In this document: positions 1 through 47,202 of the stretch, piece by piece
Layout: every line of letters begins with the position of its first letter
Position numbering within the stretch: position 1 is the first letter of the stretch
DNA from: a virus
Lineage: Duplodnaviria > Heunggongvirae > Uroviricota > Caudoviricetes
Reading direction: 5' to 3' (one strand)
DNA: 47,202 bases
IMG/VR virus record: IMGVR_UViG_2861038214_000003
Coordinates: 1-47,202 of that record
The notes under the pieces: model-generated
The model's database searches: none
Seen by the model: the letters and a program-made list of their open reading frames with translations, nothing else
Told to the model about the DNA's origin: nothing
Position numbers and translations under genes: made by a program

Positions 1-79
1 GTCATAGAACTTCCATTATTCTCCTGAAGATAATAATCGCCAAATAAACCAATACTCAGCTTTACAATATACTAACTAA

Positions 80-113
80 CCGCAGAACGTTATTTCATAC
101 AACGTTTCTGCGG
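80..113 (-). other. Inverted-repeat hairpin (about 12-bp stem) just downstream of the tfa fragment stop; no T-tract
   Basis: ccgcagaacgtt ... aacgtttctgcgg read directly from the sequence; no flanking U-run on either strand. Confidence 0.3.
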
Positions 114-128
114 CATATCACAAAACGA

Positions 129-311
129 TTACTCCATAACAGGGACAGCAGGCCACTCAATATCAGGTGCAGTTGATGTATCAACACGGTTCAGCAACAC
201 CCGATACTTCTTCCAGGCTTCCAGCAACGAGTTTTCTTCCTCCGTTGCGATCTCCAGCTCAACAACAGTCTGAACGTACCAGGAACAGCCTCCTTCAGGG
301 CTTGAAGGATA
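129..311 (-). pseudogene. tfa: Tail fibre assembly protein (Tfa) C-terminal fragment, no start codon, in frame immediately after the stf TGA stop
   Basis: Hand translation of the minus strand after the stf stop gives [60 protein letters not shown], which resembles the conserved Tfa C-terminus. The N-terminal ~130 aa of a normal Tfa are absent. Confidence 0.6.
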
Positions 312-3300
312 TCAATGTTCGCTTCCTGTTAACTGCCCGACAAGTGCAACCAGTTCGCTTACCTGATTTTCCAGAGTGCTGATCCGGGTGCCTGCTGTTG
401 CCATATTTTTACGTAGCGTTATGTTTTCCTCTTCCAGCGCGGTAACGCGACCATCTGTTTCACGGGCGACCTGAACAAGTAACCCCGTCACGGCGGAGTA
501 GTCAACATTAAGATAGCGAGTTTCTTCGCGTAGCTCGTTGCCGTCAACGGTCGGACCTTGCAACTCTTCACCATAATGAGTAAACGATCCCACAGCTTCA
601 GGTATCGCCTCCATTACTTCCTGTGCAATAACGCCAGCATAAGGCATTCCGTTTTCCTTGAGCGTGTAGGTGTACCCGTTCATTTTACGGATTGCTTTCG
701 TCGCGTCGCTGATAACGCGAATATCGTCTTTAAGGTCGCGGTCTGATGACTGATTCAGCGTTGTGCAATTAATAGCGCCATTTACATCAAACAACTGGCC
801 TGCTGATGTTTTTTGCGCATAAAACAGATACGCAGCAGACGTTCCAACCTCAAAAACGTTTTGTCGATCACTTGATCCCCATACTTTTGCGGCAAATGAT
901 AGTTCTGTATTACCTAAGTTCTGTAAAACAAAACGATTGCCAGTCCCTGATTGCTTTGTAAGGGTTAAATCAACAGTTGAGTTAACCTCATCCTTGTTGA
1001 TAGTGAGCGCCTGCGCTTTAGCCCCGTTAACAGCACCTGTTTTGAGTTGAACCGCGCCGTCATTACCATTTAGCAGTATCTCAGCTCCGCTAAAGAAATT
1101 TTTTAGCGACAGCATCTTACTTACGCCGACTGATGAACCCAACGCCCACGCGAGAGAATTACCGGTGCTATCAAACCCACGTACAAAGCAATCCATTTTG
1201 CTATAGTCTGACGTGCTTCCAAGGACATCAATCCGCCCTCCGCCAGATTTTAACGGGTTAGATGTGGTTAATGACCTGACAGCAAGATCGGTGGATGAAT
1301 TTAGATCGTCTACTGTTAGTAATTTCTTCCATTCCTGCATCGTTCCGTTTTCAACTGTTCTTCCCCAAAAACCGGAATTGCGGCCTCCGAACTGCACAGC
1401 ATAATTTTTACTAAATTGAACATGAATGCCGCCAAGAACCATAGAACCTGCCGGGCCGTTTGTACTGCCTGCGATTGGTCTAAATTTGTCGACGTTATCA
1501 GTATGCTGAGAGTTCCAGTCATGACCTGTTAATGTTGCGATTCCTGAGTTAGCTGTAATTAACCCAGACGCTTTAAGATTTTGCACATCAATTCTGTCGT
1601 TTGCGAAATTATATGCAATTGCGTTACTAACGCTTCCGGCATCATCATAATCGCGTTTCTGAATAAACCAGTCGCCAGCATTAGCAATGAGAGTATAAGT
1701 AGGCGTGTTAGCCGGGCGATCTGTTTCATTAAATCTTATTGCTGGGTTAGCGCTCCTTATTTGTAAAGGTTTTTCAACCGTTGATTTCAGTATCGCACTA
1801 TCTACAATTAAATTACCTTCTGAGTTAAGGTTTAGATATTTTGAAGCACCAGTTGAACCATCGTATGTAAACCTTATTGTTAATTGACCTGGCTCATTTG
1901 ATAAAGTCTCAACATACATATCAGCACCAAGACGCACAGTGCTGTCAGTTGCTAACAGTCTTGTATGGAGAATACCACTAGATGTGTATGTATTGGTCGA
2001 ATCACTATATCTATCAAGAAATAGACTGTTAAGTTGAGGGCTATTACTCCTGCCTAATCCAAGATTCGTTCTGGCACCATCAATAGTTGCCGCACCAGTA
2101 CCACCATGAGAAACATCAAGCGGTATCCATTTTTTTTGTGTGTCGCTGTAACACCCCCATGTTGATCCGGTTAAACCCAGGCGCATGGATTTATCATGGT
2201 TATATAACCATGTTTCGCTATTCCATTGGTCAAGACGGTCCACTTCATTTTTGCGAGCGTGGCGTGTCCATTGCGGGCCTGTTGTCGGATTCCAGCGATA
2301 AGTATAAAGCGAGCGCGTAGCCCATCCCTGAAATACACCTGTATACGCTGGTGTTCCATCTACCTGACTAATAAACCCCGTAAGACTGCTTTCACCGGAT
2401 GCAATCGATGGAAAGCCTTTTGCATTACTCATAATGCGCATAAATCCGATATACCCTGATGGGTTGCCGGAAATATCAGGACAATCACGCGGGGCTGAGC
2501 CAAGACCGATATTATCGCCAACAATTACTTGCGCCTGGTTGCGATAATTAAGTGCGTCCGCCGCAGATTTCGCCGCGTTTGTTTCACTGGATTTAGCATT
2601 AGTTTCGCTGGCTTTAGCGTTTGTTTCGCTGCTCTTTGCTGCTGCCTCGCTATTTTTCGCGTTGGTTTCTGATTTTTTGGCTGCTGTCGCGGAGTTTGCC
2701 GATGCAGTTTGTGAGGCCGCTGCCGCCTGTGCGCTGTTATCCGCATTCGTCTCAGACGTTTTTGCGGCCTTCGCGGAATTTCCTGCCGCCGTTGCCGAGG
2801 AAGCTGCACTACTGGCACTTGATGATGCGTTCGTTTCTGATGATTTCGCTGCCTCTTTTGAGGCCGCCGCATCCCGGGCTGAGGTGGCAGCTTCTGACGC
2901 TTTCGTGGTCGCGGTGGATGCAGAAGTGGCGGCTGATTGTTGTGACGCTGCCGCATTCGTTTCTGACGTTTTCGCCGCACCGGCACTGGTGGCCGCCGCG
3001 CTTTTTGAGGACTCTGCAGCGGCAGCACTTTTTGATGCTTCAGTAGCCTTTGTTGATGCCGTTCCTGCGCTGGAAGACGCTGACTGAGCCGACGACGCGG
3101 CCTGTCCGGCTGACGTGCTGGCTGCGCGTGCTGAGTCTGCAGCATCAGTCGCATGGGTTGCCGCCTCACGGGCTGATGTGCCGGCATCGCCGGCTGACTT
3201 CTTCGCGGCTGCCGTGTTCTGTGCCACCGCGGACGCGTTACGCGCCACCTCTTCCACCATCAGCTCAAAACGGCGCAGTGCCTCCGGACGGACATCATCC

Positions 3301-3584
3301 TCCGTCATGGCACCAAGAAAATCATTCAGCGTACCGGGTTGAGAATCTTCATACACGGTGATGGTCCCGGCATGTGACGGCGGGAACCCTTCCACCAACA
3401 GAATAACGCTGTACTGACCGTACTCAACGTCCATGCTGTAACGCCCGGCTTCATCCGGATTTTCAGATGCCAGCGTGTTCACCACCACCGTGGTGCTGTT
3501 ACGTTTTGCTTTCAGCTGGATTGTGCAGTTCTGTACCGGTTTTCCTGTGCCGTCTTTCAGTACACCTGAAATCTTTACTGCCAT
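312..3584 (-). CDS. stf: Side tail fibre protein (Stf-like) with Ala/Ser/Thr-rich repeat region and a C-terminal intramolecular chaperone (peptidase S74-like) domain
   Basis: 1090-aa ORF, GGGGGG RBS before the ATG at 3584. The C-terminus (..GVIAQEVMEAIPEAV..LNVDYSAVTGLLVQVARE..ALEEENITLRKN..) matches my recollection of the autoproteolytic chaperone domain of endosialidase-type fibres. Position downstream of J and lom. Confidence 0.85.
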   Translation of the reverse strand: MAVKISGVLKDGTGKPVQNCTIQLKAKRNSTTVVVNTLASENPDEAGRYSMDVEYGQYSVILLVEGFPPSHAGTITVYEDSQPGTLNDFLGAMTEDDVRPEALRRFELMVEEVARNASAVAQNTAAAKKSAGDAGTSAREAATHATDAADSARAASTSAGQAASSAQSASSSAGTASTKATEASKSAAAAESSKSAAATSAGAAKTSETNAAASQQSAATSASTATTKASEAATSARDAAASKEAAKSSETNASSSASSAASSATAAGNSAKAAKTSETNADNSAQAAAASQTASANSATAAKKSETNAKNSEAAAKSSETNAKASETNAKSSETNAAKSAADALNYRNQAQVIVGDNIGLGSAPRDCPDISGNPSGYIGFMRIMSNAKGFPSIASGESSLTGFISQVDGTPAYTGVFQGWATRSLYTYRWNPTTGPQWTRHARKNEVDRLDQWNSETWLYNHDKSMRLGLTGSTWGCYSDTQKKWIPLDVSHGGTGAATIDGARTNLGLGRSNSPQLNSLFLDRYSDSTNTYTSSGILHTRLLATDSTVRLGADMYVETLSNEPGQLTIRFTYDGSTGASKYLNLNSEGNLIVDSAILKSTVEKPLQIRSANPAIRFNETDRPANTPTYTLIANAGDWFIQKRDYDDAGSVSNAIAYNFANDRIDVQNLKASGLITANSGIATLTGHDWNSQHTDNVDKFRPIAGSTNGPAGSMVLGGIHVQFSKNYAVQFGGRNSGFWGRTVENGTMQEWKKLLTVDDLNSSTDLAVRSLTTSNPLKSGGGRIDVLGSTSDYSKMDCFVRGFDSTGNSLAWALGSSVGVSKMLSLKNFFSGAEILLNGNDGAVQLKTGAVNGAKAQALTINKDEVNSTVDLTLTKQSGTGNRFVLQNLGNTELSFAAKVWGSSDRQNVFEVGTSAAYLFYAQKTSAGQLFDVNGAINCTTLNQSSDRDLKDDIRVISDATKAIRKMNGYTYTLKENGMPYAGVIAQEVMEAIPEAVGSFTHYGEELQGPTVDGNELREETRYLNVDYSAVTGLLVQVARETDGRVTALEEENITLRKNMATAGTRISTLENQVSELVALVGQLTGSEH
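2520..3190 (-). repeat. Degenerate in-frame tandem repeats (about 21 nt) encoding repeated (K/A)SSETNA-like heptads within stf
   Basis: Repeated units such as tttagcattagtttcgctgg / tttagcgtttgtttcgctgc on the plus strand; the protein shows KSETNAKNSEAAAKSSETNAKASETNAKSSETNAAKS. Confidence 0.7.
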
Positions 3585-3595
3585 ATTCCCCCCAC

Positions 3596-3622
3596 AAAAA
3601 AGCCCACCTGAACCGGCGGGCT
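3596..3622 (-). terminator. Candidate intrinsic terminator between lom and stf
   Basis: GC-rich hairpin (agccc...gggct) followed by a T-run on the minus strand. Confidence 0.4.
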
Positions 3623-3648
3623 GTCATAACACTGTGTTACCTGGCTAA

Positions 3649-4248
3649 TCAGAATTTATAACCGACACCCACGATGAAACCGTCAGTGCGCCAGTCACCA
3701 CTGCCAGAACCTTCATAAGCAATATCAATGGCCACGGATTCGGTCGGGTTAAACTGCACGCCAGCCCCCCACGCCAGAGACGTGTTGCTGTGGCGACCGT
3801 CATCACTTCCGGTCAGCACATCGTGCTTTTTCCCCTTGTTGTCAGTTACGCGGATATAATCTCCGGAGAAAGTCGAAACACGGCTGTAAGCCATACCCGC
3901 CATCGCATACGCGCTGAACCATTCATTCACGCGCACAGACGGCCCCGCCATCACGCTGAACCAGCGGTTACGCACTGAATCTTCATGCCAGCGGGTATCG
4001 CTGTAACGGGTCAGCTGGCGATTCTTGTCTCCTGCATAGCTGAATGACGTCACCAGCCCCAGCGTATCCGTAAACTCATAACGGTATTTCACGTTAATCC
4101 CGTTAAGATCATCGCTGCCGGGAACGTTCGTCGAGGCATGAAGATACCCCGCGCTCAGCGTGGACTGATGTTCAGACGCCCATGCAGGCGCACCGGATAC
4201 GACCAGACAGATGGCTGCGGACAAAATGGCTGCACAAACTTTACGCAT
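3649..4248 (-). CDS. lom: Lom/Ail-family outer membrane beta-barrel protein
   Basis: 199-aa ORF with a signal peptide; resembles lambda Lom from memory; ends ..GVGYKF. Sits in the canonical J-lom-stf position. Confidence 0.9.
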   Translation of the reverse strand: MRKVCAAILSAAICLVVSGAPAWASEHQSTLSAGYLHASTNVPGSDDLNGINVKYRYEFTDTLGLVTSFSYAGDKNRQLTRYSDTRWHEDSVRNRWFSVMAGPSVRVNEWFSAYAMAGMAYSRVSTFSGDYIRVTDNKGKKHDVLTGSDDGRHSNTSLAWGAGVQFNPTESVAIDIAYEGSGSGDWRTDGFIVGVGYKF

Positions 4249-4270
4249 AATTACCTCTCGCTTTTCTGCA

Positions 4271-4297
4271 ATAAAAAAGGCGTCATTTCTGACGCCC
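4271..4297 (-). terminator. Intrinsic terminator after J
   Basis: Minus strand reads gggcgtcagaaatgacgcc followed by ttttttatt: 7-bp stem, 4-nt loop, U-tract. Confidence 0.6.
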
Positions 4298-4314
4298 GTT
4301 CTGGGTTATAAAAT

Positions 4315-7716
<3,402 letters not shown>

Positions 7717-7773
7717 TCACGCTCCATAAACGACAAAACCGCCCGCAGGCGGTTTCACACAAAACATTCTGCA

Positions 7774-8421
7774 TCAGCGACCAATCACCACAACCTGACC
7801 ACCATCTCCTTCATCTGCCGTGCTGATCTCCTGAGAAATCACCCGTGACCCCACGCGCATTTCACCGTACAGAACCGGCAGAACATTGCCCTGGGCAACC
7901 ATGTTATCCAGTGAGGAGAAATAGGTGTTCTGCTTACCGTTATCCGTTGTCTGTGTGCGGGGAGTTCTGGCTTTCGGTGCCAGCATCTGAGCCACACCGC
8001 CCAGGATCATACTGGCCCCTGCCGCATACATGCCCGATACAGCCGCGGTACCCAGCCAGCCCACAGGGTTCCACCATGCCACCGCAATCAGCGCCGCACC
8101 CAGCACTGCCTGAAAAACACCGCCACTTTTAGCTCCCGCCAGACGCGGCACAATGTGGATCACGGCACCATTTGCCAGCGGCTCATTAAGACGGGCAGAT
8201 AATTCATTTTCTCCTGCATCACGCCCGACAATGCGCACCTGATACCAGCCGTCGCTCAGTTTCTGACGAAACGCCGGGAGCTGTGTGGCCAGTGCGCGGA
8301 TGGCTTCAGCCCCCGTTTTCACACGAAGGTCGATGCGGCGGCCAAATCGTTGTAAATCCCCGTAAAGGCAGATGCGTGCCATTCCCGGTGACGCCAGAGG
8401 GAGTGTGTGCGTCGCTGCCAT
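7774..8421 (-). CDS. I: Tail assembly protein I
   Basis: 215-aa ORF starting MAATHTLPLASPGMARICLYGDLQRFGRR.., lambda I-like; overlaps the end of K. Confidence 0.85.
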   Translation of the reverse strand: MAATHTLPLASPGMARICLYGDLQRFGRRIDLRVKTGAEAIRALATQLPAFRQKLSDGWYQVRIVGRDAGENELSARLNEPLANGAVIHIVPRLAGAKSGGVFQAVLGAALIAVAWWNPVGWLGTAAVSGMYAAGASMILGGVAQMLAPKARTPRTQTTDNGKQNTYFSSLDNMVAQGNVLPVLYGEMRVGSRVISQEISTADEGDGGQVVVIGR

Positions 8422-9062
8422 TTGTCGGTGTACCTCTCTCGTTTACTCAGTTGTTCAGGAATATGGTGCAGCAGCTCACCGTCACCACAGTAAATGGCGG
8501 CATGATTCGGCACCGATGAACCAAAACAGCACAGCAGCACGTCGCCAGGCTGCGCCTCTGTCAGTGGGACACGGTAAAAACCCGTTGCCTCCATATTGTC
8601 AAGATAGAGATTCTGGCCGTGACGCCACCAGTCATCCCCGCGATGAAAATCCGGCATCTCAATTCCCGCCAGATGGTAAGCGTCCCGGAACAGCGTGTAA
8701 CAGTCCGTCACCCCGTGCTCAAAGCGCCGCCCGGTGAGATGCGGCACACAGAGGAATTTATGAATCGCCCCCCGGCAGACCAGCCACCACGGCAAATCAC
8801 TCTGCACCTGCAGCCGCCGGTCGGCCTCACTCAGCCAGGGCAGACCACCGGGGTGGCTGTGGACCAGCGCCACAATCTCTCCCTGCATTTCTGCACTCAG
8901 CCAGTCCTCCGGCGACATCCGGAAATACTCCTCCGGCTCACCGGAGATATTCACGCAGGGAAAATATCTTTCTCCCTCCGGCGTTCTCACCACGAAGCCG
9001 CACGACTCTGCTGGCGCACATCGCCGGGCGTGCGCCAGAATCGCTGATTCTGTCTCTGTCAT
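8319..9062 (-). CDS. K: Tail assembly protein K (JAMM/MPN plus NlpC/P60-like); true start may be internal
   Basis: Protein carries HSHP (JAMM-like) and Cys/His motifs typical of lambda K; position between L and I. Confidence 0.8.
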   Translation of the reverse strand: MTETESAILAHARRCAPAESCGFVVRTPEGERYFPCVNISGEPEEYFRMSPEDWLSAEMQGEIVALVHSHPGGLPWLSEADRRLQVQSDLPWWLVCRGAIHKFLCVPHLTGRRFEHGVTDCYTLFRDAYHLAGIEMPDFHRGDDWWRHGQNLYLDNMEATGFYRVPLTEAQPGDVLLCCFGSSVPNHAAIYCGDGELLHHIPEQLSKRERYTDKWQRRTHSLWRHREWHASAFTGIYNDLAAASTFV

Positions 9063-9067
9063 GGGAT

Positions 9068-9766
9068 TTACTGCGAAAGTTTGTTAATGGAAAGGAAGCC
9101 GCCAAAGTTGCCGACGTTATTGCGAAACTTACAGCCGCTCAGGCATTTGCTGCATTTATCCTTCGTGATATCGGACGTCGGCTGGTCATATTCATCCGCG
9201 ACAGCCGGACCGTGATAACCGCACTCATCACCGCGATAGGTCCAGGTGCAGGTATTAGCCAGCATGATGCGCCCCGGAAAAACGGCACCATCCGTTTCCG
9301 TCGGTGTGGAGAGCACAAAGGAGGCACTGACCGCGCTCAGTTCGCTGCACTGCTCGATGCGCCAGCGGCTGATCACCTCCTGCTCCGGATCGGCGTCACT
9401 GTTTCCGTTGACGAAGTTCACCGCATCCAGAAAACGGGCGTAAACCTTACGCCGGACCACCGTTCCGCCGACCAGACTCTGCAGATCTTCCGCCATCCCG
9501 GTGATCATGCCGTGCAGGTTAGAGACCGTCAGTGTCGGACGGGCAGCACTGCCCTTGCCGTTCATCTCAAATCCACTCCCCTGAATGGGATAGGCCTGAT
9601 ACTGCCGACTCTGCCAGGTGACAGACTCACCTTTTTCGTTCTGCTCATTACAGAAAAAGTAGCGATCCCCGCCTACCTCGGTCAGGTCGATTTCCCAGAG
9701 CACCACGCTGGCCGACTGCTCCGCACGAATGCATTCATTCAGCGTTTCCTGTTGTATGTCCTGCAT
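9068..9766 (-). CDS. L: Minor tail protein L
   Basis: 232-aa ORF, lambda L-like length and position. Confidence 0.85.
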   Translation of the reverse strand: MQDIQQETLNECIRAEQSASVVLWEIDLTEVGGDRYFFCNEQNEKGESVTWQSRQYQAYPIQGSGFEMNGKGSAARPTLTVSNLHGMITGMAEDLQSLVGGTVVRRKVYARFLDAVNFVNGNSDADPEQEVISRWRIEQCSELSAVSASFVLSTPTETDGAVFPGRIMLANTCTWTYRGDECGYHGPAVADEYDQPTSDITKDKCSKCLSGCKFRNNVGNFGGFLSINKLSQ

Positions 9767-10104
9767 CAGATTACCACTTCGTCAAACTGACACGAAAAAT
9801 CGGTATAGGTGATATGTTCTGTCGCTGACCACGTTCGACACACCACTCTGATTTTTCTGTTAATACCCGGCGGGCGCCAAAAAAAAGATTTATAGCCTTC
9901 ATGCCGGGCTAAAAATTTTTCAAATGAATCACGTTCATTCGCCTCAACTTTGAAATCACAGGTGAAAACGCGCAGAGAATGATTAAGTCCATTTGGACTT
10001 CGTTGCTCATAACCATCGCCAAATCTTACAGTTTTTATCGATGGTTTATTTTCTGTTTTCATTCCATCCTCTGGTAACCAGTGAAATTCTTCCGTATTAG
10101 CCAC
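9766..10104 (-). CDS. M: Minor tail protein M
   Basis: 112-aa ORF between the tape measure and L. Confidence 0.8.
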
Positions 10105-13100
10105 TTAACATTCCCCCATCACGTCGCATATTTAACAGATTGCCCTGCACCCGCTGATCAACCATCCCCATAAGTGCTTTTATTGCCTGAGGGCCAATCT
10201 CTCCATTCTGGCCGTCATTTTGAATAGTGATTTGGTATACAGGGGCATAGGTAATATCTCCGCCTCCATTACCACTTTTACTATTAATAGCTCTGACACC
10301 AAGAGAACCATCGGAAGTTCGTGTTAATGGCATAATGGCTTCCGGACCAGCCTCACCAAAAACACCAGCCCCTCTTGCAAAAGCAAAAAATTGCGGGGAG
10401 TCATAAATACCGTTCGAATACGTGTTCAATGACGGAGACTCATAAACACCGCCCTTTGCATTCGGAATAAATTTACTAATAGCACTCCCGATAGTTCCTA
10501 AAACCCCCCCAGAAGAACTGTTACTAATGCTGTCGAAAATCCCAGTAATTGAAGCCTTTAATGCTATTCGACTAAGATCCGAAATCACGGAAGTAGCGAA
10601 AGAACGAAAATTTGCCTTGCCTGTCGTGACAAAATCACCCAGCGCATCGGTCATTCCATCAAACATCTGAGTCGTGGTTGATTTTATCTGCTCACTGATA
10701 TCCTTAGTGTCATCCAGCCAGTTATTGAATCCCTGGGAGGCACCACTAACCCAGTCTCCTGCCTGAATATCGAGCTGCTCGTTTTTCTGTCTGACAATTT
10801 CTTTTTCTCGTTCCAGAGCATCATTCAGAGCCTGCATTTTCTCCTGAAAAACATGATTTGACATCCCACGGGATTTATCTGCATAGTCACGTTCAAGTTG
10901 CAGACGCTGATTGTTATATTCACGTTCAATCCGCAGTAATTCCTGCTGGCGTTGCTGATTTTTATCGCCAACCCCATAACCAGCAATCTGAATATCATAC
11001 CCCTGTTGACGATTATCAATCGAAGCCTGCAATGAATCACGCCATGCAGCTATTTCGGCGGATTCCTTGATTAGCCTGTTATTTTTTTCAATCGCAACAT
11101 TTTTCTCCATCAACGCGGTTATTTCTTCCCGGTGTAAGAGAAGCGATTTCTGATCCTGGGTTAATTTCGATGACGGTCGTGACTCCAGGTCGGCAATCTG
11201 CTGACGCCACTTAACCAGTTCCTGTTCAGAGGAACTTAATTTAACGGTTAATTCAGTTTGTGAACTTAGTAACGCATTCTGTTGATTCAGATGATCAATC
11301 ATTCGTTGGGCAGCATCATCCGAATAACCTTTCGCCTTTGGTTGCTTTGGATCTTTATAACGCTCATTTATTTGAGCGATAAGATTATTATATTCTTCCT
11401 TTGAATACTGACTCTTTAGTTTTTCCAGTTTTGCAAGTTCACTAGCTCTCTGCTGCTCCCGGGTCTGATATTGTTTTGAAAAGGCATCTGCTCTCTGTCT
11501 GAGTTCAATTCCTTCCTGTTGTCGCTTGTTGTAATCGTTTATTGATGAATTTAGTACGTCCTGAGCAATTTTTTCTGCTTGAAGTACGCCCAATTGCTGC
11601 TTTAATCGTGCCAGCCTTTTATTTTGAGCTCCGCCATCTCCAATGCCACCTAACCCGAAAACTCCGGGTCGGGTATTTTTTTCTATTTCATCAATTTGAC
11701 GGAGAACATCTGAGATTTTTTGATCAAGGGAGGCCTCACGGCCAATATCCAGCATGGAATCCCATGCCCATTTTGCGGAGTCTGCGACAGCTTTCCATGC
11801 AGTCTCAAGATAACCAAGATTTTCTTTAATCTGGTTGGTGCGCTGGATCATTGAGGATGAGTATGCTTCTGTCGCAATGCGGGCGGCCTCCTGCTGGTTC
11901 CCTTCATCCTGTAGCGCCTTAATCTGGTTATAAGTCGCAATTGTCAGAAAATGGTACTGATCATTAAGTTTTGATATGGCACTGACAGGATCCTTTGCAA
12001 TTTCATTGAAGTCATTAACCAGTTGTTCGGTTGATATTCCTGTTACTTCGCTCATTTTTACTATCGCTGTCGTCACTTGCTCCAGCGAACTGCTCGCTAC
12101 CTTTCCCGAACGCACAAGCTGGTTTAATACTGCCGCCGCAGCGCCAGTTGTCGAATCAGCCGCATTCCCGGCACGTTGAGCTATATCGGCCAATTGCCCG
12201 CTGGTTGTCCCCAACTGATTTCCGGTAAGAATAAGAGATTTATTAAATTCGTCCTGCTCCTGAGAGCCTTTATAGTAAGCCAGCCCTAAGACGCCAACGG
12301 CTGCTGCGGCCAGGGTAAAAGGATTAATTAATCCCAGCACATAAGAACCAACACCTTTGATCGCCGGGCCAATCCCACCGAACATATCTTTTAGCTGGCC
12401 GCCCTGCTGCATTAACACCATAAAAGGCGACTGACCAGTGGACAACCCAACAACAATATCCGTCATTTGTGCAGGCAACATGCGCATAGCAAAAGCCGTT
12501 TGTTTTGCCGACATTCCGGTTTTGCTTAATTGAGATTGAGTAACCTCAAGCTCACTCCGCATAGCACGAAGTTTTCCAGAAAGTTCCTCATACATTTCAG
12601 GAGAGAGCATCCCCTTAGCTTTTGCTTCATTGAGCTGTTTCTGTTGTTCTACCAGACGATTAAAAGCAGTTCCGACAGGGTCAAGTTGAGCAATCAGACG
12701 TTGCAAAGCAGCAACCTGTTCATCATGCGCTTTTGCTGCTTCTCGCTCTGCCTGAGCCTCTCCGGTAAGCTCTCGCCGTGTTTCCTGTATTTTTCGGCTA
12801 TAATTCTCAAACTGAGAACCATTTATTTTCCCGGATGCAAACGCAGCATTAAGTTCATCCTGCTGTTGTTCAAGATTTCTTAGCGCCGCAACCAGAGGGT
12901 CGATCTTGTCCAGCATTCTTTGAAAGGCCTGAGCCTGCGATTCCTGCTGGGCGGCAGCAAGTTTTCCGGCCTTCTCGGCTTCTCTCTGCGCTTGCGCAAC
13001 CCCGCTCAATTCCTCTGTGGTTTCATTAAGTTTACGGACAAGAAATTCATATTCTTCTTTATCAATAAGCCCTTTATCGAAAAATTTCTTTAATTCAGAA

Positions 13101-13330
13101 TAGCGTCGACCGACAGTATCAATTGCGGCACCAACTGGATCAATAGCTGCTTTTAATTTTGCGAGCGCGTTCTTCTCATCTTCTGTTGCCTTAGTCACTT
13201 TCCCTGCGCTATTTGCAGCAGTTTCCCCGGCCTGCGTCATTTTGACTAATGAGGAGGTCAGATTGTCAGCATTATTTTTTGCTCCAGTGCTATCAATAAT
13301 TATTGCGAGACGCGAGGTTTGCTCTGCCAT
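10097..13330 (-). CDS. H: Tail tape measure protein
   Basis: 1077-aa ORF, strongly coiled-coil and low-complexity N-terminal two-thirds, Gly-rich C-terminal region; position after G/G-T. Confidence 0.9.
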
Positions 13331-13351
13331 TTATTAAAACTCCAGACAACA

Positions 13352-13373
13352 AAAAGCCCACCGAAGTGGGTTT
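13352..13373 (-). other. Hairpin (GCCCAC-CGAA-GTGGGT) with flanking T-run, about 20 bp upstream of the tape measure start
   Basis: Read directly; a terminator-like or translational-control structure inside the tail operon. Confidence 0.3.
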
Positions 13374-13493
13374 CAGGCGACATAATAGTAGATATAGCGA
13401 TTACGAGGCCACGCAATGCTTTTCTCCAGGAGCATCATCGATTTAATTAAAGACACCATCACATCTCTGTAACAGAGTGTACGTAATTAACAA

Positions 13494-13814
13494 CTACACA
13501 CACTGCTCCTGAAAATACTGGTCATCCAGTGCAAAGATCACTGCTTCAAATTCATCGCGCTCAATCAATACCGGATGAGTGGCTAAATATTCATTTATCT
13601 CTGTCAGAGATAAAGGCAAAGGCACCCCAGCCATTCCAGCATAACGTCGGGCACGGGATATTACCGAATAGGCGTACAACAACTCCTTAAGCACCGGGTC
13701 TATTTCTGGTTCCGGTATCGGTGGCAACCTGAGTTTTTCTCGCTTCCATCTTGCCTTTTCCCCCCTTTCTCCCCCGAACTCCGATAACCACCGCTGGGCA
13801 GCTATGGCTTTTTT
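13494..13814 (-). CDS. T-frame extension of the tail assembly chaperone (G-T fusion made by a -1 frameshift)
   Basis: The frame is open from the slippery site to the stop at 13494 (..KKAIAAQRWLSEFGGERGEKARWKREKLRLPPIPEPEIDPV..) and has no plausible independent start context. Confidence 0.7.
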   Translation of the reverse strand, partial: KKAIAAQRWLSEFGGERGEKARWKREKLRLPPIPEPEIDPVLKELLYAYSVISRARRYAGMAGVPLPLSLTEINEYLATHPVLIERDEFEAVIFALDDQYFQEQCV

Positions 13815-14263
13815 ATCGTATCCTGCTTCTGCTGCTCTTTACCCTGGGCGATGCTGGCTGCTTCTGCAAGGATCTGCCAGTACAACTCTGGATTCTGCTT
13901 GAGCAGCGCGATCCCTCGTTCTGCCGTATATTCCAGTGCAACCTCAACACCATTAACCAGTTCACCAACCCCTTTCCAGTCTTTCAGCAGATAACGAGCG
14001 GCATTATCAATGAGTAAATCATCAACAGAATCCACCTCGGAAACCTTTGAAATATCAAACTCCTTCGTTCCGACGTGCAAACTGGCATCCATTTTCTCAA
14101 TGTGGCGACGGATTAATGCATTACGGGAGCGATACTGATCGTTATCGCTGCTTGCCACCAACAGTTTTAACCCGTCTACAGGTTTTAAGTCCTTCATTGG
14201 CGTAAACCAGCGTTCTCCACCAATGATAATTTTCTGATTAAGAATAAACATCCATAACCTCAT
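13802..14263 (-). CDS. Tail assembly chaperone G
   Basis: 153-aa ORF immediately upstream of the tape measure, ending ..QQKQDTIKKP* at the slippery heptamer. Confidence 0.8.
   Translation of the reverse strand: MRLWMFILNQKIIIGGERWFTPMKDLKPVDGLKLLVASSDNDQYRSRNALIRRHIEKMDASLHVGTKEFDISKVSEVDSVDDLLIDNAARYLLKDWKGVGELVNGVEVALEYTAERGIALLKQNPELYWQILAEAASIAQGKEQQKQDTIKKP
13808..13814 (-). promoter_or_regulatory. Programmed -1 ribosomal frameshift site A_AAA_AAG (G/G-T)
   Basis: Minus strand reads GAT ACG AT(A AAA AAG) CCA TAG; the heptamer is the last 7 nt before the G stop and the -1 frame continues open for about 105 codons. Confidence 0.75.
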
Positions 14264-14343
14264 TCAATGCGTCCCCCTGTAGGGCAGTACCACAGGAGGA
14301 ATAACGGAAAATCAACTAATCGCCTCAGCACTGGCTTTTGCGA

Positions 14344-15273
14344 TCACGGCAGCCGGGGAATTTTTTTTCTGGTTATCGTAGGTGCTTCATCTGCTGCGGT
14401 AATGCTCAATTGAACCTGGATAATGTCGCTATTACCCCCATCAGGCCATTCACCTGACACCTGAACCTTCGGGAAACTGAAAGTGTATGCCCCCTCTCCA
14501 TTCGAAAGCGTGAAGCTGAACGGAACTGTTTCTCCAGTCAGTGTTTTACTCCAGATTTCCCACGCGGCTTTAGACCATGAAAGCGTCACCGTACCGGACG
14601 GTGTAAAAGTAGTCGGAATATTTGCTCCTGCATAAGGCGAGCCAGTCCCGATACAACGCTGTGTCTGGAGTTTGTTATCGAACTGAATATCAAAACTGTC
14701 GATACAAAAACCGTTACCTCCGGCAACACCATTCAGGCTTACTGCTGAAACCTCCTTAAACGAATAACGTAGCTTTCCTGCACTATCCACAGGTTCGCCT
14801 TTGATAAAATTCGTATCATCGGCCTTTGATTCCCAGTCCAGTCCGGCAAAGGTTACGGTCGCTGTAATATCGCCGTCGTTAGGGATCTGCATTTTCCATG
14901 AGCCAACCTGCGCTCCTCTGACGACAGAGGCAATTCCGACATCGGACGCATAGGTCGCCAGAGAAAATGTTATTCGCTCATTCCCCATTGTCAGAGAATC
15001 GCCTGACCATTCCGCGCCGAAACAGGATGCAAGAAAATCATCATGTTGACCCCAGCGAAATTTGGTACCAACATCACCGCCGACATCCACAGTGCCAGGC
15101 GTCGCCCCCTGAGCCATCCGGGAGCCACCAATCTCATTATTTTCGCCTTTATTCTGGGTGGGTTTTACTCCCCAGCTTGTGCGTTTTAATAAACTCCAGT
15201 CACCACTTGCTGGCGTAGTGCCTGCAACCGTCTCCCGGATAAATGCCGAGATAACCTTTGCACCTGAACTCAC
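14344..15273 (-). CDS. Major tail (tube) protein, not lambda V-like in sequence
   Basis: 309-aa ORF in the slot between the tail terminator and G; assigned by position and size only. Confidence 0.6.
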   Translation of the reverse strand: MSSGAKVISAFIRETVAGTTPASGDWSLLKRTSWGVKPTQNKGENNEIGGSRMAQGATPGTVDVGGDVGTKFRWGQHDDFLASCFGAEWSGDSLTMGNERITFSLATYASDVGIASVVRGAQVGSWKMQIPNDGDITATVTFAGLDWESKADDTNFIKGEPVDSAGKLRYSFKEVSAVSLNGVAGGNGFCIDSFDIQFDNKLQTQRCIGTGSPYAGANIPTTFTPSGTVTLSWSKAAWEIWSKTLTGETVPFSFTLSNGEGAYTFSFPKVQVSGEWPDGGNSDIIQVQLSITAADEAPTITRKKIPRLP

Positions 15274-15299
15274 AGGAGCCTCCTATGTCATTAATTGCG

Positions 15300-15692
15300 C
15301 TAGAGCGCACGATATGGAATTTGAAGATTAAGCTGGAACCAGCCATTCTTTTCGCCAACGGCTATTGAGGAAACAGCCTGGTAACTGAGACGATCGTCAT
15401 CCTGAAACTCAAACAGTTCCCGCAATTTATCGGCTGTCTCAGTAATGAGTTTTGAACCAGAACCTGCGGGGACAAATAACTGAATAATGATTATCCCCGT
15501 GCGATAAACAATCGGCCCCGCGCCAATTTCATTAACTCCAGCCTGCCCGGGAATATTACTTAACCGCGCCCAGATTAACTTACCGGAAGGATCGAACGTT
15601 GGCGCGTTCGGATACAATACGTCTTTTCCATCAATAATCGTCTGTGCCGTCATTCTGGAAATAACCGTATTTCTGATTTCAGTAAACGTCAT
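15300..15692 (-). CDS. Tail terminator-like protein (gpU position)
   Basis: 130-aa ORF directly upstream of the tail tube gene. Confidence 0.5.
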   Translation of the reverse strand: MTFTEIRNTVISRMTAQTIIDGKDVLYPNAPTFDPSGKLIWARLSNIPGQAGVNEIGAGPIVYRTGIIIIQLFVPAGSGSKLITETADKLRELFEFQDDDRLSYQAVSSIAVGEKNGWFQLNLQIPYRAL

Positions 15693-16069
15693 TTGTAAGC
15701 CTGTAAAACACCATGAAAAGCGTTGGCATACACGCCAGTTGGCGCTTGTTGTGAATGACCGTTTTCAAGAGCCTCTGCATAAGGAAGGTTATTCTGGATA
15801 TAAATAACTCCGTAATTTGCAGCTTTCGAAATAACCCCGATCCCACGCTGAACCGCAATCGTACCGTTCGGATCCACGTTATCAGATATACCAAAATCGG
15901 GATGCTGTAACGACACCAGGTTGTTATTTCTGAAACGTCCGGTATCAACCGGAGCAGCAATATCAATAGCAGTAAGAATCTGCATAGCGATGTAGCGAAT
16001 TTTCAGCCCCACATCTTCCTCAATCATCCCGGCAAATATTGACGGTTCTATATCCCATGCCTTTGCCAT
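15689..16069 (-). CDS. HK97 gp10-family head-tail/tail completion protein
   Basis: 126-aa ORF containing a VDTGRFRNN motif resembling the DTGxLRxS signature of that family, as I recall it. Confidence 0.55.
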   Translation of the reverse strand: MAKAWDIEPSIFAGMIEEDVGLKIRYIAMQILTAIDIAAPVDTGRFRNNNLVSLQHPDFGISDNVDPNGTIAVQRGIGVISKAANYGVIYIQNNLPYAEALENGHSQQAPTGVYANAFHGVLQAYK

Positions 16070-16453
16070 TTACGCTCTCCTTAACTGGATAGAGTAAACT
16101 GATGCGGAAGGATCTACACTCGCTGTAATTACCTCGTATCGTTGTAACTGCCTTAATACAGGATCATAAATCTCAATAATATGGTCGACAGCGGGTTTAT
16201 CCGTAACCTCGCATACTAGAGCGGTTAATTTAAGGTCACCATGCAAAATATTAATCCCATCAATTCTGCCCAGCTTATAACGTGTCAACACGCCTCGCCC
16301 GGTATAGATTGCGGTGGATTCGCCACCAGTTTCCGTCACAGGATCCCAGTGCCGGTGCGTAACGTAAGAACCAGAAAAATCACTCACGGCGTCCGCTAAA
16401 TCCTCATCAAAAGCAGCGGCAACCTCTGACTGAATCTCTTCACGAAGCCCCAT
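16070..16453 (-). CDS. Head-tail joining/head completion protein (putative)
   Basis: 127-aa ORF in the head-tail connector gene block; abutting neighbours. Confidence 0.45.
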   Translation of the reverse strand: MGLREEIQSEVAAAFDEDLADAVSDFSGSYVTHRHWDPVTETGGESTAIYTGRGVLTRYKLGRIDGINILHGDLKLTALVCEVTDKPAVDHIIEIYDPVLRQLQRYEVITASVDPSASVYSIQLRRA

Positions 16454-16848
16454 TATCCCCCCCTCACAACCCTGACTTGTGAGCGACTAAGTCCGTACGG
16501 TTTCAGCAGTGCTATCGCAAGCTGTAAATCGGGTTCAAGCAATACAGTGCTGTTTGCTGGCAACTCAGCAAATGATTTCGATACACTGACCCCGTCAGCC
16601 GACACGGCTTTACTGATAACAACGCCAGAATCATTTTTCTGCTGAAACAACTTACCGAATGAGGCAATTCTGGCTGCATATGCTCCCGCAAGTTTTACCT
16701 CTTCCGGAATACGGGGTGGGTTAATTTTCAGGTTGAAACCATTAAGCCAGGCATTAGCCATTAAAACAGCTTTATTTTTAGCGTTCTCACTCGTCCAGGC
16801 GTTCCCAAACGCATTATCAACGTCATCACAGGTCACGTAAGTGATCAT
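16453..16848 (-). CDS. Head-tail connector/adaptor protein (putative)
   Basis: 131-aa ORF in the connector gene block. Confidence 0.45.
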   Translation of the reverse strand: MITYVTCDDVDNAFGNAWTSENAKNKAVLMANAWLNGFNLKINPPRIPEEVKLAGAYAARIASFGKLFQQKNDSGVVISKAVSADGVSVSKSFAELPANSTVLLEPDLQLAIALLKPYGLSRSQVRVVRGG

Positions 16849-16851
16849 GTG

Positions 16852-17028
16852 TTACTCCTGAGTTTTCCAGCCCATAGCCTTCCAGTTGTCAACTTCATCA
16901 GGATGAACATTAGCGATAGTTGGTGCGCCGGGAAACATCTGATAATCGGTCACCATAACCACTAACTCAATTTGCGTTTTTTGTGCGGCTTCACGCTGTG
17001 CTCTTTGCTCTTTAGTTAATCCGGCCAT
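16852..17028 (-). CDS. Small head-module protein (58 aa), not in the ORF track
   Basis: Found by hand: GGAGGG RBS 5 nt before the ATG; MAGLTKEQRAQREAAQKTQIELVVMVTDYQMFPGAPTIANVHPDEVDNWKAMGWKTQE*; fills the capsid-to-connector gap. Confidence 0.4.
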   Translation of the reverse strand: MAGLTKEQRAQREAAQKTQIELVVMVTDYQMFPGAPTIANVHPDEVDNWKAMGWKTQE

Positions 17029-17070
17029 ATGCCCTCCATTAAAAATGGGGCCGAAGCCCCGTTTGAATGT

Positions 17071-18210
17071 TTAACCAAGAATCAGACAACCATGTGCCGG
17101 CTTCACTGATGAAACACCCCATGCCAGTCCAACTTCATAGCGCACCTGGCGATACTGACGATACAGTGCAATCTGGAACGTAATCCCTGAAATCGGGTCC
17201 GTAACATTCATTACATCATCAGCATTATCGCCACCTTCCGGCATTGCCGGAGTACGGGATGCCAGCAGAAACGCGTTGCGATCAAACGCCATATTTGTAG
17301 TAAAGGAGCCAACAACTGTGATTGCAGTATCATCGGCCAGATCCTGACGCAGTCCGGGCGCTGCAAGAGTAATCAGATTGCTGGTCGCTGCTGCCACAAC
17401 ATACTGATTCGGATCGCCAGCGAACGTAACAATCTGACCTGCAGAAATACTCCCCGAACCAGTATCAATGGAAATAAGAACATCGCCTTCTTTTTTCTCG
17501 CCATTCACGAGATAACCAGTTGCAGCAACCTTTGGCGCTCGTTTTACACCTGCCGAACTGTGAATATTGAATCCCTCCAGACGCCCCAACACGCCCTCAC
17601 GCAGTAGCTGTTCAGTGCCGGATTCATTCACTTTAAACAGTACAGACTGTTTTCCGCGCAAATTAGCAATGGCAGTGGAGCCAAGCACCATCTGCAGATC
17701 GGTTGTCGGTGCGCCGTTATCCTCCAGAACCTGACGAGCCAGAGCAGCATCAGAAAGATCATCTTTAACACCAAACGGCGTTGTCCCTGCGGTTCCCACG
17801 GCGCGGGAAGCACCGAAATACAACGCACCAAGATCAGCCTCAACCTCGTTTGCAAGGGCGCGAAAAGCCTGCTTGAACTGATCAGCCAGAATGGTGTTGT
17901 AAGTCCCTGAAGGGCCAAGAGCCAGTTGTTCTTCACCATTCCATTTAACCGGTGCCATTTTGGATTTAGTAATTTTCACATCAACAGTGCCAATATTTTG
18001 ATCACCGGTATTCGGAGCTGACGGCCCCGGTACGATATCTTCGGTTTTCGCCTCAGGCGCAACTGGCGCGGTTACCGTCTGATCTTTTGCTGCGGCGTCA
18101 GCTTTTGCGTTTTTTGCTACCGCAGGGATAAAACCTACCTGCTCACGGGATACAATATCCAGGGCGGTATAAATAGTCGGGATCAACCCGGTCAGGGTAT
18201 TTCCAGCCAT
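17071..18210 (-). CDS. Major capsid protein (putative; start refined to the ATG at 18210)
   Basis: AAGGA RBS before MAGNTLTGLIPTIYTALDIV..; about 379 aa; sits between scaffold-like and connector genes. Confidence 0.65.
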   Translation of the reverse strand: MAGNTLTGLIPTIYTALDIVSREQVGFIPAVAKNAKADAAAKDQTVTAPVAPEAKTEDIVPGPSAPNTGDQNIGTVDVKITKSKMAPVKWNGEEQLALGPSGTYNTILADQFKQAFRALANEVEADLGALYFGASRAVGTAGTTPFGVKDDLSDAALARQVLEDNGAPTTDLQMVLGSTAIANLRGKQSVLFKVNESGTEQLLREGVLGRLEGFNIHSSAGVKRAPKVAATGYLVNGEKKEGDVLISIDTGSGSISAGQIVTFAGDPNQYVVAAATSNLITLAAPGLRQDLADDTAITVVGSFTTNMAFDRNAFLLASRTPAMPEGGDNADDVMNVTDPISGITFQIALYRQYRQVRYEVGLAWGVSSVKPAHGCLILG

Positions 18211-18308
18211 AATTAAATATTCCTTAAAAATTTGCGTAATTGTGAATAGATGGAGTAATGAGCTATCCAGCCCTGACACCAGCTCCCATCCGGAAGCTGA
18301 CAAATGTG

Positions 18309-19073
18309 TTAATCAACAATTGTGATACCGTCTTTCAATGCGTTTTGCTTACCTGCAACATCCAGTGCATCAAAAGCAAAGCGTTTCATCGTTTTCTGAC
18401 CAATATCATGCTGTGTCGGACGGGAGCCGCCGCCATTGTTGCCACTGGCTTTCAGGATGTAGTCTTTCTGAGGGTAATTTTCGACGAGGAACTCCAGCGC
18501 CTCATCAAACTGCGCCAGTTCGCCAGGCTTCGCGCGGGAATAAATTTTGTTGCCGGAAGCGTCATAAGCAACGATCTTCCCTTCTTCCACTTTGAATGCC
18601 TGCCCGAAGCGGGCTTGTAATAAATCTGCCGGGATCGCAATTTTATCGGCAATATATTTTGAACCCGCAAAACTACCGCCAATCATAGAATCGTAAAGCT
18701 GCGTCTCCAGCATCTGAGAGCGTTGCTTTTCTTCATCTAATTGCTGCTGAAAATTTTTCGTAATTTCTGCCTTAACCTGGTCAACCTGTCCCGCATCGAT
18801 CAGCTTTTTCTGGTCGATTTTTGACAGCATTTCCAGTGCCTCGATCGCCTTCTTCGGGTCTTCGATAGCGGCAAACTTAGCCAGTTTTTCCTCTGCAGCT
18901 TCTTTAGCCAGGCGATGATTTTTTGCCTCGCCATTAAGCTCTGTAATTTTTTTTATCGCCAGCGGTGCATCGAAGCCGATTTCTTTACCATCGTCGTGCA
19001 CATAAACTGGCAGGCCAGCAGTATCAATTTCTGCGTATTGTTTTCCGTTAATCTCGACCGTTTTCAGTTTCAT
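18309..19073 (-). CDS. Scaffold-like protein (coiled-coil, charged); start uncertain (19073 ATG versus upstream GTG at 19145)
   Basis: MKLKTVEINGKQYAEID.. with a long charged helical region; located between the head morphogenesis and capsid genes. Confidence 0.55.
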   Translation of the reverse strand: MKLKTVEINGKQYAEIDTAGLPVYVHDDGKEIGFDAPLAIKKITELNGEAKNHRLAKEAAEEKLAKFAAIEDPKKAIEALEMLSKIDQKKLIDAGQVDQVKAEITKNFQQQLDEEKQRSQMLETQLYDSMIGGSFAGSKYIADKIAIPADLLQARFGQAFKVEEGKIVAYDASGNKIYSRAKPGELAQFDEALEFLVENYPQKDYILKASGNNGGGSRPTQHDIGQKTMKRFAFDALDVAGKQNALKDGITIVD

Positions 19074-19177
19074 ATTAGTACCTGGTTTAAGTCTTCCGAC
19101 AGTTACGCTGCTCACCATCCGGATCGCAGCAATAAAAAAGGCCACCCGAAGGTAGCCTGTTGTAATAAATGATTTAT

Positions 19178-20293
19178 TTAAATCCCTGCTTTTCTGAATA
19201 CCTGTGCATCACGCTCACGGAGTTGCTTCAGCGTCAGCCATTCGCCTTTATCGGTGTAAAATTCATCTGGCGACATACCGCCATCCCGAATCAGCTTTGC
19301 CCGGGTTTCCCCCACAATCTGTTTTTGTCTGGTGTAAGGCTGACGCAAAAACCATTCCCTGTAGGTTGTATCTCCGGCCACCACGCCATCCATGCTGGCC
19401 CGCTCAACCGGGGAAATATCACGAACATCAATACCCAGTTCCTTCGCTGATTTCAGAATGAACGTTTCCGTTGAGCGGCAGCAGAAATGAATTTTTCCCG
19501 GCCCATGCAAATAAGGCACACTGTGACCTACAGGTTTATTATCCAGCGTATATTTGAGGCGATCCCTGATTCGACATTGTGGCGTAGTACGATTATCAAG
19601 CGTTGATAACCATTGCTTACCCTTAATCAAATCATTATTCGCGCTGGCAAAACTCTCACGGGCAGTAGCAGCAAGATGTCCAACCGCTGTTTTTGCAATG
19701 CTGGCCGCATTAGCCCGGCTCATCTGCAATGCACCATCCTGAAATCCCTTGCTGACATGTCCCCGAATTTTTCTTGCGATCTGCTCATTGGTATCCCCCA
19801 GCAAAAAACCCTGACGCACCGTATTTGTTATTCGTCTGAGCCGATCCGCCTCAAGATCCGAGGCCCACTCACTGAGCAGTCGTCCCTGGAATGGTCGCGC
19901 CATTGCAGCGGCGTAAAGTGCATCAGAAGATATACCAACCAGAGGGTGAACATCAGCAACAAAATCAGGTAGCAGAGAATCAAACAGACTTAACTGATAA
20001 CCAGCCTCATAAATTGCCAGCTCGTTCAGCTCTCCGGAGAGACTGGTAAACATGCTGTTAATAGCAGCGCGGTTAACCTCTCTGACACTCGCCAGAAGTG
20101 ACTCCAGGCGCGTAACGGTAAAACTACCAGGATCGAGGCTGTCCAGTGCTACCAGCAGGCGAGCTGTAAGCTCCGCATCGCTGTCATTCAGTATTTTCAC
20201 CATTCTGGCAGCCACACCAGTGCTATAGCGGGATATCCAGACTGCATGAGCAATTGATTCATCATGCAGCCGTTCATTCACGGTTTGCATCAT
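19178..20293 (-). CDS. Head morphogenesis/minor head protein (SPP1 gp7 or Mu F-like)
   Basis: 371-aa ORF immediately downstream of the portal, overlapping it. Confidence 0.6.
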   Translation of the reverse strand: MMQTVNERLHDESIAHAVWISRYSTGVAARMVKILNDSDAELTARLLVALDSLDPGSFTVTRLESLLASVREVNRAAINSMFTSLSGELNELAIYEAGYQLSLFDSLLPDFVADVHPLVGISSDALYAAAMARPFQGRLLSEWASDLEADRLRRITNTVRQGFLLGDTNEQIARKIRGHVSKGFQDGALQMSRANAASIAKTAVGHLAATARESFASANNDLIKGKQWLSTLDNRTTPQCRIRDRLKYTLDNKPVGHSVPYLHGPGKIHFCCRSTETFILKSAKELGIDVRDISPVERASMDGVVAGDTTYREWFLRQPYTRQKQIVGETRAKLIRDGGMSPDEFYTDKGEWLTLKQLRERDAQVFRKAGI

Positions 20294-21680
20294 TGATTTC
20301 CATCAGCATTACACTCTGATTTTTTAATTCATCGATCACTTCCTCTGGACGGGAATCCTGATCGATAAATTTCAACGCCTGCAACACCCGAACCGCATCA
20401 ATCTGACGTATATCACCGCCCTGACGCAATGACTGAACAGCCAGCGCGGAGGATGAGTCAAACACCTGGGCAGATACATCCAGTTCAGTGCGCACATCCA
20501 CATTGCCACCGCAACTCTCTCCGATCCATTCCGCCATTATCTGGAGAATATTATCGAGGGCATCTTCGAGGGAGTTCGCCATTGTATAAAGCGGCGAGTT
20601 TTCCTGCATTCGCTCTTCATTAGTCTGATCAACAGATTTGGTGGATGTATTTTCAGCACGCAGAAGTTTAGCGCCGGCATGACGCATCTGATTTTCCAGC
20701 TTCTCAAGTGATGTTTCGCCAGATTCTATCGCTGCGCCACTATGTTCAACATATTCGAGGCCATTTTTTGTTCTGTCCTCAAAAATCGTAGCGGTGGATG
20801 CACCAACCGTCAGTTCTTCATTCCTGTCCAGCCCGTAGGCCACCAGCAATGGAACGCGGGCAACATGAAGAATATTGTCCTGCTCGCTCTGGCTTTGCCA
20901 GTGCTTGATATTCAGCAAGCCAAGATTAAGCAATGGCGGTGTACCACGCATAAACCCTGTTTTCTTCGTATACAGTGTTACCAGAGGAATATCATCACGG
21001 CTGGTATTCCATGACTCATGAAGCGTCCAGACAGATTCGCCATTAGTACCTTCGCTGCGTCGATAAATTTCAACTCGACGGGGCATAATATGGCGGATCT
21101 GCTCCACCTTCTTCTGCCCGAAATCATCACCATCAATAATGATGACCTCTTTTATACGCAAATCAGTGAGAACAACTTTCCCTTTTTCAACTTTCGATTT
21201 CCATCCAATAACCTGGCGTGGATTCAGCATCGTAACGTACGGGCGACCACCGGCCGCGTTTTCATCGGCTTTTGTCCGAATCTCTTTCATATCCGTTCGT
21301 GGATAGTCCACCAGCGCATGTGCCACACCATACTGAAATGCGAGACTGAAAAATTGCTGCGCCCACACATCCAGTCGGCTCCCCTCCATGTCGATATTTT
21401 CTGCATATTCCCTGATTTTTTCCGGCGTTTCCTCACTCAATACTGTCGGCTCTGCAAATATGCGCCCAATATTTTGTTTGATGCTTTCTTCATACACAGG
21501 AAGTAGCGTAGCCACAGACAGGCGTTTTTTATAAGCGTCTTCATCTTCATTAGGCCATTTGGGGAGATAATTTTCCCCCTGCCTGCGCATTTCAAGCGTA
21601 CCGCCCATCAATGCGTCGTTAATATCCCACGCCTCCAGCATATCGTTATAGTCGAGGTTGGGTGTTGATATATCAGCCAT
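20274..21680 (-). CDS. Portal protein
   Basis: 468-aa ORF directly after the terminase large subunit. Confidence 0.7.
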   Translation of the reverse strand: MADISTPNLDYNDMLEAWDINDALMGGTLEMRRQGENYLPKWPNEDEDAYKKRLSVATLLPVYEESIKQNIGRIFAEPTVLSEETPEKIREYAENIDMEGSRLDVWAQQFFSLAFQYGVAHALVDYPRTDMKEIRTKADENAAGGRPYVTMLNPRQVIGWKSKVEKGKVVLTDLRIKEVIIIDGDDFGQKKVEQIRHIMPRRVEIYRRSEGTNGESVWTLHESWNTSRDDIPLVTLYTKKTGFMRGTPPLLNLGLLNIKHWQSQSEQDNILHVARVPLLVAYGLDRNEELTVGASTATIFEDRTKNGLEYVEHSGAAIESGETSLEKLENQMRHAGAKLLRAENTSTKSVDQTNEERMQENSPLYTMANSLEDALDNILQIMAEWIGESCGGNVDVRTELDVSAQVFDSSSALAVQSLRQGGDIRQIDAVRVLQALKFIDQDSRPEEVIDELKNQSVMLMEINDANRE

Positions 21681-21682
21681 AA

Positions 21683-22993
21683 TTAAATCCGAAGTGATGT
21701 GACTCTTCCGGTCGGTTTGACAATAGGGAATTGCTTAACGATGAAATAACCTCCGGCATCATTCGGGTGATCATTGCCAGATTTTTTATCAGGCTCCCCC
21801 TTATCATCCCAGACCTGTTGCTCCAGAGATTCGGCATATACCGGACAACGCTTCACATTAACTTTATAGCGACGCTCACCATTGGCATTGCAGAACATTG
21901 CATTCATTGAGTTAACGCGATCTTTTACTGGCGGGTTCGAGCTGTTCACCACAACGTTAAAACCAGCCTGCTTAAGCTGGGCTATATCCGTCGTACTTGC
22001 GTTACTTGATTTTCTGGAATCTCCGGAAGCATCTGGATAAATATAAATCTCCCTCACTTTCCGGTAATCATTCCCGTCATACAGCCAGAAGCGTTCTTTA
22101 ATGATGCGGATCATATCCGGCGTATCGTAGGCATTGATGATTTCAGTTACCGCACATGGAAGCCCCAAACGCAGCACATGGACGATCCCCGCCATCTTTC
22201 CAACGTTAAAATCCATCCCAATATAAATCGGCTCCCCTGGCTGCTCCACTTCTTCGCAATTATTCAGTTTCCGGTCAAACTGATGGTAAACAGTACCACT
22301 TGTCAGGTTAGTAAACTGTCCTCGAAGATAGGCTTTAATCAGCTCTGGAGGGTATGATTCAAGAAGCGAAGGAATGTAATCTGCTGGCAGGTTCTTTTCA
22401 TTATCGAAAGTAGATGCCTGCACCAGACCATACAGTGAGGCCAGCTCTGTTTTTTCACGCACGGCTTTAACAAACTGCTCGTAGACAAATTTGAATCCTT
22501 CCGGCGTGGTTGTAACGTCAATACCGTTGCGAAGTCCATCAATCTTATAACGCATACGCGCAATTATCTTGCGCCACGCCGTTCTGGCTTTTTCCTTCGG
22601 CAAAATGTCCAGTTCATCCACCAGCGCATTACCAATTTTGAAACCGACGATCGTTTGTGGCTTCTCCATCGATCTGCAGATAGTGGTTCCCCGATACTGG
22701 CGTCCGTAATAAAAGTGAACCTCTTTATTTCCCTCATTAATTTTTACGTTCAATCCCCAGTCAGCAGCAACTTCTTCCACTGTAGGGTAAAAAATATCGC
22801 GAATTTGGGGATACGTTGGCGCAAAATATCCCTGATTTATACCTGGATGCTCCCAAATCCCCTTGCATATGCCGCCACACCCAACCCATGTTTTGCCCGA
22901 GCCAAAACCAGCAATATAGGCTTTAAATTTATGGGGCATTGAAAGAAATCGCGCCTGAGGCACATTAAGCGTCGGAGAGATCATCTTCATCAC
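21683..22993 (-). CDS. Terminase large subunit
   Basis: Walker A motif AGFGSGKT near the N-terminus and acidic nuclease-like residues in the C-terminal half; 436 aa. Confidence 0.8.
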   Translation of the reverse strand: MMKMISPTLNVPQARFLSMPHKFKAYIAGFGSGKTWVGCGGICKGIWEHPGINQGYFAPTYPQIRDIFYPTVEEVAADWGLNVKINEGNKEVHFYYGRQYRGTTICRSMEKPQTIVGFKIGNALVDELDILPKEKARTAWRKIIARMRYKIDGLRNGIDVTTTPEGFKFVYEQFVKAVREKTELASLYGLVQASTFDNEKNLPADYIPSLLESYPPELIKAYLRGQFTNLTSGTVYHQFDRKLNNCEEVEQPGEPIYIGMDFNVGKMAGIVHVLRLGLPCAVTEIINAYDTPDMIRIIKERFWLYDGNDYRKVREIYIYPDASGDSRKSSNASTTDIAQLKQAGFNVVVNSSNPPVKDRVNSMNAMFCNANGERRYKVNVKRCPVYAESLEQQVWDDKGEPDKKSGNDHPNDAGGYFIVKQFPIVKPTGRVTSLRI

Positions 22994-24059
22994 TCCTTAC
23001 TCTGGCATCAACCACATTAATATTGATCGCCACAGGCTGGGGATGTTCATTATCTTCCACCGTTTCGATCTCTTTGCGCAGCTTCTGGTTTTCCATTCTG
23101 CGTCGTTCAATTTCCAGTTCCTGTAGCCGCTTATCTGCACATAAAGCCCCGCCAGCAGAAAGCAAACGCAACAATTCACGCCGGGCGGCAGCCTTATCCT
23201 CCAGCAGGATCTCAACGCCGAATTTTCCGAGTTTTGCCCCTGCATATAATTGCCGCGCATCCCCATCAAGCAGAGTGGTATCAGCCATATAAAGCTGTCC
23301 CGTTCCCTCACCGCAGCACTTCGGGCAGTCCGGATTGGGTATGACGTTATCAACAAAGCCGAGGCCTCCATATTCCGGTTCGGGTTTGCCATCTCTGGAA
23401 GCCTGCGCCGCTGCCTTGTCGAATTCTGCTATATCGCGCCACTGGTAGAGATGATTCTCGCCCCAGCAATAACGGCAGTTAACACGGCGAAATTGTGCAA
23501 GCTGATTGGGGTCGGCCAGGACAATGGCCATCAACTGACTCACCAGTAAATCCAGGTCTGCGGTATAGCGTTTCTGGTACTGATTGCGGAAGTAGCTGAT
23601 AGCGCGAAAAACCCTGGCATTTCTAAGCATACGACTGGCGTTGCTGTTAGCTGTCGCACCTTGCCCCTCATAACCGGCTAGTCGGTACGCCTCTGTCGGC
23701 TTTTTCCCCTGAGCAACAAGCATCGCAAACTTAGCCTGCTGGTCAGAAATGCCGAATTCATCGGGACAGAACGAAAATTCCTCCGCGTCGCCCTCATTCA
23801 GGCCCGCATCGAATACTGGCTTTTTTTCCTGAGATTTTTCGTTCCGCTTTTGTGCAGTCTGCGCAGATTTTTTCTGCGCACTTTTTTGCGCAGTTTTGCG
23901 CATTTCTGTCTGCGCATTTTTCGGAGGTTTTTTGATGTAACGACGGGCTGTTGCGTAATTCAGTCCCCTTGCTTCACACCATGCCACCGGAGATATACCG
24001 GAGCGGGTGTATTCAGCAATATACTCCTGCTGCAACGCCCCCCAGTCCGGTCTGCTCAT
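22965..24059 (-). CDS. Terminase small subunit-like DNA-binding protein with a long C-terminal extension
   Basis: N-terminal HTH region (MSRPDWGALQQEYIAEYTRSGISPVAWCEARGLNYATARRYIKK) typical of small terminases; overlaps the TerL start. Confidence 0.55.
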   Translation of the reverse strand: MSRPDWGALQQEYIAEYTRSGISPVAWCEARGLNYATARRYIKKPPKNAQTEMRKTAQKSAQKKSAQTAQKRNEKSQEKKPVFDAGLNEGDAEEFSFCPDEFGISDQQAKFAMLVAQGKKPTEAYRLAGYEGQGATANSNASRMLRNARVFRAISYFRNQYQKRYTADLDLLVSQLMAIVLADPNQLAQFRRVNCRYCWGENHLYQWRDIAEFDKAAAQASRDGKPEPEYGGLGFVDNVIPNPDCPKCCGEGTGQLYMADTTLLDGDARQLYAGAKLGKFGVEILLEDKAAARRELLRLLSAGGALCADKRLQELEIERRRMENQKLRKEIETVEDNEHPQPVAININVVDARVRSDEDDLSDA

Positions 24060-24062
24060 CAG

Positions 24063-24314
24063 TTAGTCCTGATTTTTATCCACCCTGAGTAGTTCGCGCA
24101 GAGCAAAGGCATCCCCTTTTCTGGCAAGCTTAAACAATGCCGCTCGTAACTCGGCTTCACCTTTCGCTCTGCCCTTACGGATGGCCGCATAAAAATCTGT
24201 CATTGCTTCCCGATTTTCTTTCAGTCGGTTCAGATCAACATCCAGAACGTCAGCGATTTGTTGTGCAGTCATCCGGCACGCTGCCAGAGACTCGACTTTC
24301 GAATACGGAATCAT
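24063..24314 (-). CDS. Small hypothetical protein (possible HTH)
   Basis: 83-aa ORF upstream of the packaging genes. Confidence 0.4.
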   Translation of the reverse strand: MIPYSKVESLAACRMTAQQIADVLDVDLNRLKENREAMTDFYAAIRKGRAKGEAELRAALFKLARKGDAFALRELLRVDKNQD

Positions 24315-25203
24315 TTGTCACCCCTATTGATATGCAGGGTGTCTTCTTCCTGTATTTTTCGTGAAGGATTTTTACTGCAGCGTTGTTCCAGGTGACCTGA
24401 TGGTGAATGCGTTTATGGCTGGCACCCATCAGTGAGATTTTTACGCACGACGGCGCATACATGACGGAGTAAAAACTTTTAACGTAGGTTCCGGAATCCA
24501 GATACAGCTCGGTCATTCCGCCGCTGTTTTTCTGCGTCTGTTTCTGCCCTAACTGGACAGCACCGATCGTCATGAACAATTCACCACAGCGACCGAGATT
24601 CGTGTACGTATTCACATCCTCGTTAATGCGCCCCATGAATGAGAACGGTCGATCAACCGAACAGATAAAGCTGTTCATTGCCTTGCGTTTCACCCACGAA
24701 GCATGGCCGCCATTGTCACCAAGAAAATCCCCGCCCTGCGACATAGCGATGGAAAGAGCAGGTATTGATTCGTAGTACGCCAGCATTTCAGAAAGGATCG
24801 CATCCAGTTTCCTTATCGGAAAATAGGCCTGGTCATAGTTGCGATCCACCCGAAACTGGAACTCGTGATAATCATCATCGAGCTGAATGAAGTATTTACA
24901 CCCGACCAGTTTTGCCAGGTCGAAACAGGCATTGCGGGCGTAAAAAATTGAGCGGCGGTCACAGAAATTATCGGCTTCGTCAAAACGACTGGCGATATCG
25001 GCTTTGGAAAACACCAGCACCTGTTCACCAAATTCAGCCATGTACTGATTCCGTGTCTTATCTTCATCATCAACAACGATAAAAATTTTCCCGGTATAGC
25101 CAGCACGACGCAACGTCCGGTAAGTCAGAACTTTGTCCGGTCGCCCGTGAGTCAGAATAAAGGCGCAAAAATCATCACGCATATTCCTCCTCCTCACCAC
25201 CAT
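24250..25203 (-). CDS. Hypothetical protein with GT-A glycosyltransferase-like motifs (tentative)
   Basis: FILTHGRPD, IVVDDED and QLDDDY resemble the N-terminal strand, DD and DxD motifs of GT-A enzymes; judged by eye only. Confidence 0.45.
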   Translation of the reverse strand: MVVRRRNMRDDFCAFILTHGRPDKVLTYRTLRRAGYTGKIFIVVDDEDKTRNQYMAEFGEQVLVFSKADIASRFDEADNFCDRRSIFYARNACFDLAKLVGCKYFIQLDDDYHEFQFRVDRNYDQAYFPIRKLDAILSEMLAYYESIPALSIAMSQGGDFLGDNGGHASWVKRKAMNSFICSVDRPFSFMGRINEDVNTYTNLGRCGELFMTIGAVQLGQKQTQKNSGGMTELYLDSGTYVKSFYSVMYAPSCVKISLMGASHKRIHHQVTWNNAAVKILHEKYRKKTPCISIGVTNDSVFESRVSGSVPDDCTTNR

Positions 25204-25966
25204 GCATGATCTCCACCATGCGCTGCGTCATCCGGACAAATCCATTTTCAATAGCCTGCTGATAATCAATGATCACCAGCGCCGACTCCTCGAAAAAACA
25301 CTGAATTTCAGAGGGGGCGTGAGCGTAATAGTCCGCAATTCTGCTGAAATTAAACACCGTGTGACGTTCTGCCGCACACAGGAGGAATTTCTCAATATCA
25401 GGCTCAAGGGACGCCGAACGTATCCGGCTGATCAGCTCCTGAGTTTTCGTATCGTCGTACAGTTCACTGATATCCGGTTTACCGCCCGACGGCTCATAAA
25501 CAGGCGTATCAATTTTCGTCGTATACGGCTCCTCCTCATTTCCTGTACCGGGCAAAACATCCGTCAACAGTTCATCAATTTCTGTCGGGATGAAGCCTGT
25601 CAGGGAGACATCAAAATCAGCATTGATTAGGTCCGACAGCTCCATCCGCAACAGATCTTCATCCCAGCCAGCATTCATCGGCAGGCGATTATCTGCCAGG
25701 CGGTACGCCTTTTTCTGCTCATCCGTCAGGCCAGACAGAACAATGACCGGAACAGAATCCATTTTGAGCATTTCAGCCGCCATAACACGACCGTGACCCG
25801 CAATAATTTCGCCCTTTTCGTCAATCAGCACCGGATTAGTCCAGCCGAATTGCTTAATACTTTCTACCAGTTGTGCCACCTGCTCAGTACTGTGCGTCCT
25901 GGCGTTGTGCGCATACGGTGACAATTCTTGTAATGGGCGATAGACTATCTTTAATTTCTCGCTCAT
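25175..25966 (-). CDS. ParB-like nuclease domain protein (ParB/Srx N-terminal fold), acidic C-terminus
   Basis: ..NPVLIDEKGEIIAGHGRVMAA.. is the ParB-Nterm GxxR-type motif. Confidence 0.7.
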   Translation of the reverse strand: MSEKLKIVYRPLQELSPYAHNARTHSTEQVAQLVESIKQFGWTNPVLIDEKGEIIAGHGRVMAAEMLKMDSVPVIVLSGLTDEQKKAYRLADNRLPMNAGWDEDLLRMELSDLINADFDVSLTGFIPTEIDELLTDVLPGTGNEEEPYTTKIDTPVYEPSGGKPDISELYDDTKTQELISRIRSASLEPDIEKFLLCAAERHTVFNFSRIADYYAHAPSEIQCFFEESALVIIDYQQAIENGFVRMTQRMVEIMHGGEEEEYA

Positions 25967-26103
25967 ACAGCCTTGCTTTATGAATAAAACGCACCCCAGC
26001 AGCCAGTGCTACTGGGGACGGAGGTGTTGCTGGTAAAGTTAGGTATTGGATCAATGAGTGAGTCAACATAATATTAAACTCACAATTATAAATCAGCCAT
26101 ATA

Positions 26104-27561
26104 TTAGGAGCGCCAAAAAAAACCTGAAAACAATATAATAACAGGATAAATTTCAAGGCGACCAAGAATCATAGCTATGCACATTAAACATTTTGCAATG
26201 TCATTAAGCACTCCGAATGACGATGCAGTAGCCCCAAAACCTAATCCCATATTATTAATACATGCAGCCACTGTTGCAAATGATGTAAGAAAATCATATC
26301 CCATACCATTTAACACCAGTATAAAAAACACCGTGAAGAGAGTATAAAGAAAAAAGAAACTCCATACAGACCTCATTACACGATCTGTAACTATCTTCCC
26401 TCCTACATTTACACTCAACAACGCTCTGGGATGAGAAAGCTGATTTATCTCGTGTTTGCTTTGTTTGAAAAGTATAAGAAATCGAAGTGACTTAATTCCA
26501 CCACAAGTTGAACCTATACATCCCCCAAAGAAACTTGACAACAGCAAAAACACTATCGTGTGCGTGGGCCAACTTGCATAATCCTGCGTAGCTAAACCAT
26601 TATCAGTGAGCATGGAGCTGGCAAGAAAAAACGAATGAATAAAACTTCCATGCAAGTCATACATACCTATATGCCAGACCTGGAAAGAGGTAACAATGAT
26701 CACCCCTAAGGCTATTAACAGAAAGAAACGAAGTTCAATATCTCTGATTAAAGGTTTTATCGTTTTCCTGCTAATAACAATATACCAAAGAGTGAAGTTG
26801 AAAGCCGATAGCAGGGAAAAAGAACCAGCCACCAGCTCAACCAAATAGTTATTAAAATATCCGATACTCTCGCTATGAGTTGAGAAACCACCAAGCGAAA
26901 CTGTGGAAATCCCGTGACAAATAGCATCAAACAAAGGCATTCCTGCAAGTCTATAACAGACAATACAAGCAATACCTAATAAAGAATAAGTTATCCACAG
27001 TGTCCGTGACGTATCGGCCAGGCGGGGAGTGAGTTTGTCATCCTTAAATGGCCCCGGCATTTCTGACTGATAAAGCTTTGCACCACCAATACCCAATAAT
27101 GGCAATACAGCAACCGCCAGAACAATAACTCCTAAACCACCTATAAAATTTAACTGTGACCGATAGTACAAATATGCCCGAGGTAATGAACTAACATCAT
27201 CAATTACAGTTGCTCCTGTTGTTGTTATTCCAGAAACCCCTTCAAACAGAGCATCAATGAACGTTAAATTAAGTTCTGAGTCAATCCATAAAGGGAATGC
27301 ACTAATAACAGAAAACAAAATCCAAAACATTACAATTATAATAAACCCATCACGGGTACGTAATTGAATGCCAGATTTCTTAGTTGTATACCACGCTCCG
27401 CCACCAATGCAAAAAAATATAACGAAAGTTATAAAGAAAACGAACAGGCTTTTTTCTTTATAAAACAATGCTACAACCATTGGTGGCAACATTGAAAGAC
27501 TATAGAGCCAAACCAGGAACCCACACATATGAGTAACAACTCTTACATGAGATGTATTCAT
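26104..27561 (-). CDS. trkG: Trk-system potassium uptake membrane protein TrkG
   Basis: From MNTSHVRVVTHMCGFLVWLY.. the protein matches my recollection of K-12 TrkG (Rac prophage); the ORF also extends 6 codons upstream to 27579. The region is visibly AT-rich. Confidence 0.9.
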   Translation of the reverse strand: MNTSHVRVVTHMCGFLVWLYSLSMLPPMVVALFYKEKSLFVFFITFVIFFCIGGGAWYTTKKSGIQLRTRDGFIIIVMFWILFSVISAFPLWIDSELNLTFIDALFEGVSGITTTGATVIDDVSSLPRAYLYYRSQLNFIGGLGVIVLAVAVLPLLGIGGAKLYQSEMPGPFKDDKLTPRLADTSRTLWITYSLLGIACIVCYRLAGMPLFDAICHGISTVSLGGFSTHSESIGYFNNYLVELVAGSFSLLSAFNFTLWYIVISRKTIKPLIRDIELRFFLLIALGVIIVTSFQVWHIGMYDLHGSFIHSFFLASSMLTDNGLATQDYASWPTHTIVFLLLSSFFGGCIGSTCGGIKSLRFLILFKQSKHEINQLSHPRALLSVNVGGKIVTDRVMRSVWSFFFLYTLFTVFFILVLNGMGYDFLTSFATVAACINNMGLGFGATASSFGVLNDIAKCLMCIAMILGRLEIYPVIILFSGFFWRS

Positions 27562-27698
27562 ATCTAAATATTCTTTCAATTATAACCACCTTGCTGCAAT
27601 ATTATGATTATACTGTATAAAATTTAACTCCTCTTAGATCTTACTTCACTGTTCCTTATGAAACAATCATCAAAATGAATCATATTGTAGTTAAGATT

Positions 27699-28163
27699 TT
27701 ACTTTAAACACTGCTCGGTTATGTATTGCTGAGCACCTTCAAGTTGGGCCTGCATCATTACCAGTCGTTCCCGGAGGGTGAAATAATCCCGTTCAGCGGT
27801 GTCTGCCAGTCGGGGGGAGGCTGCATTATCCACGCCGGAGGCGGTGGTGGCTTCACGCACTGACTGACAGACTGCTTTGATGTGCAACCGACGACGACCA
27901 GCGGCAACATCATCACGCAGAGCATCATTTTCAGCTTTCGCATCAGCTAACTCCTTCGTGTATTTTGCATCGAGCGCAGCAACATCACGCTGACGCATCT
28001 GCATGTCAGTAATTGCCGCGTTCGCCAGCTTCAGTTCTCTGGCATTTTTGTCGCGCTGTTCTTTGTAGGCGATGGCGTTATCACGGTAATGATTAACACC
28101 CCATGACAGGCAGACGACGATGCAGATAACCAGAGCGGAGATAATCGCGGTTACTCTGCTCAT
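27699..28163 (-). CDS. Rz: Spanin, inner-membrane subunit Rz
   Basis: Closely matches lambda Rz from memory ([15 protein letters not shown]..). Confidence 0.95.
27758..27943 (-). CDS. Rz1: Spanin, outer-membrane lipoprotein Rz1, embedded in the +1 frame of Rz
   Basis: [24 protein letters not shown].., lipobox VVGC, Pro-rich, lambda Rz1-like. Confidence 0.9.
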
Positions 28164-28636
28164 ACCTCAATCTCTCTGACCGTTCCGCCAGCTTCTTTGA
28201 ATTTTGCAATCAGACTGTCAGCCTTATGCTCGAACTGACCATAACCAGCGCCCGGCAGTGAAGCCCATATATTGCTGCAACGGTCGATAGCCTGACGGAT
28301 ATCACCGCGATCAATCATCGGCAAAGCGCCACGCTCTTTAATCTGCTGCAGCGCTACAGCATCCTGACTTTCTGGAGAAAAATCTTTCAGGCCAAGTTGC
28401 TTGCGGTAGGCATCCCACCAGCGTGAAAGAAGCTGGTAACGTCCAGCGGCTGTTGATTTGAGTTTCGGATTTAGCGTGACAAGTTTGCGGGGGTGATCGG
28501 AGTAATCAGTGAACAGTTCGCCACCGACAATAACATCATAACCGTGATTTCTGGTTTTCTGCCGTCCGTTATCTGTTCCTTCTGACCATGCCACCATATC
28601 AAGGAAAGCTTTACGCTGGGAATTAAGTGTCTGCAT
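28160..28636 (-). CDS. R: Endolysin (lambda R-like lytic transglycosylase)
   Basis: 158 aa, closely matching lambda R from memory (..[32 protein letters not shown]..). Confidence 0.95.
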
Positions 28637-28639
28637 TAA

Positions 28640-28990
28640 TTACTCCTTATGGGCACCGAACTTGTTACCGATGACCCTCATTGCCGCACCACGAATAGCA
28701 TCAACACCAATCAGCCCCACCCCACCACCAATGGCAACAGAAAGTGATTTAGGCCATCCGACATACTCAAGCGCGGATGCAAAGGTCAGCGTCAGAGCAC
28801 CACAAAGCAGAATCTCAAGCGTTTTTCGTTTCCAGCCGCCGCCACCGCCAAAATAGGCAATGCGCAAACCAGCCATAATAATTGACATAACCACTGCACC
28901 CAGCGGCGTATCTCCACGCCACCAACTTTGTAAGAGTTCCAGTAAGTCAGGCCAGGAATGAGGGGCATTGTGCATTTTCATAAGCCTCAC
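28640..28990 (-). CDS. Holin (not lambda S-like), three predicted TM segments, MRLMKMH N-terminus with alternative Met starts
   Basis: Position immediately upstream of the endolysin; hydrophobic segments; several Met codons in the first six residues. Confidence 0.75.
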   Translation of the reverse strand: MRLMKMHNAPHSWPDLLELLQSWWRGDTPLGAVVMSIIMAGLRIAYFGGGGGWKRKTLEILLCGALTLTFASALEYVGWPKSLSVAIGGGVGLIGVDAIRGAAMRVIGNKFGAHKE

Positions 28991-29079
28991 CTCCGAGAGT
29001 TCGGATGGTGCTAAGTGTAAGATTCAGGCTCTCAGGCTTGCTAACAAGAAGTCGAGGATGTTTCCGGAGCCTAACAACG

Positions 29080-29104
29080 AAAAAGCCCCGGGACATGCCG
29101 GGGC
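29080..29104 (-). terminator. Candidate intrinsic terminator just upstream of the holin (tR'-like position)
   Basis: Minus strand GCCCCGG-catgtc-CCGGGGC followed by TTTTT. Confidence 0.5.
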
Positions 29105-29198
29105 CAGATGGAGTGCCAGATTAAGCTTCTGGCGGTATATACTCGTGTTTGATATCGTTAAATCGCCAAAAGTAACAATTCAAACAAAGAGGATTTTT

Positions 29199-29360
29199 AT
29201 GTCTGAAAAAAACAAACCACAAGGTGAAAATAAACCTCAGCACCCCGTGGCACCAAAACCAACTCCAACACAAAGTACTACAGACTTTGCTACACGTCGT
29301 GTTTTTGTTGGAGATTCTGCCGACTCAGTCATTGAACATATAAAAAAACAGCCGAGATAA
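29199..29360 (+). CDS. Small basic/Pro-rich ORF (53 aa), opposite strand, overlapping the end of the membrane-protein ORF
   Basis: AAGAGG RBS 7 nt before the ATG; MSEKNKPQGENKPQHPVAPKPTPTQSTTDFATRRVFVGDSADSVIEHIKKQPR. Confidence 0.3.
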   Translation: MSEKNKPQGENKPQHPVAPKPTPTQSTTDFATRRVFVGDSADSVIEHIKKQPR

Positions 29361-29898
29361 ACATCGCCGCTACCGGAGCAAGGATGGTATACATCCTTGC
29401 TTTATCGAGACTCGTGCGGATTTTCTCATTTTCCAACAGTAACTCTCTTGCTGTATCACTCAAGTCAACAAGGCGATACCTTCGTATAAGCGGCAATAAC
29501 TTATCAGGTCCTAAATATCCTGCATCAGCGAATATTTTAAAGCTCGAGGGCTCCATATCCTTATATTTTTCATGATATAGATGATCAGGAGGGGCATTGA
29601 TCAGGCCCCTAACCTTCACAGATAAACCAGTACATACCAAGTAAATGGCGCACCATGTCCATAGTAATGTAAATGTGGTAATTCCGGCGGTGAGAAAATC
29701 GAAATTAGTTTTCTGTGTCAGCAATAAAAAAGATGAACCAATTCCAACAATCTGAATGTTCAGAAGTTTGTATCCATTCTCAACATTGGTTTTGTTAGAA
29801 AGATGAATCTCTCGTATCGTCTCTTCCCCTTGTTTTTCAAGATAATCGACGAGCTCATCATCTACTCCTAAAAAATAATCTTTAGGTAGTTCTCTCAT
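29329..29898 (-). CDS. Hypothetical membrane protein (cargo between Q-like gene and holin)
   Basis: 189-aa ORF with about three hydrophobic helices; AT-rich; occupies the Q-to-S slot where lambdoid phages carry late-expressed morons. Confidence 0.5.
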   Translation of the reverse strand: MRELPKDYFLGVDDELVDYLEKQGEETIREIHLSNKTNVENGYKLLNIQIVGIGSSFLLLTQKTNFDFLTAGITTFTLLWTWCAIYLVCTGLSVKVRGLINAPPDHLYHEKYKDMEPSSFKIFADAGYLGPDKLLPLIRRYRLVDLSDTARELLLENEKIRTSLDKARMYTILAPVAAMFISAVFLYVQ

Positions 29899-30119
29899 CT
29901 CACCTCCACATCCTGTACTGAAAACAATTTTACCAGAATGTCTCGATTCTAGGTATTCCGCCAGGAATCGCGCTCCAGAAATGAAACATCAGGTTCGCCA
30001 GTACCAGAAACAACAAAACCCGCTCAATGGCGGGTTCTGGTAAAGTTCATGCGCTTGGTTCGCCTCGCGATACAGCTTTGCGAAGCATACCGGAATTGAA
30101 GCAGTTTATGCGTAAAAAA

Positions 30120-30662
30120 TCAAGCTATTTTTTGAGCAAATGATTCTCGCATGGGAATATATAGGGCATACTCAGCAACAGCCAACCAATTAGCAATTCG
30201 CTTTTCGCATGTGCTAAAACACCACTCAGGATGTGCATCATTTAGCAATTCAGCCATTTTGCGCTTAGTCATCCCCCGTCCTTCATACCGTTGCCGGAGG
30301 ACACTAATCAATCCAGGATGCTCTGCCAGCACCTCACTTATGACTCTATCAATACATAACGCCTCTGCATCAGTACAATGCGCCAGCCAGATCTTTTGCT
30401 TGCCATTGATCATCTCTCGCAAAAACGCTTCCAGCTCAGGTTTCTCTATTCCCGCTTTTTTCATCCTGCGCAGGGCTTCATTGACGGCTGTTTTCGTCAA
30501 TTTTTTGGATGCCAGCAACTGGTTAAACATATTTCCCGTCTTACCGCCGCCAATATACGACCAGCGCCCCCACATGCGCAGTTTTCCCTGAATCCAGACA
30601 CTTTCCAGCGTGGTGAGACGAAGGTGTTCCCCGCTTTTGCCTGTATTTGTTGGGTAAATCAT
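30120..30662 (-). CDS. Putative late-gene antiterminator (Q-like), assigned by position; start refined to the ATG overlapping the ybcO-like stop
   Basis: ATGA start/stop overlap with the upstream gene; last gene before the lysis cassette; sequence not confidently matched to a Q family. Confidence 0.4.
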   Translation of the reverse strand: MIYPTNTGKSGEHLRLTTLESVWIQGKLRMWGRWSYIGGGKTGNMFNQLLASKKLTKTAVNEALRRMKKAGIEKPELEAFLREMINGKQKIWLAHCTDAEALCIDRVISEVLAEHPGLISVLRQRYEGRGMTKRKMAELLNDAHPEWCFSTCEKRIANWLAVAEYALYIPMRESFAQKIA

Positions 30663-30949
30663 AAATAACCTTCCTTTCTCCAGATTTCTTGTGTGCGAAA
30701 AACACCTTCTGCATGCATCAGGCGTAATTCTTCTTTGGTGTAATCGCTGGTTTTTACCCGCCCGTCGATTAAATCGTGGCATGAGCTACAGGCAATCGCT
30801 GCCTGCATATCGTGTGGTTTTGTCGCTGTTCCGCACGTCCCCGCCAGCCTGTAATGCGCCAGCACAGATGTTTCGGGATTGTGATTGCAGTAGCCAGGAA
30901 TTCTGACGGTGCACATCTGCCCCCGCGCCGCTTTACGTAAATCCACCAT
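30659..30949 (-). CDS. YbcO-like (DUF1364) putative zinc-binding nuclease
   Basis: MVDLRKAARGQMCTVRIPGYCNHNPETSVLAHYRLAG.. resembles DLP12 YbcO as I recall it; Cys-rich. Confidence 0.7.
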   Translation of the reverse strand: MVDLRKAARGQMCTVRIPGYCNHNPETSVLAHYRLAGTCGTATKPHDMQAAIACSSCHDLIDGRVKTSDYTKEELRLMHAEGVFRTQEIWRKEGYL

Positions 30950-31548
30950 TACGCAAACTCCAGCAGCTGCGCGGCCACATTTTCGACTTGTTCCGGAGAG
31001 GAAAATTTACGGAACAGAATCCAGTTCCACAGCACATTCAGAACAGATTTATAAACCTGCTGAAACTCGGTTTCGTCCATATTCGCAAAAGCGATAGATT
31101 TTGCCCGACGCCCGCGGCTACCGTCCGGATAAAAATGTTCGGTGTAAAATCCAGCCTGAATGGTTACCCACTCGCGAAAAGCCTCAAACGACTTTAGCAA
31201 TGCCGTATCCCGGGTTCTGCGTGTCGCAACTGTATTCAGATATTGCTCTGCGGCATCACTCAGGGCTGGCGTGTGTTCCCGACCAACTGATTCGCACAGG
31301 TAATCAACGAAACCAGACAGCAGTTCTCGTTCGCGAGGCGTGATCGCCCCACCGACCGGAGTCCAGTAATCGAATCCCAGTTGCAGGAGTTTGAAAAAAC
31401 GCTTGTGGAATGCGTAGTTACGCACACGCTTAAAGTCTGCGTGTATCCACTCGCCTATTTTGATTTGATGCAGAAAATCACAACTCTCCGGCGTCGCCGG
31501 GAGAAGTAATCCGGAAGAGGTTTGTTTGACCAGTTGTATATGCGCCAT
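30949..31548 (-). CDS. Conserved nin-region phage protein (possibly YbcN/DUF1367-like)
   Basis: 199-aa ORF; TAATG stop/start overlap with the ybcO-like gene. Confidence 0.5.
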   Translation of the reverse strand: MAHIQLVKQTSSGLLLPATPESCDFLHQIKIGEWIHADFKRVRNYAFHKRFFKLLQLGFDYWTPVGGAITPRERELLSGFVDYLCESVGREHTPALSDAAEQYLNTVATRRTRDTALLKSFEAFREWVTIQAGFYTEHFYPDGSRGRRAKSIAFANMDETEFQQVYKSVLNVLWNWILFRKFSSPEQVENVAAQLLEFA

Positions 31549-31820
31549 TTCTTAATCTCTCGATGGCGCAGCGCAGCAGATGCCAGTTGTTCAGGCTGAC
31601 GTATGAAGTATAAATAAACTGGCTCCAGTGTAAAGCCCCACCTTAATGGAATAAAAACCAAACAACAGATTGCTGGGATACAAACAACGCTTATTATTAA
31701 AAGCGGTTAAACAAATTAAATTTTAATGTTATGCAAATCTGCCAGATCACCATAATATCTCATTTGAAAACCGCTGAAATAACAACCCTATTAGGGTTAA
31801 TCATATTAAGGTGAGTAAAT

Positions 31821-31907
31821 ATGGAAAACAACAAATCTGCACATTACGTTCCTTTTTTATCTGTAATACTTTTTGTTTTATGCTGTGCGTGGGCATTATT
31901 TTTATAA
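31821..31907 (+). CDS. 28-aa hydrophobic peptide (candidate small membrane or toxin-like peptide)
   Basis: Strong RBS TAAGGTGAG 7 nt before the ATG; MENNKSAHYVPFLSVILFVLCCAWALFL*; found by hand. Confidence 0.35.
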   Translation: MENNKSAHYVPFLSVILFVLCCAWALFL

Positions 31908-32013
31908 AAATATTCACAGATAAAATATACCCGCCAAAGTTGGTTAAGTGCGGGTGCGTTGAGGATGCCTGACTCATCAGAGGTGGCGAGGGATTTCTCC
32001 CTCGCCTGGTCTC

Positions 32014-32166
32014 TCACTCCTCAGGTTCGTAAGCTGTGAAGACAGCGACCTCCGTCTGACCGGTTCGGATTTGTACCTCGCAGAAGTCTTTCCTTGTTAC
32101 CAGTGCCATCACAACGACGGTAATACAGATGACAATCAGGGCGATTAACATCGTCTTTTGCTGCAT
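32014..32166 (-). CDS. hokD: Hok/Gef-family type I toxin (HokD/RelF-like)
   Basis: Hand translation MQQKTMLIALIVICITVVVMALVTRKDLCEVQIRTGQTEVAVFTAYEPEE* closely matches HokD/RelF from memory; a 9-bp-stem hairpin lies just 3' (31986-32007). Confidence 0.85.
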   Translation of the reverse strand: MQQKTMLIALIVICITVVVMALVTRKDFCEVQIRTGQTEVAVFTAYEPEE

Positions 32167-32314
32167 CACAGCCTACTTACCCTTACCTTTCGTTCAAGCG
32201 GTAAGGTCACTTTTTCTGTTGTGTGCTAACCAACAAACCTCTTTTATCTGCATTAAAAATCGTTATCATGTCATCCTCAACCTGTTAATAGCCTATTATG
32301 GACTTTAGTAAACA

Positions 32315-34144
32315 ATGAGCACTTCCGCATACAAGAGCAAAATTCGAACACTCCAGTGCGCGTTAAAAAACGGTGAATTTGAACCATTCATACAACATAT
32401 CCGTTTTCCATACTTTAAAAATATAGAGCAGAATGCAAGGATCGATTTTCAGTTCCCTATAACGGCTTTAGTAGGAAAAAATGGAACTAATAAAAGTTCT
32501 GTTATCAAAGCGCTATTTGGTTGCCCACATGGTAAAAATATAACTCGTTATTGGTTCACAACTGAAACAGATGAGTTTCCTGACCTAAAACTTGCTGATG
32601 GCAGTTCTCTTAAACCTAGATATATATATGGATATAAAAATGCTGATGGCCGTTTAGTTGAAATACTCCAAGCACGTATCAATGCTACCAAGAAAACAAT
32701 CGATTATTGGGAAACAAGTCGACCATCTGTTGGTGATAACATGGAGAGTATTTCGGATGATCTGGGTGCTAATAGTAATGCAACCAGATGGAAAAAAATC
32801 AAGAAGGGATTGGTTTTCCTAGATTTCAGATCGGAAATAAGTGCATTTGATAGATGTATGTATCACTCTGATTTTAAATTAAGAAAGAAGAAGAGTGGTG
32901 TATTAATTACAAAGCAAGACTATATCAGAAGCAAATCTAAATATATAAAGAAAGCTTTTGATGAAAAGCTAAGTAATTTAAGACTCTGGGGGGCGGAAAC
33001 CATTGTTAAAAATATAACCTTGGCGCCAGAACTAGTTGAGCACGTCTCATTTATATTAGGGAAAAAATATAAAGTCATTAAATTTCTTGAGCATCGGTTA
33101 TTTGGAACCAGAGGAGGAACCGCTTTACTTTCAACTGATAAGTTGAACTATACAGAAGCGTTTGCTGGAAGTGGTGAATTTGCAATAGTTTCACTAATAC
33201 TCAATATTTATTCGGCCAAACCTAATTCATTAATTCTTCTTGACGAACCAGAAGTTTCACTTCACCCTGGTGCACAAAAAAGGATGATGGATGTTCTGTA
33301 CTCTATTGTTGAGCAGAAAAAACATCAAGTGGTAATATCAACCCATTCTCCTGTTATTGTGAACACTCTTCCCAAAGATGCCATTAAATTATTTGTTTTT
33401 GATGAAGAGAGTGAAACAGCTAAAATAGTTCAAAATATAGCACCGGATGAAGCTTTTATAGAGCTAGGGCATGATATTAACAAGAAAACAATAATTGTAG
33501 AAGATAAATTAGCTAAAGCAATTATAGATAAAGCGATTAAAAATGATGAAAGATTAAGCTTATCATTTAGTGTAAGTTATATACCAGGTGGTTCGGAGAC
33601 CATTTTAAGCAAGCATCTTCCCAGTTACGCTGTGGTAGAACGCAATGATATTTTGTTTTTACTTGATGGTGATAAAAACAAAAAAATAAAACCAGTAAGA
33701 ATTAGTGAAATTGCTGATGCTGATTTAGTTAATACAATGTGCAAATATTATGGTTGCGAGTTAATTATCAATGCCAGTGGTAGTAATGGCAAAAAAAATG
33801 AACAAGAATCTAATAGACTCAAAAGGCAAGTGCTTGAGTATGCATTCAATAAAGTGCAGTATTTACCATTTGATACTCCCGAACAATTACTCATTGAAAA
33901 GGCAATTACGCCAAGTGAAAAAGAAATAATTGATTCACAGACCTGGAGTTCTAATGATCCAGAACTGTATAAGAATCAAATAAGATTATTAGCGCAACAC
34001 CTGTATGATAAAGAAGAAGTAAATGCAGAGGAAATTTTTTGCCTCCAACAAATGATGACCGCAAGACTTAAAAATGAATTGCCTGAATTTATAAAAATAA
34101 GAAAAATAATTACTCAGGCTCTTGACCGTGGTATCATTAGGTAG
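32315..34144 (+). CDS. OLD-family ABC-ATPase/TOPRIM nuclease (class 1 OLD-like, or a fused PARIS-like AriA-AriB)
   Basis: Deviant Walker A LVGKNGTNKSS, Walker B with LHP (LILLDEPEVSLHPGA), H-loop VISTHSP, then TOPRIM-like Glu (TIIVEDKLAKA) and DxD (LFLLDGDKNKK); 609 aa, AT-rich. Confidence 0.75.
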   Translation: MSTSAYKSKIRTLQCALKNGEFEPFIQHIRFPYFKNIEQNARIDFQFPITALVGKNGTNKSSVIKALFGCPHGKNITRYWFTTETDEFPDLKLADGSSLKPRYIYGYKNADGRLVEILQARINATKKTIDYWETSRPSVGDNMESISDDLGANSNATRWKKIKKGLVFLDFRSEISAFDRCMYHSDFKLRKKKSGVLITKQDYIRSKSKYIKKAFDEKLSNLRLWGAETIVKNITLAPELVEHVSFILGKKYKVIKFLEHRLFGTRGGTALLSTDKLNYTEAFAGSGEFAIVSLILNIYSAKPNSLILLDEPEVSLHPGAQKRMMDVLYSIVEQKKHQVVISTHSPVIVNTLPKDAIKLFVFDEESETAKIVQNIAPDEAFIELGHDINKKTIIVEDKLAKAIIDKAIKNDERLSLSFSVSYIPGGSETILSKHLPSYAVVERNDILFLLDGDKNKKIKPVRISEIADADLVNTMCKYYGCELIINASGSNGKKNEQESNRLKRQVLEYAFNKVQYLPFDTPEQLLIEKAITPSEKEIIDSQTWSSNDPELYKNQIRLLAQHLYDKEEVNAEEIFCLQQMMTARLKNELPEFIKIRKIITQALDRGIIR

Positions 34145-34167
34145 TGATTCTGGATGCAGAGGGAAAA

Positions 34168-35208
34168 ATGAAAAAAATCAAAGTGTTTGACTTCTTTTCC
34201 GGTTGTGGTGGAACCAGCCAAGGTTTCCATCAAGCTGGAATGGATATTGTTTTTGGCCTCGATTTCGACGTTGATGCAGCCAGTTCATTTCGTGCAAATT
34301 TCCCGCAGGCTGCTTTTATTAACTCGGACATTAGGTTAATCGACAACAATGCCATAAACAAGTTAGTAAAAAAACATCGTAATGATTACATTCTTTTTTC
34401 AGGATGTGCGCCTTGTCAACCGTACTCTAAGCAAAACTCAAATAAGAAAAATGATGATCCACGATTAGATCTATTAAAGGAATTCAGTCGCTTTGTAGAG
34501 CATTATATGCCTGATTTTATTTTTGTTGAAAACGTGCCAGGAATGCAAAAGTTTAACAAAAATGAAGGAACATTCATGATGTTTTTAGAAATGCTTTCAT
34601 CAAAGGGATATAGTGTAGATTATAAAGTAATGCCAGCTGCGTGGTACGGTGTACCACAGACGCGAGAAAGATTAGTGCTCATTGCATCCAAGGATTTTTA
34701 TGTCGCATTGCCTTCTCCTACACATGGGGTTGGAAATACTCCCTATTCAACAGTAAAGGACTGGATCGCTAATTTACCGAAGATAGAAGCAGGAGAAAAG
34801 CATAATAGTATTCCTGATCATGAAGCTGCACGCTTATCAGAGCTTAATTTACGTAGAATAAAATGCACTCCTGAAGGTGGAAGTCGAGAATTTTGGCCAG
34901 ATGAATTGATTTTAGAATGCCATCGTAACCATAAAGGGCATACAGACGTATATGGACGTTTGAGTTGGGACAAACCAGCCAGCGGACTAACAACTCGTTG
35001 TATTAGCTATTCAAATGGACGTTTTGGACATCCAACACAAAATCGAGCAATATCGGTTCGTGAAGCAGCGTGTCTACAAACATTTCCTTTGGATTATAAA
35101 TTTATTGGTTCTTTGCAATCTCGGGCTCGTCAAATAGGAAATGCGGTCCCTCCGAAGATGTCTGAAACGATTGGAAAACATTTGCTTAATATAATCAAAG
35201 CCTCCTAG
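34168..35208 (+). CDS. DNA (cytosine-5)-methyltransferase (Dcm-type)
   Basis: Motif I FDFFSGCGG, motif IV GCAPCQPYS, motif VI FVENVPG, motif VIII QTRERL, motif X GNAVPP; GAGGG RBS before the ATG at 34168 (the ORF track start at 34144 is GTG). Confidence 0.95.
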   Translation: MKKIKVFDFFSGCGGTSQGFHQAGMDIVFGLDFDVDAASSFRANFPQAAFINSDIRLIDNNAINKLVKKHRNDYILFSGCAPCQPYSKQNSNKKNDDPRLDLLKEFSRFVEHYMPDFIFVENVPGMQKFNKNEGTFMMFLEMLSSKGYSVDYKVMPAAWYGVPQTRERLVLIASKDFYVALPSPTHGVGNTPYSTVKDWIANLPKIEAGEKHNSIPDHEAARLSELNLRRIKCTPEGGSREFWPDELILECHRNHKGHTDVYGRLSWDKPASGLTTRCISYSNGRFGHPTQNRAISVREAACLQTFPLDYKFIGSLQSRARQIGNAVPPKMSETIGKHLLNIIKAS

Positions 35209-35228
35209 GAGGCTTTATTTTATTGTTA
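35197..35228. terminator. Bidirectional intrinsic terminator at the convergent junction
   Basis: Perfect palindrome gcctcctaggaggc flanked by A-run on the 5' side and TTTATTTTATT on the 3' side; overlaps the methyltransferase stop codon. Confidence 0.65.
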
Positions 35229-35241
35229 TCCCCCCTAGTAG

Positions 35242-35688
35242 TTAATCGTGCTCACCAGACAACCTCCTGAAATTACTCTGGTAAAATGCCAGTACACGCT
35301 GCATAACTTCGCTTTTCCGGCACTCGCGACAGATTATATTCAGGCGCCTGTCGTAGCGGCGTATTTCTCCGTCTGGTAATGACCAGATAAGGTCAGGATC
35401 AACCACAACCGTTTTTTTCACCTTTGCCCTGGATAGTTTTTTGCGGGCGTTTTGCCAGTCCTTACGAGCCTGCTCAGACGGGAATAATCCGTAGCCTGAA
35501 TTGTAAACATCACCACTGGCGACCAGTTCTCTGGCGAGAGTGCTTATGTAATACCTTGATGCACCGGTTTTAGCCTCCAGAGCCCGTAACGTCTCGCGAC
35601 CGCTCAGACGTACAAGTTCAACAACCTGCCCTTTAATTTTTTCCCGCTCTTCTGGTGTAAATACTTTTGCCATAGGTGCCTCCGGCAA
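35242..35688 (-). CDS. Hypothetical phage protein, last gene of the rightward early operon
   Basis: 148-aa ORF abutting the upstream gene. Confidence 0.5.
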   Translation of the reverse strand: MPEAPMAKVFTPEEREKIKGQVVELVRLSGRETLRALEAKTGASRYYISTLARELVASGDVYNSGYGLFPSEQARKDWQNARKKLSRAKVKKTVVVDPDLIWSLPDGEIRRYDRRLNIICRECRKSEVMQRVLAFYQSNFRRLSGEHD

Positions 35689-36501
35689 TCACTTTTCCGA
35701 CACAATACGACTGGAGGAATCGAAAATCTGTCGAACAATATCCCGGTGCTTGTTCAGCTCCCGCAGCGCGGCGCAGACTCGCTCCCACTTCTGGACATGA
35801 TTTTTCGCCCGACGCAGTTCACGGTTTGCCATATGCAGCGATGGTAAAATCAGGTTATCCGCTTGCGTTTCAGTAAACGATGGCAACGACTGCACAATGT
35901 CCGCCACAGTTTCTGTTTTAATATCTTCCTGTGTTGCAGCTTCCTGTACTGGTAACGCAACACCGGCTAGCTGAGGAAAGGCTTTACCATCTGTTTCCGC
36001 TACCGATGCAGCTTTCGGCTCTGCTGGTAAATTACCGCCCGGCATGCAGTAACGAAATTTACCGTTCTGATTAACGCGAATCAGACGAGCTTTGCTGATT
36101 GCCATTGCCAGCGTTGAAGCCACTTTGCGGGATGTGGTACCGAACAACGTAGCCAGTTCATCCGCAGTTAGTGGACCACGTTGTTCAATCGTCGCAGTTA
36201 AATCGCTCTCTGAAATTTTCGCGACTGTTGCCGTGGTAGTTTCTTCCGGCAGTTCTGCCGGCGCTGGCTGTTCCTGCTGAACGTTGTTATCAGCCACACG
36301 CCAGGTGTACGCGCTTTTATCAACGAAACCAGCCTTTTTCAGTTCCCATAGTTCGTTCAGCACTTCTTCACGGCTGATATCAAGTCGCGCAGCAAGTTCT
36401 ATGGATGTGGCTTTTCCCATTGCTTTCAGTGCGTCAAAAACAGTCTCCATTAAATTTTTCTCCCGGTAAAAATTACTTCGCAATTCCTGGCTGGACGACA
36501 T
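35689..36501 (-). CDS. Hypothetical protein with two winged-helix-like segments
   Basis: 270-aa ORF; may start at the internal Met near 36450. Confidence 0.5.
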
Positions 36502-37219
36502 TCGGACGCCAGCTCTCCCAGTTAAAATTCACCCATCGCCCGCCGTTCATGGTCATGCGATCCATAATCCTCTCGCCGAGCAATGTTTTCATGGCCTCAT
36601 AATTCAGGTTTGTCAGCATCCCCACGCTGCGCATCGACGCTGTCCGGCGATCAACAATCTGGTGCAGCACCACCTGCTCGTTTTTTGTCTCGCGCTGAAT
36701 GCCAATTTCATCAAGAACCAGCAGATCCACTTGGCACAGTTCCCGCAAAAATTTTTCGCCTGATTGCCCGTCGTCATAGCTGGCGTGTAGGGCACTCATG
36801 ACATCAGCCACGGTAACCACAATCACTGTCTGGCCATCTTTCAGCAGGCGATTCCCGATAGCCGCCGCCAGATGGTTTTTTCCGGTACCAGGTTTTCCGC
36901 TGAACGCAAAATTTGTACACCCGGTCATCAGTTCATCAGCGATGGATTTCGCCTGACTCAACGCGTATCGCTGCCCTTCGTTCTGCACCTGGTAATTCGA
37001 AAACGAGCATTTGCGGTGCAATGGCTGGATGCCAGAGCGATTAAGAATTTTTTCCACCCGCAACTGACGATTCTGACGGTTGATCTCCTCACAACGTTTC
37101 TGGCCTTCGGAAAGTTGCCACTCGCGCCACTCCGCTACCGTCTTGAATGGCGCGGTTACATGTGACGGGGCCAGTCTGCGGATACGTTCAAGAACATCGC
37201 CTGTCGCAATATTTTTCAT
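36473..37219 (-). CDS. ydaV: DnaC/IstB-like AAA+ helicase loader (YdaV-like)
   Basis: Walker [16 protein letters not shown], Walker [11 protein letters not shown]. Confidence 0.85.
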
Positions 37220-37225
37220 GGTCAG

Positions 37226-38083
37226 TTACCCCCTGAAGCCTGGCGGGATCGCACTATCCGGTAACGAGACGGTGTTAACCTGTCGGAGTAACGTCTCAGG
37301 TCGAACACCTTTCGGCGCGAACAAGCCCTGGTATTCATTGGCGATGCTGTGTCGAATCACCTGCTCAGGTGAAAAACCCTGCTGGCGGAATTTTTCCAGC
37401 TCCCGTATCGCCCCGTTAGCGCCCTGCTCCGTTCGAATCGGTTTTCGCAATGCCTGGCGAAATTCAACCCACTCACGCCAAAGCGAGACAGAAATCCAGT
37501 TCGGCAAAGCAATATCCAGAGGGTCAAACTTTTTGACACCTCGATTCCCCCGGGGGGGATTTAGGGGGGGATCTGTTTTTAGATCTTTATCTGTATCTTT
37601 ATTAGTTGCCTTTGTGTTGACATCATGTTCAAACACCACTTCAACATCTGTTTGAACACCTGTTAAATTTCTCTCTTGTTTTGTTTGAACATCTGCTTCC
37701 TTTCTGCTTCTTCTGGCCTGAACAGATGCTTTTCCTGCGGCTGATTTTTTGGTTAATTTTTCCCTGACTGATGCCAGATCTTCCTCAATCCGAAGATGCA
37801 CCCATTCCTCGCCGTTATCGCAAAAAAACTCCTGCAAGGATGGTTCAACATCAGCCCATCGCTCGTTAGTCAGACGGGCAATTTTTGCCAGCCTGTTTTT
37901 AGGTATTGGCTTTCCTGTTTGCCAGTAATTGAACATCAGCAACAAATACGCACCATGCTCCTCTGCTGACAAATGCATGGTGTCAGCCAGGTAATCAGCT
38001 ATGTACAGTTGCATGTATGGTAATGCGGCCATAATTGCCCCGTATGATGCTGCCCGGTGGCTTAGAATAAGCACAAACAGCAT
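37226..38083 (-). CDS. ydaU: Replication initiation protein (YdaU-like, lambda O-analogous position)
   Basis: 285 aa, the same length as K-12 YdaU as I recall it; low-complexity linker encoded over the repeat-rich DNA segment. Confidence 0.75.
   Translation of the reverse strand: MLFVLILSHRAASYGAIMAALPYMQLYIADYLADTMHLSAEEHGAYLLLMFNYWQTGKPIPKNRLAKIARLTNERWADVEPSLQEFFCDNGEEWVHLRIEEDLASVREKLTKKSAAGKASVQARRSRKEADVQTKQERNLTGVQTDVEVVFEHDVNTKATNKDTDKDLKTDPPLNPPRGNRGVKKFDPLDIALPNWISVSLWREWVEFRQALRKPIRTEQGANGAIRELEKFRQQGFSPEQVIRHSIANEYQGLFAPKGVRPETLLRQVNTVSLPDSAIPPGFRG
37523..37694. promoter_or_regulatory. Candidate origin of replication inside the ydaU-like ORF
   Basis: Palindrome GTCAAActtttTTTGAC, C5G7 and G7 tracts, two GATC sites, AT-rich TATCTG/TATCTT repeats and three iteron-like TGTTCAAACACC / TGTTTGAACACC / TGTTTGAACATC copies. 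Confidence 0.4.
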
Positions 38084-38095
38084 GGAAACTTTTGC

Positions 38096-38518
38096 TTAAT
38101 GAACAATGACAGAATCGTCGGAAGAACCGCCGCCGCTGAAATGCGCTTTCCGGTAAACGGCTTGGACTGCATCATCATGCGCATCAATTGCCGTACTTAA
38201 CGCTTCCTGCGCCGCCAGTAATGCACGGCGTTCCAGGGTATCGAAGATGCAGAGTCGGTGACGCAGCTCGCGCGGAAGGATTGCCAGAATTGCTGGGATC
38301 AGCTTCTGAATTTTTTCTCTTTGCGTTTTCGTTTCACCTTTCAACCAACGGTGATAGATATTCTTCTGATTGTTCCAGTCCTTGCCTGGAACCAGGGGCA
38401 ATTCGCCGCCCCCCTGGCGCAGATATTCTTCAGTAATTGCATTGGCTACCCATGCCTGCCCTTTTTCGGCTGCTAGGGCAAACAACACTGATTCGATGTG
38501 CTCATGCTTGATTTTCAT
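38096..38518 (-). CDS. ydaT: YdaT-like early protein
   Basis: 140 aa, the same length as K-12 YdaT as I recall it; follows the cro-like gene. Confidence 0.7.
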   Translation of the reverse strand: MKIKHEHIESVLFALAAEKGQAWVANAITEEYLRQGGGELPLVPGKDWNNQKNIYHRWLKGETKTQREKIQKLIPAILAILPRELRHRLCIFDTLERRALLAAQEALSTAIDAHDDAVQAVYRKAHFSGGGSSDDSVIVH

Positions 38519-38540
38519 GAATCATTTGCCTCTTGATGTT

Positions 38541-38837
38541 TCAGGTATGATCAAATGAGGATTTGTTACTGTCATTTAGTTGCTTCACTGACATATTCTG
38601 CGAACAACATGCCGAACGTCGTAAATATGACCAGTCAATATCAGGACGAAGTTCTTCGCACAGAACCTCACCTCTTGTTGCACGTTCAATTGCTGGACAT
38701 CTCTCGGCAGGCAATTGACGTACCCCTTTGATCCATTGATTTACGCTTGGAGGTGATACACCTAAAAGCCTAGCCATTGCTGATTGCCCACCGACAACAG
38801 CACAAGCTTGCTTGAATGAATAGTTCTCTTTTTTCAT
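38541..38837 (-). CDS. ydaS: Cro-like HTH regulator (YdaS-like)
   Basis: 98 aa, HTH ..FKQACAVVGGQSAMARLLGVSPPSVNQW..; divergent from the repressor gene. Confidence 0.8.
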   Translation of the reverse strand: MKKENYSFKQACAVVGGQSAMARLLGVSPPSVNQWIKGVRQLPAERCPAIERATRGEVLCEELRPDIDWSYLRRSACCSQNMSVKQLNDSNKSSFDHT

Positions 38838-38863
38838 CGAATGAACTCCAAAAACACACAGAA

Positions 38864-38893
38864 ATATTAGGCGACGCCTAACGCAATTGTCAA
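38864..38893 (-). promoter_or_regulatory. pR-like sigma70 promoter (TTGACA, 18-nt spacer, TAATAT) with operator palindrome TTAGGCGACGCCTAA (38867-38881) in the spacer/-10
   Basis: Read on the minus strand about 25 nt upstream of the GGAG RBS of the cro-like gene. Confidence 0.55.
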
Positions 38894-38960
38894 TAGGCTG
38901 TGCCTAATGCGGTAAGGGTAGGGATTGCCTAATGTAATGCGCATAGGAGAATATTAAGCA

Positions 38961-39437
38961 ATGCTTAGTGGTAAAGACTTAGGCCGAGCGATAGAGCAGG
39001 CCATTAACAAAAAAATCGCATCGGGATCCGTCAAATCAAAGGCGGAGGTCGCACGCCACTTCAAAGTCCAACCACCATCAATTTATGACTGGATTAAGAA
39101 AGGCTCTATAAGTAAAGATAAACTTCCAGAATTATGGCGTTTCTTTTCTGATGTTGTTGGTCCAGAGCATTGGGGGCTTAACGAATACCCCATACCAACC
39201 CCCACCAATTCAGATACAAAAAGTGAACTTTTAGATATAAACAACCTTTATCAAGCAGCCTCTGATGAAATAAGAGCGATTGTAGCTTTCCTGTTATCTG
39301 GAAATGCTACAGAACCAGATTGGGTTGACCACGATGTTCGCGCCTATATAGCAGCGATGGAAATGAAAGTGGGTAAGTATCTGAAAGCTCTAGAATCTGA
39401 ACGGAAAAGCCAGAACATCACAAAAACTGGAACTTAA
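38961..39437 (+). CDS. racR: Prophage repressor (RacR-like)
   Basis: 158 aa with HTH and AGGAGA RBS; lies between the divergent promoters. Confidence 0.8.
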   Translation: MLSGKDLGRAIEQAINKKIASGSVKSKAEVARHFKVQPPSIYDWIKKGSISKDKLPELWRFFSDVVGPEHWGLNEYPIPTPTNSDTKSELLDINNLYQAASDEIRAIVAFLLSGNATEPDWVDHDVRAYIAAMEMKVGKYLKALESERKSQNITKTGT

Positions 39438-39547
39438 ACTTATATGGTCTGACGGAAAACTCCTGGATTCCGTTATTTAACCCCCCCATCACTTTCTGCT
39501 GTCGCCATCACCTATTAGGTTACGCTCAAAACATTAGGCATAGCCTA

Positions 39548-39576
39548 TTGACAATCAATTAGGCATTACCTATAGT
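39548..39576 (+). promoter_or_regulatory. pL-like sigma70 promoter (TTGACA, 17-nt spacer, TATAGT) flanked by ATTAGGCAT operator-like motifs
   Basis: Near-consensus hexamers read directly; points into the ydaG/ydaF-kilR-recET operon. Confidence 0.55.
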
Positions 39577-39745
39577 TCCAGCATACCACCCACCCCGCCC
39601 CACAGAACGCCGGGCAATACTTCGAGTTACCAGGCAGTGGTAAGGGGTTAAGTAGCCAGCCCGAGGCGTATGAACATGACGGCGGGATTCAAATTTTGCA
39701 GTGCAGCAGTTAGTTCCGCCACCCGGCGTTAAGGGGAGAGATAAG

Positions 39746-39880
39746 ATGGTGCATTACGAAGTAGTTCAGTATTTGATGGATTGTTGCGGTATCACTTACA
39801 ACCAGGCTGTGCAGGCTTTACGCAGCAACGACTGGGATCTCTGGCAGGCAGAAGTCGCTATACGTAGCAACAAGATGTGA
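39746..39880 (+). CDS. Small early protein (YdaG-like, 44 aa)
   Basis: AAGGGGAGAG RBS; MVHYEVVQYLMDCCGITYNQAVQALRSNDWDLWQAEVAIRSNKM*. Confidence 0.6.
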   Translation: MVHYEVVQYLMDCCGITYNQAVQALRSNDWDLWQAEVAIRSNKM

Positions 39881-39890
39881 GATTCGCAAA

Positions 39891-40046
39891 ATGCAAAAAA
39901 TCGACCTCGGCAACAACGAATCCCTGGTGTGCGGCGTGTTCCCCAACCAGGATGGAACGTTCACTGCCATGACGTATACCAAAAGCAAAACATTTAAAAC
40001 CGAAACTGGTGCGCGCCGATGGTTGGAGAAGCACACAGTAAGCTAA
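39891..40046 (+). CDS. Small early protein (YdaF-like, 51 aa)
   Basis: MQKIDLGNNESLVCGVFPNQDGTFTAMTYTKSKTFKTETGARRWLEKHTVS*. Confidence 0.6.
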   Translation: MQKIDLGNNESLVCGVFPNQDGTFTAMTYTKSKTFKTETGARRWLEKHTVS

Positions 40047-40531
40047 CGATTAAAACGTCTACTCCTGCTGTTCCAGAATAACTTCATAAAATGGGAGTAT
40101 TTTTCGGTGACGAGATAATAAGAACAGTTTGCGCTATCACTCTGATGTTGAATGATGCCCTTCCGTTCTAATTTTTTCATAACCGGGTTACGGCAAGGAG
40201 AAGTGATAATAAGATTTCCTGTTTTAAGGAAATCTTTAAATACAGCGATTTCTTTCTCAGATAAACGAAGCAATACTCGTTGCTCTGGTAGTAATGAATA
40301 ATGCTTTTGAATATGTGCTCGCAATCTTGAGAAGGAAATGGCGACCACGAAAGAAAAGGCAAAAACGATAATCTGAAAGAGCCAAGGTATTTCAGTATAA
40401 GCATTGAATGCGGCAGTAAACTCTTTCGGTATCAGCCAGAGAGTGAGACCAAAAATGATAATCGTATACATAAGTCTTTCGAGTGGCTCGTTAGCAAAAA
40501 GTTTCAACAATGGAGTAAATACATCCAACAT
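40043..40531 (-). CDS. sieB: Superinfection exclusion protein B
   Basis: From MLDVFTPLLKLFANEPLERLMYTIIIFGLTLWL.. (162 aa) it matches K-12 SieB as I recall it; the ORF track extends 41 codons further upstream. Confidence 0.85.
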   Translation of the reverse strand: MLDVFTPLLKLFANEPLERLMYTIIIFGLTLWLIPKEFTAAFNAYTEIPWLFQIIVFAFSFVVAISFSRLRAHIQKHYSLLPEQRVLLRLSEKEIAVFKDFLKTGNLIITSPCRNPVMKKLERKGIIQHQSDSANCSYYLVTEKYSHFMKLFWNSRSRRFNR

Positions 40532-40972
40532 ATCAATAACTCTCAACTGTAAGGGTATTGAAATGTTAACACAAGCTCTCGCTGTAGGGGTATAGCCGAG
40601 ACCACCGAAGCCCGGAGGTGGTGAAATAAAACCGGGCACAACACGAAGGCGCATTTCCGATATCCATAAAGAGTCGGTCTTGTCTGTTAAATTTAAATGG
40701 TGGGAGTGCGCCTCCGGTTGTAAATAACGACATTGCTGTGTGTAGTCCTGGCGGCATCAGTTTTTTTCTTGAAGTTCGGCTGATGTCCGCCCTTTTTAAA
40801 GTGAATTTTGTGATGCGGTGAATGCGGCTAAGCGCACGTGGCACAGTTAAAAGTCATGTTAGTCCTTATTGGTTTGGGTGGGAAAGCCGACTGTAATTGT
40901 TAACTGGTTGCAGTCACCTGGAGGCACCAGGCACCGCATCAACAAAGTTCATTTGTAAAAATGGAGATAATT

Positions 40973-41194
40973 ATGATTGCACATCACTTCGGAACTGATG
41001 AAATACCACGTCAGTGTGTGACTCCTGGCGATTATGTTCTTCATGAAGGCCGGACATATATTGCCTCGGCAAACAATATTAAAAAGCGAAAACTATATAT
41101 TCGTAACCTGACCACAAAAACATGCATTACTGACCGCATGATTAAAGTCTTCCTCGGTCGTGATGGTTTACCTGTAAAGGCGGAGTCATGGTGA
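40973..41194 (+). CDS. kilR: KilR, FtsZ-targeting cell division inhibitor
   Basis: GGAGA RBS; [40 protein letters not shown].. (73 aa) matches K-12 KilR as I recall it. Confidence 0.85.
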
Positions 41195-41364
41195 TGACTA
41201 AGAAAATAAAATGTGCTTACCACCTTTGCAAAAAAGACGTTGAAGAAAGCAAAGCTATTGAAAGAATGCTTCACTTCATGCACGGGATTTTATCAAAAGA
41301 CGAACCGAGAAAATATTGCAGTGAAGCTTGTGCCGAAAAAGACCAGATGGCACATGAACTTTAA
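41194..41364 (+). CDS. ydaE: YdaE-like Cys-rich small metal-binding protein (56 aa)
   Basis: TGATG overlap with the kilR stop; [56 protein letters not shown]. Confidence 0.7.
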   Translation: MTKKIKCAYHLCKKDVEESKAIERMLHFMHGILSKDEPRKYCSEACAEKDQMAHEL

Positions 41365-41438
41365 TTAATTGACTATTCGAAACTGAATTTATGCCAGAAA
41401 TGGCAGGTATTCGCTCAACCTTAATTAAGGAGAAAAAC

Positions 41439-41714
41439 ATGATTACCAATTATGAAGCCACTGTTGTAACTACCGATGACATTGTTCACGAGGTGAATCT
41501 GGAAGGAAAGCGCATTGGCTACGTAATTAAAACAGAAAATAAAGAAACCCCATTCACTGTGGTTGATATCGATGGTCCATCAGGCAACGTAAAAACACTT
41601 GATGAAGGTGTCAAAAAAATGTGCCTGGTGCATATCGGAAAGAATCTGCCCGCAGAAAAAAAAGCCGAATTTCTGGCAACTCTAATTGCAATGAAATTAA
41701 AAGGTAAAATCTGA
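41439..41714 (+). CDS. racC: RacC
   Basis: AGGAG RBS; MITNYEATVVTTDDIVHEVNLEGKRIGYVIK.. (91 aa). Confidence 0.8.
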   Translation: MITNYEATVVTTDDIVHEVNLEGKRIGYVIKTENKETPFTVVDIDGPSGNVKTLDEGVKKMCLVHIGKNLPAEKKAEFLATLIAMKLKGKI

Positions 41715-41815
41715 AAGAAATAGCCTGCGTATGGCGCAGGCTATGAACAGTGTGTATCCGGCAAGATCATTCACTGAACAAAACGAATTTTAATCTGAGT
41801 TGAGGTTAAAAAACA

Positions 41816-44416
41816 ATGAGCACAAAACCACTCTTCCTGTTACGGAAAGCGAAAAAATCATCCGGTGAACCTGACGTCGTCCTGTGGGCAAGCAACGATT
41901 TTGAATCGACCTGTGCCACTCTGGACTACCTGATCGTTAAGTCAGGTAAAAAACTGAGCAGCTATTTTAAAGCTGTTGCCACGAATTTTCCTGTCGTTAA
42001 TGACCTGCCCGCTGAAGGTGAGATCGATTTTACCTGGAGTGAACGCTATCAACTCAGCAAAGACTCCATGACATGGGAACTAAAACCGGGAGCAGCACCA
42101 GACAACGCTCATTATCAAGGCAATACCAACGTCAACGGCGAAGACATGACTGAGATTGAGGAGAATATGCTACTCCCAATTTCTGGCCAGGAACTGCCCA
42201 TTCGTTGGCTTGCTCAACACGGCAGCGAAAAACCGGTAACGCACGTTTCACGCGACGGACTCCAGGCATTACACATTGCTCGGGCTGAAGAACTACCGGC
42301 TGTTACTGCCCTGGCTGTTTCCCACAAAACCAGCCTGCTCGACCCGCTGGAAATTCGCGAACTCCACAAACTGGTTCGTGACACTGACAAAGTTTTCCCT
42401 AATCCTGGTAATTCAAACCTGGGACTGATAACTGCTTTTTTCGAAGCATACCTGAACGCTGACTACACCGATCGAGGACTGCTGACAAAAGAGTGGATGA
42501 AGGGTAATCGTGTTTCACACATCACTCGCACGGCTTCCGGTGCTAATGCTGGCGGCGGAAACCTCACCGATCGCGGCGAAGGTTTCGTACACGATCTGAC
42601 GTCACTGGCGCGCGACGTAGCCACTGGCGTACTGGCCCGTTCAATGGATCTGGACATCTATAACCTTCATCCGGCACACGCTAAACGCATTGAGGAAATT
42701 ATCGCTGAAAATAAACCGCCCTTTTCTGTTTTCCGCGACAAATTCATCACCATGCCTGGCGGGCTGGATTATTCCCGCGCCATCGTGGTTGCGTCCGTAA
42801 AAGAAGCACCAATTGGGATCGAGGTCATCCCCGCGCACGTCACTGAATATCTGAACAAAGTACTGACTGAAACCGATCATGCCAACCCTGATCCGGAAAT
42901 CGTGGATATTGCCTGCGGTCGCTCCTCTGCCCCGATGCCGCAGCGAGTAACAGAAGAAGGAAAACAGGATGATGAAGAAAAACCGCAACCATCTGGAACA
43001 ACGGCAGTTGAACAGGGAGAGGCTGAAACAATGGAACCGGACGCAACTGAACATCATCAGGACACGCAGCCGCTGGATGCTCAGTCACAGGTAAATTCTG
43101 TTGATGCGAAATATCAGGAACTGCGGGCAGAACTCCATGAAGCCCGGAAAAACATTCCATCAAAAAATCCTGTCGATGCCGATAAATTGCTTGCTGCATC
43201 ACGTGGTGAATTTGTTGACGGAATTAGCGACCCGAACGATCCGAAATGGGTAAAGGGGATCCAGACTCGCGATTGTGTGTACCAGAACCAGCCAGAAACG
43301 GAAAAAACCAGCCCAGATATGAATCAACCTGAGCCAGTAGTGCAACAGGAACCGGAAATAGCCTGCAATGCCTGCGGCCAGACTGGCGGGGATAACTGCC
43401 CTGACTGTGGTGCGGTGATGGGCGACGCAACATACCAGGAAACATTCGATGAAGAGAGTCAGGTTGAAGCTAAGGAAAATGATCTGGAGGAAATGGAAGG
43501 CGCTGAACATCCGCACAATGAGAATGCTGGCAGCGATCCGCATCACGATTGCAGTGATGAAACTGGCGAAGTCGCAGATCCCGTAATCGTAGAAGACATA
43601 GAGCCAAGTATTTATTACGGAATTTCGAATGAGAATTACCACGCGGGTCCCGGTATCAGTAAGTCTCAGCTCGATGACATTGCTGATACTCCGGCACTAT
43701 ATTTGTGGCGTAAAAATGCCCCCGTGGACACCACAAAGACAAAAACGCTCGATTTAGGAACTGCTTTCCACTGCCGGGTACTTGAACCGGAAGAATTCAG
43801 TAACCGCTTTATCGTAGCACCTGAATTTAACCGCCGTACAAACGCCGGAAAAGAAGAAGAGAAAGCGTTTCTGATGGAATGCGCAAGCACAGGAAAAACG
43901 GTTATCACTGCGGAAGAAGGCCGGAAAATTGAACTCATGTATCAAAGCGTTATGGCTTTGCCGCTGGGGCAATGGCTTGTTGAAAGCGCCGGACACGCTG
44001 AATCATCAATTTACTGGGAAGATCCTGAAACAGGAATTTTGTGTCGGTGCCGTCCGGACAAAATTATCCCTGAATTTCACTGGATCATGGACGTGAAAAC
44101 TACGGCGGATATTCAACGATTCAAAACCGCTTATTACGACTACCGCTATCACGTTCAGGATGCATTCTACAGTGACGGTTATGAAGCACAGTTTGGAGTG
44201 CAGCCAACTTTCGTTTTTCTGGTTGCCAGCACAACTATTGAATGCGGACGTTATCCGGTTGAAATTTTCATGATGGGCGAAGAAGCAAAACTGGCAGGTC
44301 AACAGGAATATCACCGCAATCTGCGAACCCTGTCTGACTGCCTGAATACCGATGAATGGCCAGCTATTAAGATATTATCACTGCCCCGCTGGGCTAAGGA
44401 ATATGCAAATGACTAA
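41816..44416 (+). CDS. recE: Exodeoxyribonuclease VIII (RecE)
   Basis: 866 aa, the same length as K-12 RecE as I recall it; C-terminal nuclease domain ..[35 protein letters not shown]... Confidence 0.9.
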
Positions 44417-45218
44417 GCAACCACCAATCGCAAAAGCCGATCTGCAAAAAACTCAGGGAAACCGTGCACCAGCAGCAGTTAAAAATAGCGACGTGATTAG
44501 TTTTATTAACCAGCCATCAATGAAAGAGCAACTGGCAGCAGCTCTTCCACGCCATATGACGGCTGAACGTATGATCCGTATCGCCACTACAGAAATTCGT
44601 AAAGTTCCGGCGTTAGGAAACTGTGACACTATGAGTTTTGTCAGTGCGATCGTACAGTGTTCACAGCTCGGACTTGAGCCAGGTAGCGCCCTCGGTCATG
44701 CATATTTACTGCCTTTTGGTAATAAAAACGAAAAGAGCGGTAAAAAGAACGTTCAGCTAATCATTGGCTATCGCGGCATGATTGATCTGGCTCGCCGTTC
44801 TGGTCAAATCGCCAGCCTGTCAGCCCGTGTTGTCCGTGAAGGTGACGAGTTTAGCTTCGAATTTGGCCTTGATGAAAAGTTAATACACCGCCCGGGAGAA
44901 AACGAAGATGCCCCGGTTACCCACGTCTATGCTGTCGCAAGACTGAAAGACGGAGGTACTCAGTTTGAAGTTATGACGCGCAAACAGATTGAGCTGGTGC
45001 GCAGCCTGAGTAAAGCTGGTAATAACGGGCCGTGGGTAACTCACTGGGAAGAAATGGCAAAGAAAACGGCTATTCGTCGCCTGTTCAAATATCTGCCCGT
45101 ATCAATTGAGATCCAGCGTGCAGTATCAATGGATGAAAAGGAACCACTGACAATCGATCCTGCAGATTCCTCTGTATTAACCGGGGAATACAGTGTAATC
45201 GATAATTCAGAGGAATAA
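44409..45218 (+). CDS. recT: Recombinase RecT (single-strand annealing protein)
   Basis: [26 protein letters not shown].., 269 aa; start overlaps the recE stop. Confidence 0.9.
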
Positions 45219-45274
45219 TTCAGCCTGGCGGTGTAATGCACCGCCAACTTGAAATATTTTTTATGAGAAAAATT

Positions 45275-45469
45275 ATGAGATATGACAATGTTAAACCATG
45301 TCCATTTTGTGGTTGTCCATCAGTAACGGTGAAAGCCATTTCAGGATATTACCGAGCGAAGTGTAACGGATGCGAATCCCGAACCGGTTATGGTGGAAGT
45401 GAAAAAGAAGCACTCGAAAGATGGAATAAACGAACCACTGGAAATAATAATGGAGGTGTTCATGTATAA
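45275..45469 (+). CDS. ralR: RalR, type I toxin (DNase)/restriction alleviation protein
   Basis: MRYDNVKPCPFCGCPSVTVKAISGYYRAKCNGCESRTGYGGSEKEALERWNKRTTGNNNGGVHV (64 aa). Confidence 0.85.
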   Translation: MRYDNVKPCPFCGCPSVTVKAISGYYRAKCNGCESRTGYGGSEKEALERWNKRTTGNNNGGVHV

Positions 45470-45671
45470 AATTACCGCCACTATTGAAAAGGAAGGTGGC
45501 ACTCCTACTAACTGGACAAGATATTCAAAATCTAAACTAACGAAATCAGAATGCGAAAAAATGCTCTCAGGTAAAAAAGAAGCAGGCGTTTCCAGAGAGC
45601 AGAAAGTAAAACTGATAAATTTTAATTGCGAGAAACTTCAGTCCTCGAGAATTGCATTGTATTCAAATTAA
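45462..45671 (+). CDS. ydaC: YdaC-like small protein
   Basis: GGAGG RBS; MYKITATIEKEGGTPTNWTRYSK.. (69 aa); start overlaps the ralR end. Confidence 0.7.
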   Translation: MYKITATIEKEGGTPTNWTRYSKSKLTKSECEKMLSGKKEAGVSREQKVKLINFNCEKLQSSRIALYSN

Positions 45672-45682
45672 AACTTCATAGC

Positions 45683-45698
45683 TGATTATTAATAATCA
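45683..45698. promoter_or_regulatory. Perfect 16-bp palindrome TGATTATTAATAATCA upstream of xis-int
   Basis: Read directly; sits in the intergenic gap between ydaC-like and the excisionase-like gene. Confidence 0.3.
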
Positions 45699-45725
45699 AC
45701 ATCGGGCGTCAATTTCAGTCTAACA

Positions 45726-45965
45726 TTGGCGCCTGCCAGAGGTGATGCGTTGGCACAAGTAATCTTTAATGAAGAGTGGATGGTTGAATACGGCCTGATG
45801 CTTCGCACTGGTCTGGGGGCCAGACAAATTGAAGCATACCGCCAGAACTGTTGGGTGGAGGGCTTCCACTTCAAACGAGTATCTCCTTTAGGTAAGCCAG
45901 ACAGCAAACGAGGGATTATCTGGTACAACTATCCAAAGATAAATCAGTTTATCAAAGACTCATGA
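45726..45965 (+). CDS. Excisionase-like protein (start uncertain)
   Basis: Small ORF immediately upstream of and abutting the integrase. Confidence 0.55.
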
Positions 45966-45966
45966 T

Positions 45967-47202
45967 ATGTCTAAATTACCAACAGGTGTCGAGATTAGAG
46001 GTAGATACATTCGCATCTGGTTCATGTTTCGAGGAAAACGATGTCGGGAAACATTAAAAGGCTGGGAGATTACAAACAGTAATATTAAAAAGGCCGGAAA
46101 TTTAAGAGCGCTGATAGTTCATGAAATAAACTCCGGTGAATTTGAGTATTTAAGACGTTTTCCCCAGTCCAGCACTGGGGCAAAAATGGTGACAACGAGA
46201 GTCATAAAAACGTTCGGAGAGCTTTGTGATATCTGGACAAAAATTAAAGAGACAGAGTTAACAACAAACACAATGAAGAAAACGAAATCACAATTAAAAA
46301 CACTCAGAATAATAATTTGTGAAAGTACCCCGATATCACATATTCGTTATAGCGATATCTTAAACTACCGGAATGAACTGCTGCATGGAGAAACGCTTTA
46401 CCTGGATAATCCAAGATCCAACAAAAAAGGAAGAACCGTGCGCACAGTTGATAACTATATCGCCCTGCTCTGTTCGCTGTTGCGTTTTGCGTATCAGTCG
46501 GGATTTATATCAACCAAACCATTTGAAGGAGTAAAAAAATTACAGCGAAACAGAATAAAGCCTGATCCGTTATCTAAAACAGAATTCAATGCATTAATGG
46601 AAAGTGAAAAAGGACAGAGCCAGAACTTGTGGAAATTTGCCGTTTACTCAGGACTTCGTCACGGGGAACTGGCAGCTCTGGCGTGGGAGGATGTGGATCT
46701 CGAAAAGGGAATAGTGAATGTCAGAAGAAACCTGACGATACTTGATATGTTCGGTCCCCCAAAAACAAATGCCGGGATCCGAACAGTAACACTACTGCAG
46801 CCTGCTCTTGAAGCACTGAAGGAGCAATACAAACTGACCGGGCATCATCGCAAAAGCGAAATCACCTTTTATCATCGGGAGTACGGCAGAACCGAAAAGC
46901 AAAAACTGCATTTTGTTTTCATGCCCAGGGTGTGTAACGGAAAACAAAAACCTTATTACTCGGTAAGCAGTTTGGGGGCAAGGTGGAATGCAGCAGTAAA
47001 ACGTGCTGGTATTCGCCGCCGTAATCCGTACCATACGCGGCATACTTTTGCCTGCTGGCTGTTGACGGCAGGAGCGAACCCGGCATTTATAGCCAGCCAA
47101 ATGGGGCATGAAACTGCGCAGATGGTGTATGAAATTTACGGTATGTGGATTGATGACATGAACGACGAACAGATAGCCATGTTGAATGCGCGGTTATCGT
47201 AG
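45967..47202 (+). CDS. intR: Tyrosine-type site-specific integrase
   Basis: 411 aa; C-terminal catalytic region ..HTRHTFACWLLTAGANPAFIASQMGHETAQMVYEIYGMW..; stop codon is the last triplet of the window. Confidence 0.9.
   Translation: MSKLPTGVEIRGRYIRIWFMFRGKRCRETLKGWEITNSNIKKAGNLRALIVHEINSGEFEYLRRFPQSSTGAKMVTTRVIKTFGELCDIWTKIKETELTTNTMKKTKSQLKTLRIIICESTPISHIRYSDILNYRNELLHGETLYLDNPRSNKKGRTVRTVDNYIALLCSLLRFAYQSGFISTKPFEGVKKLQRNRIKPDPLSKTEFNALMESEKGQSQNLWKFAVYSGLRHGELAALAWEDVDLEKGIVNVRRNLTILDMFGPPKTNAGIRTVTLLQPALEALKEQYKLTGHHRKSEITFYHREYGRTEKQKLHFVFMPRVCNGKQKPYYSVSSLGARWNAAVKRAGIRRRNPYHTRHTFACWLLTAGANPAFIASQMGHETAQMVYEIYGMWIDDMNDEQIAMLNARLS

Follow-up and report, generated by a model that had tools for sequence, protein, structure and literature searches.

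A full lambdoid gene set with a frameshifted tail tube gene in a Rac-like prophage of Escherichia coli WI1

Identity and extent of the prophage

Is the stretch of DNA analysed here (47,202 bp, hereafter the window) an intact and working counterpart of the Rac prophage of E. coli K-12, and could it represent the state from which K-12 Rac decayed? We found that the window corresponds to positions 2548789-2595990 of the E. coli WI1 chromosome (NZ_LT838196.1; 100% match), where it forms 47.2 kb of a Rac-family lambdoid prophage of ~52.8 kb; the PGAP annotation was used for both window halves and both flanks. The prophage is integrated at the 5' end of ttcA and is bounded by a duplicated 43-bp att core, the two copies of which are imperfect repeats (40/43 identical) and the same pair as attL/attR of K-12 Rac. 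Both copies lie outside the window, one in ttcA, 59 nt past its right end, and the other between uspF and sitA, ~5.5 kb past its left end; the DNA separating the latter from the window holds sitABCD and a 410-aa gene (PGAP). The right edge of the window coincides exactly with the stop codon of intR and the left edge lies just past a cargo gene. The initial annotation had described the window as an apparently intact Rac-like prophage with complete modules; all modules are indeed present, but the att repeats and the sitABCD cargo fall beyond its ends.

Gene content and organisation

We observe that the element carries a full and collinear lambdoid gene set, comprising RacR/YdaS/YdaT immunity, ydaUV replication genes, S/R/Rz/Rz1 lysis genes and a lambda-like tail, arranged in the lambdoid order of int-xis, recombination, immunity, replication, nin-Q, lysis, packaging-head and tail. 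The integrase gene intR (45967-47202, + strand) is adjoined by the interval 40043-45965, which holds kilR, ydaE, a racC-like gene, recE (41816-44416), recT, ralR, rcbA and xisR on the + strand, together with sieB and the RalA antitoxin sRNA (45468-45646; Rfam, 225 bits) on the - strand. Within 35242-39437, racR (38961-39437) is on the + strand, and ydaS, ydaT, ydaU, ydaV, a full-length DUF1627 gene (ydaW) and a DUF977/Ren-like gene are on the - strand. Between the replication genes and Q lies a 3.2-kb opposite-orientation cargo cassette of low GC content (32014-35208; GC 0.33-0.38), composed of a hok/gef toxin (32014-32169, - strand), an OLD/HEC-04-like ATPase-nuclease (32315-34144, + strand) and a C5 cytosine methyltransferase, Dcm (34168-35208, + strand). 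All remaining genes are on the - strand, starting with a NinB/Orf-like gene (30949-31548), a DUF1364/HNH-like gene (30659-30949) and the Q-like antiterminator (30120-30662), downstream of which is a terminator-like hairpin (30014-30039). The lysis cassette (27699-28981) consists of a holin (28640-28981), a GH24 endolysin (28160-28636) and Rz (27699-28163), in which an intact Rz1 lipoprotein of 61 aa is embedded (27758-27943), and next to it is the potassium transporter moron trkG (26104-27561), as in K-12 Rac. Together with sitABCD, which lies beyond the window, trkG and the hok, OLD-like ATPase and Dcm cassette make up the cargo of the prophage.

The structural half begins with a region of three ORFs (24063-25966), namely an intact ParB-like protein of 263 aa (25175-25966), a TAGT-family glycosyltransferase (24250-25182) and a 69-aa ORF. 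These are followed by TerS (22965-24059), TerL (21683-22984), a DUF4055 portal (20274-21680), a MuF-like minor head protein (19178-20290), a scaffold-like DUF6651 protein (18309-19073) and a P22-type major capsid protein (17071-18210; PHROGs/Pfam). The connector region includes a 58-aa ORF (16852-17028), the head-tail adaptor Ad1 (16453-16848), the head closure protein Hc1 (16070-16453), the tail completion/Neck1 protein (15689-16069) and the tail terminator (15300-15692; PHROGs), and leads to the major tail tube gene (14312-15273; Phage_tube_2). Upstream of the tape measure gene, 13494-14263 holds the tail assembly chaperone gene (phrog_313), comprising G, which stops at 13802, and a -1 frameshift extension, GT, which stops at 13494. 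An in-register slippery heptamer, A_AAA_AAG, occupies 13808-13814, and the -1 frame remains open as far as 13494, giving a predicted fused product of 256 aa. In K-12 naming the chaperone G gene is ydaY. The tape measure protein (10097-13330, 1077 aa; PGAP) is succeeded by the tail tip assembly proteins M (9766-10104), L (9068-9766), K (8319-9062) and I (7774-8421), the J tail tip/host specificity protein (4315-7713, 1132 aa, a length shared with relatives) and an uninterrupted Lom/Ail outer membrane protein gene (3649-4248; PGAP and comparison with K-12). The side tail fibre (312-3584, 1090 aa) combines a prophage tail fibre N-terminal domain with a C-terminal S74 intramolecular chaperone, and over its N-terminal part (2743-3584) it shares 96.4% identity with K-12 stfR, whereas its distal part differs. 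Finally, at 129-263 we find a tail fibre assembly (tfa) remnant, a C-terminal fragment of 45 codons that PGAP calls a partial pseudogene and that shares 86.6% identity with the 3' end of K-12 tfaR (blastn).

Overall, the PHROGs and Pfam assignments of the head, connector, tail, Q and nin genes fit the functions expected of them, and the ORFs first cited for this stretch (J of 1132 aa, tape measure of 1077 aa, portal, terminase, capsid and lysis genes) are present at those sizes. The broader claim that all long ORFs are intact holds for the other structural genes, insofar as their lengths match those of relatives, but not for the tail tube gene, which is frameshifted, nor for tfa, which survives only as a remnant.

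A frameshift at the end of the tail tube gene

Hidden frameshifts in essential genes had been named as evidence against an intact prophage, and one is present. One nucleotide is missing from a poly-A run of the tail tube gene, which therefore measures 962 nt versus 963 nt in relatives; the run (14361-14368; T8 on the + strand, A8 in the gene) has nine residues in close relatives. Its product is 309 aa rather than 320 aa, with the stop at 14344, and PGAP flags the gene as a 'frameshifted' pseudogene. A systematic search for indels, with four relatives as references, gave this as the lone uncompensated in-gene indel in the window, and the remaining structural genes have lengths equal to those of relatives. 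The tail tube stretch is present in 715 E. coli genomes; in an even sample from their ranking, the tube length was in frame in 57 of 60 genomes (~95%), which makes the 320-aa frame the usual one.

A single-base difference in a 9-nt homopolymer is a typical long-read error, and the possibility that A8 is an artefact of the WI1 assembly, with the real prophage carrying A9 and free of the lesion, gains from the closest relatives, LST200A and N921, having an intact 963-nt tube gene and from NIST0056 being otherwise identical to WI1 over the whole 1-kb tube gene alignment. However, some 25-36 further complete genomes, ETEC H10407 among them, carry the identical A8 allele, which therefore exists in nature, leaving an assembly error rather unlikely.

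Upon closer examination, the frameshift follows K304, and 5 different residues take the place of a 16-aa C-terminal tail. The last residue of the Pfam tube domain is 293, the alignment to the solved structure 8xan_B runs to residue 300, and conservation in the tube family stops at T301-R302. Beyond this point natural tube homologues continue for 5-18 residues in tails that are unrelated (306, 309 and 310 aa, with 792 members in the 310-aa cluster), and other homologues carry a Big_2 domain instead. Because the lesion hits a non-conserved tail beyond the tube domain and homologues end at the same length, the frameshift is probably harmless and the tube protein most likely functional, judging from sequence conservation.

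We also considered whether the poly-A run is a slippery or contingency site, at which A8 gives both 309-aa and 320-aa tube proteins. The A8 zero frame contains a perfect A_AAA_AAA heptamer (X_XXY_YYZ) in register, from which a -1 slip restores the exact 320-aa product; the run varies in the population (A7, A8 and A9); and A8 occurs on distinct haplotypes and at distinct sites, at ttcA in WI1 and beside bio in H10407 (29 mismatches/4.5 kb). If this were true, the 'pseudogene' allele in ~5% of carriers would be maintained on different backbones rather than decaying. On the other hand, the tail that the slip restores lacks conservation, ~95% of copies require no slip, and recurrent homopolymer mutation accounts equally well for the distribution of A8. 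We consider a slippage site quite improbable and retain the reading of a probably harmless frameshift.

Relation to K-12 Rac

When comparing the WI1 element with K-12 Rac (MG1655, NC_000913.3, 1411899-1434958), we obtained five collinear HSPs of 96-99.9% identity. The segment from intR to ydaW (36001-47202) is 99.43% identical with 0 gaps, and identities are 99.88% for 25713-28143, 99.03% for 12396-14153 and 96-97% for 2743-4046; the chromosomal flanks of the two strains are 99.98% and 99.56% identical. The likeness that had been proposed is borne out, as WI1 and K-12 Rac share the ttcA site, the 43-bp att repeat, int/xis, racR-ydaSTUV, recET, ralR/RalA, kilR, sieB and the trkG moron, PGAP gives the recombination and early-left genes their K-12 names, and rzpR/rzoR, trkG, ynaK, ydaY, ynaA, lomR and stfR of K-12 are collinear with the WI1 element.

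Relative to WI1, K-12 Rac has three deletions of 7.9, 11.6 and 8.4 kb, corresponding to 28144-36000, 14154-25712 and 4047-12395, respectively, the junctions of which have 2-bp microhomologies (TA, TT and TG) and map precisely inside genes of the window. The first removes the ren-like gene, the cargo cassette, the nin genes, Q, holin, endolysin and the 5' part of Rz; the second removes the tube, connector, head, terminase and TAGT genes and most of the ParB-like gene, which is intact in WI1 and survives in K-12 as a 5' remnant, ynaK; and the third removes most of the tape measure gene and M-L-K-I-J, with ynaA/tmpR as the truncated 5' remnant of the tape measure gene. Furthermore, lomR of K-12 is split by IS5, whereas the WI1 Lom gene is uninterrupted. 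K-12 Rac is best explained as this element having lost three segments by illegitimate deletion and gained one IS5, and the WI1 prophage as integrated by IntR into the 5' end of ttcA. Differences also run in the other direction, since K-12 Rac retains tfaR, pinR and ynaE, whereas WI1 is without pinR/ynaE and has a swapped S74-type fibre end, a tfa remnant, the 410-aa gene and the sitABCD cargo. The suggestion that WI1 is the source state of K-12 Rac therefore survives as to architecture, given collinearity apart from three clean deletions and one IS5 insertion, but not as to literal ancestry: because its own tail-fibre end is rearranged, WI1 represents a state that is sister to the K-12 progenitor.

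An alternative that would make the structural half largely uninformative about the decay of K-12 Rac is that this late module was recently recombined from another lambdoid prophage. The module from trkG to the tail is 99.0% identical in a lambda-like prophage beside bio in H10407, and among 5426 complete E. coli genomes 672 contain the structural module, whereas only 52 have at least 80% of the second half of the window (24001-47202), where the Rac early region lies. Against this, K-12 Rac keeps collinear pieces of this very module at 96-99.9% identity, and its deletion junctions fall precisely within the genes of the window, making recent replacement very improbable. We are confident, if short of certain, that the window element is the Rac-type lambdoid prophage of WI1, with the architecture described and the three-deletion relation to K-12 Rac.

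Functionality and comparison with known Rac-type prophages

We next consider whether the prophage works. No LexA box was found within the window and RacR has no domain recognisable by Pfam as an autocleavage domain; SOS induction may for these reasons be weak. A bidirectional terminator-like hairpin (35197-35216) flanks the cargo cassette, and the antisense cassette and hairpin together could hinder early-right read-through. The prophage might hence be defective, either because the tube frameshift or a sequence-invisible lesion blocks the tail, missense and regulatory defects being invisible to the sequence comparisons used, or because the antisense cassette blocks expression of Q; in that case it would represent a cryptic prophage that has gone less far down the path of decay than K-12 Rac. 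The pseudogene call by PGAP, the in-frame tube length in ~95% of the sampled genomes and in close relatives, and the hairpin beside the cassette are in line with such a defect, as is the clear decay of the same module in other strains, in the form of tube-I and tube-J fusion proteins. However, the frameshift lies past the last conserved residues, with natural homologues having equally short unrelated tails, and all other genes have the same length as those of relatives; moreover, the position of the cassette is occupied by different cargo in related prophages, and the same cassette is kept at at least 99.9% identity in 11 other genomes. We consider a defective prophage unlikely, although it is the most serious of the alternatives weighed here. 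By analogy with the active Rac-like prophage KingRac, the WI1 prophage can presumably excise and can probably make particles, and its inducibility is plausible; that it releases infectious particles we hold to be an even chance.

A working Rac-like phage is already known, the active KingRac at ttcA having been published and the module being common. KingRac is a 46.8-kb active Rac-like prophage at ttcA in a mouse commensal E. coli (Frazao et al. 2019, PMC6731689); it is inducible by mitomycin, its particles have been observed by EM, and in the gut of mice it displaces K-12 Rac (PMC6731689; PMC12251178); its induction is weak. It shows that full-length Rac-type prophages can be inducible, particle-forming and lysogenising (PMC6731689; PMC12251178). 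KingRac resembles the WI1 prophage in being lambdoid, ~47 kb long, located at ttcA and complete in its structural genes. Compared by its published gene list, it appears to be a mosaic relative and not the same phage, because recE measures 2601 nt in WI1 versus 1974 nt in KingRac and trkG is not listed in the KingRac gene table; by the same gene list, the WI1 element appears closer to K-12 Rac than KingRac does.

Among other relatives, the lambda-like prophage beside bio in H10407 (NC_017633.1, ~872-908 kb) has a late region 99.0% identical over 19.9 kb, spanning Rz, trkG, ParB, terminase, head and tail, and carries the same A8 tube frameshift as WI1, whereas its early region (lambda P, ren, NinB and QuuD) and its integration site differ, its J and side fibre have diverged, and its tfa is intact. 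Rac-SA53 (KU052037.1) and vB_EcoS-666R9/673R7/613R10/683R6 (ON4705xx-ON4706xx) have Rac-type int, recET and replication genes, and the vB_EcoS records, which are computationally predicted prophage regions and not isolated phages (bioRxiv 10.1101/2022.06.29.498070), also have the same structural module as WI1 at 97-99% identity. In both Rac-SA53 and the vB_EcoS records, no more than 43-74% of the early half is covered, and the immunity genes and cargo differ from those of the WI1 prophage.

Relation to the defective Rac prophage of K-12

We found that the assignment of the window to the Rac family is solid, and that K-12 Rac represents the architecture of the window with three deletions, as follows from the collinear matches, the missing segments and the identity of the flanks. 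Upon comparing the window with the MG1655 Rac region by blastn, we observed five main collinear matches, namely 36001-47202 (intR to ydaW; 99.43% identity to K-12 with no gaps), 25713-28143 (ynaK, trkG and rzoR/rzpR; 99.88%), 12396-14153 (ynaA and ydaY; 99.03%), 3833-4046 (lomR; 97.2%) and 2743-3838 (lomR and the 5' part of stfR; 96.4%), with an additional match of the tfa remnant at 148-274 to K-12 tfaR (86.6%). The chromosomal flanks are 99.98% identical to K-12 on the ttcA side and 99.56% on the uspF side. Three segments of the window are absent from K-12, 28144-36000 (~7.9 kb), 14154-25712 (~11.6 kb) and 4047-12395 (~8.4 kb), and each of the corresponding deletion junctions, 28142/36001, 14152/25713 and 4045/12396, carries a microhomology of exactly 2 bp (TA, TT and TG, respectively), which is consistent with illegitimate recombination. 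In addition, K-12 lomR carries an IS5. These observations provide an explicit base-level route for the decay of K-12 Rac, through three deletions at 2-bp microhomologies and one IS5. From the alignment, the K-12 'genes' ydaW, rzpR, ynaK, ydaY and ynaA read as deletion-junction fragments. The start of K-12 ydaY falls on the ynaK side of one deletion junction.

The initial annotation had proposed this element as a possible source state from which K-12 Rac decayed, and had suggested an alignment to K-12 Rac as a check. The alignment backs the undeleted state at base resolution, but the WI1 prophage is not the literal ancestor, since the tail-fibre end differs: the distal part of the side fibre is different, tfa is reduced to a 45-codon remnant, and pinR/ynaE are replaced by the 410-aa gene and sitABCD.

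Prophage boundaries and the sitABCD cargo

The window is identical to positions 2548789-2595990 of the E. coli WI1 chromosome (NZ_LT838196.1). In the RefSeq annotation its right edge is exactly the intR stop codon, and its left edge lies close behind a hypothetical gene of 410 aa, with sitABCD, uspF and ompN further to the left. We detected a 43-bp imperfect direct repeat (40/43 identical), both copies of which are outside the window: one in the first codons of ttcA, 59 nt beyond the window end (record 2596049-2596091), and one between uspF and sitA, ~5.5 kb left of the window start (record 2543264-2543306). K-12 Rac is bounded by the same repeat pair. The true prophage is therefore ~52.8 kb, of which the window covers 47.2 kb, with neither att site nor the sitABCD cargo.

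The iron/manganese transporter operon sitABCD and the 410-aa gene are inside the prophage and adjoin window position 1 on its left, with the att repeat of the uspF side on one flank and the tail fibre genes on the other (5265-10789 of the left flanking locus L006; record 2543264-2548788). The 410-aa gene has no Pfam or PADLOC match. In related strains sitABCD occupies the equivalent site, with an MFS efflux gene sometimes replacing the 410-aa gene. A literature search found no paper linking sitABCD to a Rac prophage. Virulence cargo is carried within a potentially mobile Rac prophage.

Gene content

All ORFs cited in the initial annotation are present at the sizes given there, with the expected PHROGs and Pfam functions. 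These matches comprise packaging and head proteins (TerS, TerL, portal, MuF-like minor head protein, scaffold-like protein and P22-type major capsid), connector proteins (adaptor, head closure, neck and tail terminator), tail proteins (tube, G chaperone, tape measure, M-L-K-I-J, Lom and a side fibre with an S74 chaperone), and regulation and lysis proteins (Q-like antiterminator, NinB-like and HNH-like nin genes, holin, GH24 endolysin and Rz). Rz1 is intact within Rz (61 aa, lipobox present). The tail chaperone gene has an A_AAA_AAG heptamer in register two codons upstream of its stop, and the -1 frame is open for ~105 codons more, as would be expected of a working G/GT pair (the chaperone and its frameshift extension). 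A tRNA scan of the window returned none, and RalA was the sole match in an Rfam scan of the window.

A short distance upstream of the terminase genes, overlapping ORFs (24250-25966) encode a glycosyltransferase of the TET-associated family (PF20691, E = 8e-35; phrog_842) and a ParB-like N-terminal domain protein, a pair that accompanies the late module in many E. coli genomes. A TET/JBP enzyme is absent alongside the PF20691 protein. The pair may be a DNA modification module.

Pseudogene calls and the tail tube frameshift

PGAP flags three pseudogenes in the window: ynaK, tfa and the tail tube gene. We rejected the 'partial' ynaK call, as the PGAP model (25709-25966) is incomplete and the ORF runs on to 25175, giving a 263-aa ParB-like ORF (25175-25966) whose product matches, at 100% identity, the protein annotated as full-length in ETEC H10407; the K-12 ynaK model is the truncated form. 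The tfa remnant is genuine, and tfa is probably dispensable because the side fibre has its own S74 chaperone. In the DNA, the tail tube call is true: the coding strand (14312..15273, minus strand) has a run of eight A (A8; T8 on the plus strand at 14361-14368) in place of the nine (A9) of otherwise identical relatives. This shortens the product from 320 aa to 309 aa, 5 residues standing in place of the final 16; read with slippage, the gene would yield two C-termini, ...KKIPRLP and ...KKNSPAAVIAKASAEAIS. Hidden frameshifts, which the initial annotation had named as evidence against an intact prophage, were sought by an indel scan against four related loci, and the tail tube A-run is the one present; that run aside, there are zero uncompensated in-gene indels in the window.

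The frameshift probably does not inactivate the tube gene, judging from its position in the protein. The Phage_tube_2 domain of Pfam is matched over its full length, up to residue 293, and the solved tail protein 8xan_B aligns as far as residue 300. Among homologues of 70-97% identity conservation ends at T301-R302, past which the proteins either continue into a Big_2 Ig-like domain (390-aa forms) or have a tail of 5-18 unrelated residues. The short forms are 306, 309, 310, 314 and 319 aa long, and a single cluster of 310-aa proteins has 792 member sequences. Since the WI1 product is unchanged through K304 and its tail length is normal for short forms, there is only a small, though real, chance that A8 alone abolishes tail assembly. 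Overall, the description of the prophage as intact is qualified by one real, probably benign, frameshift and by a window that is without the att sites and some cargo. For annotation, the ynaK 'pseudogene' of PGAP is an artefact, whereas the tail tube 'pseudogene' is real in DNA and probably harmless.

The tube family has two forms, ~390 aa with a C-terminal Big_2 domain and ~306-320 aa without it (window 14344-15273 and homologues including P0008, P0079 and P0093), and the 16-aa tail of the E. coli Rac-type tube looks like a linker remnant. Klebsiella has near-identical tube pairs of 310 aa vs 390 aa, which suggest that the Ig domain has been lost repeatedly. Some other genomes carry in-frame fusions of the tube gene to the 3' portion of gene I or gene J (P0002, 421 aa; P0003, 472 aa); K-12-like tail-region deletions have therefore occurred in other lineages too.

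In LST200A and N921, the relatives closest in the early region, the tail tube gene is intact at 963 nt. We rejected the possibility that A8 is unique to WI1, as H10407 and some two dozen further genomes have it. Its frequency was estimated from an evenly spaced sample of the ranking, since the low-complexity filter would mask the run in a short query, and A8 occurs in roughly 25-36 of the 715 genomes holding this stretch (about 5%). In H10407 it is on a different haplotype and a different prophage backbone than in WI1. The WI1 run itself may nevertheless be an assembly error; a literature search found no paper giving the sequencing method of LT838196. The H10407 prophage (locus L007, NC_017633.1 872791-912891) clearly illustrates module exchange: its Rz-trkG-ParB-terminase-head-tail module is that of the window (99.0% identical over 19.9 kb, A8 frameshift included), its early region is of the lambda type (P, ren, NinB, QuuD), and the prophage adjoins the bio operon.

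Cargo cassette and induction

Between the replication genes and nin/Q, we observed a low-GC (0.33-0.38) cassette in opposite orientation (32014-35208), flanked by a bidirectional terminator-like hairpin. It encodes a hok/gef toxin, an OLD/HEC-04-like ATPase (609 aa, AAA_21/AAA_15) and a Dcm C5 cytosine methyltransferase; the top PADLOC match of the ATPase is HEC-04 (E = 1.7e-34), with weaker matches to AriA, PtuA and GajA. The cassette looks like candidate defence or restriction-like cargo. Related prophages have different cargo at this site, the WI1 version is kept at an identity of at least 99.9% in 11 other genomes, and K-12 Rac has lost the region. The antisense cassette and its hairpin may pose a risk to prophage function.

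The LexA box CTGT-N8-ACAG has 0 matches in the window (0.46 expected by chance), and RacR (38961-39437) has no Pfam match and no recognisable domain. Prophage induction may be weak or indirect, and the sequence gives no clear pointer to how prophages of this type are induced.

Comparison with published Rac-type prophages

The structural half is found at a coverage of at least 80% in 672 of 5426 complete E. coli genomes (~12%). We rejected the reading that the phage-collection records matching both window halves are isolated viable phages, as they are predicted prophage regions. ON470581-ON470616 ('Escherichia phage vB_EcoS-...R#') were entered as complete phage genomes but are prophage regions predicted in clinical isolates, and several break off partway through the tail genes. 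The name 'Rac-SA53' has one mention in the literature, which is unrelated.

The initial observation is largely right, ordinary and covered by published work. The exact window sequence is already annotated in RefSeq, and the element adds little new biology, as the Rac-type prophages already published at ttcA include full-length and even active ones. A review, citing earlier work, describes Rac as incomplete in K-12 but intact in EDL933. KingRac, a 46.8-kb Rac-like prophage at ttcA, is mitomycin-inducible, though weakly, with particles visible by EM, and displaces the defective K-12 Rac in the mouse gut (Frazao et al. 2019, PMC6731689); it was later called an active prophage, probably mediating transduction (PMC12251178). 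In its gene table (PMC12251178) recE is shorter than in the window and trkG is absent, and we therefore regard KingRac as a mosaic relative of the WI1 prophage.

Follow-up and report, generated by a model that had tools for sequence, protein, structure and literature searches.

A lambda-type side tail fibre with a predicted intramolecular chaperone domain and a vestigial tfa fragment in a Rac-type prophage of Escherichia coli WI1

The stf locus described here raises two questions, whether its side tail fibre carries its own chaperone, and what the tfa-like sequence that follows its stop codon represents. The window, i.e. the whole stretch of 47,202 nucleotides that was analysed, corresponds to a prophage of E. 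coli WI1 that belongs to the Rac type (intR, recET, racR, trkG). PGAP annotations were taken from NZ_LT838196.1, a record 100% identical to the window. The gene and its main parts are as follows.

312-3584, minus strand: stf, the side tail fibre gene, 1090 aa (ORF list, Pfam, PGAP)
2743-3584, minus strand: conserved 5′ part of stf, aa 1-280, putative left homology arm of the tip cassette (blastn, Pfam)
747-1580, minus strand: distal tip of the mature fibre, aa 669-946, presumed receptor-binding part (blastn/blastp)
315-746, minus strand: Peptidase_S74 intramolecular chaperone domain, aa 947-1090, as supported by Pfam, homologue alignment, PDB profile matches, AF2 and Foldseek

The stf gene ends with a TGA stop codon at 312-314, and its product is identical to the RefSeq protein WP_000279116.1, named ‘prophage tail fiber N-terminal domain and S74 family endopeptidase-containing protein’. 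Our NCBIfam scan of Stf yielded no family match, and thus the PGAP name presumably stems from the domain architecture. Aa 1-134 match PF08400, the N-terminal domain of prophage tail fibres (Pfam, E 3e-72). With this domain and a gene located downstream of J and lom, in the order J-lom-stf, Stf qualifies as a lambda-type side tail fibre. Its 5′ part (aa 1-280) shares 89% DNA identity with lambda stf and 96% with stfR of the K-12 Rac prophage (blastn). DNA comparison was used because the BLASTP comparison of Stf with StfR listed only weak low-complexity alignments, without the near-identical N-terminus.

The last 150 or so residues of Stf had been proposed to resemble an S74-type chaperone domain, and this assignment was borne out by Pfam, which placed Peptidase_S74 (PF13884) at aa 947-998 with an E-value of 2.3e-14 (53.8 bits for a cut-off of 22). 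Counted from Ser947 to the C-terminus, the domain represents the last 144 residues of the 1090-residue protein. The profile of its homologues matches the solved chaperone domains of S16 gp37 (6f45), MYRF ICA (7dc3) and GA-1 (3gud), with residue 1 of the 3gud chain aligned exactly to the Ser947 column. Alignment also revealed the Ser-Lys dyad that the original prediction had suggested looking for.

744-746, minus strand: codon of Ser947, the predicted scissile and catalytic serine, in the context NQS-S947-DRDLK952 (motif alignment)
729-731, minus strand: codon of Lys952, the predicted general base (homologue alignment, T5 reference)

The +5 spacing between Ser947 and Lys952 is that of the Ser1264/Lys1269 pair of T5 pb1, whose chaperone domain is released (PMC4690869). 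In an alignment of 23 homologues the Lys952 column is invariant, and the Ser947 and Asp948 columns are at least 90% conserved. The Stf motif aligns with SSDRRIK of S16 gp37 and with (A)DLRAK of 7dc3. The AlphaFold2 model of the S74 region (pLDDT 82.5) is composed of strands at model positions 40-96, forming beta-hairpins, and of a long C-terminal helix at positions 98-155 (Stf aa 1029-1086). Foldseek searches of the PDB with this model returned only 7dc3, 3gw6 or 3gud at ranks 1 to 10, with probabilities of 0.99-1.0. The superposition was poor (TM 0.33-0.47) because a monomer was modelled.

Like the solved S74-type domains (T5 pb1, 3gw6, 3gud and the related MYRF ICA), that of Stf is located at the C-terminus of a trimeric fibre, and they are alike in size (~135-145 aa) and in the succession of a beta-hairpin region and a long coiled-coil helix. 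However, their identity with Stf is low, 13-23% in the Foldseek alignments, and the upstream client differs, a lambda-type side tail fibre here as opposed to a T5 fibre or tailspike in the solved cases. Moreover, cleavage of Stf is only predicted. Together, sequence and model support the membership of the Stf C-terminus in the Peptidase_S74 chaperone family. By homology, the domain would trimerise through its coiled coil, template the folding of the fibre tip and cleave itself off between Ser946 and Ser947, with Lys952 as the general base. No trans-acting Tfa would then be needed. By analogy with these systems, we infer that Stf undergoes autoproteolysis and folds independently of Tfa, which can reasonably be considered dispensable for this fibre.

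Downstream of the TGA, the frame of stf remains open for 60 sense codons (132-311) and ends with a TAA at 129-131. It comprises two parts.

276-311, minus strand: 36-nt filler of 12 in-frame codons that separates tfa′ from the stf stop and marks the putative founder junction
129-275, minus strand: pseudogene fragment tfa′, with the 3′-terminal 48 codons of a lambda-type tfa and the TAA, putative right homology arm (tblastn, Pfam, PGAP)

The original prediction of an in-frame, 59-codon remnant of the conserved Tfa C-terminus was right as to frame and origin, but the remnant has 60 codons and only the last 48 are derived from Tfa. These codons (132-275) correspond to aa 147-194 of lambda Tfa with 85% aa identity (tblastn), whereas 276-311 is unmatched. 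Positions 87-130 of the 131-position Caudo_TAP profile (PF02413) match remnant aa 14-57 (Pfam, E 3.7e-20), and based on their E-values both the S74 and the Tfa homologies are far beyond chance. Thus, all that tfa′ retains of Tfa is the conserved helical part at the C-terminus. As homology begins at aa 147 of lambda Tfa, the variable, fibre-binding N-terminal domain (~first 145 aa) is absent. In Tfa proteins the conserved C-terminal domain mediates trimerisation and the variable N-domain binds the fibre (PMC9608196), and therefore the tfa′ fragment is devoid of the client-binding part. The remnant was correctly said to have no start codon. It contains no in-frame ATG or GTG, and its sole start-type codon, a TTG at 225-227, would yield an ORF of 32 aa. 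PGAP annotates a pseudogene missing its N-terminus at 129-263.

The filler, i.e. codons 1-12 of the remnant, matches no intact Tfa, since all intact-Tfa matches in the phage collection start at remnant aa 13. Exact-pattern scanning, done twice, did not detect it in any of 185,579 species-representative genomes. It follows the S74 stop in 48 of the 49 informative IMG/VR contigs, the sole exception being a deletion derivative. We also considered a structured element in the filler, but its 7-bp hairpin (CCTTCAG...CTGAAGG-type) is no better than those of shuffled sequences (z -0.63).

We searched leftward of the remnant for an intact tfa and found none. The DNA on that side comprises an intergenic region of the lambda type, a homologue of ea47, and sitABCD, and the 47-kb window contains no other Tfa-like sequence. 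Both the presence of the catalytic residues and the lack of an intact tfa on the left are thus in line with the original prediction.

1-128, no strand assigned: lambda-type tfa-ea47 intergenic region, 98% identical to lambda (megablast)

The identity to lambda is 98% at the DNA level over window positions 1-260 (megablast), and leftward of the window a 1.9-kb block, also 98% identical to lambda, extends into the ea47 homologue. RNA folding predicted a strong hairpin at ~79-114 in the intergenic region (z -3.5), which the terminator scan did not flag. This hairpin is the probable end of the stf transcript, and the retained 48 tfa codons would be transcribed as a 3′ UTR up to that point.

The same junction is found in three isolated, plaque-forming phages, mEp460 (JQ182728), Ayreon (MF807953) and PhiR70_1 (PV340577). 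Their Stf loci have the architecture of that of WI1, with a PF08400-type N-terminus, an S74 C-terminus, the TGA, the 36-nt filler and tfa′, and the remnant is 96, 90 and 83% identical to that of WI1 at the aa level, respectively. In each of these phages the remnant is the only Tfa-like place, and there is no intact tfa. The internal fibre segments are mosaic relative to WI1. Thus, mEp460 differs at window positions 1530-2063 and Ayreon at 1281-2610, and the Stf of PhiR70_1 lacks those corresponding to 756-1563. The 3′ end of the remnant and the downstream genes also differ between WI1 and these three phages. Lambda-type phages do not require side fibres for plating, so the fact that mEp460 and Ayreon are viable is no proof that their Stf folds without Tfa.

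A more distant relative is the lateral tail fibre of FritzHoffmann (Bas20, MZ501068), a virulent Nonagvirus. It is 71% identical to Stf aa 669-1063 over 395 residues, including the SSDRxLKD motif, although its N-terminal attachment part and the phage family differ from those of WI1 Stf. No tfa fragment is annotated downstream of it, and the annotation of the 7.7-kb neighbourhood includes no tfa. For lateral fibres of this kind, recognition of O-antigen glycans has been proposed by the BASEL authors (PMC8594841). Since the Stf tip is related to lateral fibres found in virulent Queuovirinae, its receptor may be a surface glycan. It appears reasonable to expect, as originally suggested, a receptor specificity altered relative to that of K-12 StfR/TfaR.

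The WI1 prophage shows signs of decay, and its S74 domain might be a decayed relic, in which case Stf would be non-functional or dependent on the chaperone of another prophage, and tfa′ would result from deletion decay. According to PGAP, the tail tube gene has a frameshift and ynaK is truncated, and because of the frameshift the WI1 fibre may never reach a virion. Many E. coli genomes have several tfa genes that could act in trans, with a median of 2 places per genome matching window 1-1000, and the deletion in the PhiR70_1 fibre also fits with decay. Nevertheless, stf is an intact ORF of 1090 aa, and Ser947, Asp948, Lys952 and the whole domain are conserved in diverged homologues. The tip and chaperone module is shared with FritzHoffmann, which was isolated on K-12, and plaque-forming phages carry the identical junction. 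In addition, the specificity of Tfa N-domains for their cognate tips (PMC9608196) makes it unlikely that a foreign Tfa would serve an unrelated tip. We thus consider this scenario improbable, even if it is the best of the alternatives discussed here.

The distribution of the junction bears on the nature of the remnant. Among 5426 complete E. coli genomes, the TGA-filler-tfa′ junction was detected in 804 (~15%), at 1377 places, and S74 DNA is found in 802-812 of these 5426 genomes. In IMG/VR, 48 lambdoid loci extend far enough downstream to be compared, and every one shows the same succession of TGA, 36-nt filler and tfa′. In these loci the first 78 nt are nearly invariant and are followed by at least seven Tfa-type 3′ endings and flanks. 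This mosaicism of the 3′ part indicates that crossovers occurred inside the remnant. Judging from the sequences, the junction is one founder event, old and not specific to WI1. The agreement between the frames of the remnant and stf is then a one-in-three coincidence of that single ancestral junction rather than a functional signal.

Could the 60-codon frame nevertheless be expressed, either by readthrough, which would lengthen the released chaperone domain, or as the 32-aa peptide initiated at the TTG, so that a Tfa-type segment still aids assembly? Of the 48 related loci, 47 keep this frame open and in phase with stf, the remnant corresponds to the trimerisation domain of Tfa (PMC9608196), and the Ayreon authors annotated a CDS over it. 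However, the open frame could result from recency and exchange with intact tfa genes, and no Shine-Dalgarno-like sequence was seen upstream of the TTG, which is the only candidate start. A T after the TGA does not make for a notably leaky stop, which counts against readthrough. Polymorphisms are predominantly non-synonymous, three of three in the filler and 10 of 13 (three synonymous) in the first 27 codons of the remnant, including Trp to Arg and Pro to Ser changes at high frequency. One locus (L023) has a frameshift, and the 3′ ends have been replaced by several unrelated endings. With the one-in-three odds of the phase match and the PGAP pseudogene call, these features render readthrough or a small-ORF function very unlikely. 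The 60-codon remnant is best read, from its sequence features, as a non-coding recombination scar and not a gene.

To delineate the exchanged segment, we compared the locus with lambda Stf-Tfa and K-12 Rac StfR-TfaR, which share its position after J and lom. In the stf-tfa region, homology with both is restricted to the 5′ end of stf (2743-3700/3838) and the 3′ end of tfa (148-274; blastn). In protein terms, the N-terminal 280 aa of Stf and the last 42-48 tfa codons are common to the three loci, while WI1 Stf is unrelated to lambda Stf and K-12 StfR from ~aa 281 onward. The ~2.5 kb between 274 and 2743 are unrelated to either and represent a different fibre-tip cassette. Lambda and K-12 Rac encode a separate Caudo_TAP chaperone, in contrast with the start-less C-terminal 48 codons of WI1, and in WI1 no pin invertase gene follows tfa′, the lambda-type ea47 block being in its place. 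A similar exchange is seen between mEp460, which has the S74 domain and the remnant, and mEp460_ev081, which has stf, an intact tfa and pin. Their backbone is common at 94%, and they differ from ~850 nt into stf to the last 123 nt of tfa. In experiments, recombinants between lambda and Rac also had crossovers in stf and in a tfa region of 95% identity (PMC3945230). These comparisons agree with the proposed exchange of a fibre-tip module by recombination, except that the scar is old and shared by ~15% of E. coli genomes.

A local origin in the WI1 Rac prophage, by insertion of the S74 end and deletion of the 5′ part of tfa without import of a cassette, is formally possible as K-12 Rac has stfR-tfaR at this locus with the same flanking homology, but it is the least probable of the scenarios, given the identical stop, filler and tfa′ in the 804 genomes, the 48 IMG/VR contigs with their various downstream contexts and the three isolated phages, and given that the DNA left of the WI1 remnant is lambda-like over the 1.9-kb ea47 block and not Rac-like, which points to import.

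We therefore favour, with a probability of roughly 85%, the reading in which the distal part of WI1 Stf, a side tail fibre of the lambda/Rac type, was replaced by a cassette coding for a tip and its intramolecular chaperone, the remnant being the scar of the junction. One ancestral, illegitimate junction would have joined the end of an S74-terminated fibre gene, via the 36-nt filler, to codon 147 of a tfa gene, deleting the variable fibre-binding N-domain of Tfa and keeping the conserved C-terminal 48 codons. The cassette would then have spread among lambdoid prophages by homologous recombination, with the conserved 5′ region of stf as one arm, the other arm being formed by tfa′ and, in the resident prophages, by the conserved 3′ end of tfa. 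In the Rac-type prophage of WI1, the cassette would have been linked by its right-hand crossover to an ea47 block and a tfa 3′ end that are both lambda-like. As possible donors we considered two sets of fibres that end in S74, those of the 54-kb mEp044-like phages and those of the L084 group. These fibres are devoid of PF08400 and have no tfa fragment downstream, and no donor with an identical 3′ flank was found.

More tentatively, tfa′ might have been retained as the portable right-hand homology arm of a chaperone-independent tip cassette, through second-order selection on cassette mobility; we regard this as possible rather than likely. If true, the cassette, having a folding domain of its own, could replace any stf-tfa pair in one double crossover, without co-transfer of the matching chaperone, and this portability could explain the presence of a single junction in so many E. 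coli genomes and in at least seven downstream contexts. Neither stf nor tfa is mentioned in a report on co-transfer in lambdoid phages (PMC9836094), and the Nature 2024 paper on stf chimeras does not discuss chaperones.

The arrangement is thus real but common in E. coli, and both of its features are already annotated by RefSeq; for the remnant, the pseudogene annotation should stand. The locus leaves current understanding unchanged. It exemplifies the established ideas that phage fibres fold with a chaperone acting in cis (S74) or in trans (Tfa), and that fibre tips are swapped as cassettes by recombination in conserved flanks. For those who engineer lambda Stf chimeras, tips of the S74 type would be expected to need no tfa.

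Annotation was taken from the E. coli WI1 chromosome (NZ_LT838196.1), which is 100% identical to window 1-1000. The 47-kb window is a Rac-type prophage with the genes intR, xisR, recET, racR, ydaS-V and trkG and with lambda-like tail genes on the minus strand. The features of its left end are as follows.

4315-7713 (-), J
3649-4248 (-), lom
312-3584 (-), stf, side tail fibre gene, 1090 aa; Pfam matches to PF08400 (aa 1-134) and Peptidase_S74 (aa 947-998; E 2.3e-14, above threshold)
312-314 (-), TGA stop of stf
132-311 (-), open stretch in the same frame after the TGA, 60 sense codons, ending at TAA 129-131
129-263, 'tail fiber assembly protein' pseudogene, N-terminus missing (PGAP annotation)

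PGAP names the stf product (WP_000279116.1) 'prophage tail fiber N-terminal domain and S74 family endopeptidase-containing protein'. The Ala/Ser/Thr-rich repeats of Stf (KSSETNA-type, aa about 130-350; window 2525-3190) give rise to spurious long ORFs, both on the plus strand and in other frames, such as 2662-3087 (+) and 2525-3187 (-), and an artefact like lambda orf206b can be expected there.

The C-terminus of Stf had been noted to resemble an S74-type intramolecular chaperone, and the predicted catalytic pair, Ser947 and Lys952, is indeed present in the motif NQS-S947-DRDL-K952. An alignment of 23 homologues, the most distant at 34% identity, shows an invariant Lys952 column and at least 90% conservation of the Ser and Asp. 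The profile of this alignment matches S16 gp37 (6f45) at 3e-12, the MYRF ICA domain (7dc3) at 3.6e-5 and, at 6e-3, the GA-1 neck appendage chaperone (3gud), the first residue of the 3gud chain falling exactly in the Ser947 column. In the AlphaFold2 model of the domain (pLDDT 82.5), beta-hairpins lead into a 58-residue helix. Its best ten Foldseek matches in the PDB are all 7dc3, 3gud or 3gw6 (K1F endosialidase chaperone); that their TM-scores are low is to be expected, given that an intertwined trimer was modelled as a monomer. The homologue of the domain in T5 pb1 spans residues 1263-1396, with cleavage at Thr1263-Ser1264 and Ser1264 near Lys1269 (PMC4690869), the same +5 spacing as in Stf. 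Thus, the Pfam match, Ser/Lys motif, C-terminal position and modelled fold place the domain in the S74 family, and autoproteolysis is predicted.

Downstream of stf, the Caudo_TAP (Tfa) match is confined to aa 14-57 of the 60-codon stretch (profile positions 87-130 of 131). Lambda Tfa aa 147-194 aligns to window 275-132 by tblastn, and in DNA, lambda 22685-22426 (tfa 3' end and tfa-ea47 spacer) matches window 1-260 at 98% identity. Since all intact Tfa matches in the phage collection begin at remnant aa 13, with aa 1-12 matched by S74-type phages only, the remnant consists of a 36-nt filler and, after it, 48 Tfa codons. The original prediction of a 59-codon remnant without a start codon, immediately after the TGA, is thus confirmed in frame and position with small corrections: the count is 60, of which 12 are filler codons. 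The sole in-frame start-type codon, a TTG, would yield 32 aa. A 63-aa 'hypothetical protein' annotated over the remnant in phage Ayreon (MF807953; L004 4917-5108) is probably an over-call.

The remnant probably has no function as a protein. In Tfa, the variable N-terminal domain binds the fibre and the conserved helical part serves trimerisation (PMC9608196); only the latter is left here. Its first 27 codons show 10 non-synonymous and 3 synonymous polymorphisms, each of the three in the filler changes the amino acid, with Trp to Arg and Pro to Ser among the high-frequency changes, and one relative (L023) has a frameshift. The phase agreement with stf is a single event with a one-in-three prior. 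RNA folding gave no significant result for a small filler hairpin, and a significant one (z -3.5) for a lambda-type hairpin at 79-114. Most simply, the remnant is part of the stf 3' UTR.

No other Tfa-like sequence was found in the whole window, nor an intact tfa to its left, which would have refuted the proposal. Directly leftward (L001, the NZ_LT838196.1 locus, 4378-6274), 1.9 kb match the lambda b region at 98% identity, from the tfa 3' end through ea47 and past it; next come sitABCD, an iron/manganese transporter, and uspF (L001 880-4329). In K-12, pinR-ynaE-ttcC occupies this end of Rac. The window's arrangement recurs in phages mEp460, Ayreon and PhiR70_1, with one Tfa-like place per genome.

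The proposed fibre-tip module exchange is supported. Homology to lambda covers window 1-274 and 2743-3700, and that to K-12 Rac covers 148-274 (tfaR 3' end, 87%) and 2743-3838 (stfR 5' end and lomR, 96%); the 2.5 kb in between are unrelated to either. A natural pair illustrates this swap: the S74 domain and remnant are present in mEp460, whereas mEp460_ev081 carries stf with an intact tfa and pin. The two agree at 94% through J, lom and about 850 nt into stf, and then diverge up to the last 123 nt of tfa. Further breakpoints lie inside stf within the S74-type family, one of them three codons upstream of Ser947: matches to the window are limited to 151-755 and 1564-3700 in PhiR70_1, and comprise 152-1529 and 2064-3700 in mEp460 and 78-1280 and 2611-3700 in Ayreon. 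The 830-aa Stf of PhiR70_1 (PV340577, L006 3889-3912) lacks a distal tip segment of roughly 270 aa (window 756-1563), so that its S74 domain follows almost immediately on a more proximal fibre part. Experimentally, lambda recombines with K-12 Rac in stf, and one third of these recombinations had their right-hand crossover in the tfa region of 95% identity (PMC3945230).

Scanning IMG/VR with the S74 domain yielded 80 loci. The TGA, filler and tfa fragment are joined identically in each of the 48 lambdoid loci whose downstream DNA is long enough, and the first 78 nt are almost invariant. The 3' part falls into at least seven Tfa C-terminal ending classes (...AVPVME, ...PALP, ...VAPIG, ...VNPVWPPPSKR, ...EEPDTM, ...ANPVRE and ...AAPKCNSLELITCE), each with its own downstream flank, a pattern that would be expected from repeated crossovers within the remnant. 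Of 5426 complete E. coli genomes, 804 carry the junction, with 1377 places in all (median 2 copies per junction-bearing genome, maximum 5); S74 DNA, in 802-812 genomes at 1446 places, is distributed in agreement. The WI1 chromosome itself has a second match to the S74 region and junction outside the window. The filler was absent from 185,579 species-representative genomes. In IMG/VR, 48 of 49 informative contigs have it after an S74 stop; the remaining one (IMGVR_UViG_2908572912_000001, L119) is a deletion derivative in which the 5' part of lom is fused to filler and remnant, the entire stf being gone.

Among other phage types, the L084 group and the 54-kb mEp044-like phages have S74-terminated fibres devoid of PF08400, with no tfa fragment 3' of them; they are plausible relatives of the donor. 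Five loci (L018, L022, L038, L065 and L067) harbour another C-terminal piece of Tfa (lambda Tfa aa 132-194) ~1 kb past the first, some 1.04-1.23 kb after the S74 stop, which suggests that cargo was inserted between two copies of the tfa 3' end. The two L018 fragments flank a methyltransferase-like ORF on the opposite strand, with a GGDEF-type gene beyond.

The lateral tail fibre of the virulent Nonagvirus FritzHoffmann shares 71% identity with Stf aa 669-1063 (distal tip and chaperone domain), and this region of Stf is also DNA-related to a T5-like phage fibre. For such lateral fibres, the BASEL authors proposed O-antigen glycans as primary receptors (PMC8594841). The receptor specificity of Stf therefore likely differs from that of StfR or lambda Stf. 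PGAP reports a frameshifted tail tube gene (14312-15273, -; sole ORF 309 aa, 14344-15273) and a truncated ynaK (25709-25966); the WI1 prophage may be unable to build tails, and Stf would then never be displayed.

Both the S74-type Stf and the tfa pseudogene are already annotated in RefSeq, and related BASEL work has already noted an alternation between intramolecular chaperone domains and Tfa chaperones among closely related phages (PMC11990801). What is added here is solely at the population level: a single founder junction that has spread widely, with crossovers inside the remnant.

Follow-up and report, generated by a model that had tools for sequence, protein, structure and literature searches.

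Two overlapping late genes of an E. coli Rac-type prophage, located in the window (the whole 47,202-nucleotide stretch of DNA analysed, IMG/VR record IMGVR_UViG_2861038214_000003), encode a ParB-like protein and a glycosyltransferase (GT) that form a strictly paired two-protein module, conserved across domains of life rather than being lineage-specific cargo. With a probability of about 0.5, the GT of this module depends on its partner and modifies phage DNA ahead of packaging. The initial annotation had listed the pair as cargo; the accessory status holds, but the label undersells a module that, unlike trkG, is strictly paired and cross-domain.

Both genes are real. Their open reading frames (ORFs) lie on the minus strand at 25175-25966 (263 aa) and 24250-25203 (317 aa, the longest ORF), and the locus comprises the following features:

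25175 to 25966, minus strand: gene for the ParB/Srx-family partner, 263 aa, acidic, full-length YnaK (ORF, Pfam, PHROG, PADLOC)
24250 to 25182, minus strand: gene for the predicted GT-A glycosyltransferase, 310 aa, soluble, TAGT family (Pfam, phrog, AF2, Foldseek)
25562 to 25966, minus strand: ParB-type, putatively nucleotide-binding domain and helix-helix segment, aa 1-135, with box II (GxxR, presumed NTP site) IIAGHGR (AF2, Foldseek, profile alignment)
25490 to 25525, minus strand: invariant Y-T-x-K-I-x-x-P-x-Y-x-P stretch, aa 148-159, within a linker predicted to be disordered (alignments, AF2)
25202 to 25459, minus strand: helical C-terminal domain (C-domain), aa ~170-255, family-specific, with an acidic tail (alignments, Pfam null)
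24871 to 24879, minus strand: codons for the GT DDD motif, D102-D104, putatively for metal and nucleotide-sugar (invariant in alignment)
25175 to 25195, minus strand: probable translational-coupling junction with SD, GT ATG and ParB TGA (read from sequence)
24063 to 24272, minus strand: small HTH ORF akin to TerS N-termini, context (phrog_309, 8e-23; PGAP CDS)
25994 to 26017, minus strand: hairpin resembling a terminator, with the trkG moron on one side and the ParB gene on the other, context (consensus scan only)

The true GT start is taken to be the ATG at 25180-25182, because GT homologues from many phyla always begin with MRDDFCAF and the PGAP product has 310 aa. This start is preceded by a purine-rich SD, GAGGAGGAGGA, at 25185-25195 and overlaps the ParB stop TGA (25175-25177) by 8 nt, reading ATGCGTGA, as against 29 nt for the longest GT ORF. 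The overlap that had been claimed for the two genes is thus present, and in most related loci they also overlap or abut. From this arrangement the pair appears to be translationally coupled and to head the late packaging operon. The small HTH ORF in turn overlaps the GT 3' end by 23 nt, which chains the genes into the terminase operon. This ORF is a packaging gene outside the ParB/GT module and travels with the TerS type of the prophage in Enterobacterales loci only. The hairpin on the trkG side, seen in the consensus scan, has a 10-bp stem in which 7 pairs are GC, and its tail is rich in T; promoter-like sites were not in excess in the promoter/terminator scan (6, against 8.3 in shuffled sequence).

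The GT is most probably a soluble, metal-dependent GT-A enzyme of the TAGT family. It matches the Pfam TAGT profile (PF20691) across positions 4-205 of 205 (E 9e-35, 120.9 bits against a cut-off of 27.5) and phrog_842 at 1e-103, and PGAP names it 'GREB1-related protein'. What had been read by eye as a DD/DxD-like motif corresponds to LDDDY (D102-D104), which never varies in the family alignment; R14 and N187-E188-D189 are likewise invariant there. These residues agree with the R...DDD...ED signature described in JGT and in the GT-A enzymes with which phages glycosylate DNA (bioRxiv 10.1101/2023.12.21.572611). The AF2 model exceeds pLDDT 90 over the N-terminal half, while the C-terminal third is poorly modelled; the AF2 alignments are shallow (18-19 sequences, 55-85% identity) and the models moderate (mean pLDDT 65). 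The best Foldseek matches are SpsA, ColGalT1, SunS/ThuS, glycogenin and GnT-I, all of them GT-A enzymes, with E from 1e-4 to 5e-3 but TM only ~0.3 for SpsA, ColGalT1, glycogenin and GnT-I. Structure prediction therefore returned a GT-A fold, and the refuting outcome that the initial annotation had named, the lack of such a fold, did not occur. The GT has a pI of 8.0 and no TM segment, and neither protein is membrane-spanning (maximum 19-aa hydropathy 1.1-1.25). The GT profile found no sequence-detectable relative among PDB sequences, and neither protein scores above cut-off in NCBIfam.

The partner has a ParB/Srx fold, as had been surmised by eye. It scores against Pfam ParB_N (PF02195) at 9e-7 (29.3 bits, cut-off 26.3), and its Foldseek matches are Noc, ParB-CDP, PadC, KorB, Srx and SerK, the leading ones at E 1e-6 to 1e-2. 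It also matches phrog_620 (1e-90) and phrog_498 (ParB-MTase, 9e-51). Because PADLOC returns no match for the GT and only an MTase_II N-terminus for the partner (1.5e-38), that is, an MTase-type ParB domain alone, the pair is not a known defence system. Model confidence is 70-90 pLDDT over aa 1-135 and below 50 over aa 136-157, and the C-domain is poorly modelled. With partition ParB proteins (Spo0J, Noc, KorB) the partner shares the fold and the box II glycine and arginine: IIAGHGR aligns to IIAGERRWRA of Noc with the Gly and last Arg retained. It differs from them in lacking the HTH DNA-binding domain, ParA and the canonical C-terminal dimerisation domain, in carrying His for the catalytic GERR glutamate, and in its acidity (pI 4.49; family median 4.6). 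The partner sequence holds no recognisable DNA-binding domain, neither a ParA nor a partner HTH was found in the protein or the window, and the partition family TIGR00180 scores below its cut-off (38.1 bits against 58.45). On these grounds, GenBank labels of 'partition protein' are misleading.

Beyond the ParB domain, the residues Y148, P155, Y157 and P164 are retained by 99% of 150 cluster representatives, and T149 is nearly invariant. The C-domain follows the pattern FLxxAAxRHxxF...IAxYYAH...ExSALVIID...AIxxG, with R201, H202, Y214, E226, S228 and D234 invariant. It matches no Pfam family even at E<=10, and 1189 clusters match it at E<=1e-3.

Pairing of the two genes is strict. With the C-domain as sole query, 80 loci were fetched, and the GT adjoins the C-domain in all 79 that were testable; all cultured-phage records with the C-domain (28/28) also carry the GT. 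Conversely, a partner lies directly upstream of the GT at every GT locus examined, in at least 13 phyla and lineages. The constant companion of the GT is the linker plus C-domain, not the ParB domain: in some phages the partner consists of the C-domain only, so the ParB domain is dispensable there. No ParB-GT fusions were seen among the listed GT homologues or the 150 best C-domain representatives. Longer E. coli entries are chimeras, produced by deletion or by assembly, that carry tail, Lom or terminase domains. Both the GT and its ParB-like partner are matched by more than 8000 clusters at 90% identity. The module occurs in phages of E. coli, Bacteroides, Lactobacillus, Vibrio, Nocardia and Saccharibacteria and in one Haloarcula virus, and the E. 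coli GT is 50-57% identical to those of Bacteroides or Saccharibacteria. This spread over bacteria and an archaeal virus calls for a universal substrate. Some versions of the module add a second GT (TAGT), a TAGT-MTase fusion, sugar-nucleotide enzymes or a radical-SAM enzyme.

The module usually sits just upstream of the terminase genes, which belong to at least five unrelated families of both cos and pac types; in phage c5 it directly follows the cos site. In some phages it lies amid replication genes (DNA pol A, sliding clamp, helicase, primase). The pair is accessory, since phages with homologous TerS/TerL do without it, in keeping with its earlier placement outside the core head module. 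It fills a moron hot-spot, the slot between the lysis and the terminase genes, where trkG also lies here and where Rac-SA53 has toxin genes that include LT-IIa. Position upstream of TerS/TerL in most phages, and after cos in c5, would suit a packaging accessory: the ParB-like 'nuclease' would recognise or cleave pac/cos DNA on behalf of the neighbouring terminase, with the GT as a passenger. That role is very unlikely given the homologous terminases that occur without the pair, the toxin genes in the same slot, the variety of terminase families, the replication-gene sites and the constancy of the GT as opposed to the ParB domain. Nor did profile searches place either protein in a known terminase-accessory family, the other refuting outcome that had been foreseen.

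Prophage-encoded glycosyltransferases often modify O-antigen. That habit and the moron hot-spot are what a seroconversion role has in its favour, with the lysogen altering its surface glycans as through gtr or other O-antigen-modifying genes. The suggestion had been raised at the outset and is now the least probable of those considered: both proteins are soluble, the prophage has no GtrA/GtrB-type partners, and the pair is co-transcribed with late genes and has no lysogenic promoter of its own. Moreover, the module is found in archaeal, Gram-positive, Bacteroidota and Saccharibacteria (CPR) viruses, whose hosts have unrelated envelopes.

Two known kinds of ParB-containing system resemble the pair. 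Phage thymine dioxygenases (5mYOX) need ParB-like proteins to act on dsDNA (O'Toole et al., PNAS 2026, PMC13229309). Those activators have an NBD-linker-CTD build and no DNA-binding domain and work in cognate pairs; NBD and CTD both matter, and NTP-site mutations are tolerated (PMC13229309). Shared with the prophage locus are a DNA-modification-type enzyme adjoining a ParB-like gene, the NBD, a helical segment, a disordered linker and a CTD, and the tolerated mutations are echoed by Bacteroides-type partners, which have no box II arginine. The enzyme here is instead a TAGT glycosyltransferase with no dioxygenase present, and the C-domain, compared by description, is distinct, highly conserved and able to stand without a ParB domain. 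The partner and GT are an adjacent cognate pair of 5mYOX-ParB architecture, in which by analogy the partner is predicted to activate the enzyme. The second kind comprises ParB-domain/DNA MTase fusions (phrog_498; PF02195+PF01555), which are enriched in prophages (Kaljevic et al., PNAS 2025, PMC12704722). Their N-termini are the nearest phage relatives of the partner's ParB domain (40-57% identity), and in temperate phages the fusions hold similar late or pre-terminase positions; unlike in them, the enzyme here is a separate polypeptide, a glycosyltransferase, and would be linked via a dedicated C-domain.

In the proposed mechanism, the GT would be the catalytic subunit of an obligate two-protein enzyme. 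The linker and C-domain may attach to the GT and either activate it or make it complete. The ParB domain would couple the GT to DNA, as the same domain does when fused to phage DNA methyltransferases and as ParB-like activators do for phage thymine dioxygenases. Coupled expression from the head of the late packaging operon would mean that the phage genome is glycosylated after replication, just before packaging, and in the next host the glycosylated genome may then be shielded against restriction or other defences that sense DNA. The MTase-like ParB domain, terminase and replication neighbours and cross-domain spread argue for DNA as the acceptor; strict pairing, the overlapping gene junction, the glycan-building expansions and the precedent of the dioxygenase activators support the mechanism as a whole. 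Against it stand the acidic partner without a recognisable DNA-binding domain, the dispensability of the ParB domain in some phages, the loss of the box II arginine in some partners and the moderate quality of the AF2 models.

A further point against DNA is that no source of a hydroxylated base was found. Characterised TAGT members glycosylate hydroxymethyl-pyrimidines, or sugars already on them, in phage and kinetoplastid DNA. With the PF20691 TAGTs (T2/T6 beta-glucosyl-HMC-alpha-glucosyltransferase, 5mYOX-linked GT-A, kinetoplastid JGT, GREB1) the GT shares family, GT-A fold and the R...DDD...ED motif, and the variants with a tandem second GT recall the GTs that act in sequence in clusters for cytosine hypermodification. 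In contrast to these enzymes, it has an obligate ParB-C-domain partner and forms a separate subfamily, from which tblastn at 1e-5 did not retrieve the T-even TAGTs. It is also accompanied by no alpha/beta-GT, TET/5mYOX or dCMP/dUMP hydroxymethylase, and the acceptors 5hmC, 5hmU and glucosyl-5hmC are absent. The whole prophage contains no TET/JBP, thymidylate-synthase-type hydroxymethylase or other hydroxylated-base source. The annotation of phage c5 likewise shows no hydroxymethyl-base source, and no hydroxymethylpyrimidine source occurs among the 25 commonest families of 148 neighbour ORFs, which precede a further 35 single-hit families. Of the DNA or protein modification that had been suggested for the module, DNA is the better supported candidate, even though it comes with no 5-hydroxymethylpyrimidine-producing enzyme.

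If DNA is modified, the lack of a 5hmC/5hmU source implies that the acceptor is a canonical base or another DNA nucleophile. We know of no enzyme that glycosylates canonical DNA bases. A glycosylation without precedent is proposed only tentatively: either a sugar placed straight onto a canonical base or another nucleophile of DNA, without a hydroxymethyl precursor, or a protein-primed glycan on the invariant Tyr/Thr motif of the partner.

A protein acceptor as such is rather unlikely, yet a serious alternative. The GT might glycosylate the partner itself on a Tyr or Thr of YTxKIxxPxYxP, in the manner of glycogenin, or another phage or host protein, with the ParB domain incidental. No hydroxylated base would be required, Y148 and Y157 are invariant in a linker of pLDDT below 50, and it is this linker with the C-domain that always accompanies the GT. 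The TAGT-family enzyme GREB1 O-GlcNAcylates a protein (PMC7968844), which also weighs against DNA, and glycogenin and the peptide S-glycosyltransferases SunS/ThuS are structural neighbours. However, an invariant linear motif fits a docking peptide equally well, it is not obvious what selection would conserve a glycosylated acidic carrier protein all the way from E. coli to viruses of haloarchaea, and the ParB domain held in common with DNA methyltransferases, together with the replication and packaging context, points to DNA. A specific virion-protein target is further disfavoured by the wide differences between the structural modules that adjoin the pair. Glycosylation of some other universal molecule (a tRNA or RNA base such as queuosine, a nucleotide second messenger or a metabolite) for anti-defence or host takeover would suit the wide host range, the missing hydroxylated base and the solubility of the GT. 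It is improbable, as no supporting gene association was seen, the kinship of the ParB domain with DNA methyltransferases would go unexplained, and a late-operon or replication-module position is atypical of early takeover genes.

The GT corresponds to the 'solitary TAGTs' found in 288 of 753 GT-bearing phage genomes, whose function was called undefined (PMC13216743). Pyle et al. give ~65% as the share of viral contigs with a GT that lack a neighbouring 5mYOX or thymidylate synthase. Much of this unexplained set now gains a defined anatomy: a GT strictly paired with a C-domain/ParB partner, to which genes for donor synthesis may be added. The gene pair may already be depicted by Iyer et al. in 2013. 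Should DNA be the acceptor, the principle of a ParB-like activator would hold for glycosyltransferases as well as dioxygenases, and bases glycosylated without any hydroxymethyl handle may come to light; direct transfer to DNA would amount to a new DNA-modification class in ~1 in 6 sequenced E. coli genomes and in bacterial and archaeal viruses. If the partner protein is the acceptor, the pair would represent a new kind of viral glycoprotein system. With either acceptor, the database labels 'partition protein', 'ParB-like nuclease' and 'beta-glucosyl-HMC-alpha-glucosyltransferase' are corrected. The intact copy lies in an E. coli prophage that can be induced and for which knock-outs, nucleoside MS and defence-panel plaque assays are routine methods.

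A link to the C5 DNA methyltransferase of the window (34144-35208) was considered and rejected; this gene belongs to a separate island of low GC that also holds an AAA ATPase, and it is absent from other ParB-GT loci. Finally, ynaK of K-12 is an 87-aa stump of the 263-aa partner, which explains the origin of this orphan fragment.

Both open reading frames are present where the initial annotation had placed a ParB-like protein and a possible GT-A-like protein:

25175-25966, minus strand, the ParB-like protein (hereafter the partner), 263 aa, matching Pfam ParB_N above cut-off and, along its entire length, PHROG 620
24250-25182, minus strand, the glycosyltransferase (GT), 310 aa, ATG at 25182, matching Pfam PF20691 (TET-associated glycosyltransferase, TAGT; 9e-35) and PHROG 842 (1e-103)

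The GT carries the RefSeq name 'GREB1-related protein', and its true start is taken to be the ATG at 25182 because homologues from many phyla begin with MRDDFCAF. A GAGGAGGAGGA run lies upstream of this start, which overlaps the partner stop by 8 nt, and the 3' end of the GT gene overlaps the next open reading frame by 23 nt. A small frame at 24063-24314 (minus strand; 69 aa by PGAP, 83 aa as the longest frame) resembles the HTH part of TerS (phrog_309, 8e-23). The Escherichia coli GT ends in a tail of about 20 aa, absent in other lineages, that falls in the overlap with this small frame.

Structure prediction with AlphaFold2, based on shallow alignments, gave moderate models (mean pLDDT about 65) with a GT-A fold for the GT and a ParB/Srx fold for the partner. 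GT residues 1-150 were modelled confidently, and Foldseek searches against the PDB returned GT-A enzymes and relatives only (SpsA, collagen galactosyltransferase, SunS/ThuS, glycogenin, and GnT-I). The DxD first picked out by eye corresponds to an invariant LDDDY in the GT alignment; further invariant elements there are R14, N187-E188-D189, and an R-I-H-H motif. In the partner, residues 1-135 are predicted to form the ParB/Srx domain, with Noc, ParB-CDP, PadC, KorB, and sulfiredoxin as the best Foldseek matches and a box II sequence, IIAGHGR, that aligned to IIAGERRWRA of Noc. Residues 136-157 are predicted to be disordered and the remainder helical, the latter at low confidence. Neither outcome that the initial annotation had named as contrary, a GT lacking the GT-A fold or membership in a terminase-accessory family, appeared.

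The two genes are a module. GT-encoding loci were drawn from viral and genome collections and their open reading frames searched with the window proteins; a ParB-like frame lies directly upstream of the GT, mostly overlapping it, in every locus with upstream DNA. Hosts of these loci include Escherichia, Serratia, Pantoea, Bacteroides, Dysgonomonas, Lachnospiraceae, Faecousia, Desulfovibrionaceae, Prosthecochloris, Thiotrichales, Opitutia, Hyphomonadaceae, and Saccharibacteria. Independently, 80 viral loci were fetched by sequences of the partner's C-terminal helical part (C-domain) alone, and those with downstream DNA encode a GT of the same subfamily without exception (79/79), so that the co-occurrence analysis proposed earlier reveals strict pairing. 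Among cultured phages, the GT is found in 36 records, covering E. coli prophage-derived phages, Lactobacillus phages c5, LL-Ku, phiLdb, and jlb1, 191-kb Vibrio phages, Nocardia phage NTR1, Porphyromonas phages, and the archaeal virus HHTV-2. Of these 36 records, 28 also contain the C-domain, which no other cultured phage has.

Unexpectedly, partner residues 140-263 are more conserved than the ParB domain. At 50% identity the C-domain family falls into 1189 clusters, and it has no Pfam entry; the domain is always C-terminal, mostly in proteins of 240-310 aa, with a minority of C-domain-only proteins (128-200 aa). Across 150 representatives, Y148, P155, Y157, and P164 are invariant in the linker (motif YTxKIxxPxYxP, residues 148-159), as are F194, L195, R201, H202, Y214, E226, S228, and D234 in the helical C-domain. 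The box II arginine binds nucleotide phosphate in ParB proteins. In Bacteroides-type partners (Bacteroidales loci L090, L092, L099, L103, and L105), IAGNGVYE replaces IAGHGR, and this arginine is lost while the C-domain and GT are kept. Some 310-aa partners (loci L162 and L188) have N-termini without a Pfam ParB match, and a Faecousia prophage (L094, 8875-9447) encodes a second, stand-alone ParB_N protein of 190 aa directly after the pair.

Enterobacterales loci are arranged as partner, GT, small HTH frame, TerS, TerL, and portal. Elsewhere the pair lies upstream of unrelated terminases (GpA type, Terminase_3, T7-like, and GP3/Sf6-type TerS), and in the cos phage c5 the two genes are the first past the cos site, ahead of the terminase. 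A packaging-accessory role might be read from these positions, but it is very improbable. Homologous TerS/TerL also occur in phages where the pair is absent (Klebsiella ST846-OXA48phi9.2, Yersinia vB_YenM_29.18, and Rac-SA53 among them), so the pair is only an accessory to the packaging genes. A Lachnospiraceae phage and the Vibrio phages have a C-domain-only partner, and there the pair is located among genes for DNA polymerase A, sliding clamp, helicase, and primase.

Extra genes separate partner and GT in about 20 loci. Variant cassettes include the following:

L104, 3581-5275, variant cassette
L140, 5356-6339, variant cassette
L142, 2845-5282, variant cassette
L134, 5345-6322, variant cassette
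L131, 5390-6778, variant cassette

Inserts encode a second TAGT paralogue, a TAGT-SAM methyltransferase fusion, a histidine-phosphatase (His_Phos_1)/cytidylyltransferase fusion, a CofD-like protein with a MobA-like nucleotidyltransferase (NTP_transf_3), or a radical-SAM enzyme. Such genes would be expected in a glycan-building cassette and support an active GT. One variant-cassette GT bears a 187-aa N-terminal extension.

Counting toward DNA as the substrate are the 40-57% identity of the partner's ParB domain to the N-termini of phage DNA methyltransferases and the replication and packaging genes surrounding the pair. Characterised TAGT-family enzymes modify DNA, with the exception of GREB1, which modifies protein (PMC7968844). 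Work from 2026 showed that a subclass of phage thymine dioxygenases acting on dsDNA needs ParB-like proteins with the same NBD-linker-CTD layout and no DNA-binding domain (PMC13229309), and prophages are enriched in ParB-methyltransferase fusions (PMC12704722). GT identity of 43-57% across bacterial phyla and into archaeal viruses implies a universal substrate; glycosylation of some universal acceptor other than DNA or protein is quite improbable. Against a simple DNA reading count the strongly acidic partner (pI 4.5; family median 4.6), the only mildly basic GT (pI about 8.2), and the ParB domain, which is optional and in some versions lacks the box II arginine. The usual TAGT acceptors are missing as well, since no TET/JBP dioxygenase or hydroxymethylase was found in the prophage, annotated in phage c5, or recurrent in 148 neighbour frames.

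Where the initial annotation had proposed a DNA or protein modification module, the DNA side is favored here with a probability of about 0.5. The pair would constitute a partner-dependent, late-expressed glycosyltransferase modifying phage DNA before packaging, in which the C-domain and linker would form an obligate subunit that binds the GT, and the ParB domain, an optional adaptor, may couple the enzyme to DNA. Glycosylation of protein, be it the partner or another, is the main rival and is considered unlikely; the invariant tyrosines and threonine of the disordered linker could be the acceptor itself, or could instead form a docking peptide. The seroconversion-like role also put forward can hardly be expected, as neither protein has membrane segments. 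PADLOC made no defence-system assignment for the pair. As for the chemistry, direct base glycosylation or a protein-primed glycan is a tentative proposal. Because an inducible E. coli prophage carries the pair, decisive experiments are simple.

By profile, fold, and motifs the GT fits Pfam TAGT, but it fails the contextual hallmark of a nearby hydroxymethylpyrimidine source. It belongs among the 'solitary TAGTs', called functionally undefined in 2026 and found in 288 of 753 GT-bearing phage genomes (PMC13216743), and among the roughly 65% of GT contigs that lack a neighbouring 5mYOX or ThyS gene (Pyle et al.). The partner is a member of the ParB/Srx superfamily but differs from partition ParB (below the TIGR00180 cut-off, no HTH, no ParA); by analogy, 5mYOX-activating ParBs and ParB-MTase fusions may be its closest functional counterparts. 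Iyer and colleagues reportedly predicted in 2013 that phage DNA-modifying enzymes are guided by ParB domains, and the ParB-GT neighbourhood may appear in that paper. The literature search found no experimental study of the pair. A ParB adaptor with a DNA-modification enzyme and TAGT glycosyltransferases are known kinds. The apparently new features are that the pairing is strict and pan-viral and involves a dedicated, un-catalogued C-domain, that some partners consist of the C-domain only, that donor-synthesis genes expand some loci, and that no known acceptor-generating enzyme accompanies the pair.

The window is an essentially complete lambdoid, Rac-type prophage of E. coli. Read from its right end, it encodes integrase, recE/recT, sieB, ydaS/ydaT, replication genes, a Q-like antiterminator region, lysis cassette, trkG moron, partner, GT, small HTH frame, TerS, TerL, portal, head and tail genes, Lom, and tail fibre:

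45967-47202, integrase, right end of the window
27699-28990, lysis cassette
26104-27579, trkG moron
25994-26017, terminator-like hairpin after trkG

Of 5426 complete E. coli genomes, 866 carry at least 80% of the 2.1-kb segment 24000-26100, as do ten deposited phage records. In K-12 MG1655 (locus L194), the GT and all packaging and head genes are deleted, and ynaK (1425377-1425640; 87 aa, 'ParB-like nuclease domain-containing protein') is an N-terminal remnant of the 263-aa partner. Many database clusters are deletion chimeras like ynaK, carrying Lom, tail, or terminase domains.

An inserted trkG (38% GC) separates the lysis cassette from the partner gene (25967-27579, minus strand). The equivalent slot in Rac-SA53 holds LT-IIa enterotoxin genes, which marks it as a moron hot-spot. 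The Q-like region and the replication region are separated by a low-GC island (33-38%; 32315-35208, plus strand) that resembles a defence or R-M-type moron and is not linked with the ParB-GT pair at other loci. Its genes specify a 609-aa AAA_21/AAA_15 ATPase (PADLOC HEC-04, 1.7e-34; also ATPase-Toprim, PtuA, AriA, and GajA-like matches) and, directly after it, a 354-aa C5 cytosine DNA methyltransferase (Pfam 5e-61; PADLOC MTase_II 1e-96, DruM2 5e-92). In the side tail fibre (312-3584, minus strand), a prophage tail-fibre N-domain is followed at the C-terminus by a Peptidase_S74 intramolecular chaperone domain (Pfam 2e-14).

What the first reader, a model, noticed from the sequence alone, without database searches (positions are those of the whole stretch)
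28991..30119. Cargo in the Q-to-holin slot (the position where Stx phages carry toxin genes)
About 1.1 kb separates the Q-like gene from the holin. It holds an AT-rich 189-aa multi-TM protein ORF, an overlapping opposite-strand 53-aa basic ORF with a good RBS, and a terminator-like hairpin directly before the holin. Genes here are expressed at high level late in induction from the Q-dependent promoter, so the membrane protein is a candidate late-expressed moron (exclusion, abortive-infection or virulence-type function).
Basis: partly seen in the sequence, partly recalled or inferred. Interest (0 to 1): 0.5.

Follow-up and report, generated by a model that had tools for sequence, protein, structure and literature searches.

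The report
Two-gene moron between Q and holin
The 1.1-kb gap between the late-gene antiterminator and the lysis genes of this Rac prophage holds a self-contained, widely conserved two-gene cassette of unknown function (a membrane protein plus a tiny proline-rich protein read from the opposite strand), most likely a phage-versus-phage exclusion module.

Summary
The window is an E. coli Rac-type cryptic prophage whose late region runs on the minus strand. Between Q (stop 30120) and the holin (start 28990/28981) lie an AT-rich 189-aa membrane-protein gene (29898..29329, -), a real 53-aa gene on the other strand (29199..29360, +) whose 3' end overlaps it by 32 nt, and two intrinsic terminators.

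New here: the two genes form an obligate pair. The small ORF accompanies the large gene in 87 of 89 related loci, and also in relatives of only 20-30% identity found in Mu-like, P2-like and other phages. It evolves as a coding sequence.

The pair is a mobile, insulated cassette. It sits behind four unrelated Q families and in front of six holin families, and sometimes inside tail operons. It has a conserved TAAAAT -10-like element and terminators on both sides. Rac variants with the same Q carry tRNAs or TolA-like genes in this slot instead.

Neither protein matches Pfam, NCBIfam, PADLOC or any solved structure, and PHROGs lists both as unknown.

Best reading (inferred, about 0.4): a moron encoding an inner-membrane effector and a small antagonist partner, coupled by convergent transcription, serving phage exclusion or abortive infection. 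No function was demonstrated, and there is no evidence for virulence or lysis roles.

The parts
30120..30782 (-). Q-like late antiterminator gene (context; PGAP start 30662)
   Evidence: PF06576 DUF1133 2.5e-108, PF06530 9.5e-06, phrog_753 'anti-termination protein Q-like' 1.6e-79
30156..30185 (-). pR'-like sigma-70 promoter candidate (TTGGCT-18-TATATT) inside the 3' end of Q
   Evidence: The only promoter-like site found in 28900-30250. A similar TTGACT-18-TATATT follows the related Q in L014 and L002. The assignment as pR' is inferred.
30005..30039 (-). tR'-like intrinsic terminator / upstream insulator of the cassette
   Evidence: 10-bp stem CAGAACCCGC...GCGGGTTTTG followed by TTGTTTCTGG. 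22 of 27 non-redundant cassette loci have a terminator 55-165 nt upstream of the large gene.
29927..29935 (-). conserved -10-like element TGgTAAAAT, 28 nt upstream of the large-gene ATG (candidate own promoter)
   Evidence: 'cattcAGGTAAAAT' is conserved 25-37 nt before the ATG in most divergent loci, including those not downstream of a Q gene. Promoter activity was not tested.
29329..29898 (-). 189-aa inner-membrane protein gene (large partner)
   Evidence: phrog_11870. 104 homologues, nearly all exactly 189 aa, with 24 invariant positions. AF2 pLDDT 80.6 with three long helices. No Pfam, NCBIfam, PADLOC or PDB relative.
29199..29360 (+). 53-aa Pro/Gln/Lys-rich small protein gene (small partner), convergent
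   Evidence: phrog_14506. Present in 87 of 89 loci. Motif DF..R..VGDSA plus a basic tail. Third-codon-position changes dominate (182/150/457). Antisense frames are closed in other loci. AF2 pLDDT 62, largely disordered.
29329..29360 (.). 32-nt 3'-3' overlap of the two genes
   Evidence: The overlap is 20-35 nt in every locus examined, and 24-41 nt in relatives of 20-30% identity.
29150..29176 (+). conserved non-coding block TGATATCGTTAAATCGCCAAAAGTAAC upstream of the small gene (contains the stem/inverted repeat GTTA-N12-TAAC)
   Evidence: More conserved than the coding DNA. The 4-bp stem is 100% paired, with compensatory changes at 2 pairs. Its role (promoter, operator or 5'-UTR element) is unresolved.
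29116..29134 (-). hairpin GCCAGA-N7-TCTGGC between the small-gene upstream region and the terminator
   Evidence: 82.6% of cells paired, with 2 pairs showing changes on both sides.
29075..29105 (-). cassette's downstream intrinsic terminator, about 95 nt before the holin start
   Evidence: 6 of 8 pairs show compensatory changes across 16 loci. 20 of 27 loci have a terminator at this relative position.
28640..28990 (-). lambda-S-type holin (context; PGAP start 28981, M-K-M dual-start motif)
   Evidence: PF05106 2.1e-27; annotation.

Best explanation
The slot holds an autonomous two-gene 'moron' cassette (about 29066-29957), inserted into the Q-dependent late operon of a Rac-type prophage.

Shown:
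- A 189-aa protein with three hydrophobic helices and a cytoplasmic helical stalk, and a 53-aa disordered Pro/Gln/Lys-rich protein, are encoded convergently with overlapping 3' ends.
- The pair is co-inherited from enterobacterial lambdoid phages to Mu-like, P2-like and other phages.
- The cassette is bracketed by intrinsic terminators and preceded by a conserved TAAAAT element.

Inferred mechanism:
- In the lysogen, ordinary RNA polymerase transcribes the large gene from its own weak promoter and stops at the cassette terminator, so the holin stays silent.
- The small gene is transcribed from the opposite side.
- The small gene's product, its antisense transcript, or both restrain the membrane protein.
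- After induction, Q-modified polymerase reads through tR', the cassette and its terminator. This over-expresses the large protein and suppresses the convergent small gene by transcriptional interference.
- The membrane protein is proposed to be an envelope-acting effector that excludes or aborts other phages, with the small protein as its antidote or regulator (a toxin-antidote or immunity/self-immunity pair).
For: Pairing and coding:
- The small ORF was found by tblastn in 86 of 89 loci, and by eye in L080. The two exceptions have a truncated large gene.
- The ORFs are intact at 47-64 aa, with a conserved motif lying outside the overlap.
- Codon-position pattern is 182/150/457.
- Remote relatives also carry a convergent Pro-rich ORF.

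Mobility and moron status:
- Four Q families and six holin families flank the cassette.
- It also lies in a tail-gene context, a Mu-like tail operon, and next to P2 gpD.
- Rac variants with the same Q carry alternative cargo.
- GC is low.

Insulation and own signals:
- Terminators are found upstream in 22 of 27 loci and downstream in 20 of 27, with covariation.
- The TAAAAT element is conserved.
- A conserved terminator between the cassette and the holin only makes sense if non-antiterminated polymerase transcribes the large gene.

Membrane effector:
- The AF2 model and hydropathy support a membrane protein. The positive-inside rule places the N-terminal acidic helix and residues 93-168 in the cytoplasm.
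- TM1 carries an invariant GxGSS motif.

Orientation:
- In three remote contexts the small gene is co-directional with, and downstream of, an HTH (repressor-like) operon, while the large gene follows lytic or late genes.

Precedent:
- phi80 Tai/Ati is an immunity gene and its counter-gene arranged on opposite strands inside the Q-controlled late operon (PMC11364771).

Neighbourhood:
- The same prophage carries other exclusion and toxin cargo: sieB, hok, ralR/RalA, and an OLD-type nuclease plus methyltransferase.
Against: - No functional data of any kind.
- No similarity to any known defence, toxin-antitoxin, holin or exclusion family.
- Fold matches are only generic long-helix bundles.
- No convincing sigma-70 promoter was found for either cassette gene: there is only a -10-like hexamer for the large gene and no consensus for the small gene.
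- Which partner is effector and which is antidote is not determined.
- A natural allele with a 1-nt deletion in the overlap alters the C-termini of both proteins in at least 4 genomes. One IMG/VR locus has a frameshift in the small gene's A7 run with the large gene intact (possibly a sequencing error). If real, this argues against the small protein being an essential antidote.
- A physical interaction could not be modelled.
Confidence: 0.4

Rival explanations
1. Reverse polarity, as in phi80 Tai/Ati. The opposite-strand small protein is the lysogen-expressed immunity factor. The late-operon-sense membrane protein is the counter-defence or self-immunity factor, made only during the prophage's own lytic cycle.
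For: The geometry is the same as the published non-contiguous operon: the antisense gene interrupts the Q-controlled operon, is constitutive in the lysogen, and is reduced when Q is expressed (PMC11364771). In remote relatives the small gene lies at the end of repressor-side operons, and the large gene is co-oriented with late or tail genes.
Against: A roughly 50-aa disordered peptide (pLDDT 62) is an unusual effector. The large gene has its own conserved -10-like element and a dedicated downstream terminator, which would be unnecessary for a purely Q-driven gene. There is no sequence relation to Tai or Ati.
Confidence: 0.2
2. Lysogenic-conversion membrane protein acting on host physiology (envelope stress, transport, division) rather than on other phages. 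The small gene would be a cis-antisense or protein regulator.
For: The moron architecture and membrane location fit. The cassette is maintained at 99% identity or higher in 216 E. coli genomes within a defective prophage that can no longer make virions. The conserved N-terminal motif DYFLDADDxLVDFLEKQGE loosely resembles the FtsZ C-terminal peptide (recalled from memory, not tested).
Against: The family is confined to phages and prophages in every context examined. Nothing links it to a host pathway.
Confidence: 0.15
3. Lysis accessory: a holin regulator, antiholin or lysis-timing factor, placed just upstream of the holin.
For: The cassette lies immediately upstream of the holin in most lambdoid loci and is co-transcribed with it under Q. 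It is a small multi-TM protein.
Against: It occurs with six unrelated holin families and several endolysin types. It also occurs far from any lysis genes, in tail operons and next to gpD or repressor genes. A terminator separates it from the holin. There is no holin Pfam match. Rac variants with the same Q and a complete lysis cassette lack it.
Confidence: 0.08
4. No protein function: the region is only late-operon leader RNA, and the ORFs are fortuitous.
For: There are no database annotations beyond 'hypothetical'.
Against: The large protein has a fixed length of 189 aa, 24 invariant residues and 62% mean column identity across genera. The small ORF shows third-position-biased substitution and a conserved start and RBS. 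The alternative frames are closed.
Confidence: 0.01

Closest known systems
phi80 TaiEcA/AtiEcA immunity and counter-immunity pair in a non-contiguous operon (PMC11364771)
   Same: It is cargo embedded in the Q-controlled late operon of a lambdoid prophage, with two adjacent genes on opposite strands. One is presumably lysogen-expressed and the other is read by the late transcript. It is predicted to couple expression through overlapping transcription.
   Different: There is no sequence similarity. Tai is a 26-kDa soluble protein upstream of the packaging genes that blocks tail assembly. Here the sense gene is a membrane protein and the antisense gene is a 53-aa disordered peptide, located between Q and the holin with their 3' ends overlapping. 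The function of this cassette is untested.
Classical lambdoid morons and Q-S slot cargo (stx genes of Stx phages; lambda bor/lom; HK97 gp15)
   Same: It is an extra, AT-rich unit between conserved genes, with its own terminator and a promoter-like element. It occupies the same slot as stx, and the slot is polymorphic among related prophages.
   Different: It is a two-gene convergent unit, with no relation to Stx or other known morons and no evidence of a virulence role. It also occurs at other positions in non-lambdoid phages.
Membrane toxin plus small hydrophilic antitoxin systems (B. subtilis SpoIISA/SpoIISB; from general knowledge)
   Same: A membrane protein with three TM helices and a cytoplasmic domain is paired with a hydrophilic, largely disordered protein of about 55 aa.
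   Different: There is no detectable homology. The spoIIS genes are co-directional in one operon and are not phage-borne. Toxicity here has not been shown.
Type I toxin-antitoxin loci with convergent 3'-overlapping antisense RNA in prophages (bsrG/SR4, txpA/RatA; RalR/RalA in this same Rac prophage)
   Same: The genes are transcribed convergently with overlapping 3' ends. They are carried on a prophage, and one partner is membrane-active.
   Different: Type I toxins are hydrophobic peptides under 60 aa, and their antitoxin is a non-coding RNA. Here the membrane protein is 189 aa and the opposite-strand transcript encodes a conserved protein.
Prophage exclusion and abortive-infection membrane proteins (lambda RexB with RexA; P22/lambda SieB with Esc)
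   Same: These are prophage-encoded inner-membrane proteins with a second product that modulates them. They are expressed from the lysogen.
   Different: hhalign against this prophage's own SieB gives probability 0.1. The topology, size of the partner and genome position all differ.

Membership tests
Moron (Hendrix/Juhala sense) | Extra DNA present between two genes that are adjacent in related phages | tested here: met
   Rac variants with the same Q have tRNAs or TolA-like genes in the slot instead. The cassette is flanked by 4 Q families and 6 holin families.
Moron (Hendrix/Juhala sense) | Own transcription terminator downstream | tested here: met
   Hairpin plus T-run at 29105..29075. Present in 20 of 27 loci. 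6 of 8 pairs covary.
Moron (Hendrix/Juhala sense) | Own promoter, expressed from the repressed prophage | tested here: inconclusive
   A conserved TAAAAT (TGn in the window) lies 25-37 nt before the ATG, but there is no -35 element and the site was not called by the consensus scan. Expression is not testable with these tools.
Moron (Hendrix/Juhala sense) | Nucleotide composition differs from neighbours | tested here: met
   GC 0.37-0.41 against 0.48-0.53.
Known anti-phage defence systems (PADLOC-DB 2.0.0) | Significant match to a system protein model | tested here: not met
   0 families for both proteins at E<=0.1. Newer catalogues could not be searched. The proteins are absent from the DefensePredictor supplements.
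SieB superinfection exclusion family | Sequence or profile similarity to SieB (PF14163) | tested here: not met
   No Pfam hit. hhalign against the window's own SieB gives probability 0.1.
Holins / antiholins | Match to a holin family; linkage to an endolysin | tested here: not met
   No holin Pfam hit. The cassette occurs away from lysis genes. A separate bona fide holin follows it.
Type I toxin-antitoxin | Small (<60 aa) hydrophobic toxin peptide | tested here: not met
   The membrane protein is 189 aa. The small ORF is hydrophilic, with a maximum KD19 of 0.28.
Type I toxin-antitoxin | Antisense transcript overlapping the toxin mRNA | tested here: inconclusive
   The convergent gene overlaps by 20-41 nt in all loci. 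The transcripts themselves cannot be tested here.
Protein toxin-antitoxin (type II/IV-like) | Toxicity of one product neutralised by the other | not testable with these tools
   Only strict co-occurrence is shown.
Non-contiguous operon (Saenz-Lahoya 2019; Tai/Ati) | An operon interrupted by an opposite-strand gene that the operon transcript overlaps | tested here: met
   The small gene (+) lies between the large gene and the holin, both on the minus strand downstream of Q, pR' and tR'. Transcript overlap and mutual regulation are not testable.
Stx-type virulence cargo | Homology to a toxin or effector | tested here: not met
   No Pfam, NCBIfam or PDB similarity.

The most novel reading that the evidence does not exclude
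The cassette is the founding example of an undescribed, widely distributed phage-borne two-gene system. A three-helix inner-membrane effector is paired with a proline-rich, disordered micro-protein of about 50 aa. The two are locked in a convergent arrangement with overlapping 3' ends, and the system works as an anti-phage (abortive-infection or exclusion) module with built-in self-immunity, switched by the direction of transcription (lysogenic versus late). It is conserved from enterobacterial lambdoid phages to Mu-like phages of Burkholderiales.
Probability: 0.3. Interest if true: 0.7.

Novelty: new variant of a known kind. Interest (0 to 1): 0.5.

Why it matters
The Q-to-holin slot is where Stx phages carry their toxin genes, so knowing what else travels there matters for understanding what prophages give their hosts. 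This cassette is in about 4-5% of complete E. coli genomes (224-265 of 5426) and in many Klebsiella, Citrobacter, Salmonella, Serratia, Proteus, Yersinia and Pantoea prophages, yet both proteins are annotated only as hypothetical.

The membrane protein and the convergent micro-protein are strictly co-inherited across very distant relatives. That is a clear, testable signature of a functional pair, and it fits the recent idea that prophage immunity genes and their antidotes are wired together on opposite strands of late operons. If confirmed, it would add a new defence or toxin-antidote family and a new example of regulation by convergent transcription. It would also show that gene callers routinely mis-start or miss the small partner.

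Tried and rejected
- Family searches: Pfam, NCBIfam and PADLOC on the large and small proteins gave nothing, and PHROGs returned only families of unknown function. Pfam on 67 remote relatives gave only chance membrane DUF hits.
- PDB sequence profile search: nothing below E=0.3.
- SieB relationship: rejected.
- tRNA genes in the slot: none.
- Rfam: no family in the slot.
- My first guess for pR' (TTGATT/TTCAAT overlapping the Q stop): dropped. It lacks the -11 A and was not called by the scan. The TTGGCT-18-TATATT site at 30185..30156 is the better candidate.
- A hydrophobic 50-aa ORF antisense to the small gene (29273..29121, -): rejected. It is closed by stops in other loci and its codon-position pattern is wrong.
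- Sigma-70 promoter for the small gene: no convincing match. Alternatives involving CpxR, IHF, LexA or sigma-54 motifs were considered by eye and none fitted.
- Literature: nothing on WP_001208722, on defence hotspots in the Q-lysis region, or in the DefensePredictor supplements. Brenes & Laub 2025 is not held.
- The idea that the cassette is confined to the Q-holin slot: rejected by the tail-operon, gpD-adjacent and repressor-adjacent contexts.
Full report
**Where we are.** The window is identical to E. coli FORC 064 chromosome positions 2616717-2663918 and contains a Rac-type cryptic prophage. In order it carries intR, xisR, ralR/RalA, recET, kilR, sieB, racR, ydaSTUV, an OLD-type ATPase-nuclease plus a Dcm-type methyltransferase, hok, DUF1367, DUF1364, Q, the region in question, holin, GH24 lysozyme, Rz/Rz1, trkG and a tail-fibre-assembly remnant next to sitABCD. 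The late region runs on the minus strand. Q (DUF1133, weak Phage_antitermQ, phrog 'Q-like') ends at 30120. The lambda-S-type holin starts at 28990/28981.

**Checking the observation.**
- The 189-aa ORF (29898..29329, -) has a strong RBS and is annotated by PGAP.
- The cassette is AT-rich, at 0.37-0.41 GC against 0.48-0.53 in the flanks.
- Hydropathy gives two clear TM segments and one weaker one. AF2 (pLDDT 80.6) gives three long helices: 14-62, 68-92 and 134-188.
- By the positive-inside rule, the acidic N-terminal helix and residues 93-168 are cytoplasmic. Almost nothing is periplasmic.
- The 53-aa ORF (29199..29360, +) has an AAGAGGA RBS, pI 9.7, and overlaps the 3' end of the large gene by 32 nt.
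- The hairpin before the holin (29105..29084, -, followed by a T-run) is real. Its stem is maintained by compensatory changes in 6 of 8 pairs across 16 divergent loci.
- A second terminator lies just after Q (30039..30014, -), preceded by the only promoter-like site in the region: TTGGCT-18-TATATT at 30185..30156, inside the end of the Q ORF. Related phages have TTGACT-18-TATATT right after their Q. I read these as pR' and tR' (inference).

**The small ORF is a real gene and an obligate partner.**
- The large protein has 104 homologues in Escherichia, Klebsiella, Citrobacter, Salmonella, Serratia, Proteus, Providencia, Morganella, Yersinia, Pantoea and others. Nearly all are exactly 189 aa, with 24 invariant positions.
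- I fetched 89 loci encoding it. In 86, tblastn finds the small ORF on the opposite strand at a fixed distance. One more (L080) has it on inspection. The two without it have truncated large genes.
- The ORFs are intact at 47-64 aa, start M-S/T-x-x-N/K-K-P with an RBS, and share a motif DF..R..VGDSA(D/E) plus a basic tail. They always overlap the large gene by 20-35 nt.
- Substitutions concentrate at third codon positions: 182/150/457 among close relatives and 6965/5358/10008 over all pairs.
- AF2 predicts the small protein to be largely disordered (pLDDT 62).

**The pair persists in very distant relatives.** An exhaustive HMMER search found only about 100 representatives of this small family. 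Every relative of 20-30% identity that I inspected again has a convergent Pro-rich ORF of 27-51 aa at, or overlapping, the 3' end. Examples are MSNQKPSQPKPQQPP..., MTNEKPNSPPSAPKP... and VSNSKNPVPNPQP....

**It is a mobile, insulated cassette.**
- Among 33 non-redundant loci, the gene upstream belongs to four unrelated Q families (PF03589, PF06576, PF06323, PF06530), sometimes with an ORF6N/KilA-N gene interposed. Downstream lie six holin families with various endolysins.
- DNA similarity between divergent loci begins about 55 nt before the large-gene ATG and ends about 50-140 nt beyond the small-gene ATG, i.e. window positions about 29957..29066.
- In one enterobacterial group the cassette sits in a tail-gene region after a Rha-family gene.
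- In Pandoraea it sits inside a Mu-like tail operon. Elsewhere it is next to P2 gpD or next to HTH repressor-like operons.
- Rac prophages with the same Q carry tRNA-Thr and tRNA-Gly, or TolA-C-terminal-domain genes, in this slot.
- The cassette is present once per genome in 224-265 of 5426 complete E. coli genomes.

**Regulatory anatomy.**
- A block 'cattcAGGTAAAAT' (TGgTAAAAT in the window, 29935..29927) lies 25-37 nt before the large-gene ATG in most loci, including those not behind a Q gene.
- 22 of 27 loci have an intrinsic terminator 55-165 nt upstream of the large gene. 20 of 27 have one about 90-115 nt beyond the small gene's start.
- A cassette-specific terminator just before the holin would be pointless if only Q-modified, terminator-resistant polymerase crossed the large gene. 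Its conservation therefore argues that ordinary polymerase transcribes the large gene from the cassette's own promoter, most simply in the lysogen (inference).
- Upstream of the small gene, a 27-nt block (29150-29176) is more conserved than the coding DNA. It contains GTTA-N12-TAAC with compensatory changes. Whether it is an operator, a core promoter or a 5'-UTR element is unresolved. No good sigma-70 match was found.
- In three remote contexts the small gene is the last gene of an HTH-headed operon, and the large gene is co-oriented with late or tail genes. This suggests the small partner is the lysogeny-side gene and the large one the lytic-side gene.

**What it is not.**
- Neither protein matches Pfam, NCBIfam or PADLOC, and neither do 67 remote relatives in Pfam.
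- No PDB relative was found by sequence profile.
- There is no relation to this prophage's SieB, no tRNA and no Rfam family.
- I found no literature on the protein.

**Mechanism.** The geometry is that of a non-contiguous operon: an opposite-strand gene embedded in the Q-controlled late transcript.
- The best-documented precedent is phi80 Tai/Ati. There, an immunity gene on the opposite strand is constitutive in the lysogen and reduced when Q is on, while its antidote is made from the late transcript (PMC11364771).
- I therefore propose a membrane effector and small antagonist pair whose balance is set by convergent transcription. Both are expressed at low level in the lysogen. After induction, Q read-through boosts the large gene and silences the small one.
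- I favour effector = membrane protein and antidote/regulator = small protein, because of the large gene's own promoter-like element and terminator and the analogy to SpoIISA/SpoIISB-type pairs. The reverse polarity (the Tai/Ati logic) is a serious rival.
- The function, phage exclusion or abortive infection, is inferred only from three things: the phage-restricted distribution, the moron architecture, and the company of other exclusion cargo.
- Two natural variants are weak evidence against an essential-antidote role, if they are real. One is a 1-nt deletion in the overlap in at least 4 genomes. The other is a frameshift in the small gene's A7 run in one locus.

**Verdict.** The interpretation as Q-S slot cargo, i.e. 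a moron, is supported. The new and more interesting point is the deeply conserved convergent gene pair. Function remains untested. This is moderately interesting: an uncharacterised but clearly real and widespread phage cassette with a concrete, cheap experimental path.

Noticed in passing
window 32315-35208 (+): A 609-aa ABC/OLD-type ATPase-nuclease (PADLOC HEC-04 1.7e-34, ATPase-Toprim, AriA and PtuA models) is followed by a Dcm-type cytosine-5 methyltransferase (TIGR00675 1.4e-48). This looks like a defence or R-M-like cargo pair between hok and DUF977 in this Rac variant. Another Rac variant (L092) has an AbiH gene at that place.
   Followed up: partly
window 30156-30185 (-) and L014 about 3934-3970 / L002: The pR'-like promoter of this prophage lies inside the 3' end of the Q ORF. 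Relatives with a 90%-identical Q have TTGACT-18-TATATT just after Q, then their own terminator and an extra ORF6N (antirepressor-like) gene, before the shared 115-nt terminator segment and the cassette.
   Followed up: partly
window 29150-29176 (+): This 27-nt non-coding block (TGATATCGTTAAATCGCCAAAAGTAAC) is more conserved than the flanking coding DNA. It contains GTTA-N12-TAAC, which keeps pairing through compensatory changes. It could be an operator or an RNA element; the cause is unexplained.
   Followed up: partly
L110, L111 (E. coli 98197, 2023CK-01482) = window about 29345: A 1-nt deletion allele in the 3'-3' overlap changes the C-termini of both proteins (the large one becomes 190 aa). 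PGAP then annotates only the large gene. It is seen in at least 4 urinary isolates.
   Followed up: partly
L027 about 5691-5700 (IMG/VR): The A7 run at codons 3-5 of the small gene is A6 in one locus. This frameshifts the small ORF while the large gene stays 100% identical. It may be homopolymer slippage or a sequencing error.
   Followed up: no
window 29842-29886 (-) (large protein residues 5-19 and on): The conserved N-terminal motif DYFLDADDxLVDFLEKQGE loosely resembles the FtsZ C-terminal peptide DYLDIPAFLRKQAD. The FtsZ sequence is recalled from memory, and neither the resemblance nor its significance was tested.
   Followed up: no
window 45468-45646 (-): Full-length Rfam hit to the RalA antitoxin sRNA (225 bits) opposite ralR. 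The hok gene at 32014-32169, and sieB and kilR, are also present, so this defective prophage is dense in toxin and exclusion cargo.
   Followed up: no
window 28981-28990 and 27758-27943 (-): The holin has a lambda-like M-K-M dual-start motif. An Rz1-type proline-rich lipoprotein ORF is embedded in Rz.
   Followed up: no
L002 (PP818812, 'Actinobacillus phage vB_Apl-pPE4'): A phage deposited as an Actinobacillus phage carries an E. coli-lambdoid-type late region (DUF1367, DUF1364, DUF1133 Q, ORF6N). A 115-nt segment is 95% identical to this window, and the phage carries a 53%-identical copy of the cassette. The host assignment looks odd.
   Followed up: no
L092 4925-5899; L091/L093: Other Rac variants carry alternative cargo in the same Q-holin slot: two TolA-C-terminal-domain genes, or tRNA-Thr plus tRNA-Gly with small opposite-strand ORFs.
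   Followed up: partly

Follow-up and report, generated by a model that had tools for sequence, protein, structure and literature searches.

A probable moron encoding an OLD-type nuclease and a cytosine methyltransferase in a cargo slot of a Rac-like Escherichia coli prophage

The window analyzed in this study, positions 1 to 47,202 of the IMG/VR record IMGVR_UViG_2861038214_000003 (47,202 nucleotides), represents an intact E. coli prophage of the Rac-like lambdoid type. Its structural, lysis, replication, and recombination ORFs form a full set of long, uninterrupted reading frames, and no frameshifts were noted in the window. A low-GC stretch of 3.7 kb with plus-strand genes and a hok gene separates lygF, the last gene of the early operon, from the NinB-like/Q-like block. 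A preliminary description had treated this interval (31549–35241) as one inserted island. The ORFs and coordinates it gave, including the plus-strand genes between the early operon and nin/Q, were confirmed. The interval itself, however, comprises three things, namely a mobile cassette (32231–35216), a hok remnant, and an AT-rich backbone segment. The features of the region are as follows (positions refer to the window).

30014–30039, minus strand: strong terminator following the Q-like gene, at the position of lambda tR' (−16.2 kcal/mol, z −4.4)
30120–31548, minus strand: nin/Q block with genes for DUF1367 (31548–30949), YbcO, and the Q-like DUF1133 (30662–30120)
31582–31600, minus strand: conserved stem-loop GUCAG-CCUGAACAA-CUGGC, with which the transcript is predicted to begin, recognized by covariation
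31607–31634, minus strand: candidate nin/Q promoter, TTTACA-16-TATACT, from a consensus scan and comparison
31821–31907, plus strand: ORF of a 28-aa hydrophobic peptide, with AAGGTGAG as Shine-Dalgarno sequence; part of the AT-rich segment 31549–31928
31929–32192, minus strand: hok cassette, consisting of the CDS (32169–32014; PF01848, 1e-21) and a 3' fold-back/terminator region
32231–35216, plus strand: mobile defense cassette (probable moron) of 2,986 bp with promoter region, nuclease gene, methyltransferase gene, and terminator
32264–32269, plus strand: candidate −10 (TATCAT) of the cassette promoter, from conservation; the −35 is weak
32315–34144, plus strand: OLD-family ABC-ATPase/Toprim nuclease of 609 aa, from profiles, motifs, and predicted fold
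34168–35208, plus strand (alternative GTG start at 34144): C5-cytosine DNA methyltransferase (PF00145, 5e-61; TIGR00675)
35197–35216, both strands: perfect 20-nt palindrome, the predicted cassette terminator, which includes the methyltransferase stop codon; T-run to about 35227
35242–38837, minus strand: early operon ydaS-ydaT-ydaU-ydaV-DUF1627-lygF(DUF977), with ydaS at 38837–38541 and lygF at 35688–35242
38864–38893, minus strand: pR-like promoter PydaST, TTGACA-18-TAATAT, which drives the early operon; from a consensus scan

The product of the first cassette gene matched the Pfam profiles AAA_15, AAA_21, and SMC_N and the PADLOC profile HEC-04 (1.7e-34). Its N-terminus carries the Walker A, Walker B, and H-loop elements of an ABC ATPase, and the catalytic glutamate and DxD motif of a Toprim domain are present as E396 and D451xD453. 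Across 25 homologues, Walker A (G54-K60-S61), D310-E311, H344, E396, and D451-G-D453 were invariant. Sequence profiles alone do not extend into the Toprim part of the protein; the top PDB fold matches of an AlphaFold2 model (pLDDT 83) were the OLD nuclease 6p74 and GajA (full-length). The neighboring gene encodes none of the partners of class 2–4 OLD proteins (UvrD-like helicase as in Gabija, retron reverse transcriptase, or separate AriB Toprim protein) but an m5C methyltransferase, whose motifs I (FxGxG), IV (PCQ), VI (ENV), VIII (QxRxR), and X (GNAVPP) are intact.

The stop codon of the nuclease gene and the start codon of the methyltransferase gene abut or overlap. Among 75 genome loci with the nuclease, a methyltransferase gene was located directly downstream in 41; nearly all of the others had one at most 4 kb upstream on the same strand, and in five none was present within 4 kb. 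Same-strand pairing was thus found in about 70 of the 75 loci, which belonged to Proteobacteria, Actinomycetota, Bacteroidota, Bacillota, and others and were mostly outside phages. An intact methyltransferase gene beside a nuclease gene, with conserved linkage, is the arrangement of restriction-modification systems, and judging from these sequences the two proteins most likely act as a restriction-modification-like anti-phage system. In that case, methylation would protect the prophage's own DNA. The earlier assignment of both genes to defense was borne out, and the widely conserved pairing of an OLD protein with a methyltransferase is the most interesting by-product of our analysis.

The limits of the cassette became apparent from two Citrobacter loci in unrelated contexts (L012 and L013), which share 82% nucleotide identity with the window across exactly 32231–35216. 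The Citrobacter copies adjoin an integrase or an IS1 fragment, and the shared unit extends from 84 bp 5' of the ATPase ATG through an identical palindrome. The GC content of the cassette is 0.359, compared to 0.492 in the early operon and 0.491 in the nin/Q block. Upstream of the ATPase gene, TATCATGTC is kept in E. coli, Citrobacter, and Morganella, which marks a candidate cassette promoter with a weak −35. The palindrome at the other end, AAAGCCTCCTAGGAGGCTTT, also closes the cassette in L013; the chance expectation for a perfect 20-nt palindrome is about 0.05 per 47 kb by simple arithmetic. Its predicted folding is stable on both strands (plus −13.8 kcal/mol, z −4.0; minus −12.6 kcal/mol, z −3.3), whereas a good U-tract follows the plus-sense copy only (AUUUUAUUGU versus GAUUAUAUUAA in the minus sense). 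Of the perfect bidirectional terminator described earlier, the perfect palindrome therefore stands, but strong termination is predicted in the plus direction only. Because the minus-sense U-tract is weak, the pR-like promoter probably yields some read-through. A homologous cassette (39% identity) is placed tail-to-tail directly behind Q in other E. coli prophages, 10 bp from the Q stop codon. In relatives, the genes on either side of the cassette are adjacent or separated by other DNA; the cassette also has its own terminator and a deviating base composition. It is probably a self-contained two-gene defense unit. As the phage genes downstream very probably have a promoter of their own, the arrangement is best seen as an ordinary moron rather than a new regulatory device.

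The island was detected in 31 of 5426 E. coli genomes with near-clonal identity. Relatives whose flanks are 94.5–95.6% identical carry other cargo or none, and homology to every comparator restarts at 35239–35272, the lygF stop codon. The comparison with related prophages suggested in the preliminary description thus defined the insertion boundaries and confirmed acquired cargo within the rightward early region, although the acquired unit is smaller than proposed and includes neither hok nor the peptide ORF. At least 35 slot architectures occurred among 55 IMG/VR viral loci, with convergent ORFs in 12. The slot is empty in BL21, where the lygF–hok gap of 261 nt consists entirely of the hok leader. 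Its cargo elsewhere includes QueH, DUF4406, a convergent alpha/beta hydrolase in an O157-type prophage, and, in K-12 Qin, relBE with the convergent genes ydfV and flxA. According to PADLOC, it also includes PD-T7-1 in the viable phage mEp460 (convergent), IetAS in the phage record vB_EcoS-683R6 (co-directional), and PD-Lambda-2_C-like and BstA-like genes. Several relatives have co-directional cargo genes that overlap with the stop codon of lygF (gap −4), so that the early operon can extend into the slot and has no strict boundary there. Conserved flanks around many alternative cargos, including known defense systems, characterize a defense hotspot, and the lygF–hok interval is a hypervariable slot for cargo in lambdoid prophages that is probably prone to recombination. 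In the literature searched, which was of limited coverage, no account of this slot was found.

The hok ORF with its 3' fold-back/terminator region is about 90% identical to hokD loci, and this block was matched in most of the 4745 (out of 5426) E. coli genomes that matched the query. Hence, hok is a feature of the prophage backbone and was not inserted. Its canonical leader of ~190 nt, which contains the promoter, mok, and the Sok target, was present in 12 of 12 comparators and is absent here; no mok-like ORF overlaps the hok start, and the locus had no Rfam match. The AT-rich segment 31549–31928 co-occurs with the DUF1367-type nin block, and the frame, start, and stop of its peptide ORF are kept with conservative substitutions in three other loci (L010, L011, and L021).

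The nin/Q block begins with DUF1367, a member of the PHROG NinB/Orf family, and ends with DUF1133, a Q-like antiterminator. Viral contigs provided 52 distinct upstream sequences, 44 of which had a −10-like hexamer at exactly the offset of the candidate promoter, compared to fewer than 8 of 52 at any other position. In the adjacent stem-loop, the unconstrained pair was pairable in all 88 distinct contexts with four pair types, and pair 1 alternated between G-C and A-T. Both promoter and hairpin are intact here and identical to their counterparts in mEp460 and 683R6. The consensus scan of the region yielded 18 promoter-like sites compared to 19.7 in shuffled sequence, and thus no excess. The conservation strongly supports a candidate promoter at 31634–31607, within the stretch (31549–31820) where the preliminary description had placed one as an alternative, and the nin/Q block very probably has its own promoter. 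If constitutive, this promoter would make Q in lysogens, so some further control would be needed. Neither a LexA box, a YdaT box, nor a RacR-operator-like motif was found near it, and 31549–32000 contains no CTGT-N8-ACAG with at most one mismatch.

The hexamers of PydaST were verified experimentally for K-12 Rac (PMC11879457). No convincing intrinsic terminator was found within the early operon, the last gene of which, lygF, belongs to a Ren-like PHROG family. The preliminary description had proposed that after induction, antiterminated polymerase from this promoter crosses the palindrome, the cassette in antisense, and hok into nin/Q, so that Q depends on read-through, while interference or antisense RNA shuts the cassette off. 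Lambda offers a paradigm for this proposal, as its ren–ninB gap (73 nt) at the same junction contains a strong intrinsic terminator (tR2) that is passed by N antitermination. The weak tail of the minus-sense terminator, the continuation of the early operon into the slot in some relatives, and the tolerance of convergent slot cargo by viable phages such as mEp460 with PD-T7-1 are also in line with read-through, as is the description of mEp phages as Nus-dependent in PMC11893012. However, no N-like protein was recognized next to the repressor gene, where the small ORFs on the pL-like side (39701–41714) matched PHROGs of unknown function or Kil and had no N-like PHROG match (N is small and divergent); PMC11879457 mentions no antitermination for Rac. 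A pR-like transcript would also encounter three hairpin terminators (35217–35196, the hok terminator, and 31799–31783), and its antisense RNA across the cassette would be ~3 kb of untranslated sequence with more C than G (median C/G 1.23, longest ORF 52 aa). Further evidence against dependence on read-through comes from the positionally conserved −10 and 5' hairpin of nin/Q and from the homologous cassette behind Q, where read-through would be useless. Moreover, if methylation protects the DNA of the phage itself, there would be no need for silencing. We regard a Q gene that relies on antisense read-through as improbable, and nothing points to silencing of the defense genes upon induction.

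Even less probable is that the prophage was disabled by the insertion, which would have separated the early operon from Q and removed the hok leader, leaving a grounded, non-inducible element kept for its defense cargo, for which the transcription logic of the region would no longer matter. Rac is defective in K-12, and both the visibly degraded hok locus and the occurrence of the island, at near-clonal identity, in only 31 of 5426 genomes would fit such a scenario. On the other hand, the window retains its full set of uninterrupted ORFs, slot cargo is carried by plaque-forming or isolated phages in convergent (mEp460) as well as co-directional (683R6) orientation, and the nin/Q promoter-hairpin element is the same as in these phages. 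The mode of defense could also differ from restriction-modification. The nuclease may be an abortive-infection sensor of the P2 Old/HEC-04/IbfA type, with the methyltransferase as an unrelated anti-restriction gene that travels along for self-protection. Orphan methyltransferases are common in phages, and the closest characterized relatives of the nuclease, HEC-04 and IbfA, act as single proteins. Both the same-strand pairing across phyla, mostly outside phages, and the abutting or overlapping codons of the two genes speak against this scenario, which we deem rather unlikely.

We consider it probable that the locus as a whole is a self-expressed moron in a cargo slot, and that nin/Q has a promoter of its own. 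The cassette was probably installed when the conserved flanks (the 3' end of lygF and hok) recombined, an event that would have replaced the promoter/mok/sok leader of hok. In the repressed prophage, the cassette would be expressed from its own promoter; the methyltransferase would modify the DNA of host and prophage, and invaders without this modification would be attacked by the nuclease. The palindromic terminator would keep cassette transcription from entering the replication genes in antisense, and the tail-to-tail placement may shield it from being transcribed by the phage. Most early transcription would stop within the slot, whether at the cassette hairpin, at the hok terminator, or by the action of Rho on the untranslated antisense stretch. 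NinB, YbcO, and Q would be transcribed from the 31634–31607 promoter, presumably kept off in the lysogen, on a transcript that begins with the conserved stem-loop. With such a promoter, antisense read-through that silences the defense genes is not needed. A more far-reaching idea, which we put forward only tentatively, is that an OLD-family ABC-ATPase/Toprim restriction component and an obligate m5C methyltransferase constitute a new restriction-modification class, the pairing being conserved in groups as far apart as Enterobacteria, Actinomycetota, and Bacteroidota; lambdoid prophages would spread the cassette, always placed tail-to-tail at operon ends. Linked to this is the possibility that Rac/Qin-type prophages, which have no recognizable N, time Q by a dedicated promoter with a covarying 5' stem-loop instead of antitermination.

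The architecture itself contains little that is new. With its candidate promoter, the cassette differs in nothing essential from morons; it has two genes and opposes the surrounding operon, an orientation also seen for lambda bor. Morons, a concept of Juhala and Hendrix, are additional segments between genes that adjoin each other in relatives, with deviating GC content, their own promoter and terminator, and presumed expression from the repressed prophage (reviewed in PMC3594210). The slot resembles the defense hotspots of P2 prophages and P4 satellites, where conserved genes flank highly variable anti-phage systems (Rousset et al., PMC9122126), but its host elements are Rac/Qin-type lambdoid prophages and its position is the Ren-like/hok junction. 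With hok/sok type I toxin-antitoxin loci it shares the Hok toxin ORF, and hokD (relF) of K-12 Qin likewise directly follows cargo (relBE) in the same slot. The ren–ninB junction of lambda is equivalent according to the PHROG assignments of LygF and DUF1367, but it carries no cargo, whereas here 3.7 kb of cargo, no recognizable N, and a candidate promoter after the slot were found. In Gifsy prophages, a terminator-like palindrome is followed by a separate promoter before the LexA-controlled dinI-antirepressor-irsA(DUF1367) operon (PMC3121763); such a palindrome and then an independent promoter, here a candidate one, are common to both loci, past the replication genes and ahead of a DUF1367/irsA homologue, whereas the LexA box, dinI, and the antirepressor gene are absent from ours. 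The nuclease shares the order of ABC ATPase and Toprim domain, the catalytic E, and the DxD motif with HEC-04/IbfA, P2 Old, GajA, and the retron and PARIS ATPases, from which it differs in its length of 609 aa and an extra helical C-terminus. HEC-04/IbfA, its closest tested relative, is a single protein without a methyltransferase, whereas the constant partner of the nuclease described here is an m5C methyltransferase rather than a helicase, a retron, or a separate Toprim protein.

The region 31300–35500 is present as 100% identical DNA in the chromosomes of 31 complete E. coli genomes, including FDAARGOS_1058, and with a 99.7% match in ATCC 8739 (hit H25). The RefSeq annotation of one identical genome describes a Rac-type lambdoid prophage, and the gene identities were borne out by Pfam and PHROGs, which assigned DUF977 (LygF) to a Ren-like PHROG, DUF1367 to the NinB/Orf PHROG and DUF1133 as Q-like. 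The pR-like promoter has the same hexamers as the experimentally verified PydaST, the early promoter of K-12 Rac (PMC11879457). All ORF positions of the preliminary description were confirmed. The GC content is 0.359 for the cassette vs 0.492 and 0.491 in the two flanks. A 59-aa ORF overlapping the hok start (32129–32308) was rejected as a gene; it is absent from the PGAP annotation and had no family match. The window has no tRNA genes from the Q-like gene to the lysis genes (29000–30100), where the close relatives L001, L010 and L022 carry two to four; a 189-aa ORF (29329–29898) occupies this position, as in L023. The features referred to below are as follows.

Early operon (RefSeq annotation): racR, then ydaS-ydaT-ydaU-ydaV-DUF1627-DUF977
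Opposite strand, after the early operon (RefSeq annotation): “DNA cytosine methyltransferase” and “ATP-dependent nuclease”
Past the nuclease (RefSeq annotation): Hok/Gef, DUF1367, DUF1364, DUF1133, then lysis genes, trkG and terminase
38893–38864, minus strand: pR-like promoter from a promoter scan, TTGACA-18-TAATAT
31821–31907, plus strand: ORF for a hydrophobic 28-aa peptide, MENNKSAHYVPFLSVILFVLCCAWALFL, with a strong Shine-Dalgarno sequence, AAGGTGAG
31634–31607, minus strand: candidate nin/Q promoter, TTTACA-16-TATACT, directly upstream of DUF1367
Within 31582–31634, minus strand: stem-loop G-N-CAG CCUGAACAR CUG-N'-C (5-bp stem, 9-nt loop) at the head of the NinB/Q block

The preliminary description had treated 31549–35241 as one island, inserted rather than ancestral. 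BLAST comparisons covered nine related loci and, in a second step, three closer relatives of the Rac type. This comparison with relatives lacking the island placed the boundaries more narrowly: right-flank homology starts at 35239–35272, at the lygF stop codon, in every comparator, and a 264-bp block carrying hok (31929–32192) is shared by all of them at ~90% identity. The segment 31549–31928 (GC 0.337) is 94.6–95.4% identical in L010, L011 and L021, prophages with a DUF1367-type nin block and different cargo, and by this conservation we regard it as backbone, outside the insertion. The DNA of the nuclease and methyltransferase genes had no counterpart in the compared phages, and a phage database search found the cassette DNA and the nuclease protein to be essentially absent from sequenced phage records. 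In Citrobacter chromosomes, an 82% match covers exactly 32231–35216, beginning 84 bp upstream of the nuclease ATG and ending at the last base of an identical palindrome; the sequence TATCATGTC upstream of the nuclease gene is conserved there and also in Morganella. The segment 32231–35216 is thus delimited as the mobile unit, with two genes between a predicted promoter and a predicted terminator. Insertion is therefore upheld for this unit but not for hok and 31549–31928, and the slot that received it, the lygF-hok interval, is itself ancestral, corresponding to the ren-ninB gap of lambda. No direct or inverted repeats that would be a sign of transposition or site-specific insertion were found flanking the cassette. 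In four genomes (H134–H137), the cassette and left flank are identical to the window and the DUF1627/ydaV flank (35229–36500) is only 96.6% identical, a sign that Rac variants have recombined near the slot.

The palindrome AAAGCCTCCTAGGAGGCTTT at 35197–35216 is perfect, as had been described, and folds with −13.8 kcal/mol on the plus and −12.6 kcal/mol on the minus strand (0 of 200 shuffles were as stable). Its equal function in both directions did not hold up: the hairpin is followed by AUUUUAUUGU in the plus sense but by GAUUAUAUUAA in the minus sense, so that it should terminate cassette transcription well and the early transcript of the phage less efficiently.

The slot holds a wide range of cargo in other prophages and phages, and its lambda counterpart is a 73-nt gap with a strong intrinsic terminator, which is unannotated in the RefSeq lambda record and which we take to be tR2.

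Contents of the lygF-hok slot and its lambda counterpart
BL21: empty except for the hok leader
Other E. coli prophages: QueH, or DUF4406 and a hypothetical gene, co-directional
O157-type prophage: alpha/beta hydrolase, convergent
Phage mEp460: 449-aa gene matching PD-T7-1 (E = 4e-157), convergent
vB_EcoS-683R6, a Rac-like trkG-carrying phage record: IetA and IetS
mip270_05: PD-Lambda-2_C-like protein and “cll” protein
Strain L73: two hypothetical genes, then a hairpin, convergent
EBJ003: BstA-like KilA-N gene, convergent
K-12 Qin: relBE co-directional; ydfV and flxA convergent
Lambda ren-ninB terminator (L245 2597–2630 = lambda 40596–40629): AGGCCTGC...GCAGGCCT, then TTTTATTT

A survey with mechanically called ORFs of 55 IMG/VR contigs having both lygF and the nin-block leader yielded at least 35 slot architectures of 1.05–5.95 kb, and 12 of the 55 contained one or more convergent ORFs of at least 90 aa. 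Matches to hok occurred in most of the 4745 (of 5426) E. coli genomes that hit the query, and matches to lygF/DUF1627 in 4222 of 5426, often several per genome; such near-universal flanks give co-resident prophages plenty of homologous DNA through which to exchange cassettes. A published description of the slot was not found in the literature, which was covered in part. Overall, the inserted cargo is a moron within a defence hotspot of prophages, and its architecture, that of one more defence moron, matters little by itself. The lygF-hok junction of Rac- and Qin-type prophages, present in most E. coli genomes, is a rich and easily addressable hotspot which already holds validated systems, and it could therefore be mined like the P2/P4 hotspots.

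Two consequences of the convergent arrangement had been proposed: either antisense read-through from the pR-like promoter silences the defence genes upon induction, or the nin/Q block has an independent promoter in 31549–31820. For read-through, a minus-strand polymerase past lygF would meet, in this order, the cassette hairpin, 3 kb of untranslated RNA, the hok terminator hairpin and a further hairpin at 31799–31783. In the 3-kb antisense stretch the longest ORF has 52 aa and C exceeds G in the RNA (median C/G 1.23 vs 0.81 in translated operons). Untranslated RNA of this kind is terminated by Rho. No N-like gene was recognisable beside racR. Silencing by read-through found no support, and it is also unnecessary. 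The placement of related cassettes points to insulation from neighbouring transcription rather than coupling. One that is 39% identical is found in further E. coli prophages (L016–L018, 6001–8835), between the Q and holin genes and tail-to-tail with Q, the stop codons of the methyltransferase gene and Q being 10 bp apart; its protein has index entries in 520 blocks of the contig collection. In Citrobacter and Morganella, the cassettes are tail-to-tail with an integrase gene. The recurring position is behind a hairpin, at the point where a neighbouring transcription unit ends. Slot cargo is compatible with lytic growth, since the viable phage mEp460 carries it convergently and the sequenced phage isolate 683R6 co-directionally. 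Of the original interpretation, the inserted cargo and the independent promoter were retained, and the link between induction and silencing was not.

The independent promoter gained comparative backing. Its 44-nt stretch 3' of TATACT is conserved also in prophages whose nin block differs, and the promoter-hairpin element occurs in well over 100 viral contigs (the window and L105–L244). Among 120 viral contigs fetched with the core of this stretch, three positions being left free, the free stem pair was pairable in 88 of 88 distinct contexts (C-G 45, T-A 24, T·G 17, A-T 2) and the C/A combination was never observed (~12 expected from the marginal frequencies), counts to be read in view of a search pattern that fixed most stem positions and of mutually related sequences. 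A second scan revealed a switch of the closing pair from G-C to A-T, making two covarying stem pairs in all. A −10-like hexamer (TACAAT, TATAAT, TATACT or CATAAT) is found exactly 12 nt before the hairpin in 44 of 52 distinct upstream sequences, and every other position between −70 and +60 stays below 8 of 52. The simplest reading is a promoter at 31634–31607 whose transcript would start with the conserved stem-loop. In lambdoid prophages without a recognisable N, such a promoter and 5' hairpin offer a handle on late-gene entry.

Gifsy prophages offer a precedent: ahead of their dinI-antirepressor-irsA (DUF1367) operon lie a terminator-like palindrome and a distinct promoter controlled by LexA (PMC3121763), and the window likewise has a separate candidate promoter ahead of DUF1367. 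Gifsy-type LexA control was rejected, as 31549–32000 contains no LexA box. Elsewhere, the intergenic DNA upstream of kilR contains CTGTAATTGTTAACTG (40891–40906), a LexA-box-like sequence that differs from CTGT-N8-ACAG by one mismatch and could tie the leftward genes to the SOS response. The YdaT box TTGATT-N6-AATCAA was not found near the nin promoter or the cassette; similar inverted repeats with one mismatch each are located at 38508–38525, the published Rac position at the beginning of ydaT, and at 45682–45699, ~270 nt upstream of a 411-aa ORF starting at 45967. The racR-ydaS operator region shares no 8-mers with 31555–31720, which gives no indication of a RacR operator there. A nutL/nutR-like pair was dismissed because the window contains no second copy of the hairpin, and activation of the nin promoter by LygF or DUF1627 remains speculation, since lygF is upstream in only 28 of the 40 loci with enough upstream sequence and strict linkage is thus lacking.

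Start, frame and stop of the 28-aa ORF are intact in L010, L011 and L021, with conservative changes only. The peptide, polar at its N-terminus and with a single hydrophobic helix, resembles a type I toxin or small membrane protein and had no family match. A 20-nt inverted repeat (31855–31874 with 31906–31925) spans the 3' half and stop of this ORF. For hok, 12 comparators have in common a ~190-nt leader with a TAGAAT −10, a conserved 5' end, the mok ATG and a Sok-complementary region. In the window, hok similarity ends 23–45 nt upstream of the start codon and gives way to cassette-side DNA, so the event that installed the cargo removed hok's own control region. No mok-like ORF overlaps the hok start in the window, a permissive Rfam scan of 29000–39500 gave no hit and hence no Sok or other known RNA, and the sole remnant of the leader is a diverged proximal hairpin, CCTTACC...GGTAAGG (32206–32181, minus strand). 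The hok gene is therefore a remnant, probably silent or expressed by read-through only.

The first cassette gene encodes a 609-aa protein with AAA_15, AAA_21 and SMC_N signatures which matches the PADLOC models for HEC-04 and ATPase-Toprim. Walker A (G54...K60-S61), D310-E311, H344 and the Toprim-type E396 and D451-G-D453 are invariant across 25 aligned homologues (37–83% identity), and the best PDB matches of its AlphaFold2 model (pLDDT 83) are full-length OLD nuclease (6p74) and Gabija GajA. The initial label “OLD-like” is accordingly correct. The catalytic motifs of the methyltransferase are complete (FxGxG, PCQ, ENV, QxRxR, GNAVPP), and gene order and spacing are kept in Citrobacter, Morganella, Microbulbifer, Bradyrhizobium and the 39%-identical E. 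coli lineage. Among 75 loci with enough flanking sequence from one-genome-per-species contigs, an m5C methyltransferase gene is directly downstream of the nuclease gene in 41; in nearly all others one lies upstream on the same strand within 4 kb, and five have none within 4 kb. The pair is conserved across many bacterial phyla in ~70 of 75 loci (window 32315–35208; L012–L104). On this genomic linkage, the two genes form a unit; a restriction-modification-like system would be expected to show such linkage.

This conserved pair and the nin/Q promoter-hairpin are the most novel results, both by-products of the main question. No published OLD-methyltransferase pair was found in the partially covered literature. 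HEC-04 and IbfA, the closest relatives that have been tested, consist of a single protein each; the nuclease of the window is paired with a methyltransferase, a partner present in none of the four described OLD classes. The widespread and apparently uncharacterised pair of OLD-type nuclease and m5C methyltransferase could show how methylation tunes OLD-family nucleases to self versus non-self.

Follow-up and report, generated by a model that had tools for sequence, protein, structure and literature searches.

Conserved 28-codon reading frame for a predicted membrane peptide on a moron-like cassette in lambdoid prophages of Escherichia and Shigella

Introduction

Small membrane proteins of Escherichia coli of fewer than 50 residues, such as MgtS, AcrZ, KdpF, PmrR and YohP, bind larger membrane proteins and modulate them. 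Short hydrophobic peptides encoded in prophages or islands are also known as type I toxins, namely Hok/Gef, Ibs, ShoB, DinQ, TisB, ZorO and Ldr, and among their genes tisB, zorO and dinQ have long, conserved 5' UTRs. A soluble functional analogue of the small proteins that modulate membrane proteins is represented by the prophage protein DicB (PMC6832061). Morons of lambdoid phages, as defined by Juhala and Hendrix, are recognized by a promoter and a terminator of their own, a deviant GC content and expression from the repressed prophage; one of them, HK97 gp15, is responsible for superinfection exclusion and is related to the YebO family (PMC3594210).

The subject of this work is a small open reading frame (sORF) found in the window, i.e., the whole 47,202-nucleotide stretch of viral DNA that was analysed (IMG/VR record IMGVR_UViG_2861038214_000003). 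The cassette carrying the sORF resembles the morons of the HK97 gp15 type in being independent extra DNA of deviant GC content with a putative promoter of its own, located in a lambdoid prophage, in an orientation that permits expression from the repressed prophage, in its varied positions and neighbours in related phages, and in a small membrane-embedded product, which for the sORF is predicted. Unlike gp15, the sORF peptide is far shorter, has no cellular homologue and shows no sequence similarity to it, and the terminator of the cassette is not clearly its own. With the class of MgtS and AcrZ the peptide shares the size, the single hydrophobic helix, several invariant residues within this helix and the fact of being overlooked by annotation because of its length, but it is not homologous to these proteins, its helix reaches the very C-terminus, and its gene lies on a mobile prophage cassette and not in a host operon. 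Type I toxins are similar in the short hydrophobic peptide, in the location in prophages or islands and in an upstream region that is more conserved than the ORF, whereas a family match, a convincing cis antisense RNA, predicted stable occlusion of the ribosome-binding site and tandem copies were not found for the sORF locus. The kind is a known one, a small membrane protein of a prophage moron, and the sORF family itself is new.

Results

Locus and prophage setting

The sORF is located on the plus strand between a DUF1367 gene and a hok gene, and the following features of the locus were identified.

30949..31548, minus strand: DUF1367 phage gene, from the PGAP annotation of the identical region of strain ATCC 8739
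31807..31815, plus strand: Shine-Dalgarno sequence TAAGGTGAG, 5 nt ahead of the ATG, read from the sequence
31821..31907, plus strand: sORF of 28 codons and TAA, with an ATG start, encoding MENNKSAHYVPFLSVILFVLCCAWALFL
31929..31955, minus strand: hairpin ACCCGC...GCGGGT, 3' end of the convergent hok transcript, read from the sequence
32014..32169, minus strand: Hok/Gef toxin gene, context only and outside the conserved unit, as called by PGAP in the identical segment of ATCC 8739

Translation of the window confirmed the exact position of the 28-aa frame from ATG to TAA that had been marked in the initial annotation, and the strong ribosome-binding site described there was found as well, the AGGTGA core of TAAGGTGAG being complementary to the 3' end of 16S rRNA. 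This site is not strictly conserved: it reads AAGGTGAG in the window and AAAGTGAG in the clade that includes E. coli CFT073, and the variants AAGGTGG and AAGGTAG are present in other clades. The surroundings are indeed gene-free and AT-rich, as had been noted, since the sORF lies within 465 nt without annotated genes (31549-32013; GC 0.38). The GC content is 0.29 in the cassette (31688-31910), 0.47 in the whole window, 0.50 in the DUF1367 gene and 0.49 in hok.

The hok gene is convergent with the sORF, with a stop-to-stop distance of 107 nt. The hairpin between them is followed on the minus strand by TATATTTTAT and belongs to hok, not to the cassette; a transcript of the sORF would run into it. 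In a prophage of E. coli O157:H7 without the cassette, the hok-type hairpin region directly abuts the DUF1367 flank.

An identical segment is present in the genome of E. coli ATCC 8739, where it adjoins trkG and where PGAP called the neighbouring genes and nothing at the sORF. An Rfam match to RalA at 45468-45646, together with the genes ydaT/ydaV, assigns the element to the Rac-type lambdoid prophages. The 5 kb around the sORF are overlapped by as many as 73 ORFs with 20 or more aa, and a 28-codon ORF by itself is therefore not beyond chance; the sORF is lifted above chance by its conservation.

Distribution

A search with 236 nt around the sORF gave matches in 1187 of the 5426 complete E. 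coli genomes (about 22%; 1255 places), with identity from 100% to about 71%, and among the matches listed no annotated feature was found under the sORF. The cassette is single-copy in most of these genomes. Carriers include CFT073, the Crooks strain ATCC 8739 and derivatives of E. coli W; the copy of CFT073 is located at NC_004431.1 complement(1338563..1338649), between hokD and a gene for a 92-aa hypothetical protein. E. coli K-12 is devoid of the sORF, its place beside the K-12 hokD being occupied by rem, and for this reason the small-protein surveys of K-12 did not find it.

When a single genome of each species was scanned, the sORF turned up in E. ruysiae and S. flexneri only. In IMG/VR 194 loci were confirmed, and four sequenced E. 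coli phages carry the sORF unannotated. A degenerate DNA pattern for the first 41 nt alone recovered at least 119 stretches, and 76 metagenome loci were found via patterns for the middle and the C-terminal part. In total, about 285 related loci were obtained from E. coli, E. ruysiae, Shigella, IMG/VR and metagenomes; 209 of them, from E. coli genomes, E. ruysiae, S. flexneri and IMG/VR, form the set used below.

Coding capacity

Conservation of the frame across related prophages, which had been named as a check of the ORF, was found throughout, and the conservation-based ground for refuting it accordingly fails. All 209 loci (16 peptide and 20 DNA variants) keep the ATG, the stop codon and 28 codons without an indel, including the 119 loci ascertained only by the first 41 nt, in all of which the 3' half is intact. 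In metagenomes 75 of the 76 loci are intact at 28 codons, the remaining one being cut by the contig end, and all 76, ascertained by the middle and the C-terminal part, keep the ATG and the N-terminus. The frame remains intact down to 71% peptide and about 72% DNA identity: in loci of the 93%, 89% and 72% identity classes the ATG, TAA and length are kept without an indel, and the upstream region contains indels.

The 39 distinct single-nucleotide variants are distributed over codon positions 3, 2 and 1 as 22, 10 and 7. On the reference background random placement would yield 8.2 synonymous changes; 19 were observed, a number reached in none of 20,000 randomisations. The dN/dS ratio is 0.13-0.46 (Nei-Gojobori; pairs with at least 16 differences), which over 28 codons represents moderate constraint. 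In the other five frames fewer changes are synonymous (5-14) and stop codons occur in some or all variants; the sORF frame is the only one open in all of them. The excess of synonymous changes, the codon-position bias and the dN/dS ratio together indicate purifying selection at the amino-acid level. Judged by this pattern of variation, the 28-codon frame is a genuine protein-coding gene.

Longer frames at the locus were rejected: an alternative plus-strand frame of 53 aa that starts with GTG at 31811 and the two long ORFs of the minus strand overrun the homology boundary and contain stop codons in other variants.

Properties and novelty of the peptide

Residues 1-8 are polar (mean Kyte-Doolittle value -1.8), and residues 10-28 are strongly hydrophobic (+2.6), forming a stretch of 19 aa that is long enough for the bilayer and has no charged residue in any variant. 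The profile bears out the polar N-terminus and the single transmembrane-like segment proposed initially, and predicts a small single-pass membrane peptide. Across 20 peptide variants the residues M1, N3, N4, H8, P11, F12, S14, I16, F18, C21, W24, F27 and L28 are invariant; F12S occurs in one metagenome locus outside this comparison. Helical periodicity of the variable positions, as would be expected of a conserved interaction face, did not reach significance (P=0.20).

No model of Pfam, NCBIfam, PHROGs or PADLOC matched the peptide at E<=0.1, and none of Pfam at E<=10; the best profile matches (NCBIfam, PHROGs) are only lipoprotein- or spanin-like, with E of about 0.2. The exact sequences of the six commonest 28-aa variants are absent from a collection of 15 billion proteins. 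A library of 1.84 billion representative proteins, searched with the 30-residue in-frame stretch of VN and the peptide, contains only two relatives, P0001, a 58-aa stop-loss fusion with the upstream frame, and P0002, a frameshifted variant of 36 aa from the public protein set, both picked up by gene callers because they are longer than the sORF. The sORF itself is missed by annotation pipelines, being shorter than 30 codons.

The peptide string MENNKSAHYVPFLSVILFVLCCAWALFL was not found in the full-text literature, and the accessible part of the Sakai sORF supplement contains no match to the sORF. For CFT073, the accessible part of a Ribo-seq study (GSE301040; preprint 10.64898/2026.09.28.754932) reports 15 intergenic membrane sORFs, and the novel peptides named there, SMP3 (108 nt) and SMP7 (192 nt), are not the sORF.

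The cassette as a mobile unit

The sORF is the distal part of a short unit whose homology starts at CTTATTATTAAAA (31688 of the window) and ends at the sORF stop codon.

31688..31910, plus strand: conserved cassette of about 220 bp (29% GC), comprising an upstream control region and the sORF, delimited by homology boundaries
31689..31737, plus strand: AT-rich block CTTATTATTAAAAGCGrTTArAyAAATTAAATTTTAATGTTATGmAA, almost invariant by column conservation in 83 unique sequences

The boundaries were defined by loci with unrelated flanks, namely clade 2, the context with iteS, the locus L185, which adjoins a gene of IS2 transposase, and the locus L198, which has a tail-fibre gene at a distance of about 1.2 kb. 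The AT-rich block is more conserved than the sORF in the 83 unique sequences and is probably a promoter, a UP-element or a 5' leader. It was found in 1176 genomes (1240 places) against 1187 (1255) for the sORF, so that both share essentially one genome set and the block never accompanies other cargo.

Among 106 distinct downstream contexts, 68 have an intact convergent hok, 13 a 3' remnant of hok and 25 neither. The association with hok that the initial annotation had pointed out thus exists here and in the majority of contexts but is not obligatory. Neighbours in the 25 hok-free contexts include genes for DUF1971 and the IteS peptidase and IS elements; a tail-fibre region also occurs. In the two contexts inspected (L013 and L014), the hok remnant follows an IS-like end, presumably that of IS186. 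The promoter-proximal neighbour is DUF1367 in most loci, and a gene for a 92-aa hypothetical protein with DUF968 in others. In a prophage of O157:H7, collinear on both sides, about 40 nt take the place of about 330 nt of the window (31598-31928), the flanks being the DUF1367 leader and the hok-type hairpin.

Owing to its varied neighbours and its absence from the collinear O157:H7 prophage, the cassette behaves as a moron in the Rac/Qin-type lambdoid prophages of Escherichia and Shigella, with an apparent autonomy; it is additional DNA that separates genes standing side by side in related phages, and its GC content differs from that of its surroundings. It lies at the edge of an island of variable defence and toxin cargo represented by hok, an OLD/Gabija-like ATPase with a C5 methyltransferase, IteS and AbiH. 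PADLOC matched the neighbouring ATPase to HEC-04 (1.7e-34) and also the neighbouring methyltransferase; IteS and AbiH are found near the cassette in other contexts.

Expression signals

A consensus scan around the sORF detected no plus-strand promoter and, on the minus strand, two promoter-like and three terminator-like sites. A simple position-weight matrix gave two plus-strand candidates, A and B, the second of which coincides with a palindrome.

31670..31697, plus strand: promoter candidate A, TTGCTG-16-TATTAT, best plus-strand score in clade 1 (6.9-9.5 bits)
31726..31758, plus strand: conserved 33-nt imperfect palindrome ATGTTATG-N17-CATAAYAT, containing both hexamers of candidate B in its arms
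31731-36 and 31753-58, plus strand: promoter candidate B, ATGMAA-16-TAAYAT, with the -35 ATGCAA and the -10 TAATAT, weak (3.5-5.8 bits)

Neither candidate is both strong and conserved. In candidate A (TSS at about 31704) the -10 hexamer TATTAT at 31692-97 is invariant, and the -35 hexamer falls beyond the cassette boundary and in clade 2 is shifted by an insertion of 8 nt. Candidate B (TSS at about 31765) is the only promoter-like site at one position in all clades; its spacer keeps one length but varies in sequence, and the invariant A/T tract ahead of it could be a UP element.

The palindrome is 33 nt long in all 19 distinct forms. Its inner arms differ by clade and stay complementary (ATCTG/CAGAT, AAAAG/CTTTT and AAAG/CTTT), 85% of the cells being paired against 21-48% with the partners slid. 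Three pairs change on both sides, and the covariation score was reached in 3 of 500 shuffles. The asymmetry of G-U and A-C pairs favours the plus strand in the outer stem, and the events in the inner stem go both ways. The palindrome is either a hairpin of the 5' UTR, which favours candidate A, or promoter/operator architecture, which favours candidate B.

Downstream of the sORF no clean plus-strand terminator was found in the contexts with hok, and in the context of iteS there is a different, bidirectional terminator, AAACCCGCTACAGCGGGTTTGATTT. Two further elements were discarded: the hairpin at 31783-31799 just upstream of the Shine-Dalgarno sequence is not conserved, and a minus-strand match to the lambda boxA, CGCTTTTA, degrades in clade 2 and is followed by no boxB.

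Discussion

The locus is probably best explained as a gene for an inner-membrane peptide of 28 residues, expressed in the lysogen and carried on a self-contained moron cassette of promoter and ORF. Confidence in any specific role, e.g., phage exclusion, is much lower. Transcription of the cassette would start from its own promoter within 31688-31800. The strand of the sORF is opposite to the early-right operon of the phage, in which the replication genes are followed by hok, DUF1367, DUF1364 and the Q-like DUF1133; in this orientation the sORF may be expressed in the lysogen and, upon induction, opposed and silenced by read-through transcription. The product, with a polar N-terminus of 8-10 residues and then a hydrophobic helix reaching the C-terminus, is so short that translation ends before it can leave the ribosome, and it would thus enter the inner membrane post-translationally, where the transmembrane helix may act on a membrane target.

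The position of the cassette at the edge of a defence and toxin cargo island makes a function at the membrane that benefits the lysogen, rather than an addiction toxin, the most likely role as far as the genomic context suggests. By analogy with HK97 gp15 or DicB, it could take the form of exclusion of incoming phages or of modulation of a host membrane protein. The initial annotation had offered a type I toxin or a small membrane regulator; a coding frame for a membrane-type peptide was found, membership among peptides like Ibs, ShoB and DinQ was not, no model having matched, and the data agree with a small membrane regulator no less than with a toxin. Bolder, and at present tentative, is the proposal of a minimal mobile unit encoding either an exclusion peptide that would block entry of the DNA of superinfecting phages or a toxin of an unrecognised type I family.

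A new type I toxin, which would damage the inner membrane once synthesised and whose mRNA would be silenced by a cassette-encoded small RNA antisense to the leader, with the leader or hairpin as antitoxin target or ribosome standby region, is considered unlikely as the account of the locus. Size, hydrophobicity and prophage location fit this class, and a short peptide of this kind next to hok has just the appearance expected of a type I toxin; RalR/RalA are encoded in the same prophage. The upstream block, more conserved than the sORF and containing the conserved hairpin or palindrome, recalls the 5' UTRs of tisB, zorO and dinQ. However, profile searches did not place the sORF in Ibs, ShoB, DinQ, TisB, Ldr, ZorO or Hok/Gef, the toxin models of Pfam, NCBIfam and PADLOC being without a match, and the mostly single-copy occurrence is unlike the tandem ibs, ldr and zor loci.

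The complementary antisense sRNA, for which a search had been recommended initially, did not emerge: neither a promoter nor a terminator in antisense orientation is positionally conserved, and no convincing antisense RNA was found. A minus-strand promoter-like sequence TTTCCA-16-TATGAT (31827->31800), which occurs in clade 1, would start a leader-antisense RNA, and a similar minus-strand -10 of the type xATxAT is present in the 89% clade, but the site is not among the top sites of clade 2, where the best minus-strand site is about 50 nt away, and the candidate minus-strand hairpin is weak (-0.6 to -5 kcal/mol), with A-C mismatches in the variants that occur most often. The folds of the two candidate RNAs do not surpass those of shuffled sequences (z = -0.7 and -1.5), the Rfam search of the cassette region returned only noise (a Phe-leader match with E=4), and the Shine-Dalgarno sequence is strong and predicted not to be strongly or stably sequestered. 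The toxin mechanism is unproven, neither supported nor excluded by these sequence data.

A cis-acting sORF, the product of which would be irrelevant and the translation or read-through of which would regulate the downstream hok by antisense interference or the plus-strand cargo, appears quite improbable. Examples of such cargo are DUF1971, the ATPase-methyltransferase pair and AbiH. Contexts with hok have no plus-strand T-tract after the hairpin, which would allow read-through antisense to hok; hok or its 3' end is immediately downstream in 81 of the 106 contexts, and in clade 2 a plus-strand DUF1971 gene lies about 450 nt downstream. Yet purifying selection at the amino-acid level is unexpected for a frame that counts only through being translated or transcribed, and the downstream cargo differs in identity and strand, IteS being convergent with a good bidirectional terminator in between. 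Since homology does not extend past the stop codon, there is no conserved attenuator; a leader peptide was rejected, since the inverted repeat between the sORF and 31917-31926 that is seen in the fold (TTTTATCTGT / ACAGATAAAA) is not conserved and the Phe-leader match is noise.

Still less probable is the absence of a gene, with the conserved DNA providing minus-strand terminators or a promoter for the early-right operon, as do the terminators of the lambda nin region. Within 31621-31799 the minus strand has three terminator-like hairpins where 0.4 would be expected, upstream of DUF1367 it has a good promoter-like sequence, TTTACA-16-TATACT (31634->31607), and the upstream block is more conserved than the sORF. 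A minus-strand signal cannot, however, explain the codon-position bias and the lack of indels and stop codons in about 285 loci; moreover, in clade 2 two of the hairpins, 31799-31783 and 31705-31688, do not keep their structure, the hairpin 31637-31621 and the minus-strand promoter lie outside the cassette, and the collinear O157:H7 prophage does without the whole segment.

A lipoprotein precursor with a lipobox at C21, which would leave a lipopeptide of 7-8 residues, is rejected as the least credible reading, for although C21 is invariant, clade 2 has LFAC or FAGC at the Cys and weak matches to Lp6.6 (E=0.21) and an Rz-like spanin (E=0.24) were obtained, these matches are far below the cut-offs, and LspA, specific for the lipobox [LVI][ASTVI][GAS]C, needs G, A or S at position -1, where the peptides have L, F, C, S or G and C21 of the window is preceded by F-V-L.

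Conclusions

The sORF adds a conserved gene under selection to the pan-genome of E. coli, present in about 22% of complete genomes, including that of the model uropathogen CFT073. It represents a cheap and well-defined candidate for a membrane function expressed in the lysogen, be it exclusion, a toxin or a regulator, at the border of a cargo island. If the proposal of a minimal mobile unit is true, the exclusion peptide, with 28 residues, would be among the smallest exclusion factors, or, in the case of a toxin, its RNA partner would lie in the invariant leader; in either case, the cassette would mark the constant border of a hotspot of defence genes in prophages of the Rac/Qin type.

Type of the prophage

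The gene for a full-length small RNA, RalA, which serves as antitoxin to RalR in a type I system, was found in the window:

45468-45646, minus strand, RalA sRNA, full-length (Rfam RF02694, 225 bits)

Accordingly, the host element is a Rac-type prophage; it is more complete than the Rac prophage of K-12.

Variation around the small reading frame

The leader of the sORF, the 28-codon membrane-peptide reading frame, contains a further short frame:

31731-31814, plus strand, 27-codon ORF MQICQITIISHLKTAEITTLLGLIILR, in the same frame as the sORF and directly 5' of it

The two are separated by a TGA and two codons. Because the leader stretch covered by this ORF is poorly conserved and contains indels, it is not kept as a frame in clade 2, the diverged sORF-bearing clade.

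Two natural variants are present in the protein library. In P0001, the in-frame TGA three codons 5' of the sORF is lost (...ILRGVNMENNK...), giving a 58-aa call, while in P0002 the frame shifts past residue 20, giving 36 aa. Thus, gene callers detect the sORF locus only if it is lengthened, and disrupted copies, or sequencing errors, occasionally arise.

In the sORF-bearing IMG/VR loci L013 and L014, an IS end, ATAAGCGCTAACTTAAGGGTTG, presumably IS186-like, lies about 60 nt 3' of the sORF stop, inserted where the 3' UTR of hok forms a GC-rich hairpin; the IS splits the intact sORF cassette from hok. Only a 3' remnant of hok is retained in 13 of the 106 distinct sORF contexts, the IS junction having been examined solely in L013 and L014.

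The prophage of E. coli O157:H7 F7349 (L288), which lacks the cassette, carries an unannotated frame in the place of hok:

1844-1966 of L288, minus strand, hydrophobic 40-aa ORF MLLLHCCVVWDLLHHSGVGISSSLFILLIVQQADNRELLA

This ORF, located upstream of a hok-type terminator hairpin, may represent a diverged or decayed Hok-like toxin.

Minus-strand signals upstream of DUF1367

31621-31799, minus strand, three terminator-like hairpins upstream of DUF1367
31634->31607, minus strand, sigma-70-like site TTTACA-16-TATACT (good match), just ahead of DUF1367

Shuffling gave an expectation of 0.4 such hairpins against the three observed; two of the three are not kept in clade 2. Together with the sigma-70-like site, they may be terminators and a promoter of the nin-region type, governing access to the Q-like DUF1133 gene.

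Genes beyond hok

32315-35208, plus strand, two genes directly past hok, one for an ATPase of 609 aa, the other for a C5 cytosine methyltransferase

The ATPase hits OLD/Gabija/PtuA-like defence models (PADLOC HEC-04, 1.7e-34; ATPase-Toprim, 2.8e-26), and the methyltransferase matches the MTase_II model (1.4e-96). The genes share one overlapping base, run opposite in strand to the early operon of the phage and look like a defence pair. Since IteS, AbiH or DUF1971 fills this slot in other prophages, the position beyond hok is a cargo hotspot.
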